Assembly: GCA_977030845.1 (NCBI GenBank)
Contig: OZ365109.1
Span: 15,934,001 to 15,998,000, forward strand
Length of the DNA stretch: 64,000 nt
Direction of reading: 5' to 3'
Source: Fimbriosthenelais zetlandica
Lineage: Eukaryota
Part shown: piece after piece, positions 1-64,000 of the stretch
Layout: each line of letters starts with the position of its first letter
Position numbering within the stretch: the first letter of the stretch is position 1
Translations under genes and position numbers: made by a program
Notes under the pieces: model-generated
Database searches by the model: none
What the model was told of the DNA's origin: nothing
Seen by the model: the letters and a program-made list of their open reading frames with translations, nothing else

Positions 1-94
1 GGTTTTCAATTATAATTATGAACAGTGCGGACTTAAGTGAACTGTTAAATTTGAACCTCATAGGAAAACTTATTGCAGGACTTTAGATGACACT

Positions 95-465
95 AGTTCC
101 GAGTTTCGCCACTTGATGGCGCCAGTGTTTCATGGACAAATTTAGTTCCGAGTTTGGCCACTGATGGCGCCAGTGTTTCATGGACAAGTTTAGTTTCGAG
201 TTTCGCCATGGGATGGCGCCAGAGTTTCATGGACAAGTTTAGTTTCGAGTTTCGCCACGGGATGGCGACAGTGTCTCACGGACAAATTTAATTCCGAGTT
301 TCGCCACTGATGGCGCCAGTGTCTCATGGACAAATTTAGTTCCCAGTTTCGCCACTGATGCCAGTGTCTCATGACATGGACAAGTTTAGTTCTGAGTTCC
401 GCCACTCTCATGGGCAAACGGCCTTCAGCACTGCATGGTGCCAATGTCTCGTAGACAAATTTCAG
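95..465. repeat. Minisatellite, ~7 copies of a 48-49 bp unit (intron of the PNPLA gene)
   Basis: Unit AGTTCCGAGTTTCGCCACTGATGGCGCCAGTGTTTCATGGACAAATTT starts at 95, 144, 192, 241, 290, 338 and 388, and decays to the right. Confidence 0.9.
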
Positions 466-588
466 CTTCGATTCACCACAGTAATAGGAAACATTTATCG
501 CAATAAATACAAGACGTTGGTCACAACTTTTCCAAACAGGGATGTTACACTGACAGAATTAAAAAAATCTAACAGAGATTGGACTAAC

Positions 589-3500
589 CTGTTTACTAAT
601 GCCTGTAGGGACGGGAGCCCCAGTATCATCCGTAATGACCCGAGCTCTGGAACAAGCCGCTGCGAAATCAGAGGTCAGAGTTTTGTCCTGTTCCAGACCA
701 GCTCCGAGTGACAGGGACCGGGTACTCTTACCTGAATAAATGCAGAAATCCTATTAATACATTACAATATTAGATGAGAGCTTTGTATAATGTTAATTCG
801 GAATTTCCTGATATTTGTTCCACACACAGGTATACATAATTCTCACATATATCACAGGACAAAGCTAGGCAACCATAAAAGGGTTGATGGTAAATAAAAT
901 ATTAATTTAGTGGGAAATAAAATATTAGTGGCATTATATATTGTCATGGAGGTGGCATACAAACTTGCCAAAAATCAAGATTGTGAATGGCTCATAATAA
1001 TTTGGGGACTTAAATTCAAGCGAAAATTTACCAAACTTTTTGTGCCACAGTATTTTATAGTCAGTTTATATGCAATCGACTCGGTATCTATAGACTTCTA
1101 TATAGTACTTGTACATTTAATTGATTTAGGTTAAGCATTTATGATGTAAAAAATTGCAACAATGGACCATTATATATACAACCTGGTTAAGAAATTAAAT
1201 TATTTAGTTAAATACCGCGCCCATTCAAAACATATAAAACTAGAAACTGGATTATTTTTGCTTCATGCTGTCCACTGAGCAACGACTACACCAAACTACC
1301 AGTTAACAAAAAAAGTTGTTTATAGAAACAATGGAGAACATACGCAGTTATATCATATAAGTGTATGTACAACTTTGGGTATAAATATTGCACACTTTGT
1401 ACAAAGCAAAAATTGTTCATGAACCATTCACAACAGGTAGCCTAATCTGTAATCATTTGAAAGTTGAAATAGAACTTGAAATGGGAATCTCCAAGCCTGT
1501 GAACAGATACAAACTTGCATTTTCTTGTGAAGGTTTGAAGACAAGTTCTGCATAGGAAACATTACTCATAATTTCTTGATTACAAGTGGATTACAATATA
1601 AATAAAATCTAGTAACACAGGGCAGAACAAAGGTGAAATAAACAGTCAAGTCAGGTACACTGAATAAACACCCAACCTTTTGGTATATTTTTAACTTTTG
1701 AGAGACTTTCTTATTTCAGGAAGTCGAAATAAAATCCAAATTTTAACGAGCCGGGAATACGTGGTGAACTGAAAGATCGGTATTCAAATTATACCTCAAA
1801 ATAATATACCGGTACTTGAGTGAGTGAACGAAGTTGTTTTAACGTCCATCAATTATTCAGTTATTTCCGGACGAAAAGATCTTGATATTCCAACTGAAGA
1901 ATTAGGAAAAACCGCTTGCCAGAGACAGTGGAACACATGTCTGGGCTTTGATATCCCAGTTAGCAGCAAGGACAATTTATGGCAAAATCAATATATTTTA
2001 AAATGTTTCTTAATTCTTAAAATTCTTAATTCTTAAAATACTTAAAACCCATCTGCTCTTTCTATGAGGTTCTCCGGGGCAAGAATTAGTTCAGAGAAGG
2101 TACCACAATCTGGCGGAGATGATTAGACTAGTCATTACAGGCGGCTTCACGTTATTATATTATTAGGATTTAAAAACCACTGAATGATTTAGGATTAAGC
2201 TCCACCTCGAGTAGAATTATACCGTGTTTACCAGGATGGTGTTCAGACACAGACGAACGACGAGACAATGACAAGGAGCCGCGACGACCCTCCTTAACAT
2301 GGACACCTAGATACAGGTTTTTTATTAATTTAAAACTAAGTATTAAATATGTATCCATACTGTATATATGTATCCTAAACCAATCAAAATTGATTTAAAA
2401 TAATGAACATAAATTACCAACACCATGAAACACCCAATCAAAACTAATGAAACCATTATGACCATGTCTAAGATTTGAGAATAAATAAAAAGGTAAATTT
2501 ATGATGGAAAGAGTGAATGTAAAATATAGACTGCTGATGGCATGCAAGAGTAACATTGCTATGGAAAGTGAATTTCAGCCACTTTTTTCAAAACAACTAA
2601 ACGAAATCCATGCAGTCTAGTAATTTAAATCAGTTAGAATAGTATAGTCTAAGATGACGATGCTTACGATAGGGAAATACTGAAGCTGATTGGGGATAGA
2701 AATTTGAGCAAGAGGGAAAGCAGTATTAAGAATCGCTTTAGCATAGAAAATATTGGCAACCGATTTCAAATTAAAATGAAATTGATTATGACAGACCTGA
2801 AGTAAAATTTTGAAAAGCAATCGGAGAATACACCTCTTGTAGATGGTATTTAATGAAATGTACATTAGGGGGAAAAATTAATGAATTTCTTCATCAGATA
2901 AATGGTAAACTCACCAGTGTCGTCGTCATAGTTGATGATTCGGTAAATGCGTTCGTTTTCCGCAGCTAGGACAGAGGGCCGGCTGTCCCGAGCGATCTTC
3001 TGAGGACTGCCTTTAGGCGAGATTTGCAGAGTGTGGATAGAGTATGAAGGGTCACTTAAATTCTCCTGAAAGGCAAAATTATTTGATAGAAAATCTTCTT
3101 AATTATGTATCTCAATAGCATGTCATTATCTGAAAATCATCTCGATAACATGGACCCAGGGTTCCCAGCAGTTCATGAAAACATAATTCCCTGCGTTTTC
3201 TCGGATTTTCGATAGCATCTTATTTATCTCAAAATTATCTCAAAAATATCATTAAATCTCAATTATACAATATCACCTGAAAACCATCTCAATATCCCAT
3301 CAACTGACGGTTTCAACATCTCAGAATCATCTCAATATTACAATTGATGATATCAATATCACAAAAACATCTCAATATCATAATTATACACAATGAGAGA
3401 TAGGAGATAATAGGGTAGGAAGCATAATACTTACAGGATTCATCAGTTCATAGCTGAGGCCCAGGTAGTTATGTAGGGCCATGAAGGTAACTCGCTGTAA

Positions 3501-6500
3501 GCGCACCATGATCACCTACACAAAAGTATTATTTACACATAAATTATATACCAGAAACCAAAAACAATGTAATCCAATACCAACTACTCCAGGACACATT
3601 TCATATAAGTTCTTACCAATGAAAGAATCCCACCATTAAGAATAATGTCATAACTCAATTATGCACATTATTTATGGGATGAACCAAATTATTTTGTCAC
3701 TCAAAAAGCAGAATTCTTATGGTGCGGATACACCAAAGCGGTTTTTTTTTGTCACCCTGCGACTTTCTCATAAAAAGCCTAGATGGAAAGTTCATAAATA
3801 GTACATAAAATATCCATAAAAAACTCTTGACATAATACTAGCCGGTAAGCTGTGTCCCTTCTACATGGTGGAGACACTTTATAGACCTTTTTTTATTAAA
3901 ATGTTTATGGGCGTTTTATGAAAAATCGAGATACGACCAAAAAACGCTTTGGTGTGTTCACATCATTAGACTGATTTCAGAAAATACAGAAACAGACAAC
4001 CCACCTGAACCACTCGAACAAGTGACTCAGGGAACCTTTCGAGCACGACCTGGAACGCTTGGGCCGGGAGACGTAGGATAGTGGTGTCTACTACTGCAAT
4101 GGCTTCTACAGTTTTATAAGGCGCTGGATGACCCTGTACAAAATCAATTATTATTAGAAGATCAGGATGAATGTAGATCCAATGGAACAAGACAAGACAA
4201 CTTTGTATCATCAAATGCCAGGATCATGCAAAGCAAACGACAGGCAGTTGAGTGCGGATGATTGGCCTGAATGCTCGTTATTTTTCAAGAAAAATATCTC
4301 AAATGTTGTATGCACTGTGGAAAAACATGTGATGATATCATGCCATCTTAAAGGAAAAATGAACAAAAGAATCGGGATGTTTCTTTTGTGTCGGCAAATA
4401 AAGGTGTTGGTCGGGGGTGGGGGCTTTAAGAAAAGTATATGACACTATGGAATTCAATGTGATAAGCACTATGAGACTGGAATACTAGTCTATGGGATAT
4501 AAATACAATGATGTTTACAAATGCAATAATATATCATGATATTTTAACATATTATAACACCCTCAGATACTAATTATGTTTATTTATGATCTATTTATTG
4601 ATATATATGATATCATGTCAATAATATCTCACTACCGTGGCATATTAACCAACTATTTAACTAATAGATGTGTACAACAAAATGCACTAAAATACAAGAT
4701 CAATATTCCAATATATACCAATACAAAGTAGAATTCACTTTTCAATGGCTAGGCAGGGGGTACTGAATATTGTTTGGATATATCCATTCACACAGGCCAA
4801 TAGACTTGAGCATGCTAAAAGATTTCTTTCTACCCCATCACTTCGAAGAGAGACATAGATTTAGACAAACTGACTGTCTGGCTCGAAGAGTCCATCCACC
4901 ACATGGTTACTTGGTTTCTACGCACAATGCTAATTAATACTCTATTGACATGCGTTTGTACATGTATGTATTACTATTAAACCATCCCATCGCCTTTCCA
5001 CCAATAACTACCAATATTTTATATTAACCTAATAGGTTGCTAATACGAAGCAAAGGACTCTCATGGGACCTACAGCATGTATGGCCCTCTACTCAGAGAC
5101 CTGGGTAATTTATTATTGAAATTAGTACCCGGTAGATATATTTGGTAGGTTTCAAATCTCTGTTTCATGCAGATAAAAATGATTCAATTGCCGGACCACG
5201 AAACAATGGATGTAAGTTTATATAAGAGCATCTTCGTTCTGGTATACTGTAGTCGGAAAATGTACACCGAAAATTATTTATGAAATAAACTAGCTGCAGT
5301 GGCCAATACTCTTGCATCAATTTTTTTTAGAATAAGAATTAGGACTCTTAAATTTTATAGAAGATCTATGACAATTATTTGGTGATATGCAGGAAGATAT
5401 GTATTTTGACACAATTTTGTTCTCAAGACAATGTGGAAATGAACATTCACAAAATTGAATGTGAATAGAGGGATCGACCGTGGCTATAATGTATATAATC
5501 AGGGAGACATAAATTGAGCAATGCGCCCTGAAAGCTGAAGCACTTGAGAGGAGAGGACGAAGTGAAAAGAGAATAAAAGGTCAGAATGAAAGGGAAACTA
5601 ACCTTATCCGGAGTGACACTTTGCTAAAAATCCAGAAAATATAGTAACATAAAAGTAGGCTGCAGAGCGACTGATATTCTTGGTCTAGCACAACTGCATG
5701 GGGAGCGCAGCAAGTGAAGCAAATGATAGGGTATGTGAGAAAGTATACCCTGTTGTTTTGTCTGTCATCAGATGGAGCTGCTGTCTACCCATTTATACAC
5801 TAGTAGTGTATGTCCATGTATACATGTACATGTATGTATATGAAGAGTGTAAACCAATAATAATGATTATATAGAAGATAATGACTGGAATACTTACAGT
5901 TAGAAGATCTAGCACTGAGAGGAGACTGTGTATAGTTTCCCCCTGCTGCACCTGCTTCATAACGTGAGGGGTGCCATCCTGTACAAAAAAAGGTCCAAAG
6001 TTTACATAAAATTCCATAATTTCAAAACAATTCTTTATTTTGTTTAAAACAATATCTAAAATAATATCTATGCCTGGTTCTATCTATGTTATGTCTCATA
6101 ATTATATCTAACTAATTTTTTTTTATATGAAGTATATTTACGAAGTCAATGCTAACCAATGAGATTAATATTTTGGAATATATTACACAGGTGCCCTATT
6201 CGGACTTCGATCATTCATTTTTTTTTCACCGATCAATAAGATCTTGAGATAAATGAGTTCATTTTGAACTCTGAACTACATCAAGCGGTGCAGTCTTGTT
6301 ACAGAATTTATAAAAAAAATAAAAAATATCAAACTGATGAATTTTGAATAAAATCAAAAATAAAATGAGATACTTACAACATCTGCAATGTAAACATCAA
6401 CCTTCCCACTCTGGACGACGTAGATACTGTCATCTCGGTCGCCGATCCGAAACACGTGGTTACCGGCCGGGACGAAGCGGGACTCCATGTACTTGCACAA

Positions 6501-9500
6501 CTCCAAAAATATGGGTTTTTCAAAATGCCCGAGAACTCTGAAAGTATCATGAGATGCATATAAACATCCATCCTCTAGAATATTTAATACATGTGCAAAT
6601 ACAAAAATGATTGGCCAATGATACTATACATTCACATTCTGTTTCATTGAACCCGAGACCTCCAGCATTTTGTAGCTGATGATGATCCTTTTTTTTTAAA
6701 CTTTTTTTTATTGTTTCGCCGACGTCAAAATTGCCAAGCGTAGAATTTTATTTATTTTTCGCCATATTCGCGTGCCTGCCGATCCTAGATACAGTCAAAA
6801 CGAACAAGTTGTTACTCTGGCTTCCGATCTCAGACGTTTATAGTATTTTTAACAAAGCTTATCTTTAGAATTTTTTTACTACCGACCCTAATTTTTGAAA
6901 GATGACTATTGTGATTCAGAAGAAAAAAAATAATTGATTTTTAATCAGCCTCCTCAAAAAGTTTAGACCTGTTTTGTGCGCGAACCAAGCAATATTAAAA
7001 AAACCTCGTGTAAATTAAAGAGTTTTATATCTCACCTCACACTACGAAGCATGTACATAACTTCCGGGGGAAGTCTTTGTTCCATGTGTTCTAGCTCCTG
7101 GAGATCCACCTCCAGGAAGGATGGTGGAGGCTCACGGCGCTTCAGTAGTGGTGTCTGGTCCTTCTTAAATCTTAACAATCTGAAAGAATAGACAACGGTA
7201 TATTATATTAATATTTTAGTCACCTCTGGTGGTATTTACGGTGATTATAGCTAGTAAAAGTTGTCAATTATAGAGAACTATAATTACCTCCATGTGGTGG
7301 TGGGACATTGTTATGTAAGTCAGTGACTAAAATAGATAGAACCCCCACTTGTAGGGCCTTGCTTTTGGTCTGTGGTCTTAGTCTATGATTATCAGACACA
7401 TAGAAAGGCTCGGACTTATCCACTAAAATATGCTAAATGGATAAAGACTAAAGTCATGGATAAGTTAGAAAATAGTTTCCATTATCAACTTTTAATTCCT
7501 ACACCTTTTTGATAAGATAAAATATCAATATTATTATATTTCTGAACAAGCAGTTATGACTTTTTGAATGGATCTAAATACAAATATACTGAAATATTGA
7601 CATGAATAAATGTTCAACTCACTTTTTCGCTATTTTCATGACAAACTGCTTTCTTTTGCTGGACCGTGAGCGGCTGCTGCCGCTAGTGCTAACATCTCTA
7701 ATGGTGTTCCTAGTGAATGATTTAACCTGAAATCAAGGAAAAGATTCTTACAGAATTATCTTGACAGTTTTCATTAGGTTCCCTTTCAAACAGAGATACA
7801 ATTTCGCATTATTATAAAACTCTTAAATTACACTTTCTATTTCTTGAAAAAATACATCCAATAAACATTATATTCAGGCCTAGAACCTGATTATATTATT
7901 CACTTGTCCAAGATGCATGTACATGTATATATCTTCATAAGAAATATGGCAAACAACACGTGTTAGTTATTTCGGACACTGAACACTTGAATATGTACAG
8001 TTTAGAGGATACAAATCAGTTAGATTTTCAGTTAGATCTTTAGCTTCAAGCAGTTTTAATTTGAATATTTGTAAATCAGCTTTTCTCTCTCCCCATTAAA
8101 TTTGATCAAATACTGGTTCCGTCATTCATAAATCCAAAAATAGAGCCCAGTTGAATAAATTAATGGATGTCCTTGGGATGGCAAATCAATTCTATATAAT
8201 TATACATTTCGAAAGGGAACACTTAGAAAGTACCCGTTGAGTGACTCTTCTATTAAATGTGTCAGATTAAAAATGAATTATATTAAAGATTGTCTCTCAT
8301 GAAACAGTCATCTTGACTTCCAAAGAGGAAAATTCAGTGAAGTGAGCAGACAGTATTTCTATGTGAGACACACAAAATTCGATCAGGTTATACTTTACTT
8401 TCAAACTAATCACCTTCCAATGGCTCACTTACATTAAGCTCAACTGAAGACAACTGCGAGAAAAATACATGAGAACAATAAACTTAAGTAATAGATCTAC
8501 ACCGGTAATATAAAGGATGCCTTGGTAATATAAAAGCTATACATCTATGTGAAACTCATATAGTTTATACGTCTAACTGTCTTCTACATGCTGCATATTT
8601 ACGCCTACCTGAATGTTTCCTTCTGAATCCTACACTAGGCCACAGCTAAAATGTGACAGATTGAAGAAAAAGACATGCAGAAGCAATAACTGAAATTAGG
8701 ACAGTGTAGGCAATGCAGTTTTTCTACTCACCTTTCTCAGCATTTTCCGACCGTAAAACATAACTTTGTCTCGTTTCCTGAATCTTGGTTTTATGGGGCC
8801 CGTAATCGTACTGAGAACGGGCACTGAAAGGAAAATCCAAAAATAAGAAAAAAAGAAAACAGTGTATGTTACAATACAAAGAAAAAATTGTTCTTTATTT
8901 TTGTTTTTAGCATAGGTCTAGGAAAAAATCTATGTCTATTTTCTTAGTAAACAAATATGTTCACATGTAGTACTCTAGTATTAGATATCTATAAAAAAAT
9001 TTTAGTTAGAATTTTTAGAGAGCCTGATATGGGTGAATACCAGCTCACACTCTACATTACTCAAGGTTCTCGTATGATTTTCAACTGGGGGCTCTTTCTA
9101 TGTGCATTACTGCATTGCCTTCTGTGCAATGGATATTTCTAGGTGTATGTTCTCTAGAACTTATAAATGTGCAACGCACCAAATTTTATGTCAAGGATAA
9201 GTAACGTACCTGTCACTTTCATCTTCATTCTCAAGACATAGTAGAGTATTAAAAGTAATGTAATTATTCCAATAGCAAGACTAATGACGATGTTCTGAAA
9301 AAGAAAACAAATAATTATATATGGTCATTTCCTTTGATTTTGAAATGTGTATTGACATACGGTACCAATCAGTCTTTAGGCAATCAAAGGACAGGATGTT
9401 AGATAATACTGGCAGTTACCAGGCTAAGCCTTAACTGATCGATTAAACACATGTTTGTATCAGAATTTGAAAATGAAAACCACCTGGTGTCTGTCCAAAA

Positions 9501-10862
9501 GGCACTTTAAGGGGTTCAATGGATTTTTGTGTCATAACCATCATCTAAGGTTAAAGCCTACATGGTCATTGACATTTTATCCTAATATCAGTTACTCTAC
9601 TATTCTTGCTAATATTCCCTAGACTAGTCATCAGAAGAACATGCTTTGAAGTCTTGTAATGTCATAGCTGTTGATGTATTTCTCATGACCGAGATAAGTA
9701 GCCTACACTGACCAGATCTATTAGTTTTCAAATTTCACATCATGAACTTTGTTGTAAACATATTATTGCACACTGACCAAATGTTGGAAATGAAATAGGT
9801 TATTGTCAAATATTAGAACTCGTAAGTCTATATATAATTATGTAGCGTTGTATTTGATTCATTTACAACTTTACTAGTTAGGTTATGATATATATGCGTC
9901 ACGATATATAACTGAAAGTTTGTTGAAAGTGACGTTAAATATTTTCTTGAACGTTTATTCTTTGTTAAACAGCTTGAATGTAAAAAAAAAAAAAAAAAAA
10001 AAAAGATCAGAGAGGATCAACTGCAAATTATATTTACACATGTGTAAAGAAATTTCACACATGAATGAATGTACCCGGGTCCCCTACCTTCAAAAATACT
10101 ATTACTAGTCTACCCTGTGTTATAGTCAATAACAAATCTTGAAATCTTGAAACTCGTAGCCGTAGGTATTTTCTAGATACCAGTAGATCTCGGCCGAAAT
10201 TTACTAGATTCCTTAGGCTTAGCCCGGCCTTACTGGCCTTAGTCTTACCCTATTAATTATTTTTTTAACTCCAGCTGTAACGTTATTTATGGAAGGTCTC
10301 ATGACCCTGGAGGGGAACCCATGGTCATGTGATGGTAAAATATTCCACCCTCCACTCCAACTCCAGACTACCAGAGGAGGGACCAGGGTTTCGTTCAATA
10401 ATTAGGCAATCTATACAAATCATCAAAATGACAAATAGATCTACATTTTATTTAGATCTACTCTAGATTGAATTTACTATTATTAGACATGAGAAAGTGA
10501 TTAGCAAGTATAACAGATCATACTTTGTTATACCATAGAGTTCTTGGCTGTTCAAGATCTTCTCTAGATCTATTTACTAACAAGAAAATAATTACACGTT
10601 GCAATGAACCCAAAAGTAAAATAACCTCATTGATATTGACACGGAGTAGCAGGACTGTGTCACCTGACCAGAGTCAGACAGTCAGGACCAAGACTGCCTG
10701 ACAGCTCGGCAAATATGGCTTTTTTCGCAATGTTTTTCTTCCCAACTTGTAAAACACATATTAAAGGATGCTCTAAAGACTCACCACTGTAAATTCATAG
10801 TCGGAAAGAGGTTCTGGCAGGCGTTCTTTGAGGTTTTGGAGAGATTCTTGAACGCCCGCCAT
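589..10862 (-). CDS. PNPLA7: Neuropathy target esterase / swiss cheese (PNPLA6/7 family), 5' portion; gene continues beyond the left edge
   Basis: Hand-spliced GT-AG exons with consistent phases: 10862-10785, 9294-9210 (TM), 8823-8732 ([19 protein letters not shown]), 7726-7623, 7179-7036 ([22 protein letters not shown]), 6537-6378 ([15 protein letters not shown], cNMP-binding domain), 5978-5898, 4133-4005 ([10 protein letters not shown]), 3515-3435 ([20 protein letters not shown]), 3065-2915, 2306-2232, ~731-589. These motifs match the recalled NTE/PNPLA6/7 sequence closely. The last two exons are less certain. An invertebrate gene is co-orthologous to PNPLA6 and PNPLA7. Confidence 0.95.
3105..3380. 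repeat. Cluster of ~9 ATCTC(A/G)A motifs (degenerate tandem repeat)
   Basis: ATCTCAA-like words recur about every 10-80 bp in this intron. Confidence 0.5.
3720..3964. mobile_element. MITE-like element with ~50-bp imperfect terminal inverted repeats
   Basis: Left ggtgcggatacaccaaagcggtttttt..cgactttctcataaaa versus right ttttatgaaaaatcgag..aaaaaacgctttggtgtgttcacatc (reverse complements). Confidence 0.7.
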
Positions 10863-11221
10863 CTTGTAAACTTTGGCAACGCGAAGTAGACAAACATGAA
10901 TCCGTTCACAAAGTTGTTTGTAAGGTCAGTACGATGCTGCCACCTTTGCTGGTGACGAAATGTTGAACTAAAGCTATAGCTTTGAAGAACTTTTAGTACA
11001 GATCTAGTATAACGTTATACTTGGGTAAATTGTTTTAACTCTACGTTTTATATTTTATTTTTGTTATCGATGATCTTCTTTTCAACTTTTATCATACTGT
11101 AATGACGCTATTTTTGCATTGAGGCTATAAAGGGAACATTTGTAAGGAGTGATCTCAGTGGTCCATTTCAGCCAATCAGAAACGTGTTTCTATTCCTTCA
11201 GTGACAGCACAAAGCTACATC
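10863..11221. promoter_or_regulatory. Bidirectional promoter shared by PNPLA6/7-like and PFDN6
   Basis: Divergent start codons are only ~360 bp apart. A CCAAT box (agccaatcag) lies at ~11170, and a YY1-like AAGATGGCGG motif overlaps the minus-strand ATG at 10862. Confidence 0.7.
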
Positions 11222-12872
11222 ATGGCTGAGGGACTTCAAAAACGACTCCAAAATGAAGTGGACAAGTATAAGGCAATTCAAAAAGGTAAATTAACATATA
11301 TTATTCAATGCTCCTTAACGTGGTTCAAGTATTAATGGCGCAAATTTCAAGGGACGCGTGTACAGTGTATTTGTTTAATGAAATACCCCTTTTATCGCTC
11401 ACTAGTGTGACGGGCCGTGGCATGTATTTTGACATTTTTGTTGGCCTACTTTTTAACTTGTTTATCTTTATTCAAAAACTGGCAAGTCTGTAACCAACAA
11501 GAAAGGTGATAAGAATAACTGTATGAAAACTACTGTAAAAACAACTAGATCTAGATAGAAAATATAGAACCAGTCAGTCGGTTTTATAGCCCAGGCGCTA
11601 TAACTAATCTAAATCTAATGTCATTTGACTTGTCATTCCCATTTGAAAAAAATGACAGGCCATAATATTGGTAATCACACCCTGCTCTGGCATCGCTCTG
11701 TCATTAAATATGCCTTAAGCCTTTGTAATAATATTGTATTAAGTAAGCCTAATCATGCCTGAACATGAATGATAATAGTTTGTTACCAAAGTTATTTTAA
11801 TTAATTTTTGTAATAATATATTAGGCTCTATCATTATGGATAAAACGTTCTAATCAAACCTACGATTGTCCTTAGATTACCAAAAACATATCTCTGCGAG
11901 GCAGCAACTAGAGGGGCAGCTCAACGAAAATCTCATGGTCAAAGATGTAAGTACCCGGTACTGTTAGACCTAATAAGAAAGAAAGATTATCAAGAGCTAA
12001 ATGATGACGAATTACTTGTTCGACTAGATGTATTTGCAGTGCCAAAGTATTTTTAATTTATCTATTACTTGTGGGTGTATGTGTATTGATGATTTATATG
12101 GAAATCTTATCAGAATTTTAATTCTTATATCTTTTTTCAGGAACTTGACAGATTAGAAGCTGAGGCTACTGTGTATAAAATGATGGGTCCAGTTTTAGTG
12201 AAGCAAGACAATGAAGAGGCCAAGCAAACTGTCCAGAAGCGTATTGATTATATTAATGCTGAAATGTAAGGAGCCATTTTTCTAATAACTTTATTTCAAT
12301 GGATGCCAAACAAGTTATGGAGATTGATCAATAAGAATATTTACTTATTTAAAGGGATGCCAAACACTTGATATACAGTCATTTTCCTATGTAGTTCTGA
12401 CCTTAGATTGTTGATTTCACTGCAAGTGGTGGCTGGCTGATGTCTCAGTAGAGAGAAATCAATTTCTAAACATGATAAGTCGCCCCAGAGAAAGACATTT
12501 AGTCTCAACTAGTTGACCTAATCAAACTTTATACCAAATGTTTCGCCAATGGCGTCCGTTAAACAAAAATATCTTTGATGCCCCTGGATGGAATATAAAT
12601 CATGCCCCATCAGAAATTATTATATCAAATTGAAATATAGTTGAAGAACGTCGAGCAAAGTTTGATGGTGCGTTTGTAGGAAACGCAGTTAAACTAGATT
12701 CAAATTTACATCTATTTTAACTTTTTTAATCAATCAATTTTCTTACTTCAGAAAAAGGCATGAGGGAGTAATCAAGGACCTAGACTCGAAGCAGGATGCT
12801 CATAGAGAAACTCTGGCCAAGCTGCAACATCAGTTGCAACAAGCACAGGTGAAAGCGGCCGCCCGAGCGTGA
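11222..12872 (+). CDS. PFDN6: Prefoldin subunit 6 (126 aa, 4 exons)
   Basis: Exons 11222-11285, 11876-11946, 12141-12265 and 12752-12872 splice in frame to MAEGLQKRLQNEVDKYKAIQKDYQKHISARQQLEGQLNEN..VYKMMGPVLVKQD..TVQKRIDYINAEI..KAAARA*. This is the characteristic prefoldin beta/PFDN6 sequence. Confidence 0.96.
12349..12562. mobile_element. TTAA-flanked non-autonomous DNA transposon (family A, copy 1; PFDN6 intron 3)
   Basis: Begins ttaa|agggatgccaaacacttg and ends ccg|ttaa. Shares internal sequence (gctggctgatgtctcagtagagagaaatcaatttctaaacatgataagtcgccc) with the copies at 15.4, 46.7 and 55.0 kb. Confidence 0.75.
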
Positions 12873-13948
12873 CCCCAGAAAGCCTAATCTACGTATTTTG
12901 CTTTAGTTAACCCAAATGTTTTCAAACCACAAACCAATCTCAAAAATGTAAAACGCCAGATTAGGACATCATAAATGAGTGTATTGGAAAAATGATTTGC
13001 TGTCGCCTCAAGGCGGTCAATGCGTTACTGATTATGTTCACAGCATGTCTGATATGTATTTCCTAATAAAATTTCTTTGCTTCATATAATGTGTCTGTGA
13101 CTATGTGCGAATATTGTAAAGATGTCTCCAAGGATAACTCGTAGAGTTTAAATAGAGTATCCTTGATGTCTCCTCGAACGAGACTACCATATAATGCTGC
13201 TCCCGCTCCAAATATAATTTCTAGTTTATATAGGACTAATCCTATCTATTGAAGGCATTGGAGAGGATTAGACCTATATGCAACAGCGTGACGTCATTGC
13301 TCCCAGATCTACAGTGGTTTTCTTGAAATCACTTGCTAAATACTTTATATTTTGTTCCCAAATGTATTCCACAAAAAATAATTCCAGTTAGTTAGAATAT
13401 GAAACAAGCCCCTGGAGTCCCTTCCAACTTCTGCAACTTTGGAAGGGACTTGAATAAATGAACACATGCAAGTCCCTCGTTTTCCCTAAAACTATAAATT
13501 TATTAGGGCAATCTGTCAATAGCCAACAATCTCATACAAAAGCAACATCTTCTATCTATAGTATATAAATAGGCCTACTCCATGTTTTAAAGCAAAATCG
13601 TTAATTTAAATGTATGTTCCCGATATATTGGAAGGATAGGCATATCACCTAAGACATTTTTCATGTAGTTTTCGCAGTTCCAGGTATACCCTATCCTGAA
13701 TAAAATACCATGACTAGACAAATACTGTTCATATGCCGATTCAACTATAGGCCTACGCATATAATAATATAATAGGGCTACTTTTGTAATTATCGGTACC
13801 CCAGGATCCTGTTTCAAAAGTAGTATTAGCCATAGACTTAGCATAGCTATTATTCCGTTTAAAACGGACCCCAGAACCCGTGGAATCAGACATTATGGAA
13901 ATCACCTTTTCAACATATTAACTAAGTAGGCTTTACGTTTGTTTTGTC

Positions 13949-15289
13949 TTAATAGTCTTCATCATCAATATCTGTCACTCGCAGCGATTGCAATGCTTTC
14001 ATTTGTTCTTTGGCCAGGGTCACAACCCCTGAAAGGTCGACGTCTTCCTCAGCTATTCTCAGATACCGACATTTATTCAGATTGGTCCATTCAACCTCGA
14101 GGGGCTCCTGTCTCTTTTTAAACACAACTTTTCCAGAGAAACTGTCATTCTTCCTCAATTTCCGTTTCTCATGAACCTTATTTTCTTTGCTGAAGGTTGG
14201 CGTACTGGGACTTATCTTCTGCTCTTTTTGAAGCACCTCCAATAATTTGTCCATTTTGTTCATCCCCTTACTGAACCCAGGGTTCATCTGCACCCATTTT
14301 CTTAACCTCTCTAAGAAGTCTATCTTTTTACCCATTAATTTCTGGCATTGTATCTCTTCCACATCGAGCAGTACTTGACGACGTTCCTCTGCGCGACCTT
14401 TCACAAGGTCGCCGTCGATGGAACTTCCAGAAATGGAAGGTCGTCGAGCAAGGTGGCGGTTGGTTGAAGGGTTCACCTCAGATCGGTCCTTCTCCCGGCT
14501 TTCCCTCTCCGTAGCATCATGAGAGGAATAACCCAGGGAGGTACCGATACTTCGAGAAGGGTGTATCCCGCGTTCTTCAGTGTTCGACGTTGCAGGACGC
14601 TGTCTCTTTGATGACGTAGCCCCACTCCTGGGAGGCTCACGAACTGCTGACGCAATAGACACTGAATTAGCACGTGGTGTCTTTGGGGAATCAGGAAGCG
14701 TCACAACGTCCTCGAAGACACTATCGAAATCTTGAAATGTAGAACAAGTCTTGGCTCTTTTCAGTGTTTTTTGTACATCCTGTGAGTCATTTCTTAATCG
14801 ATTTAAGCCTACAGCACTGGCTGCTCTGATATTCGAAACGGGCGAACGTCGTGGTGGCGCTGATTTAGTAAGCCTTTCTATCACCTCTCTCTGTTGTCTT
14901 TTCTTTCCCTGACCTTCCATGGGTTTGCCATCAGTGTCTAAGCCATTAGCAGCCATCCTCTGTTCAGCCTGCAGCCTCAAACGTTTGGCAGCAGCGGCTA
15001 TAGTAAAAGCCCCACTAACACTTACTGTGTTGATTTCTGGCTTAAACTTGCCCAGCATCTCCAGCCTCCGGAAATCCTTAATCTCTTCTGCTGTGAGGTA
15101 GGATTTGATCTTAGCCACGTTGGTTTTTAATCTCCTCTGGCTGAGTTTAACCTCGCGGCTCCCCAGTTCAAGAAGTTTCAAGGAGTATTCTTTTTCAAGT
15201 TCAAGAGCAGAGTCTCTCTTCTCGAGCAGCCGCTGTTCTTTCTGGAGCATGCAGACCGCCTGCACCTCCTTGTCTGATCCGTACCTCAT
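13949..15289 (-). CDS. Coiled-coil protein (446 aa, CDS in one exon) with C-terminal CRYLR motif; possibly CCDC190-like
   Basis: Uninterrupted 446-aa ORF with an N-terminal heptad-rich region, a Ser/Arg-rich disordered middle and WTNLNKCRYLRI near the C-terminus. A splice acceptor (ttcaaactgcag) about 60 nt upstream of the ATG implies a non-coding first exon. Family assignment is from memory of the CRYLR motif only. Confidence 0.75.
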   Translation of the reverse strand: MRYGSDKEVQAVCMLQKEQRLLEKRDSALELEKEYSLKLLELGSREVKLSQRRLKTNVAKIKSYLTAEEIKDFRRLEMLGKFKPEINTVSVSGAFTIAAAAKRLRLQAEQRMAANGLDTDGKPMEGQGKKRQQREVIERLTKSAPPRRSPVSNIRAASAVGLNRLRNDSQDVQKTLKRAKTCSTFQDFDSVFEDVVTLPDSPKTPRANSVSIASAVREPPRSGATSSKRQRPATSNTEERGIHPSRSIGTSLGYSSHDATERESREKDRSEVNPSTNRHLARRPSISGSSIDGDLVKGRAEERRQVLLDVEEIQCQKLMGKKIDFLERLRKWVQMNPGFSKGMNKMDKLLEVLQKEQKISPSTPTFSKENKVHEKRKLRKNDSFSGKVVFKKRQEPLEVEWTNLNKCRYLRIAEEDVDLSGVVTLAKEQMKALQSLRVTDIDDEDY

Positions 15290-15420
15290 TGTCTCTCAGT
15301 CTCAGTGATCAGACCTCTGAGTCGTTACACGAGGCATTAAGTATCCACCTGCAGTTTGAAATTGAGAGTAAGAGGTCATTACTGTGAAAATACTGAAGAA
15401 TAATATATTGTGCTTTAATA

Positions 15421-15708
15421 TTAAAGGGATACCAAACACTTGGTAGGCTATAAAGTTATTTTCATATGTAGTTCGGACCTTGGACAGTTGATTTCTCTAC
15501 GAATTATTGCTGGCTGATGTCTCAGTAGAGATAAATCAATTTCTAAACACGATAAGTCGCCCAAGTGACAGCGAAGCCATCTTTTAGCAAGTAGGCTATG
15601 ATGTCAAAGGATGTCACATGGTTGTTGGTTGTAATTTGTAGTGAAATCAACTATCTAAGGTCAGAACTACCTAGAAAAAGTTATACCAAATGTTTGGCAT
15701 CCCGTTAA
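15421..15708. mobile_element. TTAA-flanked MITE, family A copy 2, with ~80-bp TIRs (Kolobok-like ends)
   Basis: TTAA|AGGGATACCAAACACTTGGTA.. versus ..TACCAAATGTTTGGCATCCCG|TTAA, with a long subterminal inverted match (gtagttcggaccttggacagttgatttc / gaaatcaactatctaaggtcagaactac). The superfamily is inferred from the TTAA flanks and purine termini. Confidence 0.8.
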
Positions 15709-18700
15709 ATAATTAAATATTCTTACAAATGTATCAATCTCTACATTATAGGATGTCGGTCCGAAAAGGCATTAGAAACAAGCGCTTTTGCAATGATTCG
15801 ATCAACACTTCCTTATCAAGACCTTCTAATCAACTATCGCTATGAACAAATTCCATCAGTGCCAGGAAGAAAATCTTTCTCTCTTTTTTATAATAGTATG
15901 ATCGAGACACTCGGCTACCATGCCTTCCTACTTGGCAACAAGAGAAACAAAAGATTACAATTTATAACTAATTAATTAGGCTGTACATCTCTTATTATGT
16001 AAAGTAGGCTTTATCAACAAATACCTCACTAATGTGTGACAATTTATGATAAAACTTATCAACTTTTTGGAGAAATTTCAAATGCAATGGTCTATAGACC
16101 AGACCTAGCGATCATTTCTTTGTTTGAATTGATAAAAGAAACCCAGAAATATCAACTCTATTGTGTTTCTTTAGCAAGACTAAAATTTTAATTTATTAAT
16201 CAATTTTGACAATAATTCGTATACGTTATGGAACAACTGGTCTAGTGTATGTCTACTGTACTGTATAGTGTGTGTTTTAATGTAGTTAATTGTACATACC
16301 GCATGTAGATCTACAGTGGAAATACTCCAGTTAACTATAATAGTGTGGGTTGTTTTAATCCTTGTACATACACTGATCCACTCGAAGTTCTCGCTGATTA
16401 TTATGCTTCCATGCCACATGGGATCAAAGTATCAAATATTAATGAAATCTTGCCCCTGTTATCTGAAGTCTTATTTCCATTCCAAGGCTCCGGTTGTGAA
16501 TTATTAAATTGGAGTATTCCTCAGAATGACATTAAATAAGCATGACATTGAGTAAGTCATGTACCTATCGTTATATTATTAGTCTCAGGATTTTCCCATA
16601 TCTAACAATAGCAAGTAATAAATGTTATGGATTAATCAGATCTCGGTGTGTGTTCCTCTCCCCGGTGAATGAGTGGCCGGTTGGCAGGCACTTCACCATT
16701 GAATTCATTATACTCCTACAAGGGAGGGCACACCTTGGTCATTATGCACCTGGCCTTTTAATATTAAGACGTCTCTCTTCCGATTCAGTCCCTTGATATG
16801 TCAAACAATAACTAATGAATGTATCATACAGGTTGGCATGTGAACTACTGTAACAGGTAAACAGTTTCAATGTGTATGCATGGTTATTCATAATACCTCC
16901 GAGTATCCAAAATTGAAATTAAACTTAATTCCAATTGGGCTACCTAGGCACTTATAATTATATACATTGTACAACCATACGCTAAAGCATTGTTGTACAA
17001 CGCAGCCAAGACTGAAATGACCAAACGACATGCCTGTGAGGAGTCAAGAATTGCTTGAACTGATTGCTAGAACATAATTTGATGTGTTTGCAATAAAGTG
17101 GTTTCTCTCCAATTCACTCTCTCCCTCTGATTCCCTCCTTCCCTCTCCCTCATAACTCCCCCTCCCTCTCCTTTCTCACCTATTTCATTGAGGTATACTA
17201 GCAACGGCTTAGCAGAGTGGGTTGTAACTTAATTACCTTAAATTGTAGGCCTAAAACTAATCATATTTTACATCGCAGTTGGCAAGAAGCTATAGGATAA
17301 AGGAACATTATGGAAATATTCTTGATTGGGAATTAGCCTAGAATGATCTGAGGAAGGGCAGCTAATTCCTACAGTCTTGGACCTATCAGATTAGAATAAT
17401 TTAATATATTCCATCCATTGCCAATTACATATACAGATACATGTATTATTATAGGTCTATCCAAAGCGATGTAACATATGTCGAGAGACTTGATACCATT
17501 TTTATCTTCCCATTGTTAGACATTGCTATACCTGGTTAATAATGTTAATTTGTTCATGTCCATGTCGCGTTTATTAAACATTTTAATCTGAAAATTTCGA
17601 TATAATGTAACTCGTAGTGAATCAGTCGTATTGAAACATATTCTCGGTAAACATAATGGAATATAGTGCATACTTTTCATTTATAATTTAGCACTTAGCA
17701 GACTGTTTAGAAAACATAGGCAGTCAAGCATCGCAGGTTATTTTATTGCTACCTTGTCCACAGCTGAGAATGCGCTGTTTATTCAAGGACTTTATATAAC
17801 ATGGTGCAAAACATGTTTTTGTTTGCATTGATATTAAATAGAAATAAAAATATAATTATTGAATGCACACAATCCCTCGGCACAAAAACAAAAACAAAAG
17901 GAATGGATTAAACGAGTTTAGAACAAAACAATTATGGAACCCTTGTTATCCTTATTATTACCAAGAACATCTGCGACTTTATTTTAAAGAGCTCACAATT
18001 GGCCAATAGGCTTTCAGCACTGGTCAGCAGCTATATAGGCCTACTCTATTGAACTCTCATGTAAGCTATGTAGTAGGCATATATAGCCAATTCGATATCA
18101 ACATCTGTTGATCTTTAAGTCTATTACCGAAACAGTGACTGATTTAAGGCTGCTTGCTAACGTAAATTATGCTACCCATAACAATTAAGTAACTACAAGT
18201 TGCTACTTGAGAAAAAGATAAGAACAAATAAATTTAGGCCTAAAAGTATATTATAACCCTCAGTAGAATAAATGTAATGCATTGTATTAGATAAATGAAA
18301 TGGCGAAACTGAATCAGCGATTGTTCATCTAACTCACATCTAAAAATATTTAATGCTTTCAAATGAGAATACTGTACATGAACATAATAAACAAACAAGG
18401 ACAATAAATGTCATTCAACAATTCCAGAATGATTAAATAAAGGAATTATTAAGGTTTATCGCTTATAAAAGTCCATAATTATAAGGCCAAGGTTCAGGTC
18501 TGTCAAAGGTGAAGACTGGGTATCTACAATTAATCAAATGTGAAAGGATGACCTAGGTGGAAAGAAACAGAGAGCGAGTTAAGCGGGCGAGCATTAGAAT
18601 ATCCGGTACAGTGGGGGAAAGGGATTTTTAAATAAATAAAAATAGACACAGAACTATTCAATATTCACTCTTTTAGCCTTAGCTAGGTGTAAAGGTCGCA

Positions 18701-19711
18701 ATAACTTTGTAAAAGACGTAGGTCTCTGACCCATTGTTATATTTCATTTTAAAGCTACTGTTAAATGCTTAAAAATGAATCTATAAAACATATTAATTAT
18801 AATTATACTTCCTAGATTGCTGTAAATTTGCTGTAAATCTCTGTCACTGTCTTTTTTTTACATGCATTATATGACAAATGTTGTATAAACAATAAAAAAA
18901 AAATCCCAGACATTTTGCTGCATTTTCACATGCCTCATAGAAAATAAATGCATCCAAGCGTTGAATATTTTTGTGATCTGCCTAACCTATTTTTTCTGTA
19001 AGTAGACTATACTTTCAATGCTTTCAAAATACCTAATCATATAGACCTAATTATGATATCTTCTGAACAATAAGTTTGGGAACGAGACCAATTATTAAAC
19101 AATGGATATAAATTATACAGCAGTATTATGAAACAATCAAATTGATTTAATATCGATTTCATAGAATCGATCAATGCGTTAACAGTAAAGGTTTAAATTG
19201 TGTTCGTACCCATAATTGTACCCATAAATACCCACCTACGCTGGACAACATTTTTCATAATATTTATTTAAAATGATGACATTAAATGTAATATTTATAT
19301 ATGGTAAGGTGTATAGGCCTACTCGAATAAAATGAAAAAGGGTTCCTATATAAAATAGTTTTTGGCTCCTTTTAGCCATTCTAGCCTGTAGGCTATATAA
19401 TATTAAGTTATTCAATGTTGTCCCAAACATTTCTAGGAAATTATCAAATTCCTAATACAAATCGTATTATGTACATGTGCTCTCCACATGCATTTTGATC
19501 AACTAACTGTTGGTCCTGCAGGCTATTATAATTATTCAAATAGCTGCAGGGTTATATATAATGAGAGCAATTTACTTTTAATTTGATTTATGGATGACAA
19601 ATGTAGACACTATACAGTACTAATAAAATCTGTGACTTATTATGGAGTTTCTGGAGGGGTAATAGACATTGGACCGGGGCCAATACATGTACATGCGTTC
19701 CAATTTTTCGA

Positions 19712-19745
19712 ATCACGTCATGAATCCCCCAGGTATATAAAACAT
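19712..19745 (+). promoter_or_regulatory. TATA box with upstream CRE-like site for the orphan secreted gene
   Basis: TCACGTCA (CRE-like) at ~19714 and TATATAAAA at ~19734, about 110 bp upstream of the exon-1 ATG. Confidence 0.55.
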
Positions 19746-19848
19746 CAAACCCATCAAAATGCACACTTCCATCACGGACAAGAGAAAGGGCGGATTTCGG
19801 CGAATTTCATCTTTTAAAGACGTTATTCATTGCAGGCAGTGACAGAAC

Positions 19849-22271
19849 ATGGCATCTCTCAAGTAAGAACCTTCTTCATTCCTCCCCTTAATTAATATTT
19901 CCAAACGTTAAATAGGGGCAATCCATATCAAATCGTCTGATGGCAAAAATAAATCTTCGATGATTTTGATCAAATTGAAAAGAGCCATTGTCTATACCAA
20001 TATTAAAGGGATTATGAACTTTTTTTGAAAAAAAATCCAAATGCATGGGGTCCAGCGCATCACAAAAATTCGAGGTATTTTGGACATTCCTGGAAATTGT
20101 GATTTATGCCCATCTTTAGAGGTTTATCAAATCTGAATGGCTCAATATTTCTTTTTGAAAATCCACACACATGTTGACCAGTACCTTACCCACACATATC
20201 CAGAAGATGGTGAACTTCCCATAATGTGTTACTAAGGTAACTGAGCCTCAAACATGAGCTGTCTACTCATTTATTAGCACAAATACGCCATTTTTCAATG
20301 CCCTTTTCACCAATTTAAAATTAATATTTTGACAAGCTAATTTAGAGGTTGAATTGGGTCACTGTCCTTACCATTTGGATGCATTATCTTGTTTGGGTGT
20401 ATAAGGGACTCTTTGCTAGGGAGGTCTGAAGTTGGCTCAAATTCAAAAATTGGACATATTCAACGCCCCCTGGTGGTATGGCGCCGAGGTAGTATCTATA
20501 CAAATATGCATTTTTCTGAAAGGTCAACATGTACTCCCTCAGTGTCAGAAAAACTGGGATGGTTTTTTCCCCATTTTTACGCAATCCTGGTTTGAATACT
20601 GAGTGTTTTGGGACATTTTTCCCATAGTAGCATATATAATGTAGCCTAATTAGTCCCATGGATTTTCAATGCTAAAATTGATTTTAATACATGGAACATT
20701 CAGATAGTGTCCAATGGTTAAGAAAATCGTGAGTACCATTTTTTTTCTCGGGTTTCACTTGCCACCAGGGGGCGCTTTGTTCCAATATTTTCAATTTGAA
20801 GAATTCGTAAACGTTTCAAATTCACCCCAGCAATTTCTGCATCTGTTTTCCATAAATCAATGAAATCAGATTATAGTTCTTTTAAGATAATTCTCTGAAT
20901 GTTCATCTTGTTGGCAGATAATTAGACAGATAATTAGATGATTCGTGATTGTTTTCCGATAAGAAAACATACACCATAATTATGGTATGGGTGAACCTGG
21001 CCGATTTCCAATCTTTGGGAAATGTTCCAGTTTGATAATATTTTTCAGCAACTTGTTTGAAGAATAAATTGGGACTGTTCGAAAGCTAAATCACATAATG
21101 AGACAATGCCTCATTTACTAAATTAGTACCAAAATGCAAAAATAAAAATATTTGAGCAACTATTATCTTGTGATTAGGCCTACACATAATTAGCTTTGGC
21201 TCCCTTTCTATCCGTGGTTGATGCGTTAAGTCTTTCTTCAATCTGCCAAACTGCTATATATTTTACACCTGATCATGGAATGTGAAGGGGATTAAATAAT
21301 TCTGGTAGCAATTATGAACACATAACCTTTAATGAGGTTTTCACATTGTTGTGCTACCCAGGTTAAACAATTTGATATATTTTTATTATGATATAATAAG
21401 GCCGTTTGGCATGATTCTTGATTTTGGACATTTCCTTCATTTCAGAAACCTTTTGTCTGGATTGCTCAGCTTTATCTTCTTTCTGGGTGTGAGGGGCTGG
21501 GTTCCTAGACGGGATCCCTACTATCACTATGCACCTTACTACATGGTCCACCCCAAGACATCACCAGCTTGTCGTGGCAGCAACCCTTGCTACAACATTG
21601 TCCTTACTTATGTCAGTGATGGATCACTGACCTTTGACAAGGTCTTCAATGAGCAGAAACTCATTGACCACTTCGCCATTGCTGGCTATGACAGGGCTGC
21701 GACCATCGAGGAAGCTCGCATCGCCGCTAGGCATTTCAGGAGAATGTATGGCTACGACTTTACTCACCTGAGAGATGAGGATTTCTTGCGAGGTGTGAGT
21801 TACGGGAAAGACGGCACAAGCTTCAGGCCCTATGTCTTGAGCACTGAGGCTCGTTATCGTTTTTACATGGGCGCCAACGGTGATGAAGCTCAGGTGTTCA
21901 ACAGGCCTATTTCTGATGCAGGATGGCTGCTCGAAGTGTCAAGGGACACACAATCTCGTGGAACTTACAGAGGTGTCATCCCCCGCACAGCCTTTGCGCT
22001 TTACGGTTCCTACATTATCAAGCCATGCGATGAAAGGGGTTGTCATAATGTCCTAAACCCCAGAAATCCAACCGAGGTGATCAAGATCAACTTCTGGTCA
22101 GTGGACTATATGAATGTGGTGAAGGATCCTATCACTTTCAATGGTCTCCACTGTCACGTTGAACACCCTGTTTGGGGACGAGGAAGAGCTCGGGGTTTCC
22201 TGCCAAGGAGAATTGAAGGAACTGAAATCACTGATGGAAGAAACGTTCTTACCTTCCCAGCGATACGATAA
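19849..22271 (+). CDS. Orphan secreted protein (279 aa, 2 exons)
   Basis: Exon 1, 19849-19862 (ATGGCATCTCTCAA|gtaaga), splices to the acceptor ttcatttcag|21446 in frame with the 306-aa ORF. The product MASLKNLLSGLLSFIFFLGVRG|WVPRRDPYY... has a clear signal peptide and ends GRNVLTFPAIR*. Confidence 0.85.
20003..20830. mobile_element. Probable degenerate DNA-transposon derivative in intron 1 of the secreted-protein gene, carrying an inverted pair of CCACCAGGGGGCG motifs
   Basis: Starts ttaaagggattatgaac. Inverted motifs lie at 20464-20476 and 20762-20776. Boundaries are approximate. Confidence 0.4.
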
Positions 22272-23466
22272 TTTCCCAGTGACATTACTACTGAAAACTT
22301 TTTACAAGATTAAGAAGCTTTGTCTAAATGTGTATATATATTCAGTCCCTTCTGACAGACCAATGAAAATGAAATTAACAAGGCCAATTAATGTTATTCA
22401 ACAACTCCAGAATGGATGAATAAAAGAATGATTTATGTTTAAGATTTATTGCTTATACAGGTCCATTATTATTAGGCCCAGGTTTAGGTAAACTTTATCC
22501 ATGGTTTAGATTTATCAAAAGTGAGGATTGGATACAGTTCAATAAGGGTGAAAAGATATAGCGTAAATAAAACATTGAGTGTGGAAAGTCCCTCACAAGG
22601 GATATGGCCAATGAGAGGTCTAATGATCCCTAGCCTTGCTGAATGTATGTATAAGGACAAGATTGCTAAGAGTGACTTTTTTGGGGGATTTTCCCTGCTT
22701 TTTATGCATGAACTGATTTGGGTGACTTACATATTATGGTTAAGTATATATAATATGCACGGTAGCATTTTGATTCAGCGATTGCAAGTTTGAACATAGG
22801 AGTAACAGACATAAACATATTATTTGATCATCAAGGATGCAGCTTAGCAACTTAATATATATGGGCTTCCACAACCCCACGACACCTTGTGTCGGTTAAG
22901 GTGAGTAGTTCTAATACCAACGTTGAACGCGTTTCCTGTCAGAAAAAGCACTGTATAATTATACGGGTGTATTGGGTGGCCGGCTATTATACGATAGCCT
23001 ACAAAAGGAAAAAGTACATAGTAGGCCTATCGGATAAAGTATAGGAATAGAATTCTTCGGTGATTTCTGTCAGATAAACAATCCAACATGTTGGATATGG
23101 TGCACATTATCAGAGTGTCTTACCCCGTTGTTGCATCACAATGTAATACATCCCCTACACTGTAAATCTAAGAATCATTTCAAGGAGCGTGATCTTAGAA
23201 TTTTGATTCTTAATTTCATGCTGTGATTAAACCAAGTTATCTAACATATTCCTTAATATCACTTGATAATCCTTTAGAAGTATTTTAAAACACTGCCTCT
23301 AAATATATTAAAATTACCTCGGGAACATAAATACTGTTTTTGTAACTGTAACATTACTATAAGCAGTGAACCATTTTACCAAATGTTGTCTCGGAAGTAA
23401 CAAAATGTTCTTTACTATATAGGTATGTCCAGTGGATGCTATTGATCTCATACCATATCCGTCTAT

Positions 23467-25119
23467 ATGTATGATCCACGAAAAGGACGCAAGATGAAAG
23501 GACGGAGGATTATAACAAAGATCATTGTTTGTATCTTTATTATCATAGAATGTGTCACTTCTCTAGAACTATACAAAGAAAATATCGACATTGAAGATGA
23601 TTTTAAGATCCACCAGCTCCACTCTGCTCCCATGAAGCAGCTGGGGTTGGACTATAACATAGAGTTCCCCATAGAGAAGTGCTGCCCTATCATGTACATC
23701 TACGCGCAGACCCACAACGCTCCCTACAACTCCACACACCTCCACCATCAATGCTTCGTGGGTGGAAACATCTTTGAAAATGTGGCAATCGTGAAAGCAT
23801 TCTACATTTTCATGAAACCAAACTTTCCAAAATCTAATTGTGTTGAAGACGGGCACAACATGGTGTGTAAAGGAGAGAGGACGTTAGCCTATGCAATGAA
23901 CAGAACCTGGTACTATGTTCTTGGTTATAAATGTGAGGAAAGGAAATCATTAACAATCAATATAAGTCTAAGTCTTGATATTAACAAACCTCTGACGTGT
24001 GAGAAACTTGGGTCTCACTGTTCTAATCGTTATGGCTACAGCCTCACCACGTTCCCCAATCTAAGCGGCCACCGTTCACAAAGTGAAGCACAACAACTCT
24101 TTACGTCCTGCGATCATTTAATTCGGGCCACTAAATGTTACCAGCATGGCCACGAGTTCATGTGTAAGACCATCTTCCAGGAATGTCGTAACGGATCGAT
24201 ATATTTACCGTGTCAGCGAGCATGTCATGATTTTCTCAGCGGATGTGAGGAACCGTTGAGGAAATGGGGACATAACATTACGTGTGGTAACTTCCCACCC
24301 ACCCTGGACCCTGACATCTGCTGGTACAAGCCTGTAGTCTGTCCTCACCTTACGGCCGCACGTAATGGTAACGTATCAACAACAGGCTTCACCTTACATG
24401 ATACATCCACCTACCACTGTCATCCACCATACACTTTACTAGGTTCTCCACTACGGTCATGTAACCAGTCTGGAGTATGGAATGATACTGACCCATCATG
24501 TGAGCTTACAAATAACTCTCCCATATCCCTCAGCAACCACCTTATGATTATCCTGCCTTTGTCAGTTACTGTAACCATCATTTTACTATTGCTGCTTGTA
24601 TCTGTAGTGATTCACCACAGAACCACCATAGTGCTTCTCTATAGGCACAGCTTTTATATGGAGAGCTTAGTGAGGAGATCCAGTAACGTCAAGAAGGTGT
24701 TTATAACATATAGCAGTGACGACAGGGAGATAGTGAGGTCAGTGATTTCCAGTATGACGTCAGAGCTGGGGTCAGGTTGGGAGGTCATCACCTTTGAGAG
24801 AGACTTTGTAGCAGGACGTCCACTTCTGGCATGTATCAATGAGGCGGTATGGGCGAGTCATGCTGTACTCGTGCTACTCACTAATAACTACATCCATAGT
24901 GATTGGTGTGAGTACGAGTTTACCGAAGCCATGACCAGGTCAGCCATAGATGAACAATTTAAACTAATCACTATAATGTTAGACAGTGAGGAGAAGGGGG
25001 GACACATTAAAACTGAGAATCTACCCTATCATCTCAAAACGCTTGTAGACACACGCGTTTATCTCAGATATACAGAGAGATTCTTCTGGAATAAACTACG
25101 TAAAAGTCTCACTGACTAA
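23467..25119 (+). CDS. Type-I receptor, CDS in one exon: signal peptide - Cys-rich N-domain - Frizzled CRD - sushi/CCP - TM - TIR (550 aa)
   Basis: Signal-like KGRRIITKIIVCIFIIIECVTS. Fz CRD cysteine pattern at aa ~178-285 (TFPNLSGHRSQSEA..KCY..FMCKTIFQEC..LPCQRACHDFLSGC..ITCGNFP..C). CCP at aa ~292-345 (CPHL..NG..YHCHPPYTLLGSPLRSCNQSGVW..PSC). TM at aa ~359-382. TIR at aa ~409-548 (VFITYS, ERDFVAG, SHAVLVLLTNNYIHSDWCEYEF, FWNKLRKSL). Confidence 0.92.
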   Translation: MYDPRKGRKMKGRRIITKIIVCIFIIIECVTSLELYKENIDIEDDFKIHQLHSAPMKQLGLDYNIEFPIEKCCPIMYIYAQTHNAPYNSTHLHHQCFVGGNIFENVAIVKAFYIFMKPNFPKSNCVEDGHNMVCKGERTLAYAMNRTWYYVLGYKCEERKSLTINISLSLDINKPLTCEKLGSHCSNRYGYSLTTFPNLSGHRSQSEAQQLFTSCDHLIRATKCYQHGHEFMCKTIFQECRNGSIYLPCQRACHDFLSGCEEPLRKWGHNITCGNFPPTLDPDICWYKPVVCPHLTAARNGNVSTTGFTLHDTSTYHCHPPYTLLGSPLRSCNQSGVWNDTDPSCELTNNSPISLSNHLMIILPLSVTVTIILLLLLVSVVIHHRTTIVLLYRHSFYMESLVRRSSNVKKVFITYSSDDREIVRSVISSMTSELGSGWEVITFERDFVAGRPLLACINEAVWASHAVLVLLTNNYIHSDWCEYEFTEAMTRSAIDEQFKLITIMLDSEEKGGHIKTENLPYHLKTLVDTRVYLRYTERFFWNKLRKSLTD

Positions 25120-26392
25120 CATCTTACTCATAAAGCCTGGTCCCCACTACCACGATAGACCACTAGGATAAAGGTCTCACCGACTAGCACCTTATAGCCT
25201 GAACCCAATGAGCTACCATCTCCCTACGATCTGCTTGAACATGCTCAAAATAAGGACGTAGAATGTTCTGGTCCATGAGGAATACAGGAACATGATCGTA
25301 GGTTCATTCCATATACTTTTTCAGTAGGTCCATTCCACATAAGTTATTGTTGTAATCGGATCGTAAAGCAGATTGTAGGGAGATCGTAGCTCACTGAGTT
25401 CAGCCTATTGCTCATAAAGCTGCATGCGCACACACAATACAATGACAGGATTGATAAGCTCGAACCATTGGCGGGGATTTCCCTGGATTCGATGTGCTTT
25501 CGTTATGCATGAACTAATTTAGGTGACTTACTATATATACTACTTATATACTACATATTTTCGTAGATGTATTATAATGTACATGTAGGCTATACAGTAT
25601 GCATGGTTGCATAATGGTTCAGTGATTCTGTGTTTGAACATCGGAGTAACAGACAGAATCTTTGACAGAGATTTTTTCACTCAATGAGTCTAAAGTCTAA
25701 AATGTCAAAAAATAAAATTATAGTGACAGCCAAAACTACAGAAAATGCCCATTTCAGACAATTTTCTGTCCAACTGGGAGAAATTCAGAATGGACAAGAC
25801 GTACAAAGATGAACTTTTCGCAATTTAACTCACAAAAACATTGTATACTCGCTTTTAATGCGAAATTCTAAGAGAAATAAAGCTTGTTTACAACACTTTA
25901 AAAGCCCGTAGCGCTGAATGGCCTTCTCTTTAAACAAATTATCTAAGTGACTTGCCGTGACTTAATACCACTTAAGAATACTTTAGAAGTATAAAACACT
26001 GTTTTCTACTTCTAAATAATATGATAAATGGGGGTAATAAGTCCCAGGGGGTAATAGGCAGCACTACTTAGAAAGGTCATCATAATTTCATTTATTACCG
26101 GCACATCGTTCCAAATGTCCAGGATCGAACAAATATTATTATTTCTTGTATGTTATATAATACCACTTGGATGATGCTACTTAGTAATAAAAGGAAATTA
26201 GTGTAATCAAACCTGTAATCTTCAACTATCTGGATTGCGTTTAAGCATTGCAAACCAAAATAAACCATATTATAATCGTTATTTAATATCGACAATAATT
26301 CGCACTACATAGATCTATAGGCCTACATTGTATATCTTATTGTATAATGTCTCAGCATAACGAATTTTATGAACACAAAAACTAGTAAAGTG

Positions 26393-29300
26393 CTAGGTAG
26401 CAGTATGGACTTGTGCCCCTCCCATAACTGAGGTGATATCGGACATGGTGTCAAAATAACTTCCCATTCCCGCTGATGTAACACGACTTAGTCCAGTCCT
26501 TGGAGGAGCATACCTGACCCATGGTGCCACATTGATCCTGGTCTCTAACATTGACTTGGCCTGGGCATAAACAGCCGATCCTTCACACCATTCCAGTGCT
26601 TTCTCAAGGGTAAGTTCAGGATACTGGGTAACATCTTGACCATGGGTTTTCACAAAGGACCAGAAGGAATTTAGCTCAGCATTTTCGATTAGCACTGACT
26701 CAGCAAGGGCATAGTCCTCTAAAAGGTCATCCATTAACCCAGCAGCACATTTAGCAGCAATGAAAGTCAGGTTGCACAATGAGTATGAAATGCAGGATGG
26801 ATTGGATCCAAGAATGGATGCAGTAGGAAGTTCACACAACTTAGCATGGTTAAAGTACACACAACCGTTCCTTGGGTTTGCAGCATACAATGGCTGAGGT
26901 GAAAGGGACCTCCCGGGATATCTATCATGCATTTCACATGTGAAGTAGTTAGCAATTAGACTGTAGTATTTTTCCTTCAGATAGTCTTCATGTCCAATGT
27001 ATCGCTTAACGATCGCCTCTGCCATCTGTCTATCAGCTATGGTAAGGACATTGTGTCCATTCGTTGAGGAATCGACAAGGTGATCACCAAGGTCATGCCG
27101 CAGCTTTGAGAAGATACTATGAGGGAAACGCTTTGTTGGAGGTGGATTAACAAGTAACACTGACTGCAGTACTTCATCATCAGCAGAGAGAATATCAAGC
27201 AAATGAGGTTCACTCAAACCACGTCTGGACAAATGGAGCAATGACAAAACATGGGCAACCAGGGTTTTGCCATGATCAAGTTCCAGCTTTTCCAGAAACT
27301 TCAAAAGCATTTCGGCTTGGTCGTTGCTGAATGCTGTGAGTTTCTCAGTAGAAGACCAATGGCAGCTCCTTTCAAAGAGTAATTGCAGTCTGTACATGTT
27401 TGAACATTGGCCAGACCCATCGATAGATGCTATGACAATCTGATCTAATTGGTTCGGTTGAAGAGTTCGGTGTATGCTTCCAAACTTGCCAACAAGTACG
27501 TCATGAGTTTGCACTTTATCTAGGGGTAAGATATGCAGAGTTTGACTTGCTTGCATAAGATCAGTTACAAGTTCCTTGTTTCGATCTTGAACAGAAACAA
27601 CCATTTTTACATGTCTAGGTAGTTCTGTTGGCACCCAGGTTTTCGGAGACCCATTTCTCAGGTCATCAATTGAATCAAAGAAGAAAAAGAGAGGTTCCTC
27701 TACTGAAGCTTTGGAGAGCAGGTTTTTGAAAATCCCTCCCAGGTTCTCCAAATCGAGACATTTTTCTGCCTGTAGCATTATTTCGTACGACTTCTTTGTT
27801 GAACATGTAATTCGTAACTGCTGACTAACACTTCTTAGGAAATCTGATGTTGTGAGCTTCTTCTGCAGAGTACAAAACCTGGTAATTATGACAGGGTTGA
27901 TGTCATCTCTTTCCTCAGAGATCTCGGAGAGTTGGGTGATGGTAGCTGCCATAAGTGACGTCTTCCCACAGCCTCTCCCTCCATGCACTATCAAGGGACT
28001 GTTGGAATCATCCGCTATATAATGAATGATCTTGTGGACAAGGGTATCCCTCCCGAAGAACATATCAGCCTTGGACAAACAATACCGAGCTTGACTTGCA
28101 ATATCGACAACTAGATCTTCAGGGTAGTCTTCTCTGTCAGAAGCTGAGAGCAGTCGTGATTTCATTTCCTTCAGCACTGAAGCTGTTAAATGATTCAAGT
28201 AGTCAAGATGGGTAGACTCATTTATACCAAAGGGACTCCAGTTGATAGAATACTTTTTGCATTTCACCTTCATGCTTTTGAAACGTCTTTTCAAACCATC
28301 TAGACGCTTCTTCAGTTTCATGTCTCTGCTGTGCTCTTTCCGATTGACATCGACATAAAGGCTGATAATCTTTTGGCTGGCACTGTGATTGTCTGCCACC
28401 TTCAGAGGACTGAGCTGTGGTATGTTTCTGATAATACATAAAGTCCTGCTGGAGACAGTAGATTCATTATCGAACATCAATGACACCTGACATCCGAATG
28501 GAGAGATCTCCCATTTATCTTTTCGTTCTTGTTTAAAGCCATAACTCTGGTCAACAGCATCTTTCATGATATGAAAAAGATGAGACTCAGTGGACGACCA
28601 CCTGGCCGACATTAACTTCCGTTCATGCTTGTCTGAAATAATAATGATTTAAAAGGTTTTGCAATGTCAAATTAGGGGATAAACTTAAGCCTGTTACAGT
28701 ACTCCACTGCTGCGATTTTGCTTGCATTATTTCTGAGACAAACTGATGCATATATGTCACAATGAATAAGGTACCAGTGGAGGACGGTCTTAAGGCCTTG
28801 GACTCTTTCACCAGTCCACCGTTGATAAATTTCATTGCGACACAAGCATCACCTTTGTCGCAGTAGCGTTGCAAGAAAAATCGCAGCAGTGGAATACTGC
28901 TTTAATTCCAGATTTACCCTTGCTATATTTTCTATGAAGTCAATTTTAAATTCTATATTAACTATACTGACCTGGTGAAACAATTAATGGCTCGTTTGGC
29001 ACAAATCGTCGTAGTCTGTATGCTGGAGGCATTGCATTTTCATCTAAGACATACCAACGCTCCACCGTCTCTCTGGCATCTTCATCCTCAATAGAAGATA
29101 GAATGTACTCATGTTCATATTTCTCGATGTACTCAGGCAAACCGGGCGTTCCATATTTATTTGTTAGAATATGAACGACACATGGAACTCCTTCGATTGT
29201 CTGTTCTCTACATCTTTGCATTTCCTCCAGACAAATCCTAGAGAATCCTTTATCAAAAACAGAGGCATCAGCTTGTCCCCATCCTAGGTCAACCGCCATG

Positions 29301-30147
29301 AAAGCAATGCCATTTTGATCACATATTTCTCGGATCTTTGGGTAAGTGTCCCTCATAAGGAAGTTCCTTTCAGCTTTGGTGTCACAGAAAGTGCAAGAGA
29401 TGAAGAGACGAAGCATTTTCTTGGGGACTTTTGAAGATGCTTGGAGATCTCCTCTCAGCAAGGCAGTTATGGCATCTTCAGATGACATCTCTTCTAACCG
29501 AGCATGGATAGCATCTTGCTTTAGTTTTCTTCTGGAATCCTGCATAAGTTAAATCATCAATTTGTATTACAGTTAAAACCCGGTATTAAATTTAAAATAC
29601 ACACTGAAGATAAAGATACAGATATAGATAGAAAAGTAAAGCATTGCCAAGTAAAATAAAGCATTAGGCCTACCTCCATATTTTTGACAGAAGCCCCATC
29701 CTCATCTCTCCAGTCCATGAACAATTTATTACCATTTGGACACGTTGGTCTCCAATAGGAGTATTTATATAACCCATCTTCACATAACTCTTTACCAATG
29801 CTCGGTTCCATGTTCTTCAAATTATCCATCAGCCAAAGCAAGTATATCTTCCCCTTCCCCTTGGGCTCCACTTGTGAATTGCCTGGTAAGGTACTTCCAC
29901 CATTTTTACTTTTGTCCTGAAAATCATTCCTTCTTGTTCTGATATTGCCTGTGCCTTCTGTATTCATTGGAAGGCCTCCACATTCCTCTTCCACATATGG
30001 ATTTGTATTTTCTTCCATCTCTGGTAGTTTTCCTTCGCGGATCATGGTGTCCATCCTGGTCCGGTGTCGACGCATCATCCGGTCAAGTTCCCATTCATGA
30101 AACATACCCAGCCGGTCAGTGACCTGGCTCTTCCATGTCCTAAACAT
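26393..30147 (-). CDS. NWD1/2-related STAND NTPase: death-domain-like N-terminus - DUF4062 - NACHT - helical region, no WD40 (~1093 aa, 3 coding exons)
   Basis: Exons 30147-29674, 29539-28972 and 28632-26393 join in frame (GAG|gtaggc..cag|GAT; CCAG|gtcagt..ttcag|AC). DUF4062 motif RLFISCTFCDTKAERNFLMRDTYPKIREIC..AVDLGWG; Walker A VHGGRGCGKTSLMA; Walker B LFFFFDSIDDL; NWD-type helical motifs RRGLSEPHLLDILSADDEVL, RFPHSIFSKLRHDL and FNHAKLCELP. Confidence 0.9.
28685..28905. mobile_element. TTAA-flanked MITE, family B copy 1 (intron 2 of the NACHT gene)
   Basis: Inverted repeats ccactgctgcgattttgcttgca / tgcaagaaaaatcgcagcagtgg, with TTAA at both outer ends. The internal cacaagcatc(a/g)cctttgtcgcag is shared with 50236-50453. 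Confidence 0.75.
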
Positions 30148-30333
30148 GCTGAACCTGTAAGAGTGGGTTAGGAGATAATAATCTCATACATGTATAATGT
30201 ATATATAGGCCTAATAGTCAATTTCTTATGAGTCTAACCACTGTGTTCTGTCGCTATACTCAAGGATACAATGAGGAAGGAACTATAACTGAACATGTTA
30301 AGGCATGGCTTTTCACGACTAAATACCCAAACT

Positions 30334-31041
30334 ACACTGTAAGTCCAAGTGTTTAGGTTGTGAACACTTATATCTGTAACGGTTAGTAAACACTTTAACG
30401 CGTTTAGAGATAAACACCATGTTTAACTATCGTTTAGTGAGATAAACGCACTAGATGTTTTTGCAGAAAACACCAACATGTTTACAAAAAAACACCGACA
30501 CGTTTAGTTTAAAAACGTATTGACATGTTTATTAACTGTAACGGTTATAAACACCCGAGAGTGTTTATCATGAACATTATGAACACTGGTGTTTAGGATT
30601 TGGGTCTTTGACAAAGTTACAATGAAAGCTGACATATGATATTAAAAAGCAATGCAAGTTTTGAATAAAAATTAATTAAGACAACAAAATTGTATCTGAA
30701 AAAAGGACTTTTTTCAAAGTGCGTTGAGGTGGCCCCATATTTGAAGAGACTTTAAAAAAGAATTCTAAGTGTGTTGAGGTGGACCCATATTTTAACACAC
30801 TTTGAAATATTTCTCCAAAGTGCGTTGAGGTGGCCGCATATATTAATTATGAAATACTTTTTTCAATGTGAGTAATTTTTTCAAAGCTGGTTGTTACAAG
30901 CGTAGAAAATTTTGAAAAAATATTACTTTTTCAAAGGGTATTAGACTTTTACATAAATAACTCACTTTGAAAAAGTCTCATTTTTCAAAGTCTGTTGAGA
31001 GGTCCCCATATTTTTTACACAATTTGAAACAATTATTCAAA
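30334..31041. mobile_element. CACTG-terminated non-autonomous element (EnSpm/CACTA-like ends) with many TAAACAC words and four copies of a ~25-bp subrepeat
   Basis: Left end tacactgtaa, right end ttacagtgca. Subrepeat caaagtgcgttgaggtggccccatatt at ~30716, 30767, 30817 and 30986. Confidence 0.55.
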
Positions 31042-33052
31042 GTTACAGTGCAGCCATGTCTAATGAGGACACACATATCCATATCCTACACATAATATTA
31101 TTTTAGGAATTAATGAATTTAATGAATTAATCCGCTGATCAAATTCAACTGGTCTCTATACAGTACCCCAAGCATGCTGAAAATGGCTGACGGCAGCAAC
31201 ACATCATGTTTCCCGTTGAAATTTTCTTCGGGAAGTTCCTGCAGAAATAAATAAATGTTTATTGATGGATCAGTGCTAAAAATGATTAAATAGCCACCAT
31301 TTCTAAATTACCTACAAAAGATAGCACTTATTTCTGTAGGAAATATCTTAATCTGATACACTGGTAAACATGGTGTTTACATAGCTTAACGTGTAGTGTT
31401 TATGTATAAACATTGTTTTGAAAGTGATCGGGCAATTTAAATTATTATTTCCAGGTTTATTAAATTTACCATGTATGAATCCACCACAACCAGGAAGTTT
31501 TTTAACCAATCTTGACGTTTCTAGATCGGCATAAATAGTGGTAATAGTATCTTTTCCTTAAAAAGCGTCACATGTTATTCAATTAGACTTAGAGGATGTC
31601 GCGATCATGCAATCATGGAACCCCAATCATGTGCAGGGACCTTAGTTTGCCTTTCCACACGGCGTCACTTGTCTCTCTCACTCCTGCATATGGTCCCATG
31701 ATCGCGACCCCCTCTCTAATTGAACAGTTGTGGCCTTACAAGGCCTGAAAATCAGAAAATTGTGGTAAAATTGACTTACTTGTTGGCTACTCAATGGCTA
31801 CTCCATGAACTGGTAAACTCTCCCCGGAAGTCATCTAGTGCGCATGTGCAAGAGGCCGAGTTATAAATGGCATGTTTATATTGAAGTCACTCAATAATAA
31901 ACATCAGTGTTTAATTTCCATTATAAAAAGCTGTGTGTGGGGCATTGGTCCTCTCTATGTGGGGATATAGGCCTAAACACCTGACACCTAAACATTGCAT
32001 TTAAACATAATGTTTAGTTTAAAAACACATTTCTTCAATTATAAATGCCCCTGTTTCGTTTCTAAACGCGTTAGGTGTTCAGTGGATTTGCAGTGTACAA
32101 ATATAATTGAACTAAATTATTTAGAACGAACCTTACTCAATAGCCTATCAAACATTTATAAGTGGGTTATATGGACTCACTAACACAAAGTACTTAAATG
32201 TTGGCGTCAAGCACCTGGATTTGTCTGAAGTGGTGGGCTTTAATAATAGGCTATTGTTCACATTATTTTCCTAAATTGGCTAATACATTCAATCACGTCT
32301 TATTTGGATAGTGTTCACATAATCTCCTCATGCTTTACCGGGGTAAAATAGCATAGGGAAATGAACATTCAGCCAGATCTTGCTTATTATGGAATTCCAC
32401 CAATGTTACAGCCAGAAATTAGAATGCAAACCTTGAGTACTGTAAAATAAAATTATATACAATTTTTTGATTGAATAAATGACAAGAAAAATGTATAATA
32501 TAATTGTTATGCATGCTCACCTGTGAAGCACATATATTAGACGTTGGGATTTTCTTTCCGTTCAGGACCTAAATGTTATATAGCTGTGGTATTGTGTTGT
32601 GAGTTTCTATGCGAGGTCCCCCGCATACATGTGCCAAACGATCGGGGCACTAAGGCAATCCCAAGGGAAGTGTAGACAAATGAGTTATAAGCCTTATAAC
32701 TGACGCAGGAAAGTACCCAGTGCTATGATTTACTCGAGCAGGCTATTAAGCTTCTTGGCCAGGACGAGCAAAAGTCTGGGCCAAGTTCAAGCACATTTGA
32801 TAACATAGCAAACCAATTTCCCAATACAATATTGATCACTTAACAAATCTGAACAAAATTTCAAATCAAATATATCAAAAGAACATGATAGTATAAAATA
32901 GGCATGGGGCAAATATTTCTTGTAGTATATTATGATATATAATTATTTATTCAGGTTTCGCGTAGTTTCTTATGATACTCTAGTAAAGACCCTGTAGAAA
33001 TTATATTACTAATTAAAATTAATGACACTGGTGAGTTGTGTAGGCTAAAAAC

Positions 33053-36000
33053 TCAGAAGCGTCTGTTGAATATAAAGCGACAGTCGCTGACAGGTTGCTG
33101 AGTACCAATCAGATGTAATGGACTCTGAAAACGTAAATTAACAAGTGTGATGAATATAATATATTTTTATCTTGTTTTTAATATTCAATATTATCCAAAC
33201 TATTTAATTCTTTATCATAATATAACTCACGTGCTTTGGAACTGAATCTAGTAGTTTAATATCGTAGTAGTAAAGGACTAGAATGATGTAGATTTGAAGT
33301 TCCATTAATGCAAACCACCTAAAACGTGAGAGAAGGAACTTGTATAATATTATTATTAAAGTGTTTCCAAAAGGAATAAATCGGCCGAAGTTCTTTTAAT
33401 TTCGAAATGTCTTATAGACAGCTATAATACTTTGAGACACTCATGTTTTAGAAATTTCTTAATAACAGTGTTTGAAATAGCCGCTCTGAGGCACTATGTC
33501 ACATATAAAGTTTAAAATATTATTATAATATTAGGCATAAGCCTATGTAGGTCTATTATATTACCTCCCGGGACACTGATACCGCCCTCCACCAAATGCA
33601 ACAAATCCTTCCAAGAAAACATTTTTATTCAGATCCACCGTTTCTCCCTTCATCCACCGCGACTAGAAAATGAGATTCATAAGCACACACCAAACTTTAC
33701 CGAATATCTTATGGGCGTAGACCAGCGCCACCTGAGAATTGTGCGAAAGATGGACAAAATAAATGCTGGTTGCCTATATCCCCGGAGTGAAAAGAAATAC
33801 CATATGCACCTTAAATAACCTTAGAACATTTAGACAGAACTCACTAAATTGGAGAACTCACTTTTGGAGATAATCAATATAAATTTGTCACTATTACTCA
33901 CTGGTTTGTATGCCTCAGGATCAGGGAAATATTTAGGGTTCCTATGCGCCCAGTATGGTGATAGAAGTAGGAGATCACCTTCCGGAATATTGTAACCCTA
34001 GAAAATATAAAAATAATAAATAAGTTATAGTATAGGAGCATCCCTGTTCTGAACAACCGCCAAATGTATTTAATTTTAATATCAGGATAATGCTAATATC
34101 AGATGCAGTGTAAGTTTATATCCATTTATATAAAGTTTTATAGCAATTTAATATATTAATTTAATAATAATTAATTTTGATTTCGATCTATATATAAGGC
34201 AACAAATCATTATTCCCACCCTCAGGGCAAAGGATCGCTTCACGCCTCTGGCGACTGCCCCAGGTGAACGGAGACGTATGGCTTCAAGTATAACCGCTTT
34301 GATATACACTAACTTCTGCAGCTTTTCTCCTGTCATATCGGGAATCTTACCATCTGAGAAAAAAAAATTGAAAAAAGAATGTATAAAGAATTTTCCCTTT
34401 AGGATCATTTCAAAACTCTATGTTGAAAAGGGCCTTATTACCTTTTGCTGGGGAACCGAAAACTGACTCAATCTGACGACGACATTCTGACAAAATTTCA
34501 GGATGAGAATGGAGAAAAGCCAAAGTCCAGAATGAAACCTAGAAATACAAATTTTGTTCATGATCCAGTTGTCTATGCTGCTGATCAGTTCTAACCAATA
34601 AGAGGTCACCAATCCGTTCTTGCTAGCTCTGCTATGTACAAGGTGGCCTCGATCAAGAGCCGTACTAAACGGTACTTTACCATGCATTCTGATTTGGATA
34701 ATCTAACATCTTGGACAAAGCATGGTGGCCTATATGAATTTATTCTGGGGCAAATCACCATATTCAGGAATTGATTTCTCTCTACCAAGACATCATACAG
34801 CTATAGTTTTTAATGGAATCAAGTATCGAAGGAACTACCTACTTTATCCAGATACCTATTATGTTTCATATCCCTTTCAATATTTAATAATATGATAGAA
34901 CAGTGGGTATCATTTATGTTTATTTCTGCAGGTTTGTTACTTGTTCCTCACTTTTTTATAATTATGATGATTAACTATTCGAGCAGGTACGTATAAGCAC
35001 TTACAGGGATAGCATTAGCCAATATTGCCCACATTAGCATCATGGCAGAGTTGGGAGCGATATCATTCCCTACTCTTAGAAGAACTCTTTCAAGCAAGGT
35101 CTGAAATGAGTAAAACACATAAAAGTATAGGCATATGAAAATCATCATTAGTCACACTCAAAGAGGTACCGGTAAGTCACTTCGGTCAAAATTAAATATT
35201 GATACTAAAATGTGTTTACAGCTTTAACGATTTTCTAGTTCATTTATTAAATCATTGAATCAATCTATTATGAACCTGTTCATCAACGGGAACCTTTTGA
35301 GGGTCCAGTTTCTGTACCACCTTTCTGATCATGTCCAAAAGCCAATCCCTGGATGAAACCCACTTGCTGAAATAGTACATCAAGATGCTTGAGATATGTT
35401 TTCCTCATTTATCTGTATTTCAAAGGAAATTCTGAATTGTTTGTTAAATGATTATAATATTTATGGGGTATCATATTACTGTATGCCTACCTAAGGAATA
35501 TGCCGGGCACCTGTGCGCCATACTCAAACTGGTCATCGTACCTCACAAAATGATCCTCAAACACTTTGAACATTTCCTGTATCGTCAAGATATACACAAT
35601 CAACTGTTATTTTCTTATTCATGTATGACGAATGGAATTCTATTATAAATCACATACAAATTCAACATCATAAATAATCTTTTTCGTCATGGGACATGTT
35701 TTAATGACCAAAATGGATAACTAACTGATACTATATGGGTCAGGGTATGGGCTTACATTTGTTGTAGGTAGAATTCGGTTTCCATAGAGGTTATCAAGAA
35801 CTGCCTTGTACATACTCGTTCTAATCATGCCGTTTAAATTCCCTTCTCCTCCAAGCGAAAATTAAAAAATGGCTATAATTAATAACTGAAATATCTGATA
35901 AAGAGAAAAAACTAATTTGAAAAACTAATTTCCTGATAATAATCTGATAATATCATCATGAATGGAATTTCAGGAAGGAAATTGATGGGAATACAAAAAG

Positions 36001-37073
36001 AAAACCAAATGTTACCTTTTTCTCCCCATTCCAGAATATGCCCAGCAAAGTGTTTGGCCAGTTTGTCAGTCATGGCTGGGAGGTAAGCTGGTGCCAAGAA
36101 TCCCTTCACAGTATCATGAAGTTCAGCATGGTATTTGCCAAACTCTGAAACTGGCATAGATGCTGAGAAAAGAAAGCATGTATAATACATTTACATACTA
36201 CAAATGTCATGTTTTCTTTGCACTGTAATTCTTACAGAATAATACCCTGCACATTTATCCATCATTTCCAAGAAATTTTGGTAAAATTAATCTTTTTGGG
36301 ACATTACAATCTGAGGGGACATAAGGTATTTACCTGTCTTTTCAATCACATCATTGAGTCCCATAAGAAAGTCTGTATTCTTCCCATCAAAGAAATGTTT
36401 GGCATCTTCAGCTTCTGTGAGGAAAGTTATCCGTTTTCCAGCAGCCAAGATGCTGAAAACCGGTCCATGCTCGAAAAAAAAATATAGAAATAATAAAATT
36501 ATAGTTTTAATATTACCTGCTGTCATTATAACTGGAATATAAAGTATTTTACATTTATCAGAAATGAAAAATAGGCTTATATAGTACGGTACAGTAGAGT
36601 ATTATTCTGACGTTCAGAAAAAATAGAGATATAAAGGAGAACATATCTAGCTGTCATCTAATATATCGGTACAGCTTTCATTGCTATTATTTCAAGCATG
36701 ACATTTTGTACTGATCCCTTTTCCACACAATTTACATGACCCAGTATTTGGACCCCCTTAGTAATGGTAGTTTTGTGTATGAAGACGTACATGTTTGTAT
36801 ATGGGGAGGAAAAGGGTATATTAGACCACCAAAGCAAACCCTAAACATGCAGTGCATACATTTACAGATAATATTTACCTTTCGTCGGGCCTTGTCAATA
36901 TAGAGTAAAGGTGCTTTTCCAAACTCAATGGCTATACCCATCCAAGGTATCCAACCGGCCAGGTAAGGTGGGGCATTGGCAGGCCTATACCGGGAGTGGA
37001 CGATGGTCAGTATCAATAAAGTGACCAGTAAAAGTAGAGTCGGTATTGCTAGGATTGACAGTGGATCGGCCAT
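33053..37073 (-). CDS. CYP39A1: Cytochrome P450, CYP39A1-like (oxysterol 7-alpha-hydroxylase family), 13 exons, ~475 aa
   Basis: Exons 37073-36879, 36469-36334, 36162-36016, 35848-35757, 35576-35491, 35366-35276, 35100-35005, 34538-34442, 34353-34220, 33997-33902, 33662-33565, 33318-33231 and 33124-33053 keep phase. Diagnostic motifs: GWIPWMGIAIEFGKAP, YDDQFEYGAQVP, MWAILANAIP, EAIR (ExxR), LSPYWAHRNPKYFPDPE, heme motif FGGGRYQCPGR, and HLIGTQQP. Confidence 0.93.
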
Positions 37074-38466
37074 CTTGAAAGATCAATACTGTAAACATGA
37101 ATGTAAAGAACCCTGCAGGGGTATTGATAAACTGTGTTGGTGCTGATAGCGCCAGGGTCCGTGAGTGTATGATATAGTTCCCATATGGCCTGTTGGTCGA
37201 TCTTTGCCCGATCAGCTGAGGTTTAGTTCTCCTTAAAGCCAAAGGATGTCACTGATGTATGGACAAATCTCTCTGTATGATCAATACTGATATGGAAATT
37301 CCTTTCTTAAAATCATTTGTTTTCTTAAAATCTCTTTTCTTTTCATAAAATCTCCTAAACTAAATAACAAATTGAAGAAGGCAGACACGGGTCCAGGTTG
37401 GGCCCAAAGGGTATAGGGCGGCAATTGAGGCGAAACCTCGACTTCCCACGCCCTCAGCGATTTTTTTAGCTTGGGAAAAAGCAAATAGCTTGGATTTTTT
37501 AGGCTTAGGGGAACTTGGGATTGAAGAGGCTGCCACGCGCGTTATCGGGAAAGAGGAAACAATTAATAATATTTTGTTTTCGATTTTTTAATGACAATGA
37601 GCATTATTATTCTACACATAATCCATACATGGATTTGAAGTAAAAAATACTTCAATGCTATTAATCGATATATAAATATAGCTGGTGGACTATTATATTG
37701 AGGATTGTGAGCATAATTATAATGGTCAAATGTAATGCTAGACTTATATACAATTATATACCATATAATAACATCAGAATGAGATGGAATGTAGAGGTTT
37801 ATAAGTGAGGAAAGTAGGTATTCAAATTATCAGGCTTATTGTTAGACCTAAACGATCTGATCCTAATCAATTCACTTGATTATTAGCTGGAATTCCTGAT
37901 GAAAACTCGGGCAGTTTTTCAATGCACCAACATAACACAATAATCTATTAGCAAATAATAGGCCATGGAACACATGTACAAATGAGAGTACCGGTATAAA
38001 TAAATTATCCAAAAACAGGATCGACAGGGTATTTCAAATTTCGCATTTGTAGGGCGTGTTCTACAATACAGATATACCGTTGGTAAAGAGTTTTTACTAT
38101 CACATCAAATCTGATATGTAGTTATAATAATTATATTGTGTAAATATACCTCTTAACCCAAAAGGATTTATATGAATTTACTCTCAGATTAAAATATCAA
38201 TACACGAGATAATCCTCATGTAAATCAGGTTCATGTACAATTCATCTATCGGAGATTCCTAAAAAATAGAGAATAATTCGAATATCTGCTCTTTAGGGGA
38301 CTAGGCTACATGTTAAACTGTAGACTCTGCATGCACATGTGCTTTTAGAGTGGTTTCATTTGTCAGGATATCAAATACCAAATAAATTGCAACATTGGTC
38401 CCGAATATTATACATGCAATGTATGCAAGTGCATGTACATTAAAAGAGGCACATCGGTTTTTAATG

Positions 38467-39880
38467 TCACCGGACAGCTTTAGCTCCCATTGCAAGCTCC
38501 TTCGGATATATAACAAATAGTAGCAGTTGCATAAGACCGAGAAACATTCCCAGACTGTTGGGTACCTGCAAGGCAAAAATAATATTTCTGTGAAAATTAT
38601 AAAATTTAAGACACAATAAAAAGCAATTTGTCCGTACATTTTTGCAAGCAGGGAAATTCCATAATCAGTAATTTAAAAATACCTACAATGATATTAATAT
38701 CCTTCACAAGAAAACCATATGTAGTCCATTCACTGGAGACGACAAAGTTAGCAAGAGAGAGTGGAAAGGCCATGGTCTGAGTGTTCTTCTCACGAATGAC
38801 ATGCGCCTGGAACAACGAAACCAAAGGGCAGATAGATCATTTATCGAACGTCATGGGTTGCATCTTTTTATTGCCGCATAATTGGGCAGATATCAATGGG
38901 CAAATATAGCTAACAATTTTATGACGGATGCATGATTGACCACTCACCATCGCTGAAAGTGGAGCGCCGTAGGCAATAGTTCCAAACGTAACACATACAA
39001 TGCCTAAATGAGCTATAGCCAACTCTCTCTCATGAGTAAAATATTGTACATATATAAACACTGGGAATATAACAAAGCTGACTCCCAGTAAATATCTATA
39101 TACCGTTGCCTGGAAAGAAAAGAACAAAAAGTGACTCATATGCAACTATGTGCAGCAGGGACATTAACTGATAGGTAACGAGAAATTGTTTTAAGAGCCA
39201 AGCAAAATAGGTCTACTCACCTTATGAAGTGTATAGATGTAAAATATTAGCATGTATATTATATTCAGTAAAACTCCGACGCCATTTACAAGTGAGAGGG
39301 TTTGGTCGTTTTTTATCAATCCATACTTCACCCAAAAGGTAGCGCTGCAAATTTCCCATTCATCAAAAGATTATTGAAGCAAAAGATATCTTGAAGCACA
39401 GATATAACTTTACCACAAAGTGAAAGTATAAATTATTTCTCAAACTTTATTATAAAAATTAAAATTGAAATTAAATTATAAGCTTTCCCTTGAGCTCTTA
39501 TATTTAATAGACTTACTTGCAGAACATGGCAACAAATGGGAAGAAGTTCACATTTGAGACACTCTTTCGGCGAATAATATTTACACAAGTTGGTCTGGAA
39601 TAGTGAAAAGGGAAATATCAATTAGATCCAAATTTTTAAAATATCAGTATTGCTCAATAATGCAATGGAAATATTCATTATTTTTCAAATCCAAACCAAG
39701 GCAGCACTGCAGACGTTTAGAAATTATCTATTGCAAATGAAAGTTTGCAAATGGACATTTGAATAAGTAGCTCATTATGCTTTTTTTCTTGAGGGATGAT
39801 TAAACTTACATGCTACTCAAAAACAGACCAATGGTGCAAATGGTTGCAAGCCATGACGTGATATCCACAGCGATTGCCAT
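38467..39880 (-). CDS. SLC50A1: SWEET-family sugar transporter (SWEET1/SLC50A1-like, 217 aa, 6 coding exons)
   Basis: Exons 39880-39810, 39594-39517, 39344-39221, 39109-38948, 38806-38687 and 38565-38467 give two MtN3/saliva repeats (FFPFVAMFC..FWVKYGLI..LVNGVG; YGAPLSAMAHVIREKNTQTMAFPLS..WTTYG..VPNSLG). A probable non-coding first exon has its donor near 41180. Confidence 0.93.
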
Positions 39881-42860
39881 CCTCCCAAAGAATTATACAA
39901 CGCTGTGTTCATGGATCTGAAATTAGTGTGAAGCATAGCGTGTCATAAAAATACAACAATAGATCTACATGCAATGTTATCAGAGCGGATGCACTTACCA
40001 ACAAGTATGGAAATAATATGGACCACTGCCAGTGCCAGTGGTAATATACTACTAGTATTAGTACCGTACAAACTAGGTCTGTAATATCAAGGCAGTTGGC
40101 TCCGGTAGTACCAAAAATCAGAAAAAATGTTCATGGGTCTTGGAAGTGGGTAGGGGGATATTAAAGGGGCCAAAAAACTCCCAACTCCCGGCCCCACTGG
40201 ATCCAACGCTGAAATAAGATGGTCACTAAGATGGTTTATGGAAAGTTATACATGTTAATGTGATGCCATAAATACTATCTGACTGGGATAATTCACTAAT
40301 AATTATTGTTGGATTTTAGATTCCCTGTGAGGGAGTACATATTTTAAACACAAAGGTACCGGTATAAAATATACCCGTATATCAAAATTCTTGTCATTGA
40401 GTAAAATATCGATCAGATTCTGGTCAAATGGCCATGGCGCCTATTAAAGAATAGATCATTCACCCCTAACTCCCAGCTAATGCTGGTCACTGTATGGACA
40501 GGGATCGAGTTGGGTGGAAGGAGGGTGGGGCCGGGATTTCGATGGGGAAGGGAGGAAATAAAAGAAACAAATAAAAGAAAATTTATTGGGATGGAGGGAG
40601 AAGAAAACTTCTTATCTTTTCCAGCAGTTCAATAGCATTTCAAAAAAATTGCAGGGGGCAGCTACGGCCTTGAATAAATATATTTATTAGGCATATTTAT
40701 TACAGTACACATAGGAATGAATCGAAATCTGGATTATGAGGTAATTTTTAGATAGGCCTATGGCAATGCCTAATGGGTCTTGTATATCAAACCTTTTTAA
40801 AAATATAATCGACGATTTCTTCATTTATGAAGATATTTTTTTGAGATTTGAGATTCTATCACATCACTCGGGGAATGCGAGTGATAGAATCTCAATATTC
40901 ATCAAAATATTATTTGTTGATGTGCAAATAATTTGACGTATTAGCAGCTATATTATATTCTACTGTGCATCAATATTCAGAGGTTGCCAACTATTAAGTT
41001 TATTTTATGATGACACGTCCAAAGGGCCGGTGGCTGCTTGAATCCACAACTCTCTGCCCTGTCAAATCAATGACAAGTCAATGGCTCATAAAAGACCCCA
41101 TGCTTGTCATTACATATAATCTCATTTATGATGCGCTAAGAAGATCTATCTCTACCTAACAAGTGTTGAAGAAACGTTTTACCTGCTTTCTGAGGAAATA
41201 AACACACGGTTTGTGTCTGTGTACGATTTCTGATGTTTTTTTGGGTTTCTGCTACCCGGGGTAGGCGAGGTCGATGATGGTAAAACACACTTTAATGGCT
41301 GCAACGTTGTAACGGGTTCACCACTCGATGCACAACTCACACACTAGTGGCGCCACGGTGCCCAGGAGAAACGTGAGGCATCCGCCAACCATGGGTCATC
41401 ATGGTTGACCTAACTTATCAAATTATTATCAGTTCCCATTGTGAAGAGTGATAAGCCGGGAAATGCTAAGTTCTAGTATCAGAAAGAACTCGCAAAACAT
41501 CACACCATCATGCCAGCCGATGCCAACTCCAGCTTGCTGACAGACAGTTCGTATTTACACACCTAGGTGTCACTACTGAGCCTTCCCAGGATCATGGCTG
41601 CTCTTCATGTGTAGAGCACCATGCAGGTACCAGGCAATCCTACAATTATAGTCAAAAAGCGACCAGGATGGATTAAACTAGGTAAGACACCTTAACACTT
41701 GATTCAAGCTGTTTAGCCTAATATTTGTAATGTTTCTATAGTTGGTTGTTTGGTGGTAATTAGGTGATATGTAGGCCTACTGAGGCAAAGATAAGCTTGA
41801 TTAGATGGAATGTACGGTGGTTTATCCTACTGATACTAGGTGTCTCTCGAGTGTAATGAGAGGCATGTTAATAGGCCTACATAGGATCGCCATATTATGT
41901 TGGCAGCACTGAGCTAGTTTGGTGAATAGGCCTACTAAGTTACAATATTGATACTCGGTAATAGTCCTTAGTGGGGACGGATGAAACAATTGGTTTTGAG
42001 TCCTTTAAATCACAATTAAAAACACACCTTTTTAAAGACGCATTTAATTTGTCCGCATAGATAGGCCTTACCATTCTGTTACTCCAACATAGGCCTCGGT
42101 ATTTCTGTTAATTCCAAGATTCTTCTTCTCATACTACTTTCCTATCAACAGCGTTTAGAGCACATAATTATTGTGGATTTTACGCGATACAAAATTAATT
42201 ATTAAATTAAATTATTTGGGACGGGTGTGATTAGACCATCATGTACACATGGAACCATAGCTACATATACATGTATAGGCCTATATATAGGCTATTGCGT
42301 TAGATAAAAATTAAACCAGTAAGCTGCTTGTAATCGTCGGTGTATTATTTTAGCAGTGTCACAGTGTGTGACACTATAGGATAAGCAAAAGTTTGATATA
42401 CAATAAAATAATATAATCATAAACTTAATTGCATGGCAATTATGTATAGAGTACATGATATCTGTTTATTGCACGTATGCCCCTATACATTACAAGATGG
42501 TGGATGGTCAAAGACCATGCAGCGTCAACTAATTTTCTTAGGAATCATTCGCTGAGTAAGTGATGGTAACAGACATGAAAAATACAGAATTTAATACGGT
42601 ACATACTATTTGAAGATCGGTGTAAAAATGATTTAGACACAATTCTTGAAGGAGAACTTATATGGTACCGGTACGCTACAAGTTAAGATTCGGTATATAA
42701 ACAATTGTTATACAAATAAATTAATTAGGCCTATTTTAGTAGATTTGACACAAATTTAATGTTTTATACAATAATTAAATAAAGGTTTAAAATTTATCAT
42801 ATTTTATCATTTGTAGGCCCATATTGCTGACATTGCAGTTCTACAAGACATCACATTGCT

Positions 42861-45800
42861 TTATGTGAGAGCACTTTTATCATCTTCAAAAGGTAGGCCT
42901 ATATCTTCAGCATTATACGCGGGATTTGTATGTAGATCATTGAGTGCGGTCATCTCATCGCTGGGTTTTGTTCGGACCTTGACGAGGATGAATAAAACCA
43001 CGAATACGATGAGCAAGGCGGCTACAAGGCCACCGAACACGATCCCTACCACTTCTCCAGCACTGAGGTTACCTGAAAACCAACCCAGAAATGTCTGAAG
43101 TTAACGAATTTCATAAGGAATAGAATTCTCTGAATAGGAATGAAAAATGGTTAAAACAGTACTTAATTTAACATTATATCAATACCATATCAATACATGT
43201 TGTCATATAGAGGTAATTACAGATAGTCAAAATCGATTGCCCTGCCACCTAGTGTATGAAGAAAAACCTCCACTTGAAGTCATGGCCACTTCCGGTTCAT
43301 GTGTATTGTCATAGGTTGGAAGTGGGGAATACACAAACGGTTCACAAAAACCTTTCCAGAAGGTGTAATTTATGTCCCCTTTCCACTTTTCAGTGGATGA
43401 CATGGCTTTTATATTCAGTACTGTCCTTATCACAGTAATTGCACAGTGAAGTCATTTAACACTTTGACTCGTGAGAAACAGGAAGCGGAAATCGAGGTGA
43501 CTCCTTGTAGCAGACTGGTCTTACGTTGAGAAACTATAATAATTATAGTTTCTCAAATTATAGTTTCCTCAAATTGAGGCAATTAGAGAGATCAATTATT
43601 GCTCTCTGTAATTGCCTCGATCAAATGTAGGCCTATTTTATAAGCCTACATGCCATCATATATTATATTTATAACATTACTATCTTATAATACACAATAT
43701 TTCGACAGTGATAGTAGACAATTAATACGAATATTTAATATTTTTGCTAGAGTATCTTAGAAATGAATCTGACTTATATAACTGACCTGGGTCTTGGTCA
43801 CCTTCGTCTGGCGGTGTTGTCACTACATTTCCGGGTGAGGTAGGCTTGGTGGATGACGTGGATTTAGTAGAGGTTGTTGTGGATATTGTGCTCACCGTGC
43901 TGCTGGTGGTGGTCTCTGTGGAAGTACTAGCTGTGGTGGAGGTACTAGTGGTGGTCGTTGTCGTTGTCGTTGGGCCTAATGGAGGAAAAAAGGATTATGA
44001 ATAACATAGGAAAAGAGCAAGGTCCCCAATTCAATGCGACCGTATAGATCTGACTCTTTTTAATCGACCTGTCCTTCCTCAAAAAAAGGGCAAAGAAGAA
44101 GAAACGATTATACATGTGCTGTTTTGTGGTCAAAAGTAGCATGTGCTAGCAAACGATGGCCTACCTGGCCTTGTAAGTAAAGAATTGAAAGGGGATGTTA
44201 AGGCTGAGAGAGGAAAATCGGGTTTGAAGAGAAATGGGTCAAGGTTTCAGAATTAGACGAGATAGTACAAAAATGACAAGGATTAAGGGATTCAGGGTTC
44301 GTCCATTATTTTTACAATTACAATTTTAACTTTGAGTATAAGGAAATAAAATGACTCAGCAAGTATTTAAGGCAACAGTTATTTAATGAAATTATACAGT
44401 AATATATTCTATTTACCTGTGAAACCACCAACGTTGATTTCCCAGGATGCTGAAGCACTGGCATAAGAGGCAAATGTTAGCATGGCAAAGGGTGGGATCT
44501 CTTCACCGTCATAATACAGAAGTCTGGTGTCGACACTGTGTTTCTCACCCGTGCCAAACTGAATGATCTGAAAAAAAAACATTTGTTATTGCCGTGAAAT
44601 TGACCCAAGATAGAAATCCATAGGCTGGATTCATACACGAATAAGTTTTCTTACTTTTCGGTTCCATGTTATCCAGAAACTCCTGAATTCCGTTTCGCTA
44701 AGAAGGCCTGGTGTGTGTGCAGAAGCTAATTTTTTGCCACCCACCTCGTCCCTGATATCAGAGTTCCCGGTAACTAATTCCTAGAGATAAATGATCAGTA
44801 TAATTATTACCAGTGTACCTAATACCCACATAATTCATCTTAACTCTTTTTTGAGATAATTTACTATTAGAACTTAGTTTAAAAAATTACAAAAAGAACG
44901 TGAGCCATATGCATTTTCCATATGTGGTATATATTTAAAAATGTTCAATAATTATATTTTTACCTGAAGGACTATTTCATATGTAAATGTATGGAGGTGA
45001 CCAGGGATGACAGAGAGAGCTATGTGTGCTGCATGTTTCGCTTTGAGCCGAAAACTCAATTCATGTATATCCAGAATAGATACTGAGGTTGGGGATCCAG
45101 AAAAAGTTCCAGGCGTTTCCATGAAAATCATATCACCTATAACAAAGTTTTGCATTATTCCATCTGAGATCTAATTCAATAATTATTACCACAATTTATT
45201 ATATATCTTTTAAAAATACAACAGAAGAGGCTGATACAAGCCCAGGTTGGAAAGCTCATCAAAAGTTATAAATTTCTTTTGTGAAACAAAGCTTTACCAT
45301 AATTCATATCAATGGCCCAAAGTGCATCACATTTAGGGCTGCCGGAAGTGAAACCAACTCCATTGAGACTCGCGGGATCGGGATCCAAAAATTTAAGTAT
45401 CGGATGCCCAGGGTACCCACCAAGGCCAGCTGTTAGATCCTTCCCTTCGGTCCAGCGAACCCAAATGGGAATATCGCTTTAGGGAAACAAAAAAGGAATA
45501 AAGTTGATATTCGCTTTTTTATGGACTAGAGTGACAACTAGTACAAAAGCTGAATAACCCTAACAGTAACCCTATTCCCATCAGCCCAGAACTTACAATA
45601 CTAACTTACATGTGGTGTCCCATCATCGTGGGAGTTAGTGCACTGTCTTTTCTTATATTTGCTTTCAGTATCTCAGACATGGTGTTCTCATATGTGCCAA
45701 AAGCCACGGTATAATGTGGTTGGGCACGTGTCAAGGGAAAGAGTGAGACCATTGCTTCTTCACAGGTGCGAACACGGGCAGAAATAGTAAAATCACTTGG

Positions 45801-48800
45801 ATCTTCTGGTAAAATCTGAACTCCATAGTACTGCTTATCACTCATGGTCCTCTCATAGACAACATTACCTGAGAAATAATGTAAAAATACAATTACATTT
45901 AAACTTAAGACATATGGTGCAACCCTGCCCAAGTGAATGTTATGATATTTTATTATCAGCAATCAGCCATATAAACCACATCAGATTTCTCTACTGAGAC
46001 ATATAGATCTACATGGAAAATTCATTCTTCTTATCCCCAGATTAATTATAAACGTTTTAAATAAGCTACCAGTCATTCTGAAGAATTCCCACGTGGAATC
46101 TTTGTCTTCATCATTGGCCCCTGAAGCTAATCCAATGCCCATGATATGATGTAAGTTAGGGTTTTCATATCTATGGAAAGAAACATTTGTTTTGATTTTT
46201 TTTAATTTTGGAATTTTTTACACAGATCCAGACATGGATTATTAAATAGCATAAAATAACACCCATAAAACCACACATAATTTATTAAGGAATAAATCTA
46301 ATGATTACTTATTGCAACAACTATAAAGTTCTGCACACAGTATTATAATACTTCAGTTAATAATTATCTTGTGAATTCTTAGCACTTCATGTGGATAATT
46401 ATTACACAACTTATCCCTTACGTCATCATGGTGCCTCTGCTTATAGTTGCTCCAACGCCAAATTGTACATCTCGGTTTGACCACTTGATCCAGAAGGCTA
46501 TTTGATCAACACAGTTCAGTAGATCCGGCGTGTTCTTGGTCACATTGTTATTAACATCATTAGAGTCACGGATGTAAGATCTTGTAAAAAGGAATTGTTC
46601 AAGCAATTTAGGTACTAACCAAGTAAGAAAGATGAAGGATGCATGCCCTCTTAGGGATGCCAAGCACTTGGTATACAGTTATTTTCCTAGCTACCTCTGA
46701 CCCTAAATAGTTGATTTTACTACAAATTATAGCTAGTTGAAGTCTCAGTAGAGAGAAATCAATTCATAAACATGGTAAGTTGCCCCATTCACAGAGCAGT
46801 CATCTTTTTAGCAAGTATGATGTCACAGGTTGTCACATGGTGTTCGTTAGCCAATCAGAATAAGGAAGAGGTTGGTGCATTTTTCTACACAGTTAGGGGT
46901 CGCCATCTAAGAGTCCAGTCGTAGGTCAGTGGCGCTACTGCGTGTAGCAGGACCTATTTTTATATACTACTCCACACACCTTTCCTTAAACAATTCCCAA
47001 TAGGAAACTGATAAAAAAAAACCCTCCAAGCCATTCCCGTACAACTTATTTCCAATCCTGCATCTTACCTGCCATTATCATCAATGCCTATCTCAGTGGA
47101 TGGGAGAAGAACATTTCCAACTTCAGACACAAGCATTACTCTGGCAGAGAAGCATGACTTGAGTCTGAATACGACACTCTGACGTCCTACCACAGTCAGC
47201 CAGTGTTCGAACTTCCCAGAAGACTTGGAAACAAACTGTGTCATCACCTCTGTGGTTAAAATAAATGAAAATACCATGTTCACCTAGCTGTCTTCGGTAC
47301 CGATGGGCCTATAGATTAGCATAAGTTACTACATGTAACTTCCAACGGTTAGTGGTCAGCACACACTCATTTCATGATCGAACTAGTTAATTGACTCAAT
47401 TTATAAATCAGTTTATAAACTGGGTTGAACATCATATATATACTGTATACCCATTTCAAGAACTGGGCATGTGATTTGCCCAACCAAAAAAAGTGGTGAA
47501 TTAGTTGCCCAATTCATAAAATTAGATGCCCAATTAATAAAATTAGCTGTCCAGTTAACGAATTGGGCAAATCAATTTTCCCAGTTCGTAAACTGTCTGC
47601 ACATTGGGCAGGTTATGATTTTGAACATAGTTGTACTCACCAAATTGGATATAAAGACCCAATACGATTTCAAATCATTCTTAATGAGACTGATTTTGAA
47701 AGACACGCCACTACCTTTATAATATGAGGAATGACAATTGAAATATGACCTATTACGATATATTTACCCTGTTCCTGGGGAATTTTCCATCCGGCAGATG
47801 AAACCATATCCTCTCCTATTCCAATCACGCTGAAGCTGATCTTCTTGGCATTTACAACAGTATGGGAGATGAATGGATTTAGACCCACAGTTCCTTGACC
47901 AATGTTGAGATAAGTGCCACTGGAATTGGTAGCCCATTGGATCCAAAAGTCAATGTAAAGCTCAGGATTCAAAATACCCTTCCCTTCAACAGTTTTCACT
48001 TCGTTATCCTGTTACCAAAATTATATATCCGAGTTAGGCACATGATCATAATTATGAACCACCGAAACCAACTTGAAACCTAAAGTTTCATATCAATGAA
48101 AATATAAAATTATGCTGGTGCTTACTCCATCATATAGGGCTGTGCCAGTATTGTCAAAGGATCCAAGTACTAAATACATGGCCTTAGTGTTAGCCTTGTC
48201 GGCAGCTTCCAATATCGCCACCCTGGCGCTCTGGTAGCCAATAACAGAGAAGGCGAACGTATCAGATGTAGGCATAAACCAAGATTGCTTGAACGAGGAA
48301 TCCTCATTGGTAAAGATCAGAAAGGAGTTACCTGAAATGTCAAGTACATGCCAGAGTAATGTGATCATTAGGAATGACAAGTTTGCTGCAACAATGTTGT
48401 ATCGGAGGCATCAATTCTGTATAATTAATTATTTGATTTTGAACTCAATTTTGAGCTCTATTTTATAAAATATGCTTGGGCAATGCTAGCGATAGATATG
48501 GTATAGATACCAGTGTCTTGACTGAAGGTCCATGTGGCTAACTTGTCAGTGTCAAATCCTGCAGCAATGAGGTCATAATATGGAGGAAGATTGGTATGGA
48601 TTAGTTGCTTTTGCCCAACTGCAGCACCACTTCCGATCTAGAAACAAGAGTGAGCTGCTGAAAAGACTGTAACAGGATTGACATTCTCAAAACAGAAAAA
48701 ATTAAGATGTAAAAGAAATTAAACTTTGTATAACCTTCAAATCTCTATCTTCCCAGGAAGCCCAGAAAAAGGTTGGATAATCCTCGTTGAAATAGCTCAT

Positions 48801-51800
48801 CTCAGATAAACTGTCAAGTAGTTCACCTAAACAAAATAAGTCCCAAAAATCATATCTACCCCAATTCAATTGGAGGGCGATACCCACATAAATGTCCTAC
48901 CTCAACAGCTAGGATTTAATTGGAGGGTGATAGCCATATAAATGTCCTAACTCAATATAATTGAATTGGAGGGTGATATCCGCATAAATGTCCTACCACA
49001 ATAGAATTGAATTGGAGGGCGATACCCACATAAAGGTCCTACCACAATAGGATTGTCCAAATTGGAGGGTGAAATCCACATAAATGTCCTACCACAATAG
49101 AATTTAATTGGAGGGTGATAGCCACATAAATGTCCTCCCACAATAGAATTGAAGTGGAAGGCTATACCCACAGGTTTAGAATATTGTAAAATGAAAGTAA
49201 ATATTTATACCAGATGAGAAATGATATAAAGATAAGCTGGTCTTCTTCATTTGGAGCTCATAGCCATCCACCGTGGAATATTGAGGTGTAGACGAGAACA
49301 TAATGCTACAAGTAGATGTATCTGGCGCAGTAAGAGCAAAAACAATGCTAGTCCTTCCATACAGAGTGTACCAAAATGTGTCATAAGGTCCTGGTTCATC
49401 ATCAGCATTCACAATCAATTCCATTGCAGAGCCTGGAAATGTTGAAATCATTAAAGATTAGCAAATAACAGGATACAGAAGCTCCTCAATAAACAATATT
49501 TCCGCCTGAAATATCTATATATATATATATATATATATATGGTACCTGGATATTATGTATCTACCTGAAAATCTTGGCATGGTTAAGTCCACCTCCAGAT
49601 CTGTATTGAAGCGGACTTGGTGAATATCCAGAGGTTTACTGTCCAACCATTCTAAAATCTTAATCCCGGCTGGGCCACCAAGGGCAATAGTAATCAATCC
49701 ATCCTTCCAACTCAACCACATAAGTTGCTCAACATCGCAAGATATAAAGTCATATTGTTTCTAGAAATATAAAGTCACTTGTTTACAATTGTCTTTGAAA
49801 TTGACTATCTTCTATTTTAATTAAATTTTTGAGTGGAAAGTACAATAATTAATATTGGTGAATTTATCACCACATACCGCCATATGGACGAAAACCCCTT
49901 TCTTAAAGATCAAGAATGTTCGATATGCCAGTGAATACTGCAGCAAGTACAATTGTGATTTGGTATCAGATTCCAGATAGATATGTATTCCTCCAGTGCA
50001 AAATATGCCAGTGAATATTATTTCCTCCTGTCCCGAGGCAAGAGTGTAGCGCAAAGTAGTGTCACCAAACATACTAGGCAGTCTCGTCAGGATTTGGTCA
50101 GCTATAACGAAAATGTATATATATATACACAGTGTAATCAGCTATCCAAGTGAGGGAGATAATAAGATATATAGGGATCATATATAATAATGATAATGCA
50201 ATAAATTATGAAAGAAAAGATCAGGGAACCAAAAGTAAAGCCAGGGCTCCACTGCTGCGATTTTGCTTGCGAAACTGCTGCGACAAAGGTGATCCTTGTG
50301 CAGGAATAAAATTTCTTAATTGTGGTCCAAGTGTCCAAGGCTTAATTTAAGGCCGTCCTCCAATGGCAAATTTATCATTGAAACACAAGCATCGCCTTTG
50401 TCGCAGAGGTGTCGTACGCAAAATCGCAGTGCTCAGTGGTGAGCAGGCTTTAAAGTGAGATAACGCAGTCAAAATTGTTGAACACTTATCAATACGCACG
50501 CTTGTATTTGGAGAACTCCCAGAAGCCAGAGACGCTCCAACTAGTGGTGAAAGAGACATACTGAACATTGTAGGTGGTCATAATCTCATCACTATAAGAT
50601 ATTATCACATCCTGATCCACACTCAAACCTCGACCTAGAGCCACCCGTGATTTACTCCACGACACCCAGAAAGTCACAAACTCATACTGATCCAGAATGT
50701 CAGGGGTGTCAATGACAGACTTATATCCGCCACCGTTCCCTTTCCTGAAAACAAATGCAGAAGATCATTCAAAGAACATATCACAGAAGCTGTGTATGAT
50801 AGGATCTTTTAGATTTCTCCTGCAATATTACACAATAATTGTGACCACTTCAGAGAATCTGAAAGCGATAGGAAGAGATTCGGAAATACTTGAACGTAGA
50901 TTTAATTTATGACGCGTTTTCACTAAATGAGCCTACAGTCGCACAAACGGATTTTGAGTGAGTTGCAGATTCTCAGAGAGACGATTACAATGATAATATT
51001 ATTATATAGCACATGGAGATGTGAAAAATATTATATTTTTAATAACATTTCGAAAACACATCACATTTGTTCCCATCCAAAGCCATTCAATATACCAGGT
51101 GTTGTACAAGAAAATCGTCGATGGCGATGGACCGGCGAGGGTGCCCTCGTCCAGCGATTGCATTGTTGAAGTGCTACTTAAAAAAAAAAAAAAGTGCTTG
51201 GAAAACTGCTTGTTATTGCATTGGCCAAGCACTCTTTTCTCAAAAACATTGCTTGGACAATGCAATTGCTCCGCGAGGGTACCCTCGCCGATTCCTCGCC
51301 ATCGACGATTTTATTGTACAACAGGGGGTTTACCTAAGCCACATTTTGTAGATTATACGATGTAATGTATTATTATTGGTAACATTTTACTTACACTTTT
51401 ATCCCAGTTTTCTGATTATTTTCAAGGCCTATAACGAACTCATATATTGTCAAAGTCTGGAAATGTTCTTCTAGGAGGACATGGGCCGGGCCTATAGTTT
51501 TAACGGCGAAGAACATATGGTTCCCACTCGCTAGTTTGTAACTAACTTGCGGCTTATTGAAATCCGCTGTATTTCTGACGGTGATAGCGGTTGCTGAAGT
51601 GGTAAAAAACATGTAAAGATACAATCGTTAACAAAATTGCTATTATGAGTAGAATAACATAATTTATTATATTGGGTGCAAGTGAACTTTAGGGGCCCGC
51701 CGCCCCAATCCAAGATGGCGGCCTGAAGTCTCGTGAGACAAGGCCCTAAGCAACGGAATAATTTTAAGGGAATAAGAGCATAATTTGTCATTTTAGGTAC

Positions 51801-54800
51801 TAGTATTTAACCTAACCCTAAACTTCACCCTAACCTAACCCCTAAAACATATAACATATAATCCCAAAAGACCTAAACCTGACCTTCGTATCGCAGGGGC
51901 CTCGCGAGACTTGGCCGCCATCTTGGATCGGGCCCCTAAAGTGTAGTTGAGCCCATGATATATCGTGCTAATTTAGTACTTTTTGTACAGATATCAGATA
52001 AAAATCACCAATATTTTCTTTAAAACTCCAGCCTCCTGCCTCCTGGTCAGTAGCAAAAGATAAAGCGCCGATAATCATTCCTGTAGATGGGTAGGCATTG
52101 ACAATAATATCTCTTTGCCCATTCCTCAGCGTGATCGGCTGGGGGAAAAGAGTATCAGCACAAAATCAAATAAGGCCCAGAGGAAGAAATTACCGATCCT
52201 ATGTATAACTGCAATTTATACATTTAATACTTTAGGGTGCGTTTCTACTGCGGCGACAGCCACACGTACGCGACAATGTCGCACGACAATGACTGTGGCG
52301 CGAAAAGGTGCGACAGCCTGCTCCATTGTCGCTCTGTGTAGACGACACTGTCGCTCGACAGGCTACTCAACTGAAGCCTCCACTCATTTCTCTACGACAA
52401 CTGCCTCCATTGAGGCGACAAACCTGGCGACAAGCCGACCACAAGATTTTGCAGCGACAAATTTGTCGTCGGCATCTATCGACAAAGCCACGACAGCATT
52501 TTTTGTCGTTTCACTGTCGTTTACACCAGCGACAAGGTAGCGACAAGGCTTGTCGCCGCAGTAGAGTTTCACCGATATGGAGTGCCTATACATAACAATT
52601 TCTCACCATGATATTAGTAAGCGTCTCCCACTCAATAATATAGGAAGTAGGGTCACTGCACGAGAGGAGATCAGCGGACCTAGTTACCGTGTCTAATATT
52701 TCCTCATCTCCGCTAATCGGATCCTTTAATTTGATAGTAGCTTTTCTCTTCTCAATGACAAACTCAAATCTCTGGGAACGTGTATCCCCGACCTTCTCCG
52801 TCAAAATAATAGTGGCTGTATGACATGCCTGCAACAGCAGAAGTAACATCAATCATTCCTTAGTCAATTCGACCTGGTATCGTTTATGTCCTCATTGTTT
52901 CATTGCTAAAGCAAATACAACTTTTATGAACCACATTTTATGATAACTAATTACATTTTCATATACAATGTAATTGAAAATGATTACATGCCTGAACTGT
53001 GAATGGCAGCCGATTATCTCTCATCCTAAGCCAAAGGTTGCTAAACGCATCAGTGTCTGGGGGAGTTGTAATGGTGTAATACCTGTCTGTACAAACATTC
53101 ATAACACCTTGAAGATTATTGATAATTGGAGCATATACGTACAATACATATAACTATATGATACCATTATATAATAAGATATAATAGTTGGTCAACATTT
53201 ACAAAAAGACAGTGTAAAACGCGAGTGACAATTTTATAAGCTGAAATGTCAACGGAAATTTTAATAAATTGCCATTCATGTTCCAGTACCTTGTACTCGA
53301 GAGAAATCCCACAGACCATCTTCTTTATCAGTCATAATTCCTATAGCATGGACGGGGTGCTTGTACGTGTCGCTAGTGGCATCCCATGACAACATTGTGG
53401 CATAACTCACTGTGTTTCCAAGACCCAAGGATATCAGGTTGTTTTCCCAGCTCACCCACATGTATACACCTTAAATCGTCCCGAGCAAATGGTCATATTA
53501 GAAGCTAGGATATCATTATTTTTTAATCGTAAGAAAAAAATACTTTCATCTAATAAAATGGGTCTACCTCAGTAACACAACAAGAAGTCATTGCTGTTTC
53601 ATTAGATTTCGATGCTTAACAAGTGTCAAGTTATTTCACTCAGTTACAAACCATTATCGCCATTTAAGAAGTTGCCCTCCATTTGATCTTTCACGTTTCC
53701 GTCTATGTAAGATTTGATAACGGAATTCCCACCGTTCTGGTTGATCACTATTTCATAACAGTCATACGCAAGAATACCAACAAACTCGCAGAGAATAATG
53801 TGAACATCAGTAGAACACTTGAGCTTGAACACAAGGCTTTTCTCTTCGCCTCCAACACTCAGCCATTTTGAGTAGGTACTATCCCCCTTCTGTGTTGTTA
53901 TCAGTGTTCCCTTTCCTGTGGGGATTAGAATCTCCGAATAACATTATGAAAGAAATCATTAAAAGTCATGCAAACCAACAAAATGGAAGACACTTTCCCA
54001 AACACGTTCAAAGAGGCCTGAAATATAATAAATTCTAATCATAAACATACCCATTCTGCGAGAGAATTTCCAATCACTTTGGCTCTCAGCAGAGGCAGGT
54101 GTTCCCAGGGAGACCGTATTAACGGGTATCATATTATCAACAAAAACATACATGACAGAACGTCGCTGGTTACCACCACCCTTCAGCACTGTGATACTGG
54201 ATTCTGTCCATTCAACTGTGATGGTAGTAAATCTATGGCAGTGTACTAACAAGGGTGTTCTACTTCGGTAAATGGTTGAATTGGAAGAAAGTGGGTACCT
54301 GGAATGGAACAATGCTATTTTGAACAACAATGCTAAGTTGAACAGCAAGTGGAATGTAAGATTTGTTAGGCCTACTTTGCTTTGTCTAAATAGCCAACCT
54401 TGGGCTAATGTATTGTAAATGACTACTTGAGCTAATGTTGTATTGAAAATGACTACTTTACCACCGAGTCTTAAATAAAGATGTGTATCTTGTATCTTTT
54501 TAGTAAGGTCTGTCGGTGGAAGACAGCCGCGGATTTAGGGTGGGGGGGGGGGGGGGGGAGGGGGGCGCTCACACCCCCTATTTTTTGAGGGTTAACTTTA
54601 CCCTAACCCTAGGTTTTCAGCCTAGGGTCCACCCTAAACCTAACCCGGTGCCCCCCTCCCTTTGGAAAAATCCTGGATCCGCCCCTGGAAGAGTAATTAT
54701 GATACTAACTTGGTGATGGTAGAATTCCCATCAGAGAGGGAGATGACAAAAGCGGAGGACTTGTCCCACTCGTCAGAGGCTAGCTCATGACCAAGGTAAA

Positions 54801-57800
54801 TGTTGGCCGTTGGACAGGCCTTCACCTCCAGTTCCACATGGCCAGAGCTGGAGTACACCCAGACATCTCTGAACACCTCTTCCTGGGGCTGTGTACTAAC
54901 ATAGAATGTGTCACCTACAATATTCAAATAAGAATGTGTGGCCAAATTTAATTTTATATGTCTAAATCTAATCCTCAATAGTTATCCAGTGATGTGGGAA
55001 GCAAGAACTGATCTTTCTAAACATGATAAATCGCCCCAGAGTAAGAGATTCATGAGAGTCAGCCATCTCTAGCAAGTATGATGTCACAGGAAGTCGGTTA
55101 GCCAATCAGAATGGGGATGGGTATTTCCATTGTTATACAAATGAGGCGCCACTGAGCTAAAACTAGACTTTTACATGTCGCCCCGATGTGTAGAAAAATG
55201 CACCAACGTCTTCCTGATTGGCTAACCAACACCATGCGAGATCCTGTGATATCATTCATACTTGCTAAAAGATGGCTGATGTGAGACTGGATCGACTTAT
55301 CATGTTTAGGAATTGATTTCTCTCTACTGAGACATCAGCCAGCTACAATTTGTAGTGAAAACAACTCTCTAAGGTCAGAACTACCTAGGAAAATAACGTT
55401 ATAACAAGTGCCTGACATCCCTTTTTTCATATTTAACGCATGCTGGATTGGGGTAAGGGATTATCAGGGCATTCTGAACCTAAAATGAGGTATCATGAAT
55501 TTGTAAATGCCATCAATACTTACTGGCTATGTCAGGGATGTTCCATACAACAGTATTTCCGTCATTTCCTGATGAGAAACTAAGCACCCTTATGGGCTTG
55601 CCATAAATAATATGGGTCGACAGGAAGGTCTCAAAACCGACCTGCCGTCCATTTCCCACCTCCAAACCTTGATACCACCGTATCCAGAACCATTCACTCT
55701 TGCCACAGAACAGATAACGATTACCAATAGCCAGGTAATCTCCAGATAATCCATCCCTGAAAAATATATTGAAATATTAAATAAAAATCTCATTTTCTCA
55801 TAAATGATAAATGAACCCCAAGGGAAATAAACCAAAACATTGTGGTAATACAATGATGACTTTTCATTTGAATTTTAATGTATGTATAATATATCTACGA
55901 CATAGCTTTCAAGGGTGGAGTATGCGGACTGTATGAACTCCATTTGACTAAAGAGATATTGCTTTAGTACTTGATATAAGTCGATCCCGATCCAAGACCA
56001 ACCAGATAGGAGCCACTGGTTTGGTTTATACCATAGGTGAGTAAGATGAAAGCTTTACTGCAGGATTCAACTTGAAACACAAGGCTGTTGTCATTCTCCT
56101 CCACAAGCCAGACTTTATCAAACCGAGGATTCCCATCAATGACTCCCTCCGAAGGTGTATCAAAGGTGAAATAGTGCCCTGAGAAAAAGAAAACTTTTGT
56201 CTAACTACTATAGTGGATATTTGTTTCTGCACCACTGCACCAAAGAGGTTGGACAAGGCTAGTCCCAACACTGGATTTGCACATGAGGTGACCTTTAGTT
56301 GTAGTAGAAGTTGTAGTAGAAGAACGCAGCGCTTGGGTGCCGTTGTCAAACTGTTATGTAACTTACCTGACTAGCAAAGTTTCTGGGTCAAGGTGTGCAA
56401 ATAGATTATTACTATGTACATAAGATATCACTCACCCATTGAACGGGCAACACCCCACGATCCCTGCACACCTTGAGTTCCAAAAACAATTGAATGGATG
56501 TCTGGAAAATCTCCAGTCAGACGAAGAGCAACTAGTGGATTTACTCCAAGCACAATCCCTTTTCCAAAACTGATAGTGTCGTTAGCCTTCCATCTCAGCC
56601 AATAAATGTGATCCTTATTGCAATCCAAAACATCTGCAGTGGAAAAATGCGTCATTTACGATCGAATTCACCAAAATAAATATATGACAACACAGTTCTC
56701 TGAAGTTTGTGGCCTAAAGAGGAAATGATAATTATTATGTAACAGAGGTTATTCCACCCCAAATATTGTCCATCCATAGGATTAGTATAGGGGGGAAATA
56801 TGCAGTCTGGCGTGACATATTATGTCCAGAATTTGCCCTAGGGAAATACTGGTTGACCTAGTCAAATCGGCCCCAGTTAGGCCTCTGTAGGCCTGCAAGG
56901 TATACCAAAACCCTAATCAGGGCCCCACACTAAGAAGGAAAAAGACTCAAACACGTAGACGTCTTTCCATGCTGATTTCTCAATAATCTCCCCATTGACG
57001 TTGTATTTTTTCCGCGTGAAATGATTTAAACATTGCTTATAAAGGATCCTATGCCATTTTTAAGAAATTTATCAGAAGCAAAAGATGAAAAATTGACGAA
57101 ATAAAACTGTTAATATTTAACTACTATTTACTACTAGGACGACGGTTCTCGAACACAACCAATATAATCCATGGGGTACTTCCAACTAAACTGGGTGTGC
57201 ATGTTCGTGCTCAATGTTCACCGTCTTACTCTTCCTCAGCATTTTATGTTCAAAAAGACATCCTTTTAAAGACATTTATTAAACAAGGTGAAGTTACTGT
57301 ACTAAAAGCAACATTATAAAGCATCCATAGCAGATATGAAAAGTAACAATTTGATTTAATAGGGCATTCATTACATAAAACAAATCGTTTTCTTTAATAA
57401 AATATAGGGCCTAATATTAATTTTTCTAAAATTTTGCAACAAATCACCTCCCAAGGAGTAGCCTTAAATTTCTCACATTTTACTAAATTAATGCACCTTC
57501 GCGTGTCCTTGACATAGAGCCCGGGTATAGACTATATATTAATTATAGGCATCCACTTTGCTTTCAAGTACCTTGCCCCTACTCCCATACCCGGCGCCTC
57601 TTCAAACCGTGACCACTGATCTGTGAAAATTCCATTCAAACAATTATAACTCAGTGATTGGGTATCAACAACTTCCATAGCCTACAGCTTATTTTGCCTG
57701 GTCAACATAGAGAAAAAACATTGGGTCATTCAGTTAGGGTAAAACCACCACAGCATATATACGCCATAGACTTCCCATTCGCACACTGGACTACCCTGAA

Positions 57801-60800
57801 CAAGAATAGGATCTTTCAATGAAATTCTTCACTGAATGATTTATCCCCATTTCTTTTACAATTGCACGACGGTACGTCTATATTTGCAACAAGGATCTAC
57901 ACAATGTTTTTTTACTGCCATGCATCTTGTAAACCTGCTATTACTATATCCCTATAATACACATTAAATTAAATTTCAGTCACACACAATTTTCGACAAT
58001 GTTATAAACAATTAACCATGCCTATACAATCTCTTTTTCCCTTTTCTAGGCCTATTCTAACTCCACTCATTCATTTGACATTGCTCTAATATGATCTATT
58101 TAATTCAAGATAGTCTTTTTCCTACATATCGTATGGTTTACGAAAAAACAAAATCTAAAGTCTCCGTTGTATATGAACAATTTAAATCTTCAGTTGCATT
58201 TTATTTTTTAAAGAGGAGGCACTGTAATCATTGTTTTTTTAACTCACTTTCCATGGTCAATATCCACACATTGATTCCCTATATAATTGTCATATTCACT
58301 TAACCCACAGCAAATCTATTGCCTTTGCGTTTGATGACAATTATGTTACGAGACATTGTTATACCTACCAATGTCAGGGCCTGCATTTACAAATAAGTTA
58401 CTGATATTTGTTCCAGTTACAAGGGTATTTACTTGGCCTAACGGGTGACAGAAAAGATTATAATTAATTGTTTTGCATAAGTACTTTTGATAATTAGCAG
58501 ATGGAAATATAGGAATGAGTTGATTTGGTTGGTTTAATGAAATTCAGAAATGTTTCTCTTTTACCTATCATATTTAGGTTAGAATATACAGCCTATACTC
58601 ATTGAGGTTTAATGATGTGGTCTTATCTCCTTCTCTCTTTCCCCACCCTCTCCCCCTCCCCCTCCCCCCTTCCCCTTCCTCCCCCTTTCCCCTCTCTACC
58701 TGCACCATCCCTATGTGTTTCACAACTTCTCAGTATGATCTCTGCTTCTTACTTCAGATATTCTGTACTACTCTCTTGACCGCCTCTGATGACTATATTG
58801 TATGTGCCTTCAACTACTTAACCCTCAGTCTCACAACCTTTTCTATATATGAATTTAGTTCTGATATTCATGATCATTATCATACATATAAAATGCCATT
58901 CATGTTCATAACTCATGTTCAGCAGTCATCATTGTACCATTGGAATTGTATTGGCCAGAATTTGATTGCTAACAAATCCCTGGTACATTGCCCATGTCAG
59001 CAATGATTAAAATTAGTTGTCAAAATGTTTCTAAATAAATGTGAAGCGTTTTTCACTAAATGAGTATAAAGTTTTCCAGGCCCTTTCAGCGCTACATGCC
59101 TGAAAGCATTTATTTCTCTTTGCATTTTTGCATTAAAAGCAAGTATACAATTTCTTTACTATTTTTCTGAGTTAAATTGAGAAAGTTTCAACTTTGTGAG
59201 TTTTCTCTTGTTTCCTAGTGATTTTTCTTCTAGTTTCTGCTTTCACTACTTGAAATTTCATTGAAATTATATAAATATTTTTCACATCTCTAAGTGTTAT
59301 TTTGTCATTATATATATCATTATAACACTTGTAATCTCTATAAGAATCTAACATCTAACTCAAAATCCATTTTTGTAACTTTAGATTCATTAATGAAAAC
59401 ATGTCACAAATGTCTGCTCACACAAAACCCTACAGGTATGCACATGAGCGATACCGCCAGGTTCGCGTAGCTGTGCATACCGCCAATTCCCCAAAACACC
59501 ACTTCTTTTCACATTTTATTATAATTAGCCTCCATAGACACACACACGAAATAGCCTATGTCAATGGCTTCAGTTTGAAGTTCCACTGGTTAAGGATCTT
59601 GTTTTGTAGATTAAATAAGGTATATTGGCAGGTCTACATTGGTAAATTTTCACATGTGTCACAAGTACACAACAAACTTTAGGCCTACTATTGTAATATT
59701 TTGTCTGGTGGTTATTCATGTTTGGAAATGGTCATTCCTTGTATAATATGGAATCCACCATCATTATGCAGCATTATGTACCATGGGACTTCTTGGGTAT
59801 GCCTAGTACTATGTTTCTATCAAACATTTGCCCCACTTGGATTTTTTTCAAAAATAGACATGTAGAGATTCTAGTAGGCCTACTCAATAGACCTATATTA
59901 TACAGGATTTGTATAAAACAATTTGAAAATACTTTCTTCAATGGGCCAACAGAGTAGTTATGGTTTTCGGTTTCTTTATTTTGCATAATCAGCTGTCAGT
60001 TTATTATTCAGATCTATACAGATAGATCGACAAGCTCCTGTAACTGGACTGCCACCCTATTACCCTTGGTTGCATGAAGTGGGAGATTCATTGTGTCCTG
60101 TATTGTTGGGCCATTACTTTAAGTACCTGCACCTGTTGCAAAATAATTGGACATAGGCCTTAGATGAGAGTTTATAACTGTATAATAAGAAGATCCCAGT
60201 ATCTCTAGGTGCAGAATCCTTTGTGCATGGGTGTTAACCCCATCCCATGTCCTTCCCCATGTCTGACCAGTCACAATAAACACCAAGGTATCTATAGGTT
60301 CCACAGGCCTATTATGCTGGTTTCCTGTAATATTAATTTGCAATGGGAATACAATGATTTGGGGGTATTTTTTGTTGGTTGGGGTCAGACCTCGGGCAGG
60401 TCTGGGTAGGTAAGTCCCCGGTATGCACCAGGGCCATACCAGGGACCTACCACCACCCAGACCTCATACCAGGGACCTACCACCACCCAGACCTCATACC
60501 AGGGACATACCCCACCCAGACCTGCCCTCGGTTCTATCTATTTACACACCTGGAGTTTGTTCTGTTACACCTGGGATGTTCCCCGGACCATTGACTTTAA
60601 TAGAGGTCTCAGTGTTGATTTTTGAACCGATGGCTACGTCAAATGAGGTGACTTGAGCATGACCTTGGATGGCATTGACAGTGACAAGGGCGTCTGAACA
60701 TGCCCGCAACGTAAAGAACATGGAGTGATGGGCAGGGTTGATAGAGTAACTGTCAGTTGTGTCGCCCCTAGTTTCGAAAAGGTATGTGTCTCCTGCAACA

Positions 60801-63800
60801 GTTACAAAGGAAAGGGGATCAAGATTTAAAAAGTAAAGTGTACAACATAGTGAATCTGGTTCATGTATTTGCATAGAAGATGGAATTCCACTTACCTCCA
60901 TCGTTGTCATCGGGCAATTCCTGTTCTGGAACACAAAATAATATGGCACTAAGTGGTATATCATTTCTCAAAAAAGAATACACTTATGAGAGATAGCCAA
61001 CTTTGTCAGTTTTAAACAAAATTCAGACAACATACCCAAACTCCCGAATAACCATTCTCCTCTAACCCCTTCAGCTGTAGATAGCCCGATCGAATTGATG
61101 ATGTGTAATTCCTCTTCGGGGGACCACACAAGGAAAGGTTCCAGGCCCACTTTGTTACCAGTTCCCACCACAAGTTGGTTATCCAACCAGGAGATCCAGA
61201 AAAATCTCATCTGTGAGCAATCAAGGATGTGGGGTGTGCCAAGGAGTACTTCTGGATTTATAGACCATCCAGTTTTCTTCCGAATCATCGAGCGTCGATT
61301 GCTAGCTCCTCCAAGAACAATCTGCAAGCCAATTTCAGATCCTTAATATTATAATGCATACTTGAATTATTCTAGATACAAATGCACAGAACAGAACTTG
61401 AGACAATGGATTGACCTGTTTTTGAAAGCATTACCTCATAGGCCATGGAGTCACTGTTGCCTGGGATGGCAGCTAGGGCAAGGTGAGCGTTACTGCAGGC
61501 TCTCACCATGAAGCCGATTGATTGGCGACCAGTCACACTCACCCAATGCTGGTTATAAGCATATGTCTCTCCTGTCACTGCCATATAGCTCTCCTCTAGT
61601 AGATATATTGATAAAGCCTCCATCATTATAACATTATAACCATGCATGACTACTTATATATAATGCTTATAGGGGCCATGTCAAATGTTTTTTTTCTCCA
61701 AATTTAAGTCCTTTAAAACAGTAGGTGGTGGTCCGAGACCCACTTTAATTTGTGAAAAAAAACTGCATGGAAATCAGTTACCATGATTTCAGCTACTGTT
61801 TCAGCTACACTTTAAAATAGGAGGTGGGGTGCTGGTCTGACTCCAAATTAAAGGACTTAAATTTAGAAAAAAATTGAGATGGCCCCTTTCTGGACCATTT
61901 ACTTGATGTACTGTACAGGAGTCACATCAATTGCTCACATGAGGAAAGGTTGGTCCCTAATTTACAGGCACTGTCACCTCATTCAAGATACTATTGTGAA
62001 TATCTTACCAACGGTCTTTAGTGTGTAAATGTCTGCTGGGGTTGAGCTGTTACGCAGTTTTAAGTCATGCCGAACACATTTTACTATACGACATTGCGAC
62101 CCCGAGGCTCGATAGTTGATCGTACTGGCTCCCATTTGGCAAGCTCTTTCTTTACATCTCTGAATGGAATCTGGGCTAATTTGCACTATCTGGCATCCAC
62201 TTTCCAATCCATCCTCTATCGAATATGCCTTCTCGAAGCTATTATCACAGGGCTCTGGAAGGGGAAATAAAAAATATAATTTAAACAGGTAGTTCGATCA
62301 GTATACAGAACCTAAGTTTGCTGTTATCATTTGCTGGCAGTTTCCAGATGGTAGTTGAAATGTGCTTATACCATAGTATTGGTCGAACTCCCATTCCCCT
62401 TCACCGCTGCCAGTTGAGAAAGTGAGTGACCTAAAGAAGAAGGGTATGATGCCTGATCCTGGTTCTCTGAAAGGCCACTCCAACAAGGCCCTCCCCATCG
62501 ATCCACTATGACCTATACTGATTGTATCACCCTTCCAAGATATCCAGAATCTGAAATCAAAATACATCATTACATACAAGACTAACATAATTATATAAAG
62601 CCATAATAGGGAGTCAGGAAATAAGATAATAGTCAGAGGGATTAGCCATACGGTTTGAAGACTTCGCAGTCCAAAAGATGAGGTATCCTAGCTTTCGCAA
62701 CAACTGTCCCACCAATATAGTTTCGGATTTCAATCTAAAGAAAAGTAAAAGAGGGAACGATACTGTTGGCCGAATTATAAGTCAAATATCCTAAACGTTC
62801 TCGGATGTTATGTTATGCCAGTTCACTTTTCGAGCCAATACTATCTTTGGACACTTGAAATTATTATATCTTTCCGCCTACCATTGTATTGGAATAGCTC
62901 CCAATGATGATCTCAACAGCATCCTTAAACAAGTCTCCTAATGTCCCTGCTAGGGCTACACGAGCATCTGCGCATGCCCGTACACTGAAGGTCACATTAA
63001 GGCGGTTAAGCAATAACCAGCCATGTCCGTATTTGGCGTCATTGTGGGTCATAGCACGGAAAACATTGCCTGTAAAATAGTTTTTGGGGAATGTATAGTT
63101 TGGTTTAGTGCCCTTATAGTCATATGAGCCCTTAAGTCATATAAGGCCAAACTAAATTACACAATGAGTAGTACTTAGTAGCAAAATTGAAGAACCCTGG
63201 CTGAAGGCAAATATGGGTAGCCAATAGTACTGGGAAGGAGAGATAGCAAGCTCAAGTAATGATCATTGTCTTTTAACACATGCATAACATGGTACGTTAC
63301 AATTTTATTACATGTTGCAAGAGCAGCTTACCTCTGCTACGAGGGAAGTTCCAGATACCATCAGAACTGCCTCCCATTGTGATACCAACACTGGCCACAC
63401 GGTACGTGCCACCAGTATGATACGCGTTGAATATTACCCGGTGGTCTGGGTTTGGGCCCTCACCAAAGTTTACTGACTTGTTGGTGACTTTAAGCCAAAA
63501 TGTGTTGTATTCTGTACAGGAGAGTAAATCCTGAGTACCTTCCTCTCTAAGATATGGACCGCCGATGCCATCTCTTATCACAGTGTATCCATTTGCATTC
63601 TGTAATTGGAGGGCAATGATGGAATTATAATTATATTTCAGCTTTCCAAAAAGTGCTTCGCATAAGAAAGTTATACTGGAAATTTGTATTCTTTCTTGTT
63701 TAAGCCAGAACCTTTGAATTTTAGAATCTAAAGTACTAGGCTTCTTACTTGGATCTCAATTTCATACGTTTCTCTGTTTGTCTCAAATGGTACAGAAGAG

Positions 63801-63924
63801 AGTGCCATCTTTGCAAAACCACAGGATTTTATGGAGAAGATGAGGCTGTGGCGACCCAAGATACTCATCCAGAACTGGTGGTATGAATTCACATCACTAA
63901 GGACTTTTACGTGAAAACCCTCAG
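42861..63924 (-). CDS. Giant type-I membrane protein: at least 15 tandem FAMeT-like (Methyltransf_FA) modules + PAN/apple-like module + Thr-rich stalk + TM + NPxY tail; 5' end beyond the right edge
   Basis: Repeated module signature (F.V+AC..A.+.L / YE+.+G / TP.+L.C / FW+SW / +G.G / G.W.F) in exon sets at ~44.4-45.1, 45.3-45.9, 46.1-47.2, 47.8-48.3, 48.5-49.4, 49.5-50.1, 50.5-51.6, 52.0-53.1, 53.3-53.9, 54.0-54.9, 55.5-56.2, 56.4-60.8, 61.0-61.6, 62.3-63.1 and 63.3-63.9 kb. Cys-rich PAN-like exon 62254-62009. Stalk exon 43975-43802 (PTTTTTTTSTSTT..). Final exon 43072-42861 has TM VVGIVFGGLVAALLIVFVVLFILV and tail HTNPAY..ALT*. Some internal exon boundaries were not fully resolved. Confidence 0.85.
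46651..46900 (+). mobile_element. Family A element, left arm only (copy 3)
   Basis: ttagggatgccaagcacttggtatacagttattttcctag.. matches copies 1 and 2 over ~200 bp. Confidence 0.7.
48860..49174. repeat. Minisatellite, ~7 copies of a ~47-bp unit (intron of the FAMeT-repeat gene)
   Basis: Unit aattggaggg(c/t)gata(c/g)ccacataaatgtcctaccacaatagaattg; cores at ~48870, 48920, 48966, 49013, 49062, 49108 and 49153. Confidence 0.9.
49514..49540. repeat. (TA)n microsatellite
   Basis: Direct read of tatatata... at an exon-intron boundary. Confidence 0.9.
50236..50453. mobile_element. MITE family B copy 2
   Basis: taaagccagggctccactgctgcgattttg / caaaatcgcagtgctcagtggtgagcaggctttaa; homologous to 28685-28905. 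Confidence 0.75.
51101..51322. mobile_element. MITE with ~66-bp TIRs
   Basis: gttgtacaagaaaatcgtcgatggcgatggaccggcgagggtgccctcg.. versus the reverse complement of ..cgagggtaccctcgccgattcctcgccatcgacgattttattgtacaac. Confidence 0.8.
51686..51942. mobile_element. Inverted-repeat element with YY1-like CAAGATGGCGGC in both arms and an internal CCTAACCCTAA-like tract
   Basis: actttaggggccc..tccaagatggcggcc..aagtctcgtgag versus ctcgcgagacttggccgccatcttggatcgggcccctaaagt; internal taacctaaccctaaacttcaccctaacctaacccctaaa. Confidence 0.75.
52235..52573. mobile_element. MITE with ~23-bp TIRs and dense internal CGACA/TGTCG motifs
   Basis: ggtgcgtttctactgcggcgaca / tgtcgccgcagtagagtttcacc. The interior is GC-rich with many CGACA words, which produces the spurious ORFs at 52115-52595. 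Confidence 0.75.
54524..54687. mobile_element. Short MITE of the CAGGGGCGGATCCAGGA type with an internal G-tract and CCTAAC repeats
   Basis: Left cagccgcggatttaggg, right aaatcctggatccgcccctg; poly-G at ~54542-54565. Confidence 0.6.
55010..55413. mobile_element. Family A element, long foldback copy (copy 4)
   Basis: The right arm (..ctaaggtcagaactacctaggaaaataac..acaagtgcctgacatccc) is the reverse complement of the family A left arm. Internal inverted pairs are present (ttagccaatcaga / ctgattggctaa; agcaagtatga / tcatacttgct). Confidence 0.75.
60380..60532. repeat. Hairpin element containing a 30-bp unit repeated ~3 times
   Basis: ctcgggcaggtctgggtaggtaagtccccggtatg pairs with cataccagggacataccccacccagacctgccctcgg; unit accagggacctaccaccacccagacctcat x3. 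Confidence 0.75.
61671..61887. mobile_element. MITE with ~45-bp TIRs
   Basis: aggggccatgtcaaatgttttttttctccaaatttaagtcctttaa versus ttaaaggacttaaatttagaaaaaaattgagatggcccct. Confidence 0.8.
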
Positions 63925-64000
63925 CTGAATACCAGCATCAGAAAAGGATGAAGAAGAAAACAATTAACATGTGTTTGGGACTTGGTTGTAAGTAAAATTT

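Follow-up and report, generated by a model that had tools for sequence, protein, structure and literature searches.

Canonical membrane receptors with a TIR domain carry ectodomains made of either leucine-rich repeats (LRR) or immunoglobulin (Ig) domains. In the 64,000-nucleotide stretch of Fimbriosthenelais zetlandica DNA analysed here (the window), a TIR domain is instead encoded in the same open reading frame (ORF) as a Frizzled-type cysteine-rich domain (CRD) and a sushi domain, and the locus raises the questions of whether this combination constitutes a genuine receptor, from where it arose, and what it might sense. An earlier note, made from the letters alone, had described one ORF with a signal-like N-terminus, an N-terminal domain of about 140 residues, a Frizzled (Fz) domain, a sushi (CCP) domain, a transmembrane (TM) helix and a TIR domain, and every structural point of that description holds (Table 1). 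We class the product of the window gene as a TIR receptor that crosses the membrane once and carries an ectodomain cassette new to such receptors.

Table 1. Features of the window gene (positions in the window, counted from its first letter) and locations of its paralogs elsewhere in the genome.
Feature	Location	Strand	Details
Candidate 3' splice acceptor	23419..23432	+	Short mixed pyrimidine-rich stretch with CAG at its end; 34 nt before the ATG
Complete single-exon CDS, window gene	23467..25119	+	Uninterrupted ORF, 550 aa plus stop
Signal-peptide-like hydrophobic stretch	23500..23565	+	Residues ~12-33; Kyte-Doolittle windows >1.6 start at residues 12-19
N-domain	23563..23982	+	Residues 33-172; GOLD-like beta-sandwich of the GPR180/TMEM145 N-terminal type; six cysteines
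Frizzled-type CRD	23992..24330	+	Residues ~176-288; ten conserved cysteines; Pfam Fz 52.8 bits
Sushi/CCP, one domain	24340..24501	+	Residues 292-345; Pfam Sushi 30.4 bits
TM helix	24538..24615	+	Residues ~358-383; Kyte-Doolittle maximum 2.91, window 360-378
TLR-type TIR	24688..25107	+	Residues ~408-547; Pfam TIR and TIR_2
Closest paralog	Contig 27		85% identical to window gene
Paralog	C1:68.6 Mb		61% identical to window gene
Tandem copies	Contig 19		n=4
Single copies	Contigs 10 and 13; contig 1 at 49.5 and 65.6 Mb		
Recently amplified cluster	C1:67.8-69.7 Mb		Threonine-rich repeat in sushi region; some members truncated

All four Pfam assignments exceed their gathering thresholds: TIR_2 at 53.3 bits (threshold 28, residues 411-509), TIR at 45.3 bits (threshold 21.3, to residue ~512), Fz at 52.8 bits (threshold 32.1, residues 183-278) and Sushi at 30.4 bits (threshold 20.7, residues 292-345). 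The Fz and CCP calls made by eye are thereby upheld, as is the claim of an ectodomain with neither LRR nor Ig, since no family of either kind occurs among the Pfam matches (E up to 1). A Kyte-Doolittle scan returned two membrane-length hydrophobic stretches, one at the N-terminus and one in the TM region, where windows above 1.6 start at residues 353-374; beyond the ectodomain the same scan finds this one TM stretch and no seven-helix domain. All ten N-X-S/T sequons of the protein fall between residues 88 and 349, outside the membrane, which together with the two hydrophobic stretches is what one expects of a glycoprotein with type I membrane topology and a cytoplasmic TIR. The N-termini of the paralogs are hydrophobic and of the canonical type. 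Translation of the window gene may in fact begin at a second in-frame ATG, at 23494 (M10), and one paralog (L003) has its start further downstream. The exact protein returned no other record in a protein look-up.

The candidate splice acceptor ahead of the ORF would, if real, imply a non-coding exon upstream of the CDS. The word CAGTGGATG, which lies upstream of the window ORF, is found upstream of the ORF in L003 too, and recurs near the N-terminal fragment of a degraded copy (L013) and in a relative from another species (L023, a Logan contig of run ERR14368249). In this last sequence a splice-acceptor-like site is kept; poly(A) was not seen at the ends of the contig. The one-exon state of the CDS itself, as the earlier note described it, holds in the window gene and in each relative examined.

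The N-domain is the least familiar of the three outer modules, and is real in the sense that its predicted structure (residues 33-172) is a confident beta-sandwich, with pLDDT 91.8 and pTM 0.85. It does not resemble the N-termini of LGR/GRL101-like receptors, as had been suggested, and has a different affinity. The domain of the window gene scores 25.7 bits against Pfam TMEM145_N (PF21892), just below the gathering threshold of 28.1, and this model is matched by 25 of 30 family N-domains, with no other Pfam family matched consistently; bona fide TMEM145_N domains in the same genome reach up to 100 bits. When the family N-domain profile was aligned by hhalign with a 100-bit TMEM145_N ORF of the same genome, the two matched with Prob 96.1 and E 3e-9, and had a double-cysteine strand and a C-x-G-x-R strand in common. 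The best rows among AFDB clusters are named 'GPR180-like N-terminal domain' and 'Transmembrane protein 145' (E 4e-6 to 3e-5, TM 0.55-0.67). Solved structures gave no match by sequence, and by fold gave generic jelly-roll/GOLD matches, all with Z below 8. The weaker neighbours comprise TMED/p24 GOLD domains, collagenase collagen-binding domains, PirA and calpain, the same set that was reported for the crystal structure of the GPR180 N-terminal domain (PMC11605061); that structure, 9FOW (PMC11605061), is absent among the fold matches listed. From Pfam, hhalign and AFDB we take the N-domain to be of the GOLD type, a divergent version of the domain found in GPR180 and TMEM145. The likeness to these GOST proteins, which lies in the TMEM145_N matches and the AFDB models so named, is confined to the domain. 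GPR180, TMEM145, TMEM87 and Wntless have GOLD fused to a seven-helix domain, whereas the window gene lacks the seven helices, and its GOLD-like domain is followed by a CRD, a sushi domain and a single membrane pass.

The CRD is more readily placed. All ten cysteines of the Fz pattern are present, as the earlier note had read them (178, 185, 224, 233, 240, 249, 253, 260, 273 and 285), and are invariant or nearly so in alignments of 15-28 members. Its best match among solved structures is the CRD of FZD4 (E 5e-8, every cysteine aligned), and a structure search with the ectodomain model found the CRDs of corin, CPZ, frizzled and smoothened. The ten-cysteine Fz domain is thus shared with Frizzled, Smoothened, sFRP/sizzled, ROR/MuSK, corin and carboxypeptidase Z, in none of which, to our knowledge, is a CRD coupled to a TIR domain. 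In the sushi domain, which matches factor B, C2 and CR2 among solved structures, cysteines C292, C318, C332 and C345 and the tryptophan W338 show little or no variation among 15-28 members, with C292, C332, W338 and C345 invariant in the family alignment. The model of the ectodomain as a whole (316 residues) has pLDDT 90.4 and pTM 0.84; judged solely by the pTM, it suggests a fixed mutual arrangement of the three modules.

The window gene is not alone in its genome. A profile of the three-domain cassette, searched against 447 Mb in 79 contigs, located approximately 19 cassette loci, every one within an ORF that runs into a TM-TIR; outside the family the profile matches just lone Fz domains, in frizzled-like ORFs of ~600 aa, or lone sushi repeats. 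Fz, Sushi and TIR were all found in each of the 15 members first aligned. A gene encoding a NACHT domain neighbours the window gene and was considered as the second part of a module with it; this idea was rejected, as NACHT paralogs are nowhere near the other family members.

Over ~370 nt of non-coding DNA upstream of the ATG, the window gene is 81% identical to its closest paralog, on contig 27, which indicates duplication at the DNA level and not retroposition. The earlier proposal that the gene was born by retroposition is therefore unsupported: the intronless CDS is common to every relative examined in four genomes, and occurs also in the LRR-TLRs of this genome. The companion proposal, of a recent fusion onto a TLR tail, fares no better, because TIR domains of the family are just 20-30% identical to those of the genome's own LRR-TLRs and so show no sign of a recent graft. 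When the window gene is compared with the C1:68.6 Mb copy, the dS of the TIR is 0.49 and that of the ectodomain is saturated, and a low TIR value beside a saturated ectodomain suggests that the tail underwent gene conversion between these two copies.

Beyond this genome, an exhaustive profile search over 1.84 billion representatives placed at least 18 full-length family clusters among its best 150 matches, a set crowded by multi-sushi proteins; multi-Fz matches in the same search were without TIR. Ten of these clusters were followed to their origin, in every case an ENA assembly or one Logan run, and none of the relatives looked up in protein collections bears a name. A word-indexed protein search retrieved four relatives, even with a profile of 28 sequences, and a feature search of the ESM Atlas gave no usable match; amphioxus rows of AlphaFold DB, with A0A6P4YBG2, C3ZHM5 and C3YFM6 as the entries of interest, aligned weakly across the whole cassette. 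Full-length relatives, each always in one ORF, lie in ENA assemblies ERZ25767047 and ERZ26222911 and in run ERR14368249, which gives the family a minimum of three unannotated assemblies besides the present genome. The run holds two Logan contigs with relatives, and ERZ26222911 includes one contig with four family copies in ~20 kb. In ERZ25767047, the proteins P0047 and P0155 carry two and three tandem cassettes, respectively, ahead of the TM-TIR, which implies that the cassette behaves as a single evolutionary unit. A maximum-likelihood tree resolves two deep clades (support 98/95 each), both with members from all four genomes, and at least two family genes would thus have existed before the species split. 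The HSP70 of the present genome matches nemertean, brachiopod and mollusc sequences at 77-78%, a similarity that puts it among the spiralians. The claim of a new receptor class accordingly stands in one respect and is tempered in another. No description of a TIR and Fz architecture was found in the full-text literature, the main bivalve TIR survey lying outside that coverage; the architecture is not singular, with some 19 loci here and its occurrence in at least three other assemblies.

Whether the window copy is a working gene is a reasonable question in a family that leaves such debris. Stop-containing fragments lie at C1:65.90-65.95 Mb, contig C13 bears an N-truncated copy, and truncated copies occur in the C1:67.8-69.7 Mb cluster, all of which would be expected if the gene were silent or decaying, either as an ORF without a transcript or as one copy of a family drifting towards pseudogenes. 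The window copy, by contrast, is unbroken across 550 codons and retains every structural cysteine, and comparison with the 85%-identical paralog gives it a dN/dS of 0.24 overall, with individual domains at 0.17-0.32 and hence all below 0.33. We regard a silent or decaying state as very improbable for this copy. The same pattern extends to the family: nine paralog pairs have Nei-Gojobori dN/dS values of 0.20-0.39, and per-domain values are 0.17-0.62 in four pairs where dS is unsaturated (three domains were saturated in the pair of the window gene with L004). As dN/dS is below one in each unsaturated domain, the whole protein, ectodomain and TIR alike, appears to be under selection, and these substitution ratios are indirect but good evidence that selection maintains it intact. 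A maintained TIR might nonetheless not signal as a TLR does, and could serve as a decoy or negative regulator of the SIGIRR type, or cleave NAD in the manner of SARM1. The BB-loop position that holds a proline in TLR2 and TLR4, where we take it to be critical, is alanine in the window copy and P, A, V or S across the family, so that many members have it substituted; and E484, the glutamate of the WCxxE motif, at what is presumably the catalytic position of TIR NADases, is invariant. The latter does not discriminate, however, since the aligned TLR15/TLR2 TIR has the same glutamate. The TIR of the window gene has recognisable boxes 1 (FITYSS), 2 (the BB loop, RDFVAGRP) and 3 (FFWNKL) as well as a WCEYE motif, and its nearest solved sequences are the signalling TIRs of TLR15/TLR2 (E 5e-10), TLR1, TLR6 and TLR10 and not those of SARM1 or bacteria; the model of the Thoeris ThsB TIR was touched, weakly, by two of 15 members. 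A TIR that does not signal in a TLR-like manner is, in our view, improbable.

The ligand is the more speculative matter, and the CRD invites an explanation in terms of Wnt. On this explanation the CRD, perhaps aided by the GOLD-like domain, would bind a lipidated Wnt, another lipid or a sterol, and the protein would either link that ligand to TIR signalling or act as a developmental sink for Wnt. The CRD is genuinely of the Fz type and closest to that of FZD4, and the cassette unites two types of module that each handle Wnt elsewhere, as CRDs do and as the GOLD domain does in Wntless, a GOLD-domain 7TM protein in which that domain touches Wnt (PMC11605061). Sequence identity with Frizzled CRDs is low throughout, however, and the family CRD is four residues shorter than that of FZD4 before the ninth cysteine, where FZD4 has FGFA ahead of WP. 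This segment we take to be the loop that lines the palmitoleate/lipid groove in Frizzled CRDs, and its deletion weakens the case for Wnt or sterol, hence the low probability that we attach to it. Further, 19 fast-diverging and tandemly expanded copies would be unusual for a developmental receptor, and separate frizzled-like ORFs are present in the genome. A Wnt-, lipid- or sterol-binding receptor of this type therefore seems to us a poor prospect. A broader proposal is that the GOLD-like/CRD/sushi cassette senses a lipid-modified ligand, whether a lipid or lipoprotein of microbial origin or an endogenous protein of the Wnt type, and directly drives TIR signalling; we put this forward as conjecture, rather unlikely as it stands. 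If true, it would constitute an LRR-independent path from lipid recognition to NF-kB in this lineage, or a direct link from Wnt to TIR.

On balance, we favour the explanation that the window gene is functional and belongs to a family of type I membrane receptors restricted to its lineage, with a product comprising, in order, a signal peptide, a GOLD-like domain of the GPR180/TMEM145 N-terminal type, a Frizzled CRD, one sushi domain, a TM helix and a TLR-type TIR. The three outer domains would together form a single ligand-binding cassette, given that they always co-occur, are predicted to pack together, and in some relatives have been copied as one unit. If the family works as TLRs and IL-1 receptors do, a bound ligand would gather two or more receptors, and the clustered TIR domains might then nucleate TIR adaptors and initiate NF-kB-type signalling. 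The role of the family is probably innate immune recognition, an assignment made by analogy and favoured by its tandem, lineage-specific expansion next to an expanded LRR-TLR repertoire.

Such a receptor resembles TLRs in its type I single-pass topology, in a TIR nearest to those of vertebrate TLR1/2/6/10/15 and with boxes 1-3, in an intronless CDS (as in this genome's own TLRs), and in tandem expansion as a multigene family; it differs in that TLR ectodomains consist of LRR, whereas the family has a ~320 aa ectodomain of three unrelated modules without leucine-rich repeats. The LRR-TLRs of this genome are many and intronless, with clear LRR_8 and LRR_4 matches. Receptors of the IL-1R family and the Ig-TIR receptors of sponges (PMC8242945) and cnidarians likewise combine a non-LRR ectodomain with one TM helix and a TIR, and are distinguished by immunoglobulin domains, of which Pfam finds none in the window gene. 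They imply that a TIR tail is workable with other binding modules. Novel TIR combinations are, moreover, common in invertebrates, and amphioxus, sea urchins and bivalves have lineage-specific TIR proteins in which TIR has been recombined with other modules and expanded. The present family follows this general pattern of recombination and expansion.

A selected and expanded GOLD-like/CRD/sushi family would give TIR signalling a third type of ectodomain beside LRR and Ig, and one that current protein databases have missed, confined as it is to unannotated assemblies. It also shows a GPR180/TMEM145-type GOLD domain outside seven-helix proteins and locked to a CRD, a linkage that may help to explain the ligand of this poorly understood type of domain. 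For the organisms that carry it, the family is a concrete candidate for sensing something, possibly hydrophobic, that TLRs miss.

Within the receptor family, the amplified subfamily on contig C1 shares the common build and is of recent amplification. Its sushi region is interrupted by a threonine-rich repeat, with units such as TAVTTTD, and its CRD carries a long insert; some copies, several in number, are N-truncated, and the N-terminus of one is a GGREGG-type repeat. The degraded copies of the window-type gene on the same contig retain 65-82% identity to it over residues 9-116 and 477-550. Between the window gene and its paralog at 68.6 Mb on C1 (L004), dS is 0.49 in the TIR part (window 24688-25107), whereas that of the ectodomain is saturated, a disparity which suggests that the two TIR tails have been homogenised by gene conversion. 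In another species, the relatives P0047 and P0155 (both in ERZ25767047) carry two and three GOLD-like/Fz/sushi cassettes in tandem, respectively, followed by one TM-TIR.

The window receptor gene and a NACHT ATPase gene are tail-to-tail neighbours. A paired module of the two is not supported, however, because none of the seven other genomic paralogs of the NACHT gene adjoins another member of the receptor family. Among the remaining window ORFs, the short frame with a sub-threshold domain match is probably an exon.

Features of the window, of contigs (C) of the same genome (G000) and of assembly ERZ25767047, with extracted loci (L) from either
Feature	Location	Strand	Remarks
ORF, 446 aa	window 13949-15289	(-)	no Pfam match
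ORF, 306 aa	window 21351-22271	(+)	no Pfam match
NWD1/NPHP3-type NACHT ATPase gene	window 26393-28612, plus ORFs 28958-29545 and 29557-30147	(-)	Pfam HTH_NWD1, NPHP3_N, NACHT
Short ORF	window 53959-54348	(-)	farnesoic acid O-methyltransferase domain, sub-threshold (23.7 bits vs 24.2)
Two degraded window-type gene copies	G000:C1:65.90-65.95 Mb (L013)		fragments with stop codons
Amplified receptor subfamily	G000:C1:67.85-69.69 Mb (L014-L018)
Open frame, 410 aa	L028 829-2061 = G000:C19:32698040-32699272	(-)	two tandem bona fide TMEM145_N domains
TMEM145_N exon cluster	G000:C38:6.32-6.33 Mb
P0047	L025 10001-12640, ERZ25767047		tandem cassettes, then single TM-TIR

With the tandem TMEM145_N frame on C19 and the exon cluster on C38, the GOLD-like module has multiplied in this genome in its own right. 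Three AlphaFold DB entries, A0A6P4YBG2, C3ZHM5 and C3YFM6, which we take to be amphioxus proteins, align across the entire three-domain model (E 9e-12 to 8e-7) at a TM of only 0.24-0.32, and may hold a similar run of domains in a different context.

What the first reader, a model, noticed from the sequence alone, without database searches (positions are those of the whole stretch)
42861..63924. Giant receptor built from at least 15 tandem FAMeT-like modules with a mucin stalk and an NPxY tail
Seen: 15 recognisable, highly diverged modules (no DNA-level repeat identity), an interspersed PAN-like module, a Thr/Ser stalk, one TM helix and a short tail containing NPAY. The gene continues past the window. 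Known: the Methyltransf_FA domain is named after crustacean FAMeT, lacks a SAM-binding fold and has disputed enzymatic activity; it also occurs with DM9 repeats and in CPAMD8. NPxY is a clathrin/PTB-adaptor signal as in the LDL receptor family. Inference: the domain acts here as an extracellular binding module, and the protein is an undescribed multivalent endocytic or scavenger-type (possibly lectin-like pattern-recognition) receptor comparable in design to megalin or the mannose receptor.
Basis: partly seen in the sequence, partly recalled or inferred. Interest (0 to 1): 0.8.

Follow-up and report, generated by a model that had tools for sequence, protein, structure and literature searches.

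The report
Giant membrane protein of lectin-like modules
This invertebrate gene encodes a very long cell-surface protein built from at least 15 diverged copies of a sugar-binder-shaped module, a sugar-coated stalk, one membrane helix and a short inner tail; the design is real and I found no paper on it, but what it binds and whether it takes cargo into the cell are untested.

Summary
On the minus strand, 63924 to 42861, 38 exons join into one open frame of 2430 residues with no stop. All splice sites are GT-AG except one GC-AG. The frame contains 15 full-length Methyltransf_FA (PF12248, "FAMeT") modules, one PAN/apple-fold module between modules 2 and 3, a 63-residue stalk with 40 Ser/Thr, a 24-residue membrane helix, and a 39-residue tail carrying NPAY. 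The 5' end lies beyond the window.

All junctions between modules are phase 1. An 8.8-kb contig from another species carries 13 of the exons in the same order at 42-69% identity. This is therefore one conserved gene, not several.

A confident model of a related module (pLDDT 95.7) is a ConA-like jelly roll. Its closest solved folds are CBM66 and galectins (Z 11-12.6), not a SAM methyltransferase.

In other proteins the domain sits next to PAN, WSC, C-type lectin, fibrinogen-related and discoidin domains. Membrane-anchored and mucin-stalked arrays of it occur in other organisms, all unnamed.

The "extracellular binding module" reading is supported at the level of fold and context. The "endocytic receptor" reading rests only on NPAY, whose conservation I could not test. 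None of the defining domains of megalin or the mannose receptor is present. I found no paper describing such an array.

The parts
42861..63924 (-). Part of the gene lying in the window: 38 exons, 7293 coding bases, 2430 residues plus stop. The 5' end is beyond 64000.
   Evidence: Spliced model with no internal stop. All introns are GT-AG except one GC-AG (donor after 52992)..
63332..63924 (-). FAMeT module 1 (exons 63924-63749 and 63599-63332)
   Evidence: Homologue HMM E 1.6e-25. Pfam PF12248 scores 25.8 bits on the second exon.
62372..63069 (-). FAMeT module 2 (exons 63069-62882, 62734-62652 and 62550-62372)
   Evidence: HMM E 1.6e-29. Pfam E 2.5e-4 on the first exon.
62009..62254 (-). PAN/apple-fold module: one phase 1-1 exon with six Cys
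   Evidence: No Pfam PAN hit. Atlas neighbours are PAN clusters at 0.91-0.92. The AF2 model matches the HGF N-domain at TM 0.71.
61036..61595 (-). FAMeT module 3 (exons 61595-61435 and 61321-61036), the best-conserved module
   Evidence: HMM E 3.3e-39. Pfam scores 49.3 bits on the second exon.
56436..60792 (-). FAMeT module 4 (exons 60792-60550 and 56633-56436), split by a 3916-base intron containing repeats
   Evidence: The two halves cover HMM positions 12-79 and 77-141. This was the top-scoring donor/acceptor pair for the junction and is in phase 1. The joined module has E 1.6e-22.
55524..56178 (-). FAMeT module 5
   Evidence: HMM E 3.4e-18. No Pfam hit on its single exons.
54051..54914 (-). 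FAMeT module 6
   Evidence: HMM E 9.2e-14. Pfam E 1.1e-4 on the second exon.
53290..53915 (-). FAMeT module 7
   Evidence: HMM E 7.8e-27. Pfam E 6.4e-3 on the first exon.
52009..53086 (-). FAMeT module 8 (three exons; GC-AG intron after 52992)
   Evidence: HMM E 8.7e-13. No Pfam hit on its single exons.
50500..51593 (-). FAMeT module 9
   Evidence: HMM E 1.7e-32. Pfam scores 47.1 bits on the second exon. That exon is 53% identical to its counterpart in contig L001.
49565..50101 (-). FAMeT module 10, the most diverged
   Evidence: HMM E 1.8e-11, covering positions 27-131. Pfam E 1.8e-4 on the second exon.
48511..49432 (-). FAMeT module 11 (three exons; one intron holds a 46-base tandem repeat at 48863-49172)
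   Evidence: HMM E 5.9e-14. Tandem repeat.
47768..48331 (-). FAMeT module 12
   Evidence: HMM E 4.5e-18. Pfam E 1.1e-4.
46070..47249 (-). FAMeT module 13 (three exons)
   Evidence: HMM E 4e-25. Pfam E 9.6e-4 on the middle exon.
45298..45868 (-). FAMeT module 14
   Evidence: HMM E 1.9e-17. Pfam E 1.6e-3 and 0.032.
44417..45136 (-). FAMeT module 15 (three exons)
   Evidence: HMM E 1.9e-26. Pfam scores 31.7 bits on the middle exon.
43787..43975 (-). Mucin-like stalk exon, phase 1-1
   Evidence: 40 Ser/Thr in 63 residues. Strong splice sites on both sides.
42861..43072 (-). Last coding exon: juxtamembrane segment, membrane helix, 39-residue tail and stop
   Evidence: Joins the stalk exon in phase 1. 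Sub-threshold Pfam matches are to the membrane regions of single-pass proteins (Syndecan, Glycophorin A, DAP10).
42981..43052 (-). Membrane helix of 24 hydrophobic residues, followed by K-V-R-T-K
42915..42926 (-). NPAY motif, 19 residues after the helix
   Evidence: The chance of NPxY in a random 39-mer of this composition is 0.0024.

Best explanation
Shown from the sequence: this is one gene for a giant type I membrane glycoprotein. Its outer part is a nearly linker-free chain of at least 15 FAMeT modules, more if the array continues upstream, with one PAN/apple module inserted after module 2. The chain sits on a Ser/Thr-rich, presumably O-glycosylated, stalk. A single helix and a 39-residue acidic tail with NPAY follow.

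Inferred from a relative's model and from domain context: each module is a ConA-like/galectin-type beta-sandwich, not an enzyme, and works as an extracellular binding unit. The ligands are most likely glycans or glycan-rich matrix. Because the modules are only about 21% identical to each other, the chain probably offers many different sites or a long spacer with several active sites. It is unlikely to present 15 equal sites.

Inferred from one motif only: the tail's NPAY recruits a PTB-domain adaptor, coupling bound material to clathrin uptake or to the cortex.

My odds are 0.85 for the architecture and topology, 0.4 for glycan or matrix binding by the modules, and 0.25 for endocytic cargo uptake as the main job.
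For: One gene. 38 exons join with no stop. All 15 junctions between modules, and the junctions around the PAN, stalk and last exons, are in phase 1 with good splice sites. Thirteen exons recur in the same order, with the same boundaries, at 42-69% identity in contig L001 from another species, whereas DNA similarity is limited to exons.

Extracellular position.
- A mucin-like stalk lies next to the helix, and basic residues follow the helix.
- There is a six-Cys PAN-fold module.
- The ectodomain has ten N-x-S/T sequons.
- The two family Cys positions are kept or lost together across modules: 8 have both, 5 neither, 2 one. My one-sided Fisher test gives about 0.011, which fits a disulfide.

Fold. 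AF2 on a Lingula module that is 41% identical to module 3 over the 94 residues of its second exon gives pLDDT 95.7 and an all-beta model. Its best solved matches are CBM66 at Z 12.6 and galectins at Z 11-12, with about 120 of 136 residues aligned. Foldseek returns GH16 glucanases and galectins.

Context in other proteins.
- FAMeT with PAN_1 and a C-terminal helix, in the annelid Owenia.
- FAMeT with trypsin, TSP1, C-type lectin and fibrinogen-C, in Owenia.
- FAMeT with eight WSC, sushi and discoidin domains plus a helix, in a 7735-residue protein.
- Eight FAMeT modules with Big_12, EGF and a helix, with Y-x-x-hydrophobic motifs at the C-terminus, in about 3000-residue proteins.
- At least 35 modules followed by a TTKP mucin repeat, in contig L005.
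- Secreted FAMeT proteins in sea-star adhesive footprints (PMC9382459) and mollusc shell matrix (PMC6003135, PMC8194122).

Motif. NPxY is expected by chance in 0.24% of tails of this length.
Against: - No transcript, signal peptide or N-terminus could be examined, because the 5' end is outside the window.
- The structure was predicted for a relative, not for this protein's own modules, because every module here is split by introns.
- A shared fold does not show sugar binding. Identity to galectins is about 8%, and I could not map the conserved residues onto the model.
- The polar family residues vary between modules (E51 in 9 of 15, N59 in 8 of 15), so many modules may be spacers.
- The domain is also used inside cells, in arthropod FAMeT, an Arabidopsis BTB protein and a Lingula giant modelled without signal peptide or helix.
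- NPAY lacks the hydrophobic residue at -5 of the LDL-receptor signal.
- Searches with the last exon and with the last module exon found no orthologue.
- The other membrane-anchored relatives lack NPxY.
Confidence: 0.5

Rival explanations
1. Structural tether. The protein is a membrane-anchored component of an extracellular material such as cuticle, apical matrix, adhesive or glycocalyx. The module chain acts as a long rod that cross-links or spaces that material. The tail anchors it or has no signalling role, and no cargo is taken up.
For: The published extracellular FAMeT proteins are all parts of secreted materials: sea-star footprints (PMC9382459) and mollusc shell matrix. Neighbouring modules are separated by only 0-12 residues, which suits a rod. 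The modules have drifted to 9-35% identity and have partly lost the polar family residues. NPxY also serves adhesion receptors (integrin beta tails; from my own knowledge).
Against: Nothing places the protein in a matrix-secreting tissue. Partner domains in relatives (C-type lectin, fibrinogen-C, WSC, discoidin) point to recognition as much as to structure. Thirteen exons are kept at 42-69% identity in another species, which is more constraint than a pure spacer needs.
Confidence: 0.25
2. Immune pattern-recognition receptor. The module chain recognises microbial surfaces and the protein belongs to the animal's innate defence, possibly with the TIR receptor and NACHT genes that lie 13-19 kb away.
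For: The modules have a lectin-like fold. An Owenia relative joins FAMeT modules to trypsin, C-type lectin and fibrinogen-C domains, a layout typical of recognition proteases and lectins. In arthropod FAMeT the domain is fused to DM9 repeats (PMC10015273), and separate oyster DM9 proteins bind mannose and microbes (papers listed). Human CPAMD8, a thioester-family protein, carries the domain. The window also holds a TIR/Frizzled/sushi receptor and a NACHT gene.
Against: The neighbouring genes are well separated and nothing links them to this gene. The tail has no signalling domain. No expression or induction data exist. Strong divergence between modules is not in itself evidence of immune diversification.
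Confidence: 0.12
3. Not one protein. The region holds several short genes, a decaying pseudogene array, or alternative cassettes that are never all joined.
For: No RNA evidence was available. All modules are phase 1-1 cassettes, so skipping any module keeps the frame. Insect famet genes vary module number by alternative splicing (PMC10015273). A 3.9-kb intron interrupts module 4.
Against: A single frame of 2430 residues carries no stop across 38 exons. Module 4 is completed only by splicing across the long intron. There is no in-frame start with a signal peptide and no terminal exon inside the array. The exon order and boundaries are conserved in another species.
Confidence: 0.06
4. The modules are active farnesoic-acid methyltransferases, as the family name suggests.
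For: Only the Pfam family name and reports of activity for some crustacean proteins (from my own knowledge).
Against: The modelled fold is a beta jelly roll with no Rossmann-type SAM-binding fold. Here the modules sit outside the cell on a mucin stalk. No SAM-methyltransferase family was matched by any exon.
Confidence: 0.02

Closest known systems
Lingula anatina uncharacterized protein LOC106167937 (XP_013402294.1, 3814 aa; P0001)
   Same: It was the best hit among 1.84 billion representatives (E 6.4e-164). It has 14 tandem PF12248 modules and is an unnamed giant array in a lophotrochozoan.
   Different: Its modules are only 20-41% identical to those here, so it is not an orthologue. The model has no membrane helix, stalk or signal peptide. 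Its modules are much more alike (median 38%, maximum 90%) and are spaced about 210 residues apart.
Owenia fusiformis unnamed protein CAH1779588.1 (908 aa; P0054)
   Same: It combines FAMeT modules, PAN modules and one C-terminal membrane helix in an annelid. Of the proteins recovered, it is the closest match in the kinds of parts.
   Different: It has two FAMeT modules rather than 15 or more, no mucin stalk, and a five-residue tail without NPxY.
Unnamed giant array in contig L005 (run SRR23372229)
   Same: At least 35 tandem FAMeT modules lie on one strand, followed by a Thr/Pro-rich (TTKP) mucin-like repeat. The layout of an array followed by a stalk is the same.
   Different: Its modules are mostly not split by introns and are 20-27% identical to those here. 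The contig ends inside the mucin repeat, so its helix and tail are unknown. The organism is unknown.
Secreted FAMeT-domain proteins: sea-star footprint proteins Sfp1/3/4a/5/7/8, Haliotis shell protein UP5 (P86728), human CPAMD8
   Same: They use the same domain outside the cell (PMC9382459, PMC6003135; one search gives TM 0.89 to CPAMD8 residues 959-1089 and to UP5). The domain's role is stated to be unknown.
   Different: They have at most two modules where the count is known (two in Sfp7 and Sfp8), are secreted rather than membrane-anchored, and have other partner domains.
Arthropod FAMeT (for example Drosophila CG10527)
   Same: It is the founding member of PF12248.
   Different: It has one to four modules, in insects followed by a DM9/DUF3421 domain (PMC10015273). 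It is cytosolic with a disputed enzymatic role (my own knowledge), and has no stalk or helix.
LDL-receptor family (megalin/LRP2) and mannose-receptor family
   Same: The design principle is shared: a long chain of independent binding modules, one helix, and a short tail with a tyrosine-based motif about 15-20 residues from the membrane.
   Different: No LDL-A, EGF/YWTD, C-type lectin, ricin or FnII domain was found in any exon scanned. The tail reads H-T-N-P-A-Y, without the hydrophobic residue at -5. It is not a member of either family.
Galectins and bacterial CBM66
   Same: The predicted module fold aligns over about 120 of 136 residues at rmsd 2.3-3.0 and Z 11-12.6.
   Different: Sequence identity is 7-13% and no sequence-level match exists. 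A profile search of PDB sequences gave only a marginal CBM32 hit at E 0.05. The galectin sugar-binding residues were not found.

Membership tests
Methyltransf_FA (Pfam PF12248) | Match to the family HMM above the gathering score (24.2 bits) | tested here: met
   Four single exons pass on their own at 25.8, 49.3, 47.1 and 31.7 bits. PF12248 is the best hit for exons of 12 of 15 modules. An HMM built from Pfam-positive homologues scores all 15 spliced modules at 30-120 bits. Pfam itself could not be run on spliced modules.
Methyltransf_FA (Pfam PF12248) | Hallmark residues of the family (F26, the W91/W94 FWISW motif, G104, W138) | tested here: met
   They are kept in 13, 13, 14, 13 and 14 of the 15 modules respectively.
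PAN/apple domain (PF00024, PF14295) | Match to a PAN HMM | tested here: not met
   No PAN family was returned at E up to 1. The only hit was TSP1_ADAMTS at E 0.007-0.017.
PAN/apple domain (PF00024, PF14295) | PAN fold: a five-stranded sheet packed on one helix and tied by disulfides | tested here: inconclusive
   The single-sequence AF2 model has pLDDT 67 and the order strand-strand-helix-strand-strand-strand. Its best PDB matches are HGF N-domain PAN modules at TM 0.71 and E 0.012, followed by plasminogen and an Eimeria PAN module. Six Cys are present. The model's confidence is only moderate.
Type I single-pass membrane protein | One hydrophobic helix with basic residues on the cytoplasmic side | tested here: met
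   A 24-residue helix at 43052-42981 is followed by K-V-R-T-K.
Type I single-pass membrane protein | N-terminal signal peptide | not testable with these tools
   The first exon in the window starts at a phase-1 acceptor at 63924, and the N-terminus lies beyond base 64000.
LDL-receptor family (megalin/LRP) | LDL-A repeats and EGF/YWTD propellers in the ectodomain | tested here: not met
   No such Pfam family appears in any exon scanned.
LDL-receptor family (megalin/LRP) | FxNPxY internalisation signal in the tail | tested here: inconclusive
   NPAY is present, with His at -5 instead of Phe/Tyr. Its conservation in orthologues could not be tested.
Mannose-receptor family | Ricin-type, FnII and tandem C-type lectin domains | tested here: not met
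   None was found in any exon scanned.
Galectins | Galectin sequence signature and beta-galactoside binding | tested here: not met
   There is fold similarity only (Z 11-12 at 7-13% identity). No galectin sequence was matched by the family profile in PDB. Binding cannot be tested here.
Mucin-type stalk | A dense Ser/Thr/Pro segment next to the membrane | tested here: met
   40 Ser/Thr and 46 Ser/Thr/Pro in 63 residues. O-glycosylation itself cannot be tested here.

The most novel reading that the evidence does not exclude
The FAMeT domain would be an unrecognised animal lectin or carbohydrate-binding-module family. Giant membrane-anchored chains of it, as seen here, in contig L005, in Owenia and in the roughly 3000-residue intronless unnamed giants from unidentified source organisms, would form an old and widespread class of multivalent glycan receptors. 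These would capture glycan-coated particles or matrix and hand them to the endocytic machinery through tyrosine-based tail signals (NPAY here, Y-x-x-hydrophobic in the roughly 3000-residue unnamed giants). Because every module is a phase 1-1 cassette, alternative splicing could in addition tune which binding sites are displayed.
Probability: 0.2. Interest if true: 0.75.

Novelty: new variant of a known kind. Interest (0 to 1): 0.5.

Why it matters
PF12248 is named after an enzyme activity that its fold does not support. It keeps turning up in extracellular materials such as sea-star glue and mollusc shell, and in human CPAMD8, with the authors stating that its role is unknown.

A conserved gene that strings 15 or more of these modules on a mucin stalk above the membrane is strong circumstantial evidence that the domain is a binding module. 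Its fold is closest to CBM66 and galectins, and its relatives are fused to known lectin domains.

The gene also offers a tractable set of diverged modules to test on glycan and matrix arrays. If binding is shown, a large set of unnamed giant proteins in brachiopods, annelids, hemichordates, amphioxus and other, unidentified organisms would gain a function. The domain's presence in CPAMD8, adhesives and shell proteins would become interpretable as well.

Tried and rejected
- Tail conservation. A search of 5.8 billion proteins with the last exon and with the last module exon found nothing, so conservation of the tail and NPAY could not be tested.
- The 3' end of the L005 array. All contigs stop inside the TTKP repeat.
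- The window's own protein or a close orthologue. None was among the 150 best representative hits. The nearest was a 74-residue exon product at 54% identity, which led to contig L001.
- Species. A search with the neighbouring one-exon TIR receptor gave only unnamed relatives at 42-49% identity, so the species was not identified.
- Solved structures. A sequence-profile search of PDB gave only a marginal CBM32 hit at E 0.05, so no solved FAMeT structure was found.
- Separate modules 4B and 5A. The 60.5-56.6 kb interval might have held a separate back half for module 4 and front half for a further module. I rejected this because the two flanking halves complement each other on the HMM and splice in phase.
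- Block 52602-52387. I rejected it as an exon because the junction 52607 to 52138 completes module 8.
- Structure of the window's own modules. It could not be predicted, because every module is split by introns and only contiguous references can be submitted.
- Slips. One search failed on a size limit and was repeated.

Full report
WHAT IS THERE

The window is AT-rich animal DNA, about 37% GC. I first made a three-frame translation of the minus strand. I then built an HMM only from outside homologues, using domain instances taken from the hits of a 1.84-billion-protein search. With that HMM, every match at E<1 lies on the minus strand between 63913 and 44424. Nothing matches on the plus strand or elsewhere in the 64 kb. 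The matches come as complementary front and back parts of the 145-position domain model, which is what a module split by introns would give.

GENE MODEL

I listed donor and acceptor pairs that keep the frame and joined 38 exons into 7293 coding bases. This gives 2430 residues and then the stop, with no internal stop. All introns are GT-AG except one GC-AG, whose donor follows 52992.

On the spliced product the outside HMM finds 15 near-full-length modules, with E-values from 1.8e-11 to 3.3e-39. The apparent extra half-modules at 60.8-60.5 kb and 56.6-56.4 kb are one module. They cover HMM positions 12-79 and 77-141, and they are joined across a 3916-base, repeat-bearing intron by the top-scoring splice pair for that junction.

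Most modules are built from two exons, some from three. Every junction between modules is in phase 1, as are the junctions around the PAN exon, the stalk exon and the last exon. Neighbouring modules are separated by 0-12 residues.

Pfam's own PF12248 model can only be run on single exons of about half a domain. Even so, it is the best hit for exons of 12 of the 15 modules and exceeds the gathering score for four exons.

The modules are old copies. Median identity is 21%, and there is no exon-to-exon DNA similarity. The only DNA repeats are in introns.

IS IT ONE REAL GENE?

No RNA could be examined, but three observations argue for a single conserved gene.

- The reading frame is continuous across 38 exons.
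- Module 4 exists only if the long intron is spliced out.
- An 8.8-kb contig from another species (L001, run ERR14368249) carries 13 consecutive exons, from the second exon of module 9 to the second exon of module 14. They lie in the same order, with the same boundaries, at 42-69% protein identity, and nucleotide similarity is confined to exons.

OTHER PARTS

The exon at 62254-62009 encodes 81 residues with six Cys. Pfam PAN models do not match it. Its protein-language-model neighbours are PAN clusters with scores 0.91-0.92. A single-sequence AF2 model (pLDDT 67) has the PAN order of strands and helix and best matches the PAN module of HGF, at TM 0.71 over the whole length. Plasminogen and an Eimeria PAN module follow. 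I call it PAN-fold, with moderate confidence.

The stalk exon has 40 Ser/Thr in 63 residues. The last exon encodes a 24-residue helix (43052-42981), then K-V-R-T-K, and a 39-residue acidic tail with NPAY (42926-42915) 19 residues after the helix. A random tail of this length and composition contains NPxY 0.24% of the time. Because a reader would have flagged several other motifs as well, the real surprise is smaller.

WHAT THE MODULE IS

No module in the window is contiguous, so I modelled a Lingula module instead. It is 41% identical to module 3 over the 94 residues of its second exon, and I supplied a 70-sequence family alignment. The model is very confident (pLDDT 95.7, pTM 0.90) and all-beta.

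Against reviewed UniProt models it matches the FAMeT domain of human CPAMD8 (residues 959-1089) and Haliotis shell protein UP5, both at TM 0.89. Galectin-1, GH16 glucanases, L-type lectin domains and SPRY domains come next.

Against solved structures the best matches are the fructan-binding CBM66 of Bacillus subtilis (Z 12.6) and many galectins (Z 11-12). About 120 of 136 residues align at rmsd 2.3-3.0. The fold is a ConA-like jelly roll with nothing resembling a SAM-dependent methyltransferase. Sequence identity to these folds is about 8%, and a profile search of PDB sequences gave only a marginal CBM32 match. This is therefore a statement about shape, not about sugar binding.

Within the window the structural hallmark residues are well kept: W91 in 13, W94 in 14 and W138 in 14 of 15 modules. 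The polar family residues are kept in only 8-9 modules. The two family Cys positions are retained or lost together (8 both, 5 neither, 2 single). That fits a disulfide and an extracellular life.

CONTEXT FROM RELATIVES

The profile search found 2490 proteins, 410 of them at E up to 1e-10. Multi-module proteins occur in several groups:

- the brachiopod Lingula (14 modules, 3814 aa)
- amphioxus
- the hemichordate Glandiceps
- moths and the house fly
- the annelid Owenia
- several organisms I could not identify.

All of these proteins are labelled uncharacterized. Several share pieces of the present design.

- Owenia CAH1779588.1 has two FAMeT modules, PAN_1 modules and a C-terminal helix.
- Contig L005 has at least 35 tandem modules followed by a TTKP mucin-like repeat, where the contig ends.
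- A set of roughly 3000-residue proteins has eight FAMeT modules, Big_12 and EGF domains, a helix, and tails ending in Y-x-x-hydrophobic motifs.
- A 7735-residue protein combines five FAMeT modules with eight WSC domains, sushi and discoidin domains and a helix.
- Another Owenia protein joins trypsin, TSP1, three FAMeT modules, a C-type lectin domain and a fibrinogen-C domain.

The domain therefore keeps company with known glycan-recognition modules and is repeatedly displayed on the cell surface. It is also used inside cells: arthropod FAMeT, an Arabidopsis BTB protein, and the Lingula model, which has no signal peptide or helix.

LITERATURE

The papers I could search mention the domain in four settings: arthropod FAMeT with one to four modules (PMC10015273), sea-star footprint proteins (PMC9382459), mollusc shell-matrix proteins (PMC6003135, PMC8194122) and CPAMD8 (PMC9358689, PMC9363628). 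The sea-star authors state that its role is unknown. I found no paper on large tandem arrays, on membrane-anchored forms or on the fold.

HOW IT MOST LIKELY WORKS

Shown: this is one conserved gene whose product has the layout of a type I membrane glycoprotein. A long, nearly linker-free chain of 15 or more beta-sandwich modules and one PAN module is held away from the membrane by a mucin-like stalk.

Inferred: the modules are binding units, most likely for glycans or glycan-rich matrix. The chain gives multivalency or reach.

Weakly inferred: NPAY binds a PTB-domain adaptor, so that what is bound outside is internalised or the protein is tied to the cortex.

The main rival is a structural tether within a secreted material, which would agree with the only published extracellular occurrences of the domain. 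An immune-recognition role is a narrower version of the main reading. The TIR and NACHT genes elsewhere in the window are too far away and too unconnected to count as evidence for it.

COMPARISON AND VERDICT

The protein is a member of PF12248 many times over, and probably carries one PAN-fold module. It is not a member of the LDL-receptor or mannose-receptor families, because none of their defining domains is present. It resembles them only in design.

I rate it a new variant of a known kind: a known domain and a known receptor layout, in a combination and on a scale that nobody has described, although unnamed relatives sit in public databases. Interest is moderate. The architecture is solid, and the fold result gives the domain a testable role. 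The scan's earlier notes hold nothing on this gene or this domain.

Noticed in passing
window 44417-63924, all junctions between modules: Every FAMeT module, the PAN exon and the stalk exon are phase 1-1 units, so skipping or duplicating any of them keeps the reading frame. Insect famet genes are reported to vary module number by alternative splicing (PMC10015273). Cassette splicing here is possible but untested.
   Followed up: partly
window 52992 (donor) to 52828 (acceptor), minus strand: This is the only non-GT donor in the model, a GC-AG intron inside module 8. The same nine bases (CAGGCATGT) occur at both the donor and the acceptor.
   Followed up: partly
L005:1-17283 (run SRR23372229; the same gene in L006 and L007): A 20.7-kb contig of an unidentified AT-rich organism carries at least 35 tandem FAMeT modules on one strand. 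They are mostly uninterrupted, with one 1331-residue ORF holding nine of them. The array ends in a TTKP mucin-like repeat, where all contigs break.
   Followed up: partly
P0014 (Owenia fusiformis CAH1798441.1): A secreted mosaic of trypsin, TSP1, three FAMeT modules, a C-type lectin domain and a fibrinogen-C domain. The layout resembles a recognition protease with built-in lectin heads.
   Followed up: no
P0018, P0020, P0040, P0059, P0080, P0097; locus L004: Intronless genes of about 9 kb from unidentified organisms encode 2900-3000-residue proteins with eight FAMeT modules, Big_12 and EGF domains and a C-terminal helix. In four of the six (P0018, P0059, P0097 and probably P0080) the short tail ends in a Y-x-x-hydrophobic motif; P0020 and P0040 do not.
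   Followed up: partly
window 55146-55422 and 46653-46935: Two copies of a roughly 285-base interspersed repeat, 81% identical and in opposite orientation, lie in two different introns of the gene. Another intron pair (59252-59411 and 50905-51051) is 73% identical.
   Followed up: no
window 48863-49172 and 60435-60523: Intronic tandem repeats: a 46-base unit in about 6.6 copies, and a 30-base unit in 3 copies.
   Followed up: no
window 23467-25119 (+): A one-exon ORF of 550 residues. Its four relatives in other assemblies (42-49% identity) all carry TIR, Frizzled-CRD and sushi Pfam domains, so this unusual receptor layout is conserved. None of them has a name.
   Followed up: partly
window 26393-28612 (-), 28958-29545 (-): ORFs with NACHT/NWD1-type winged-helix and NPHP3-type domains: a STAND ATPase gene lying tail-to-tail with the TIR receptor.
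   Followed up: partly
window 13949-15289 (-): A 446-residue ATG-started ORF in the most GC-rich stretch of the window (43%). It has no Pfam match.
   Followed up: partly
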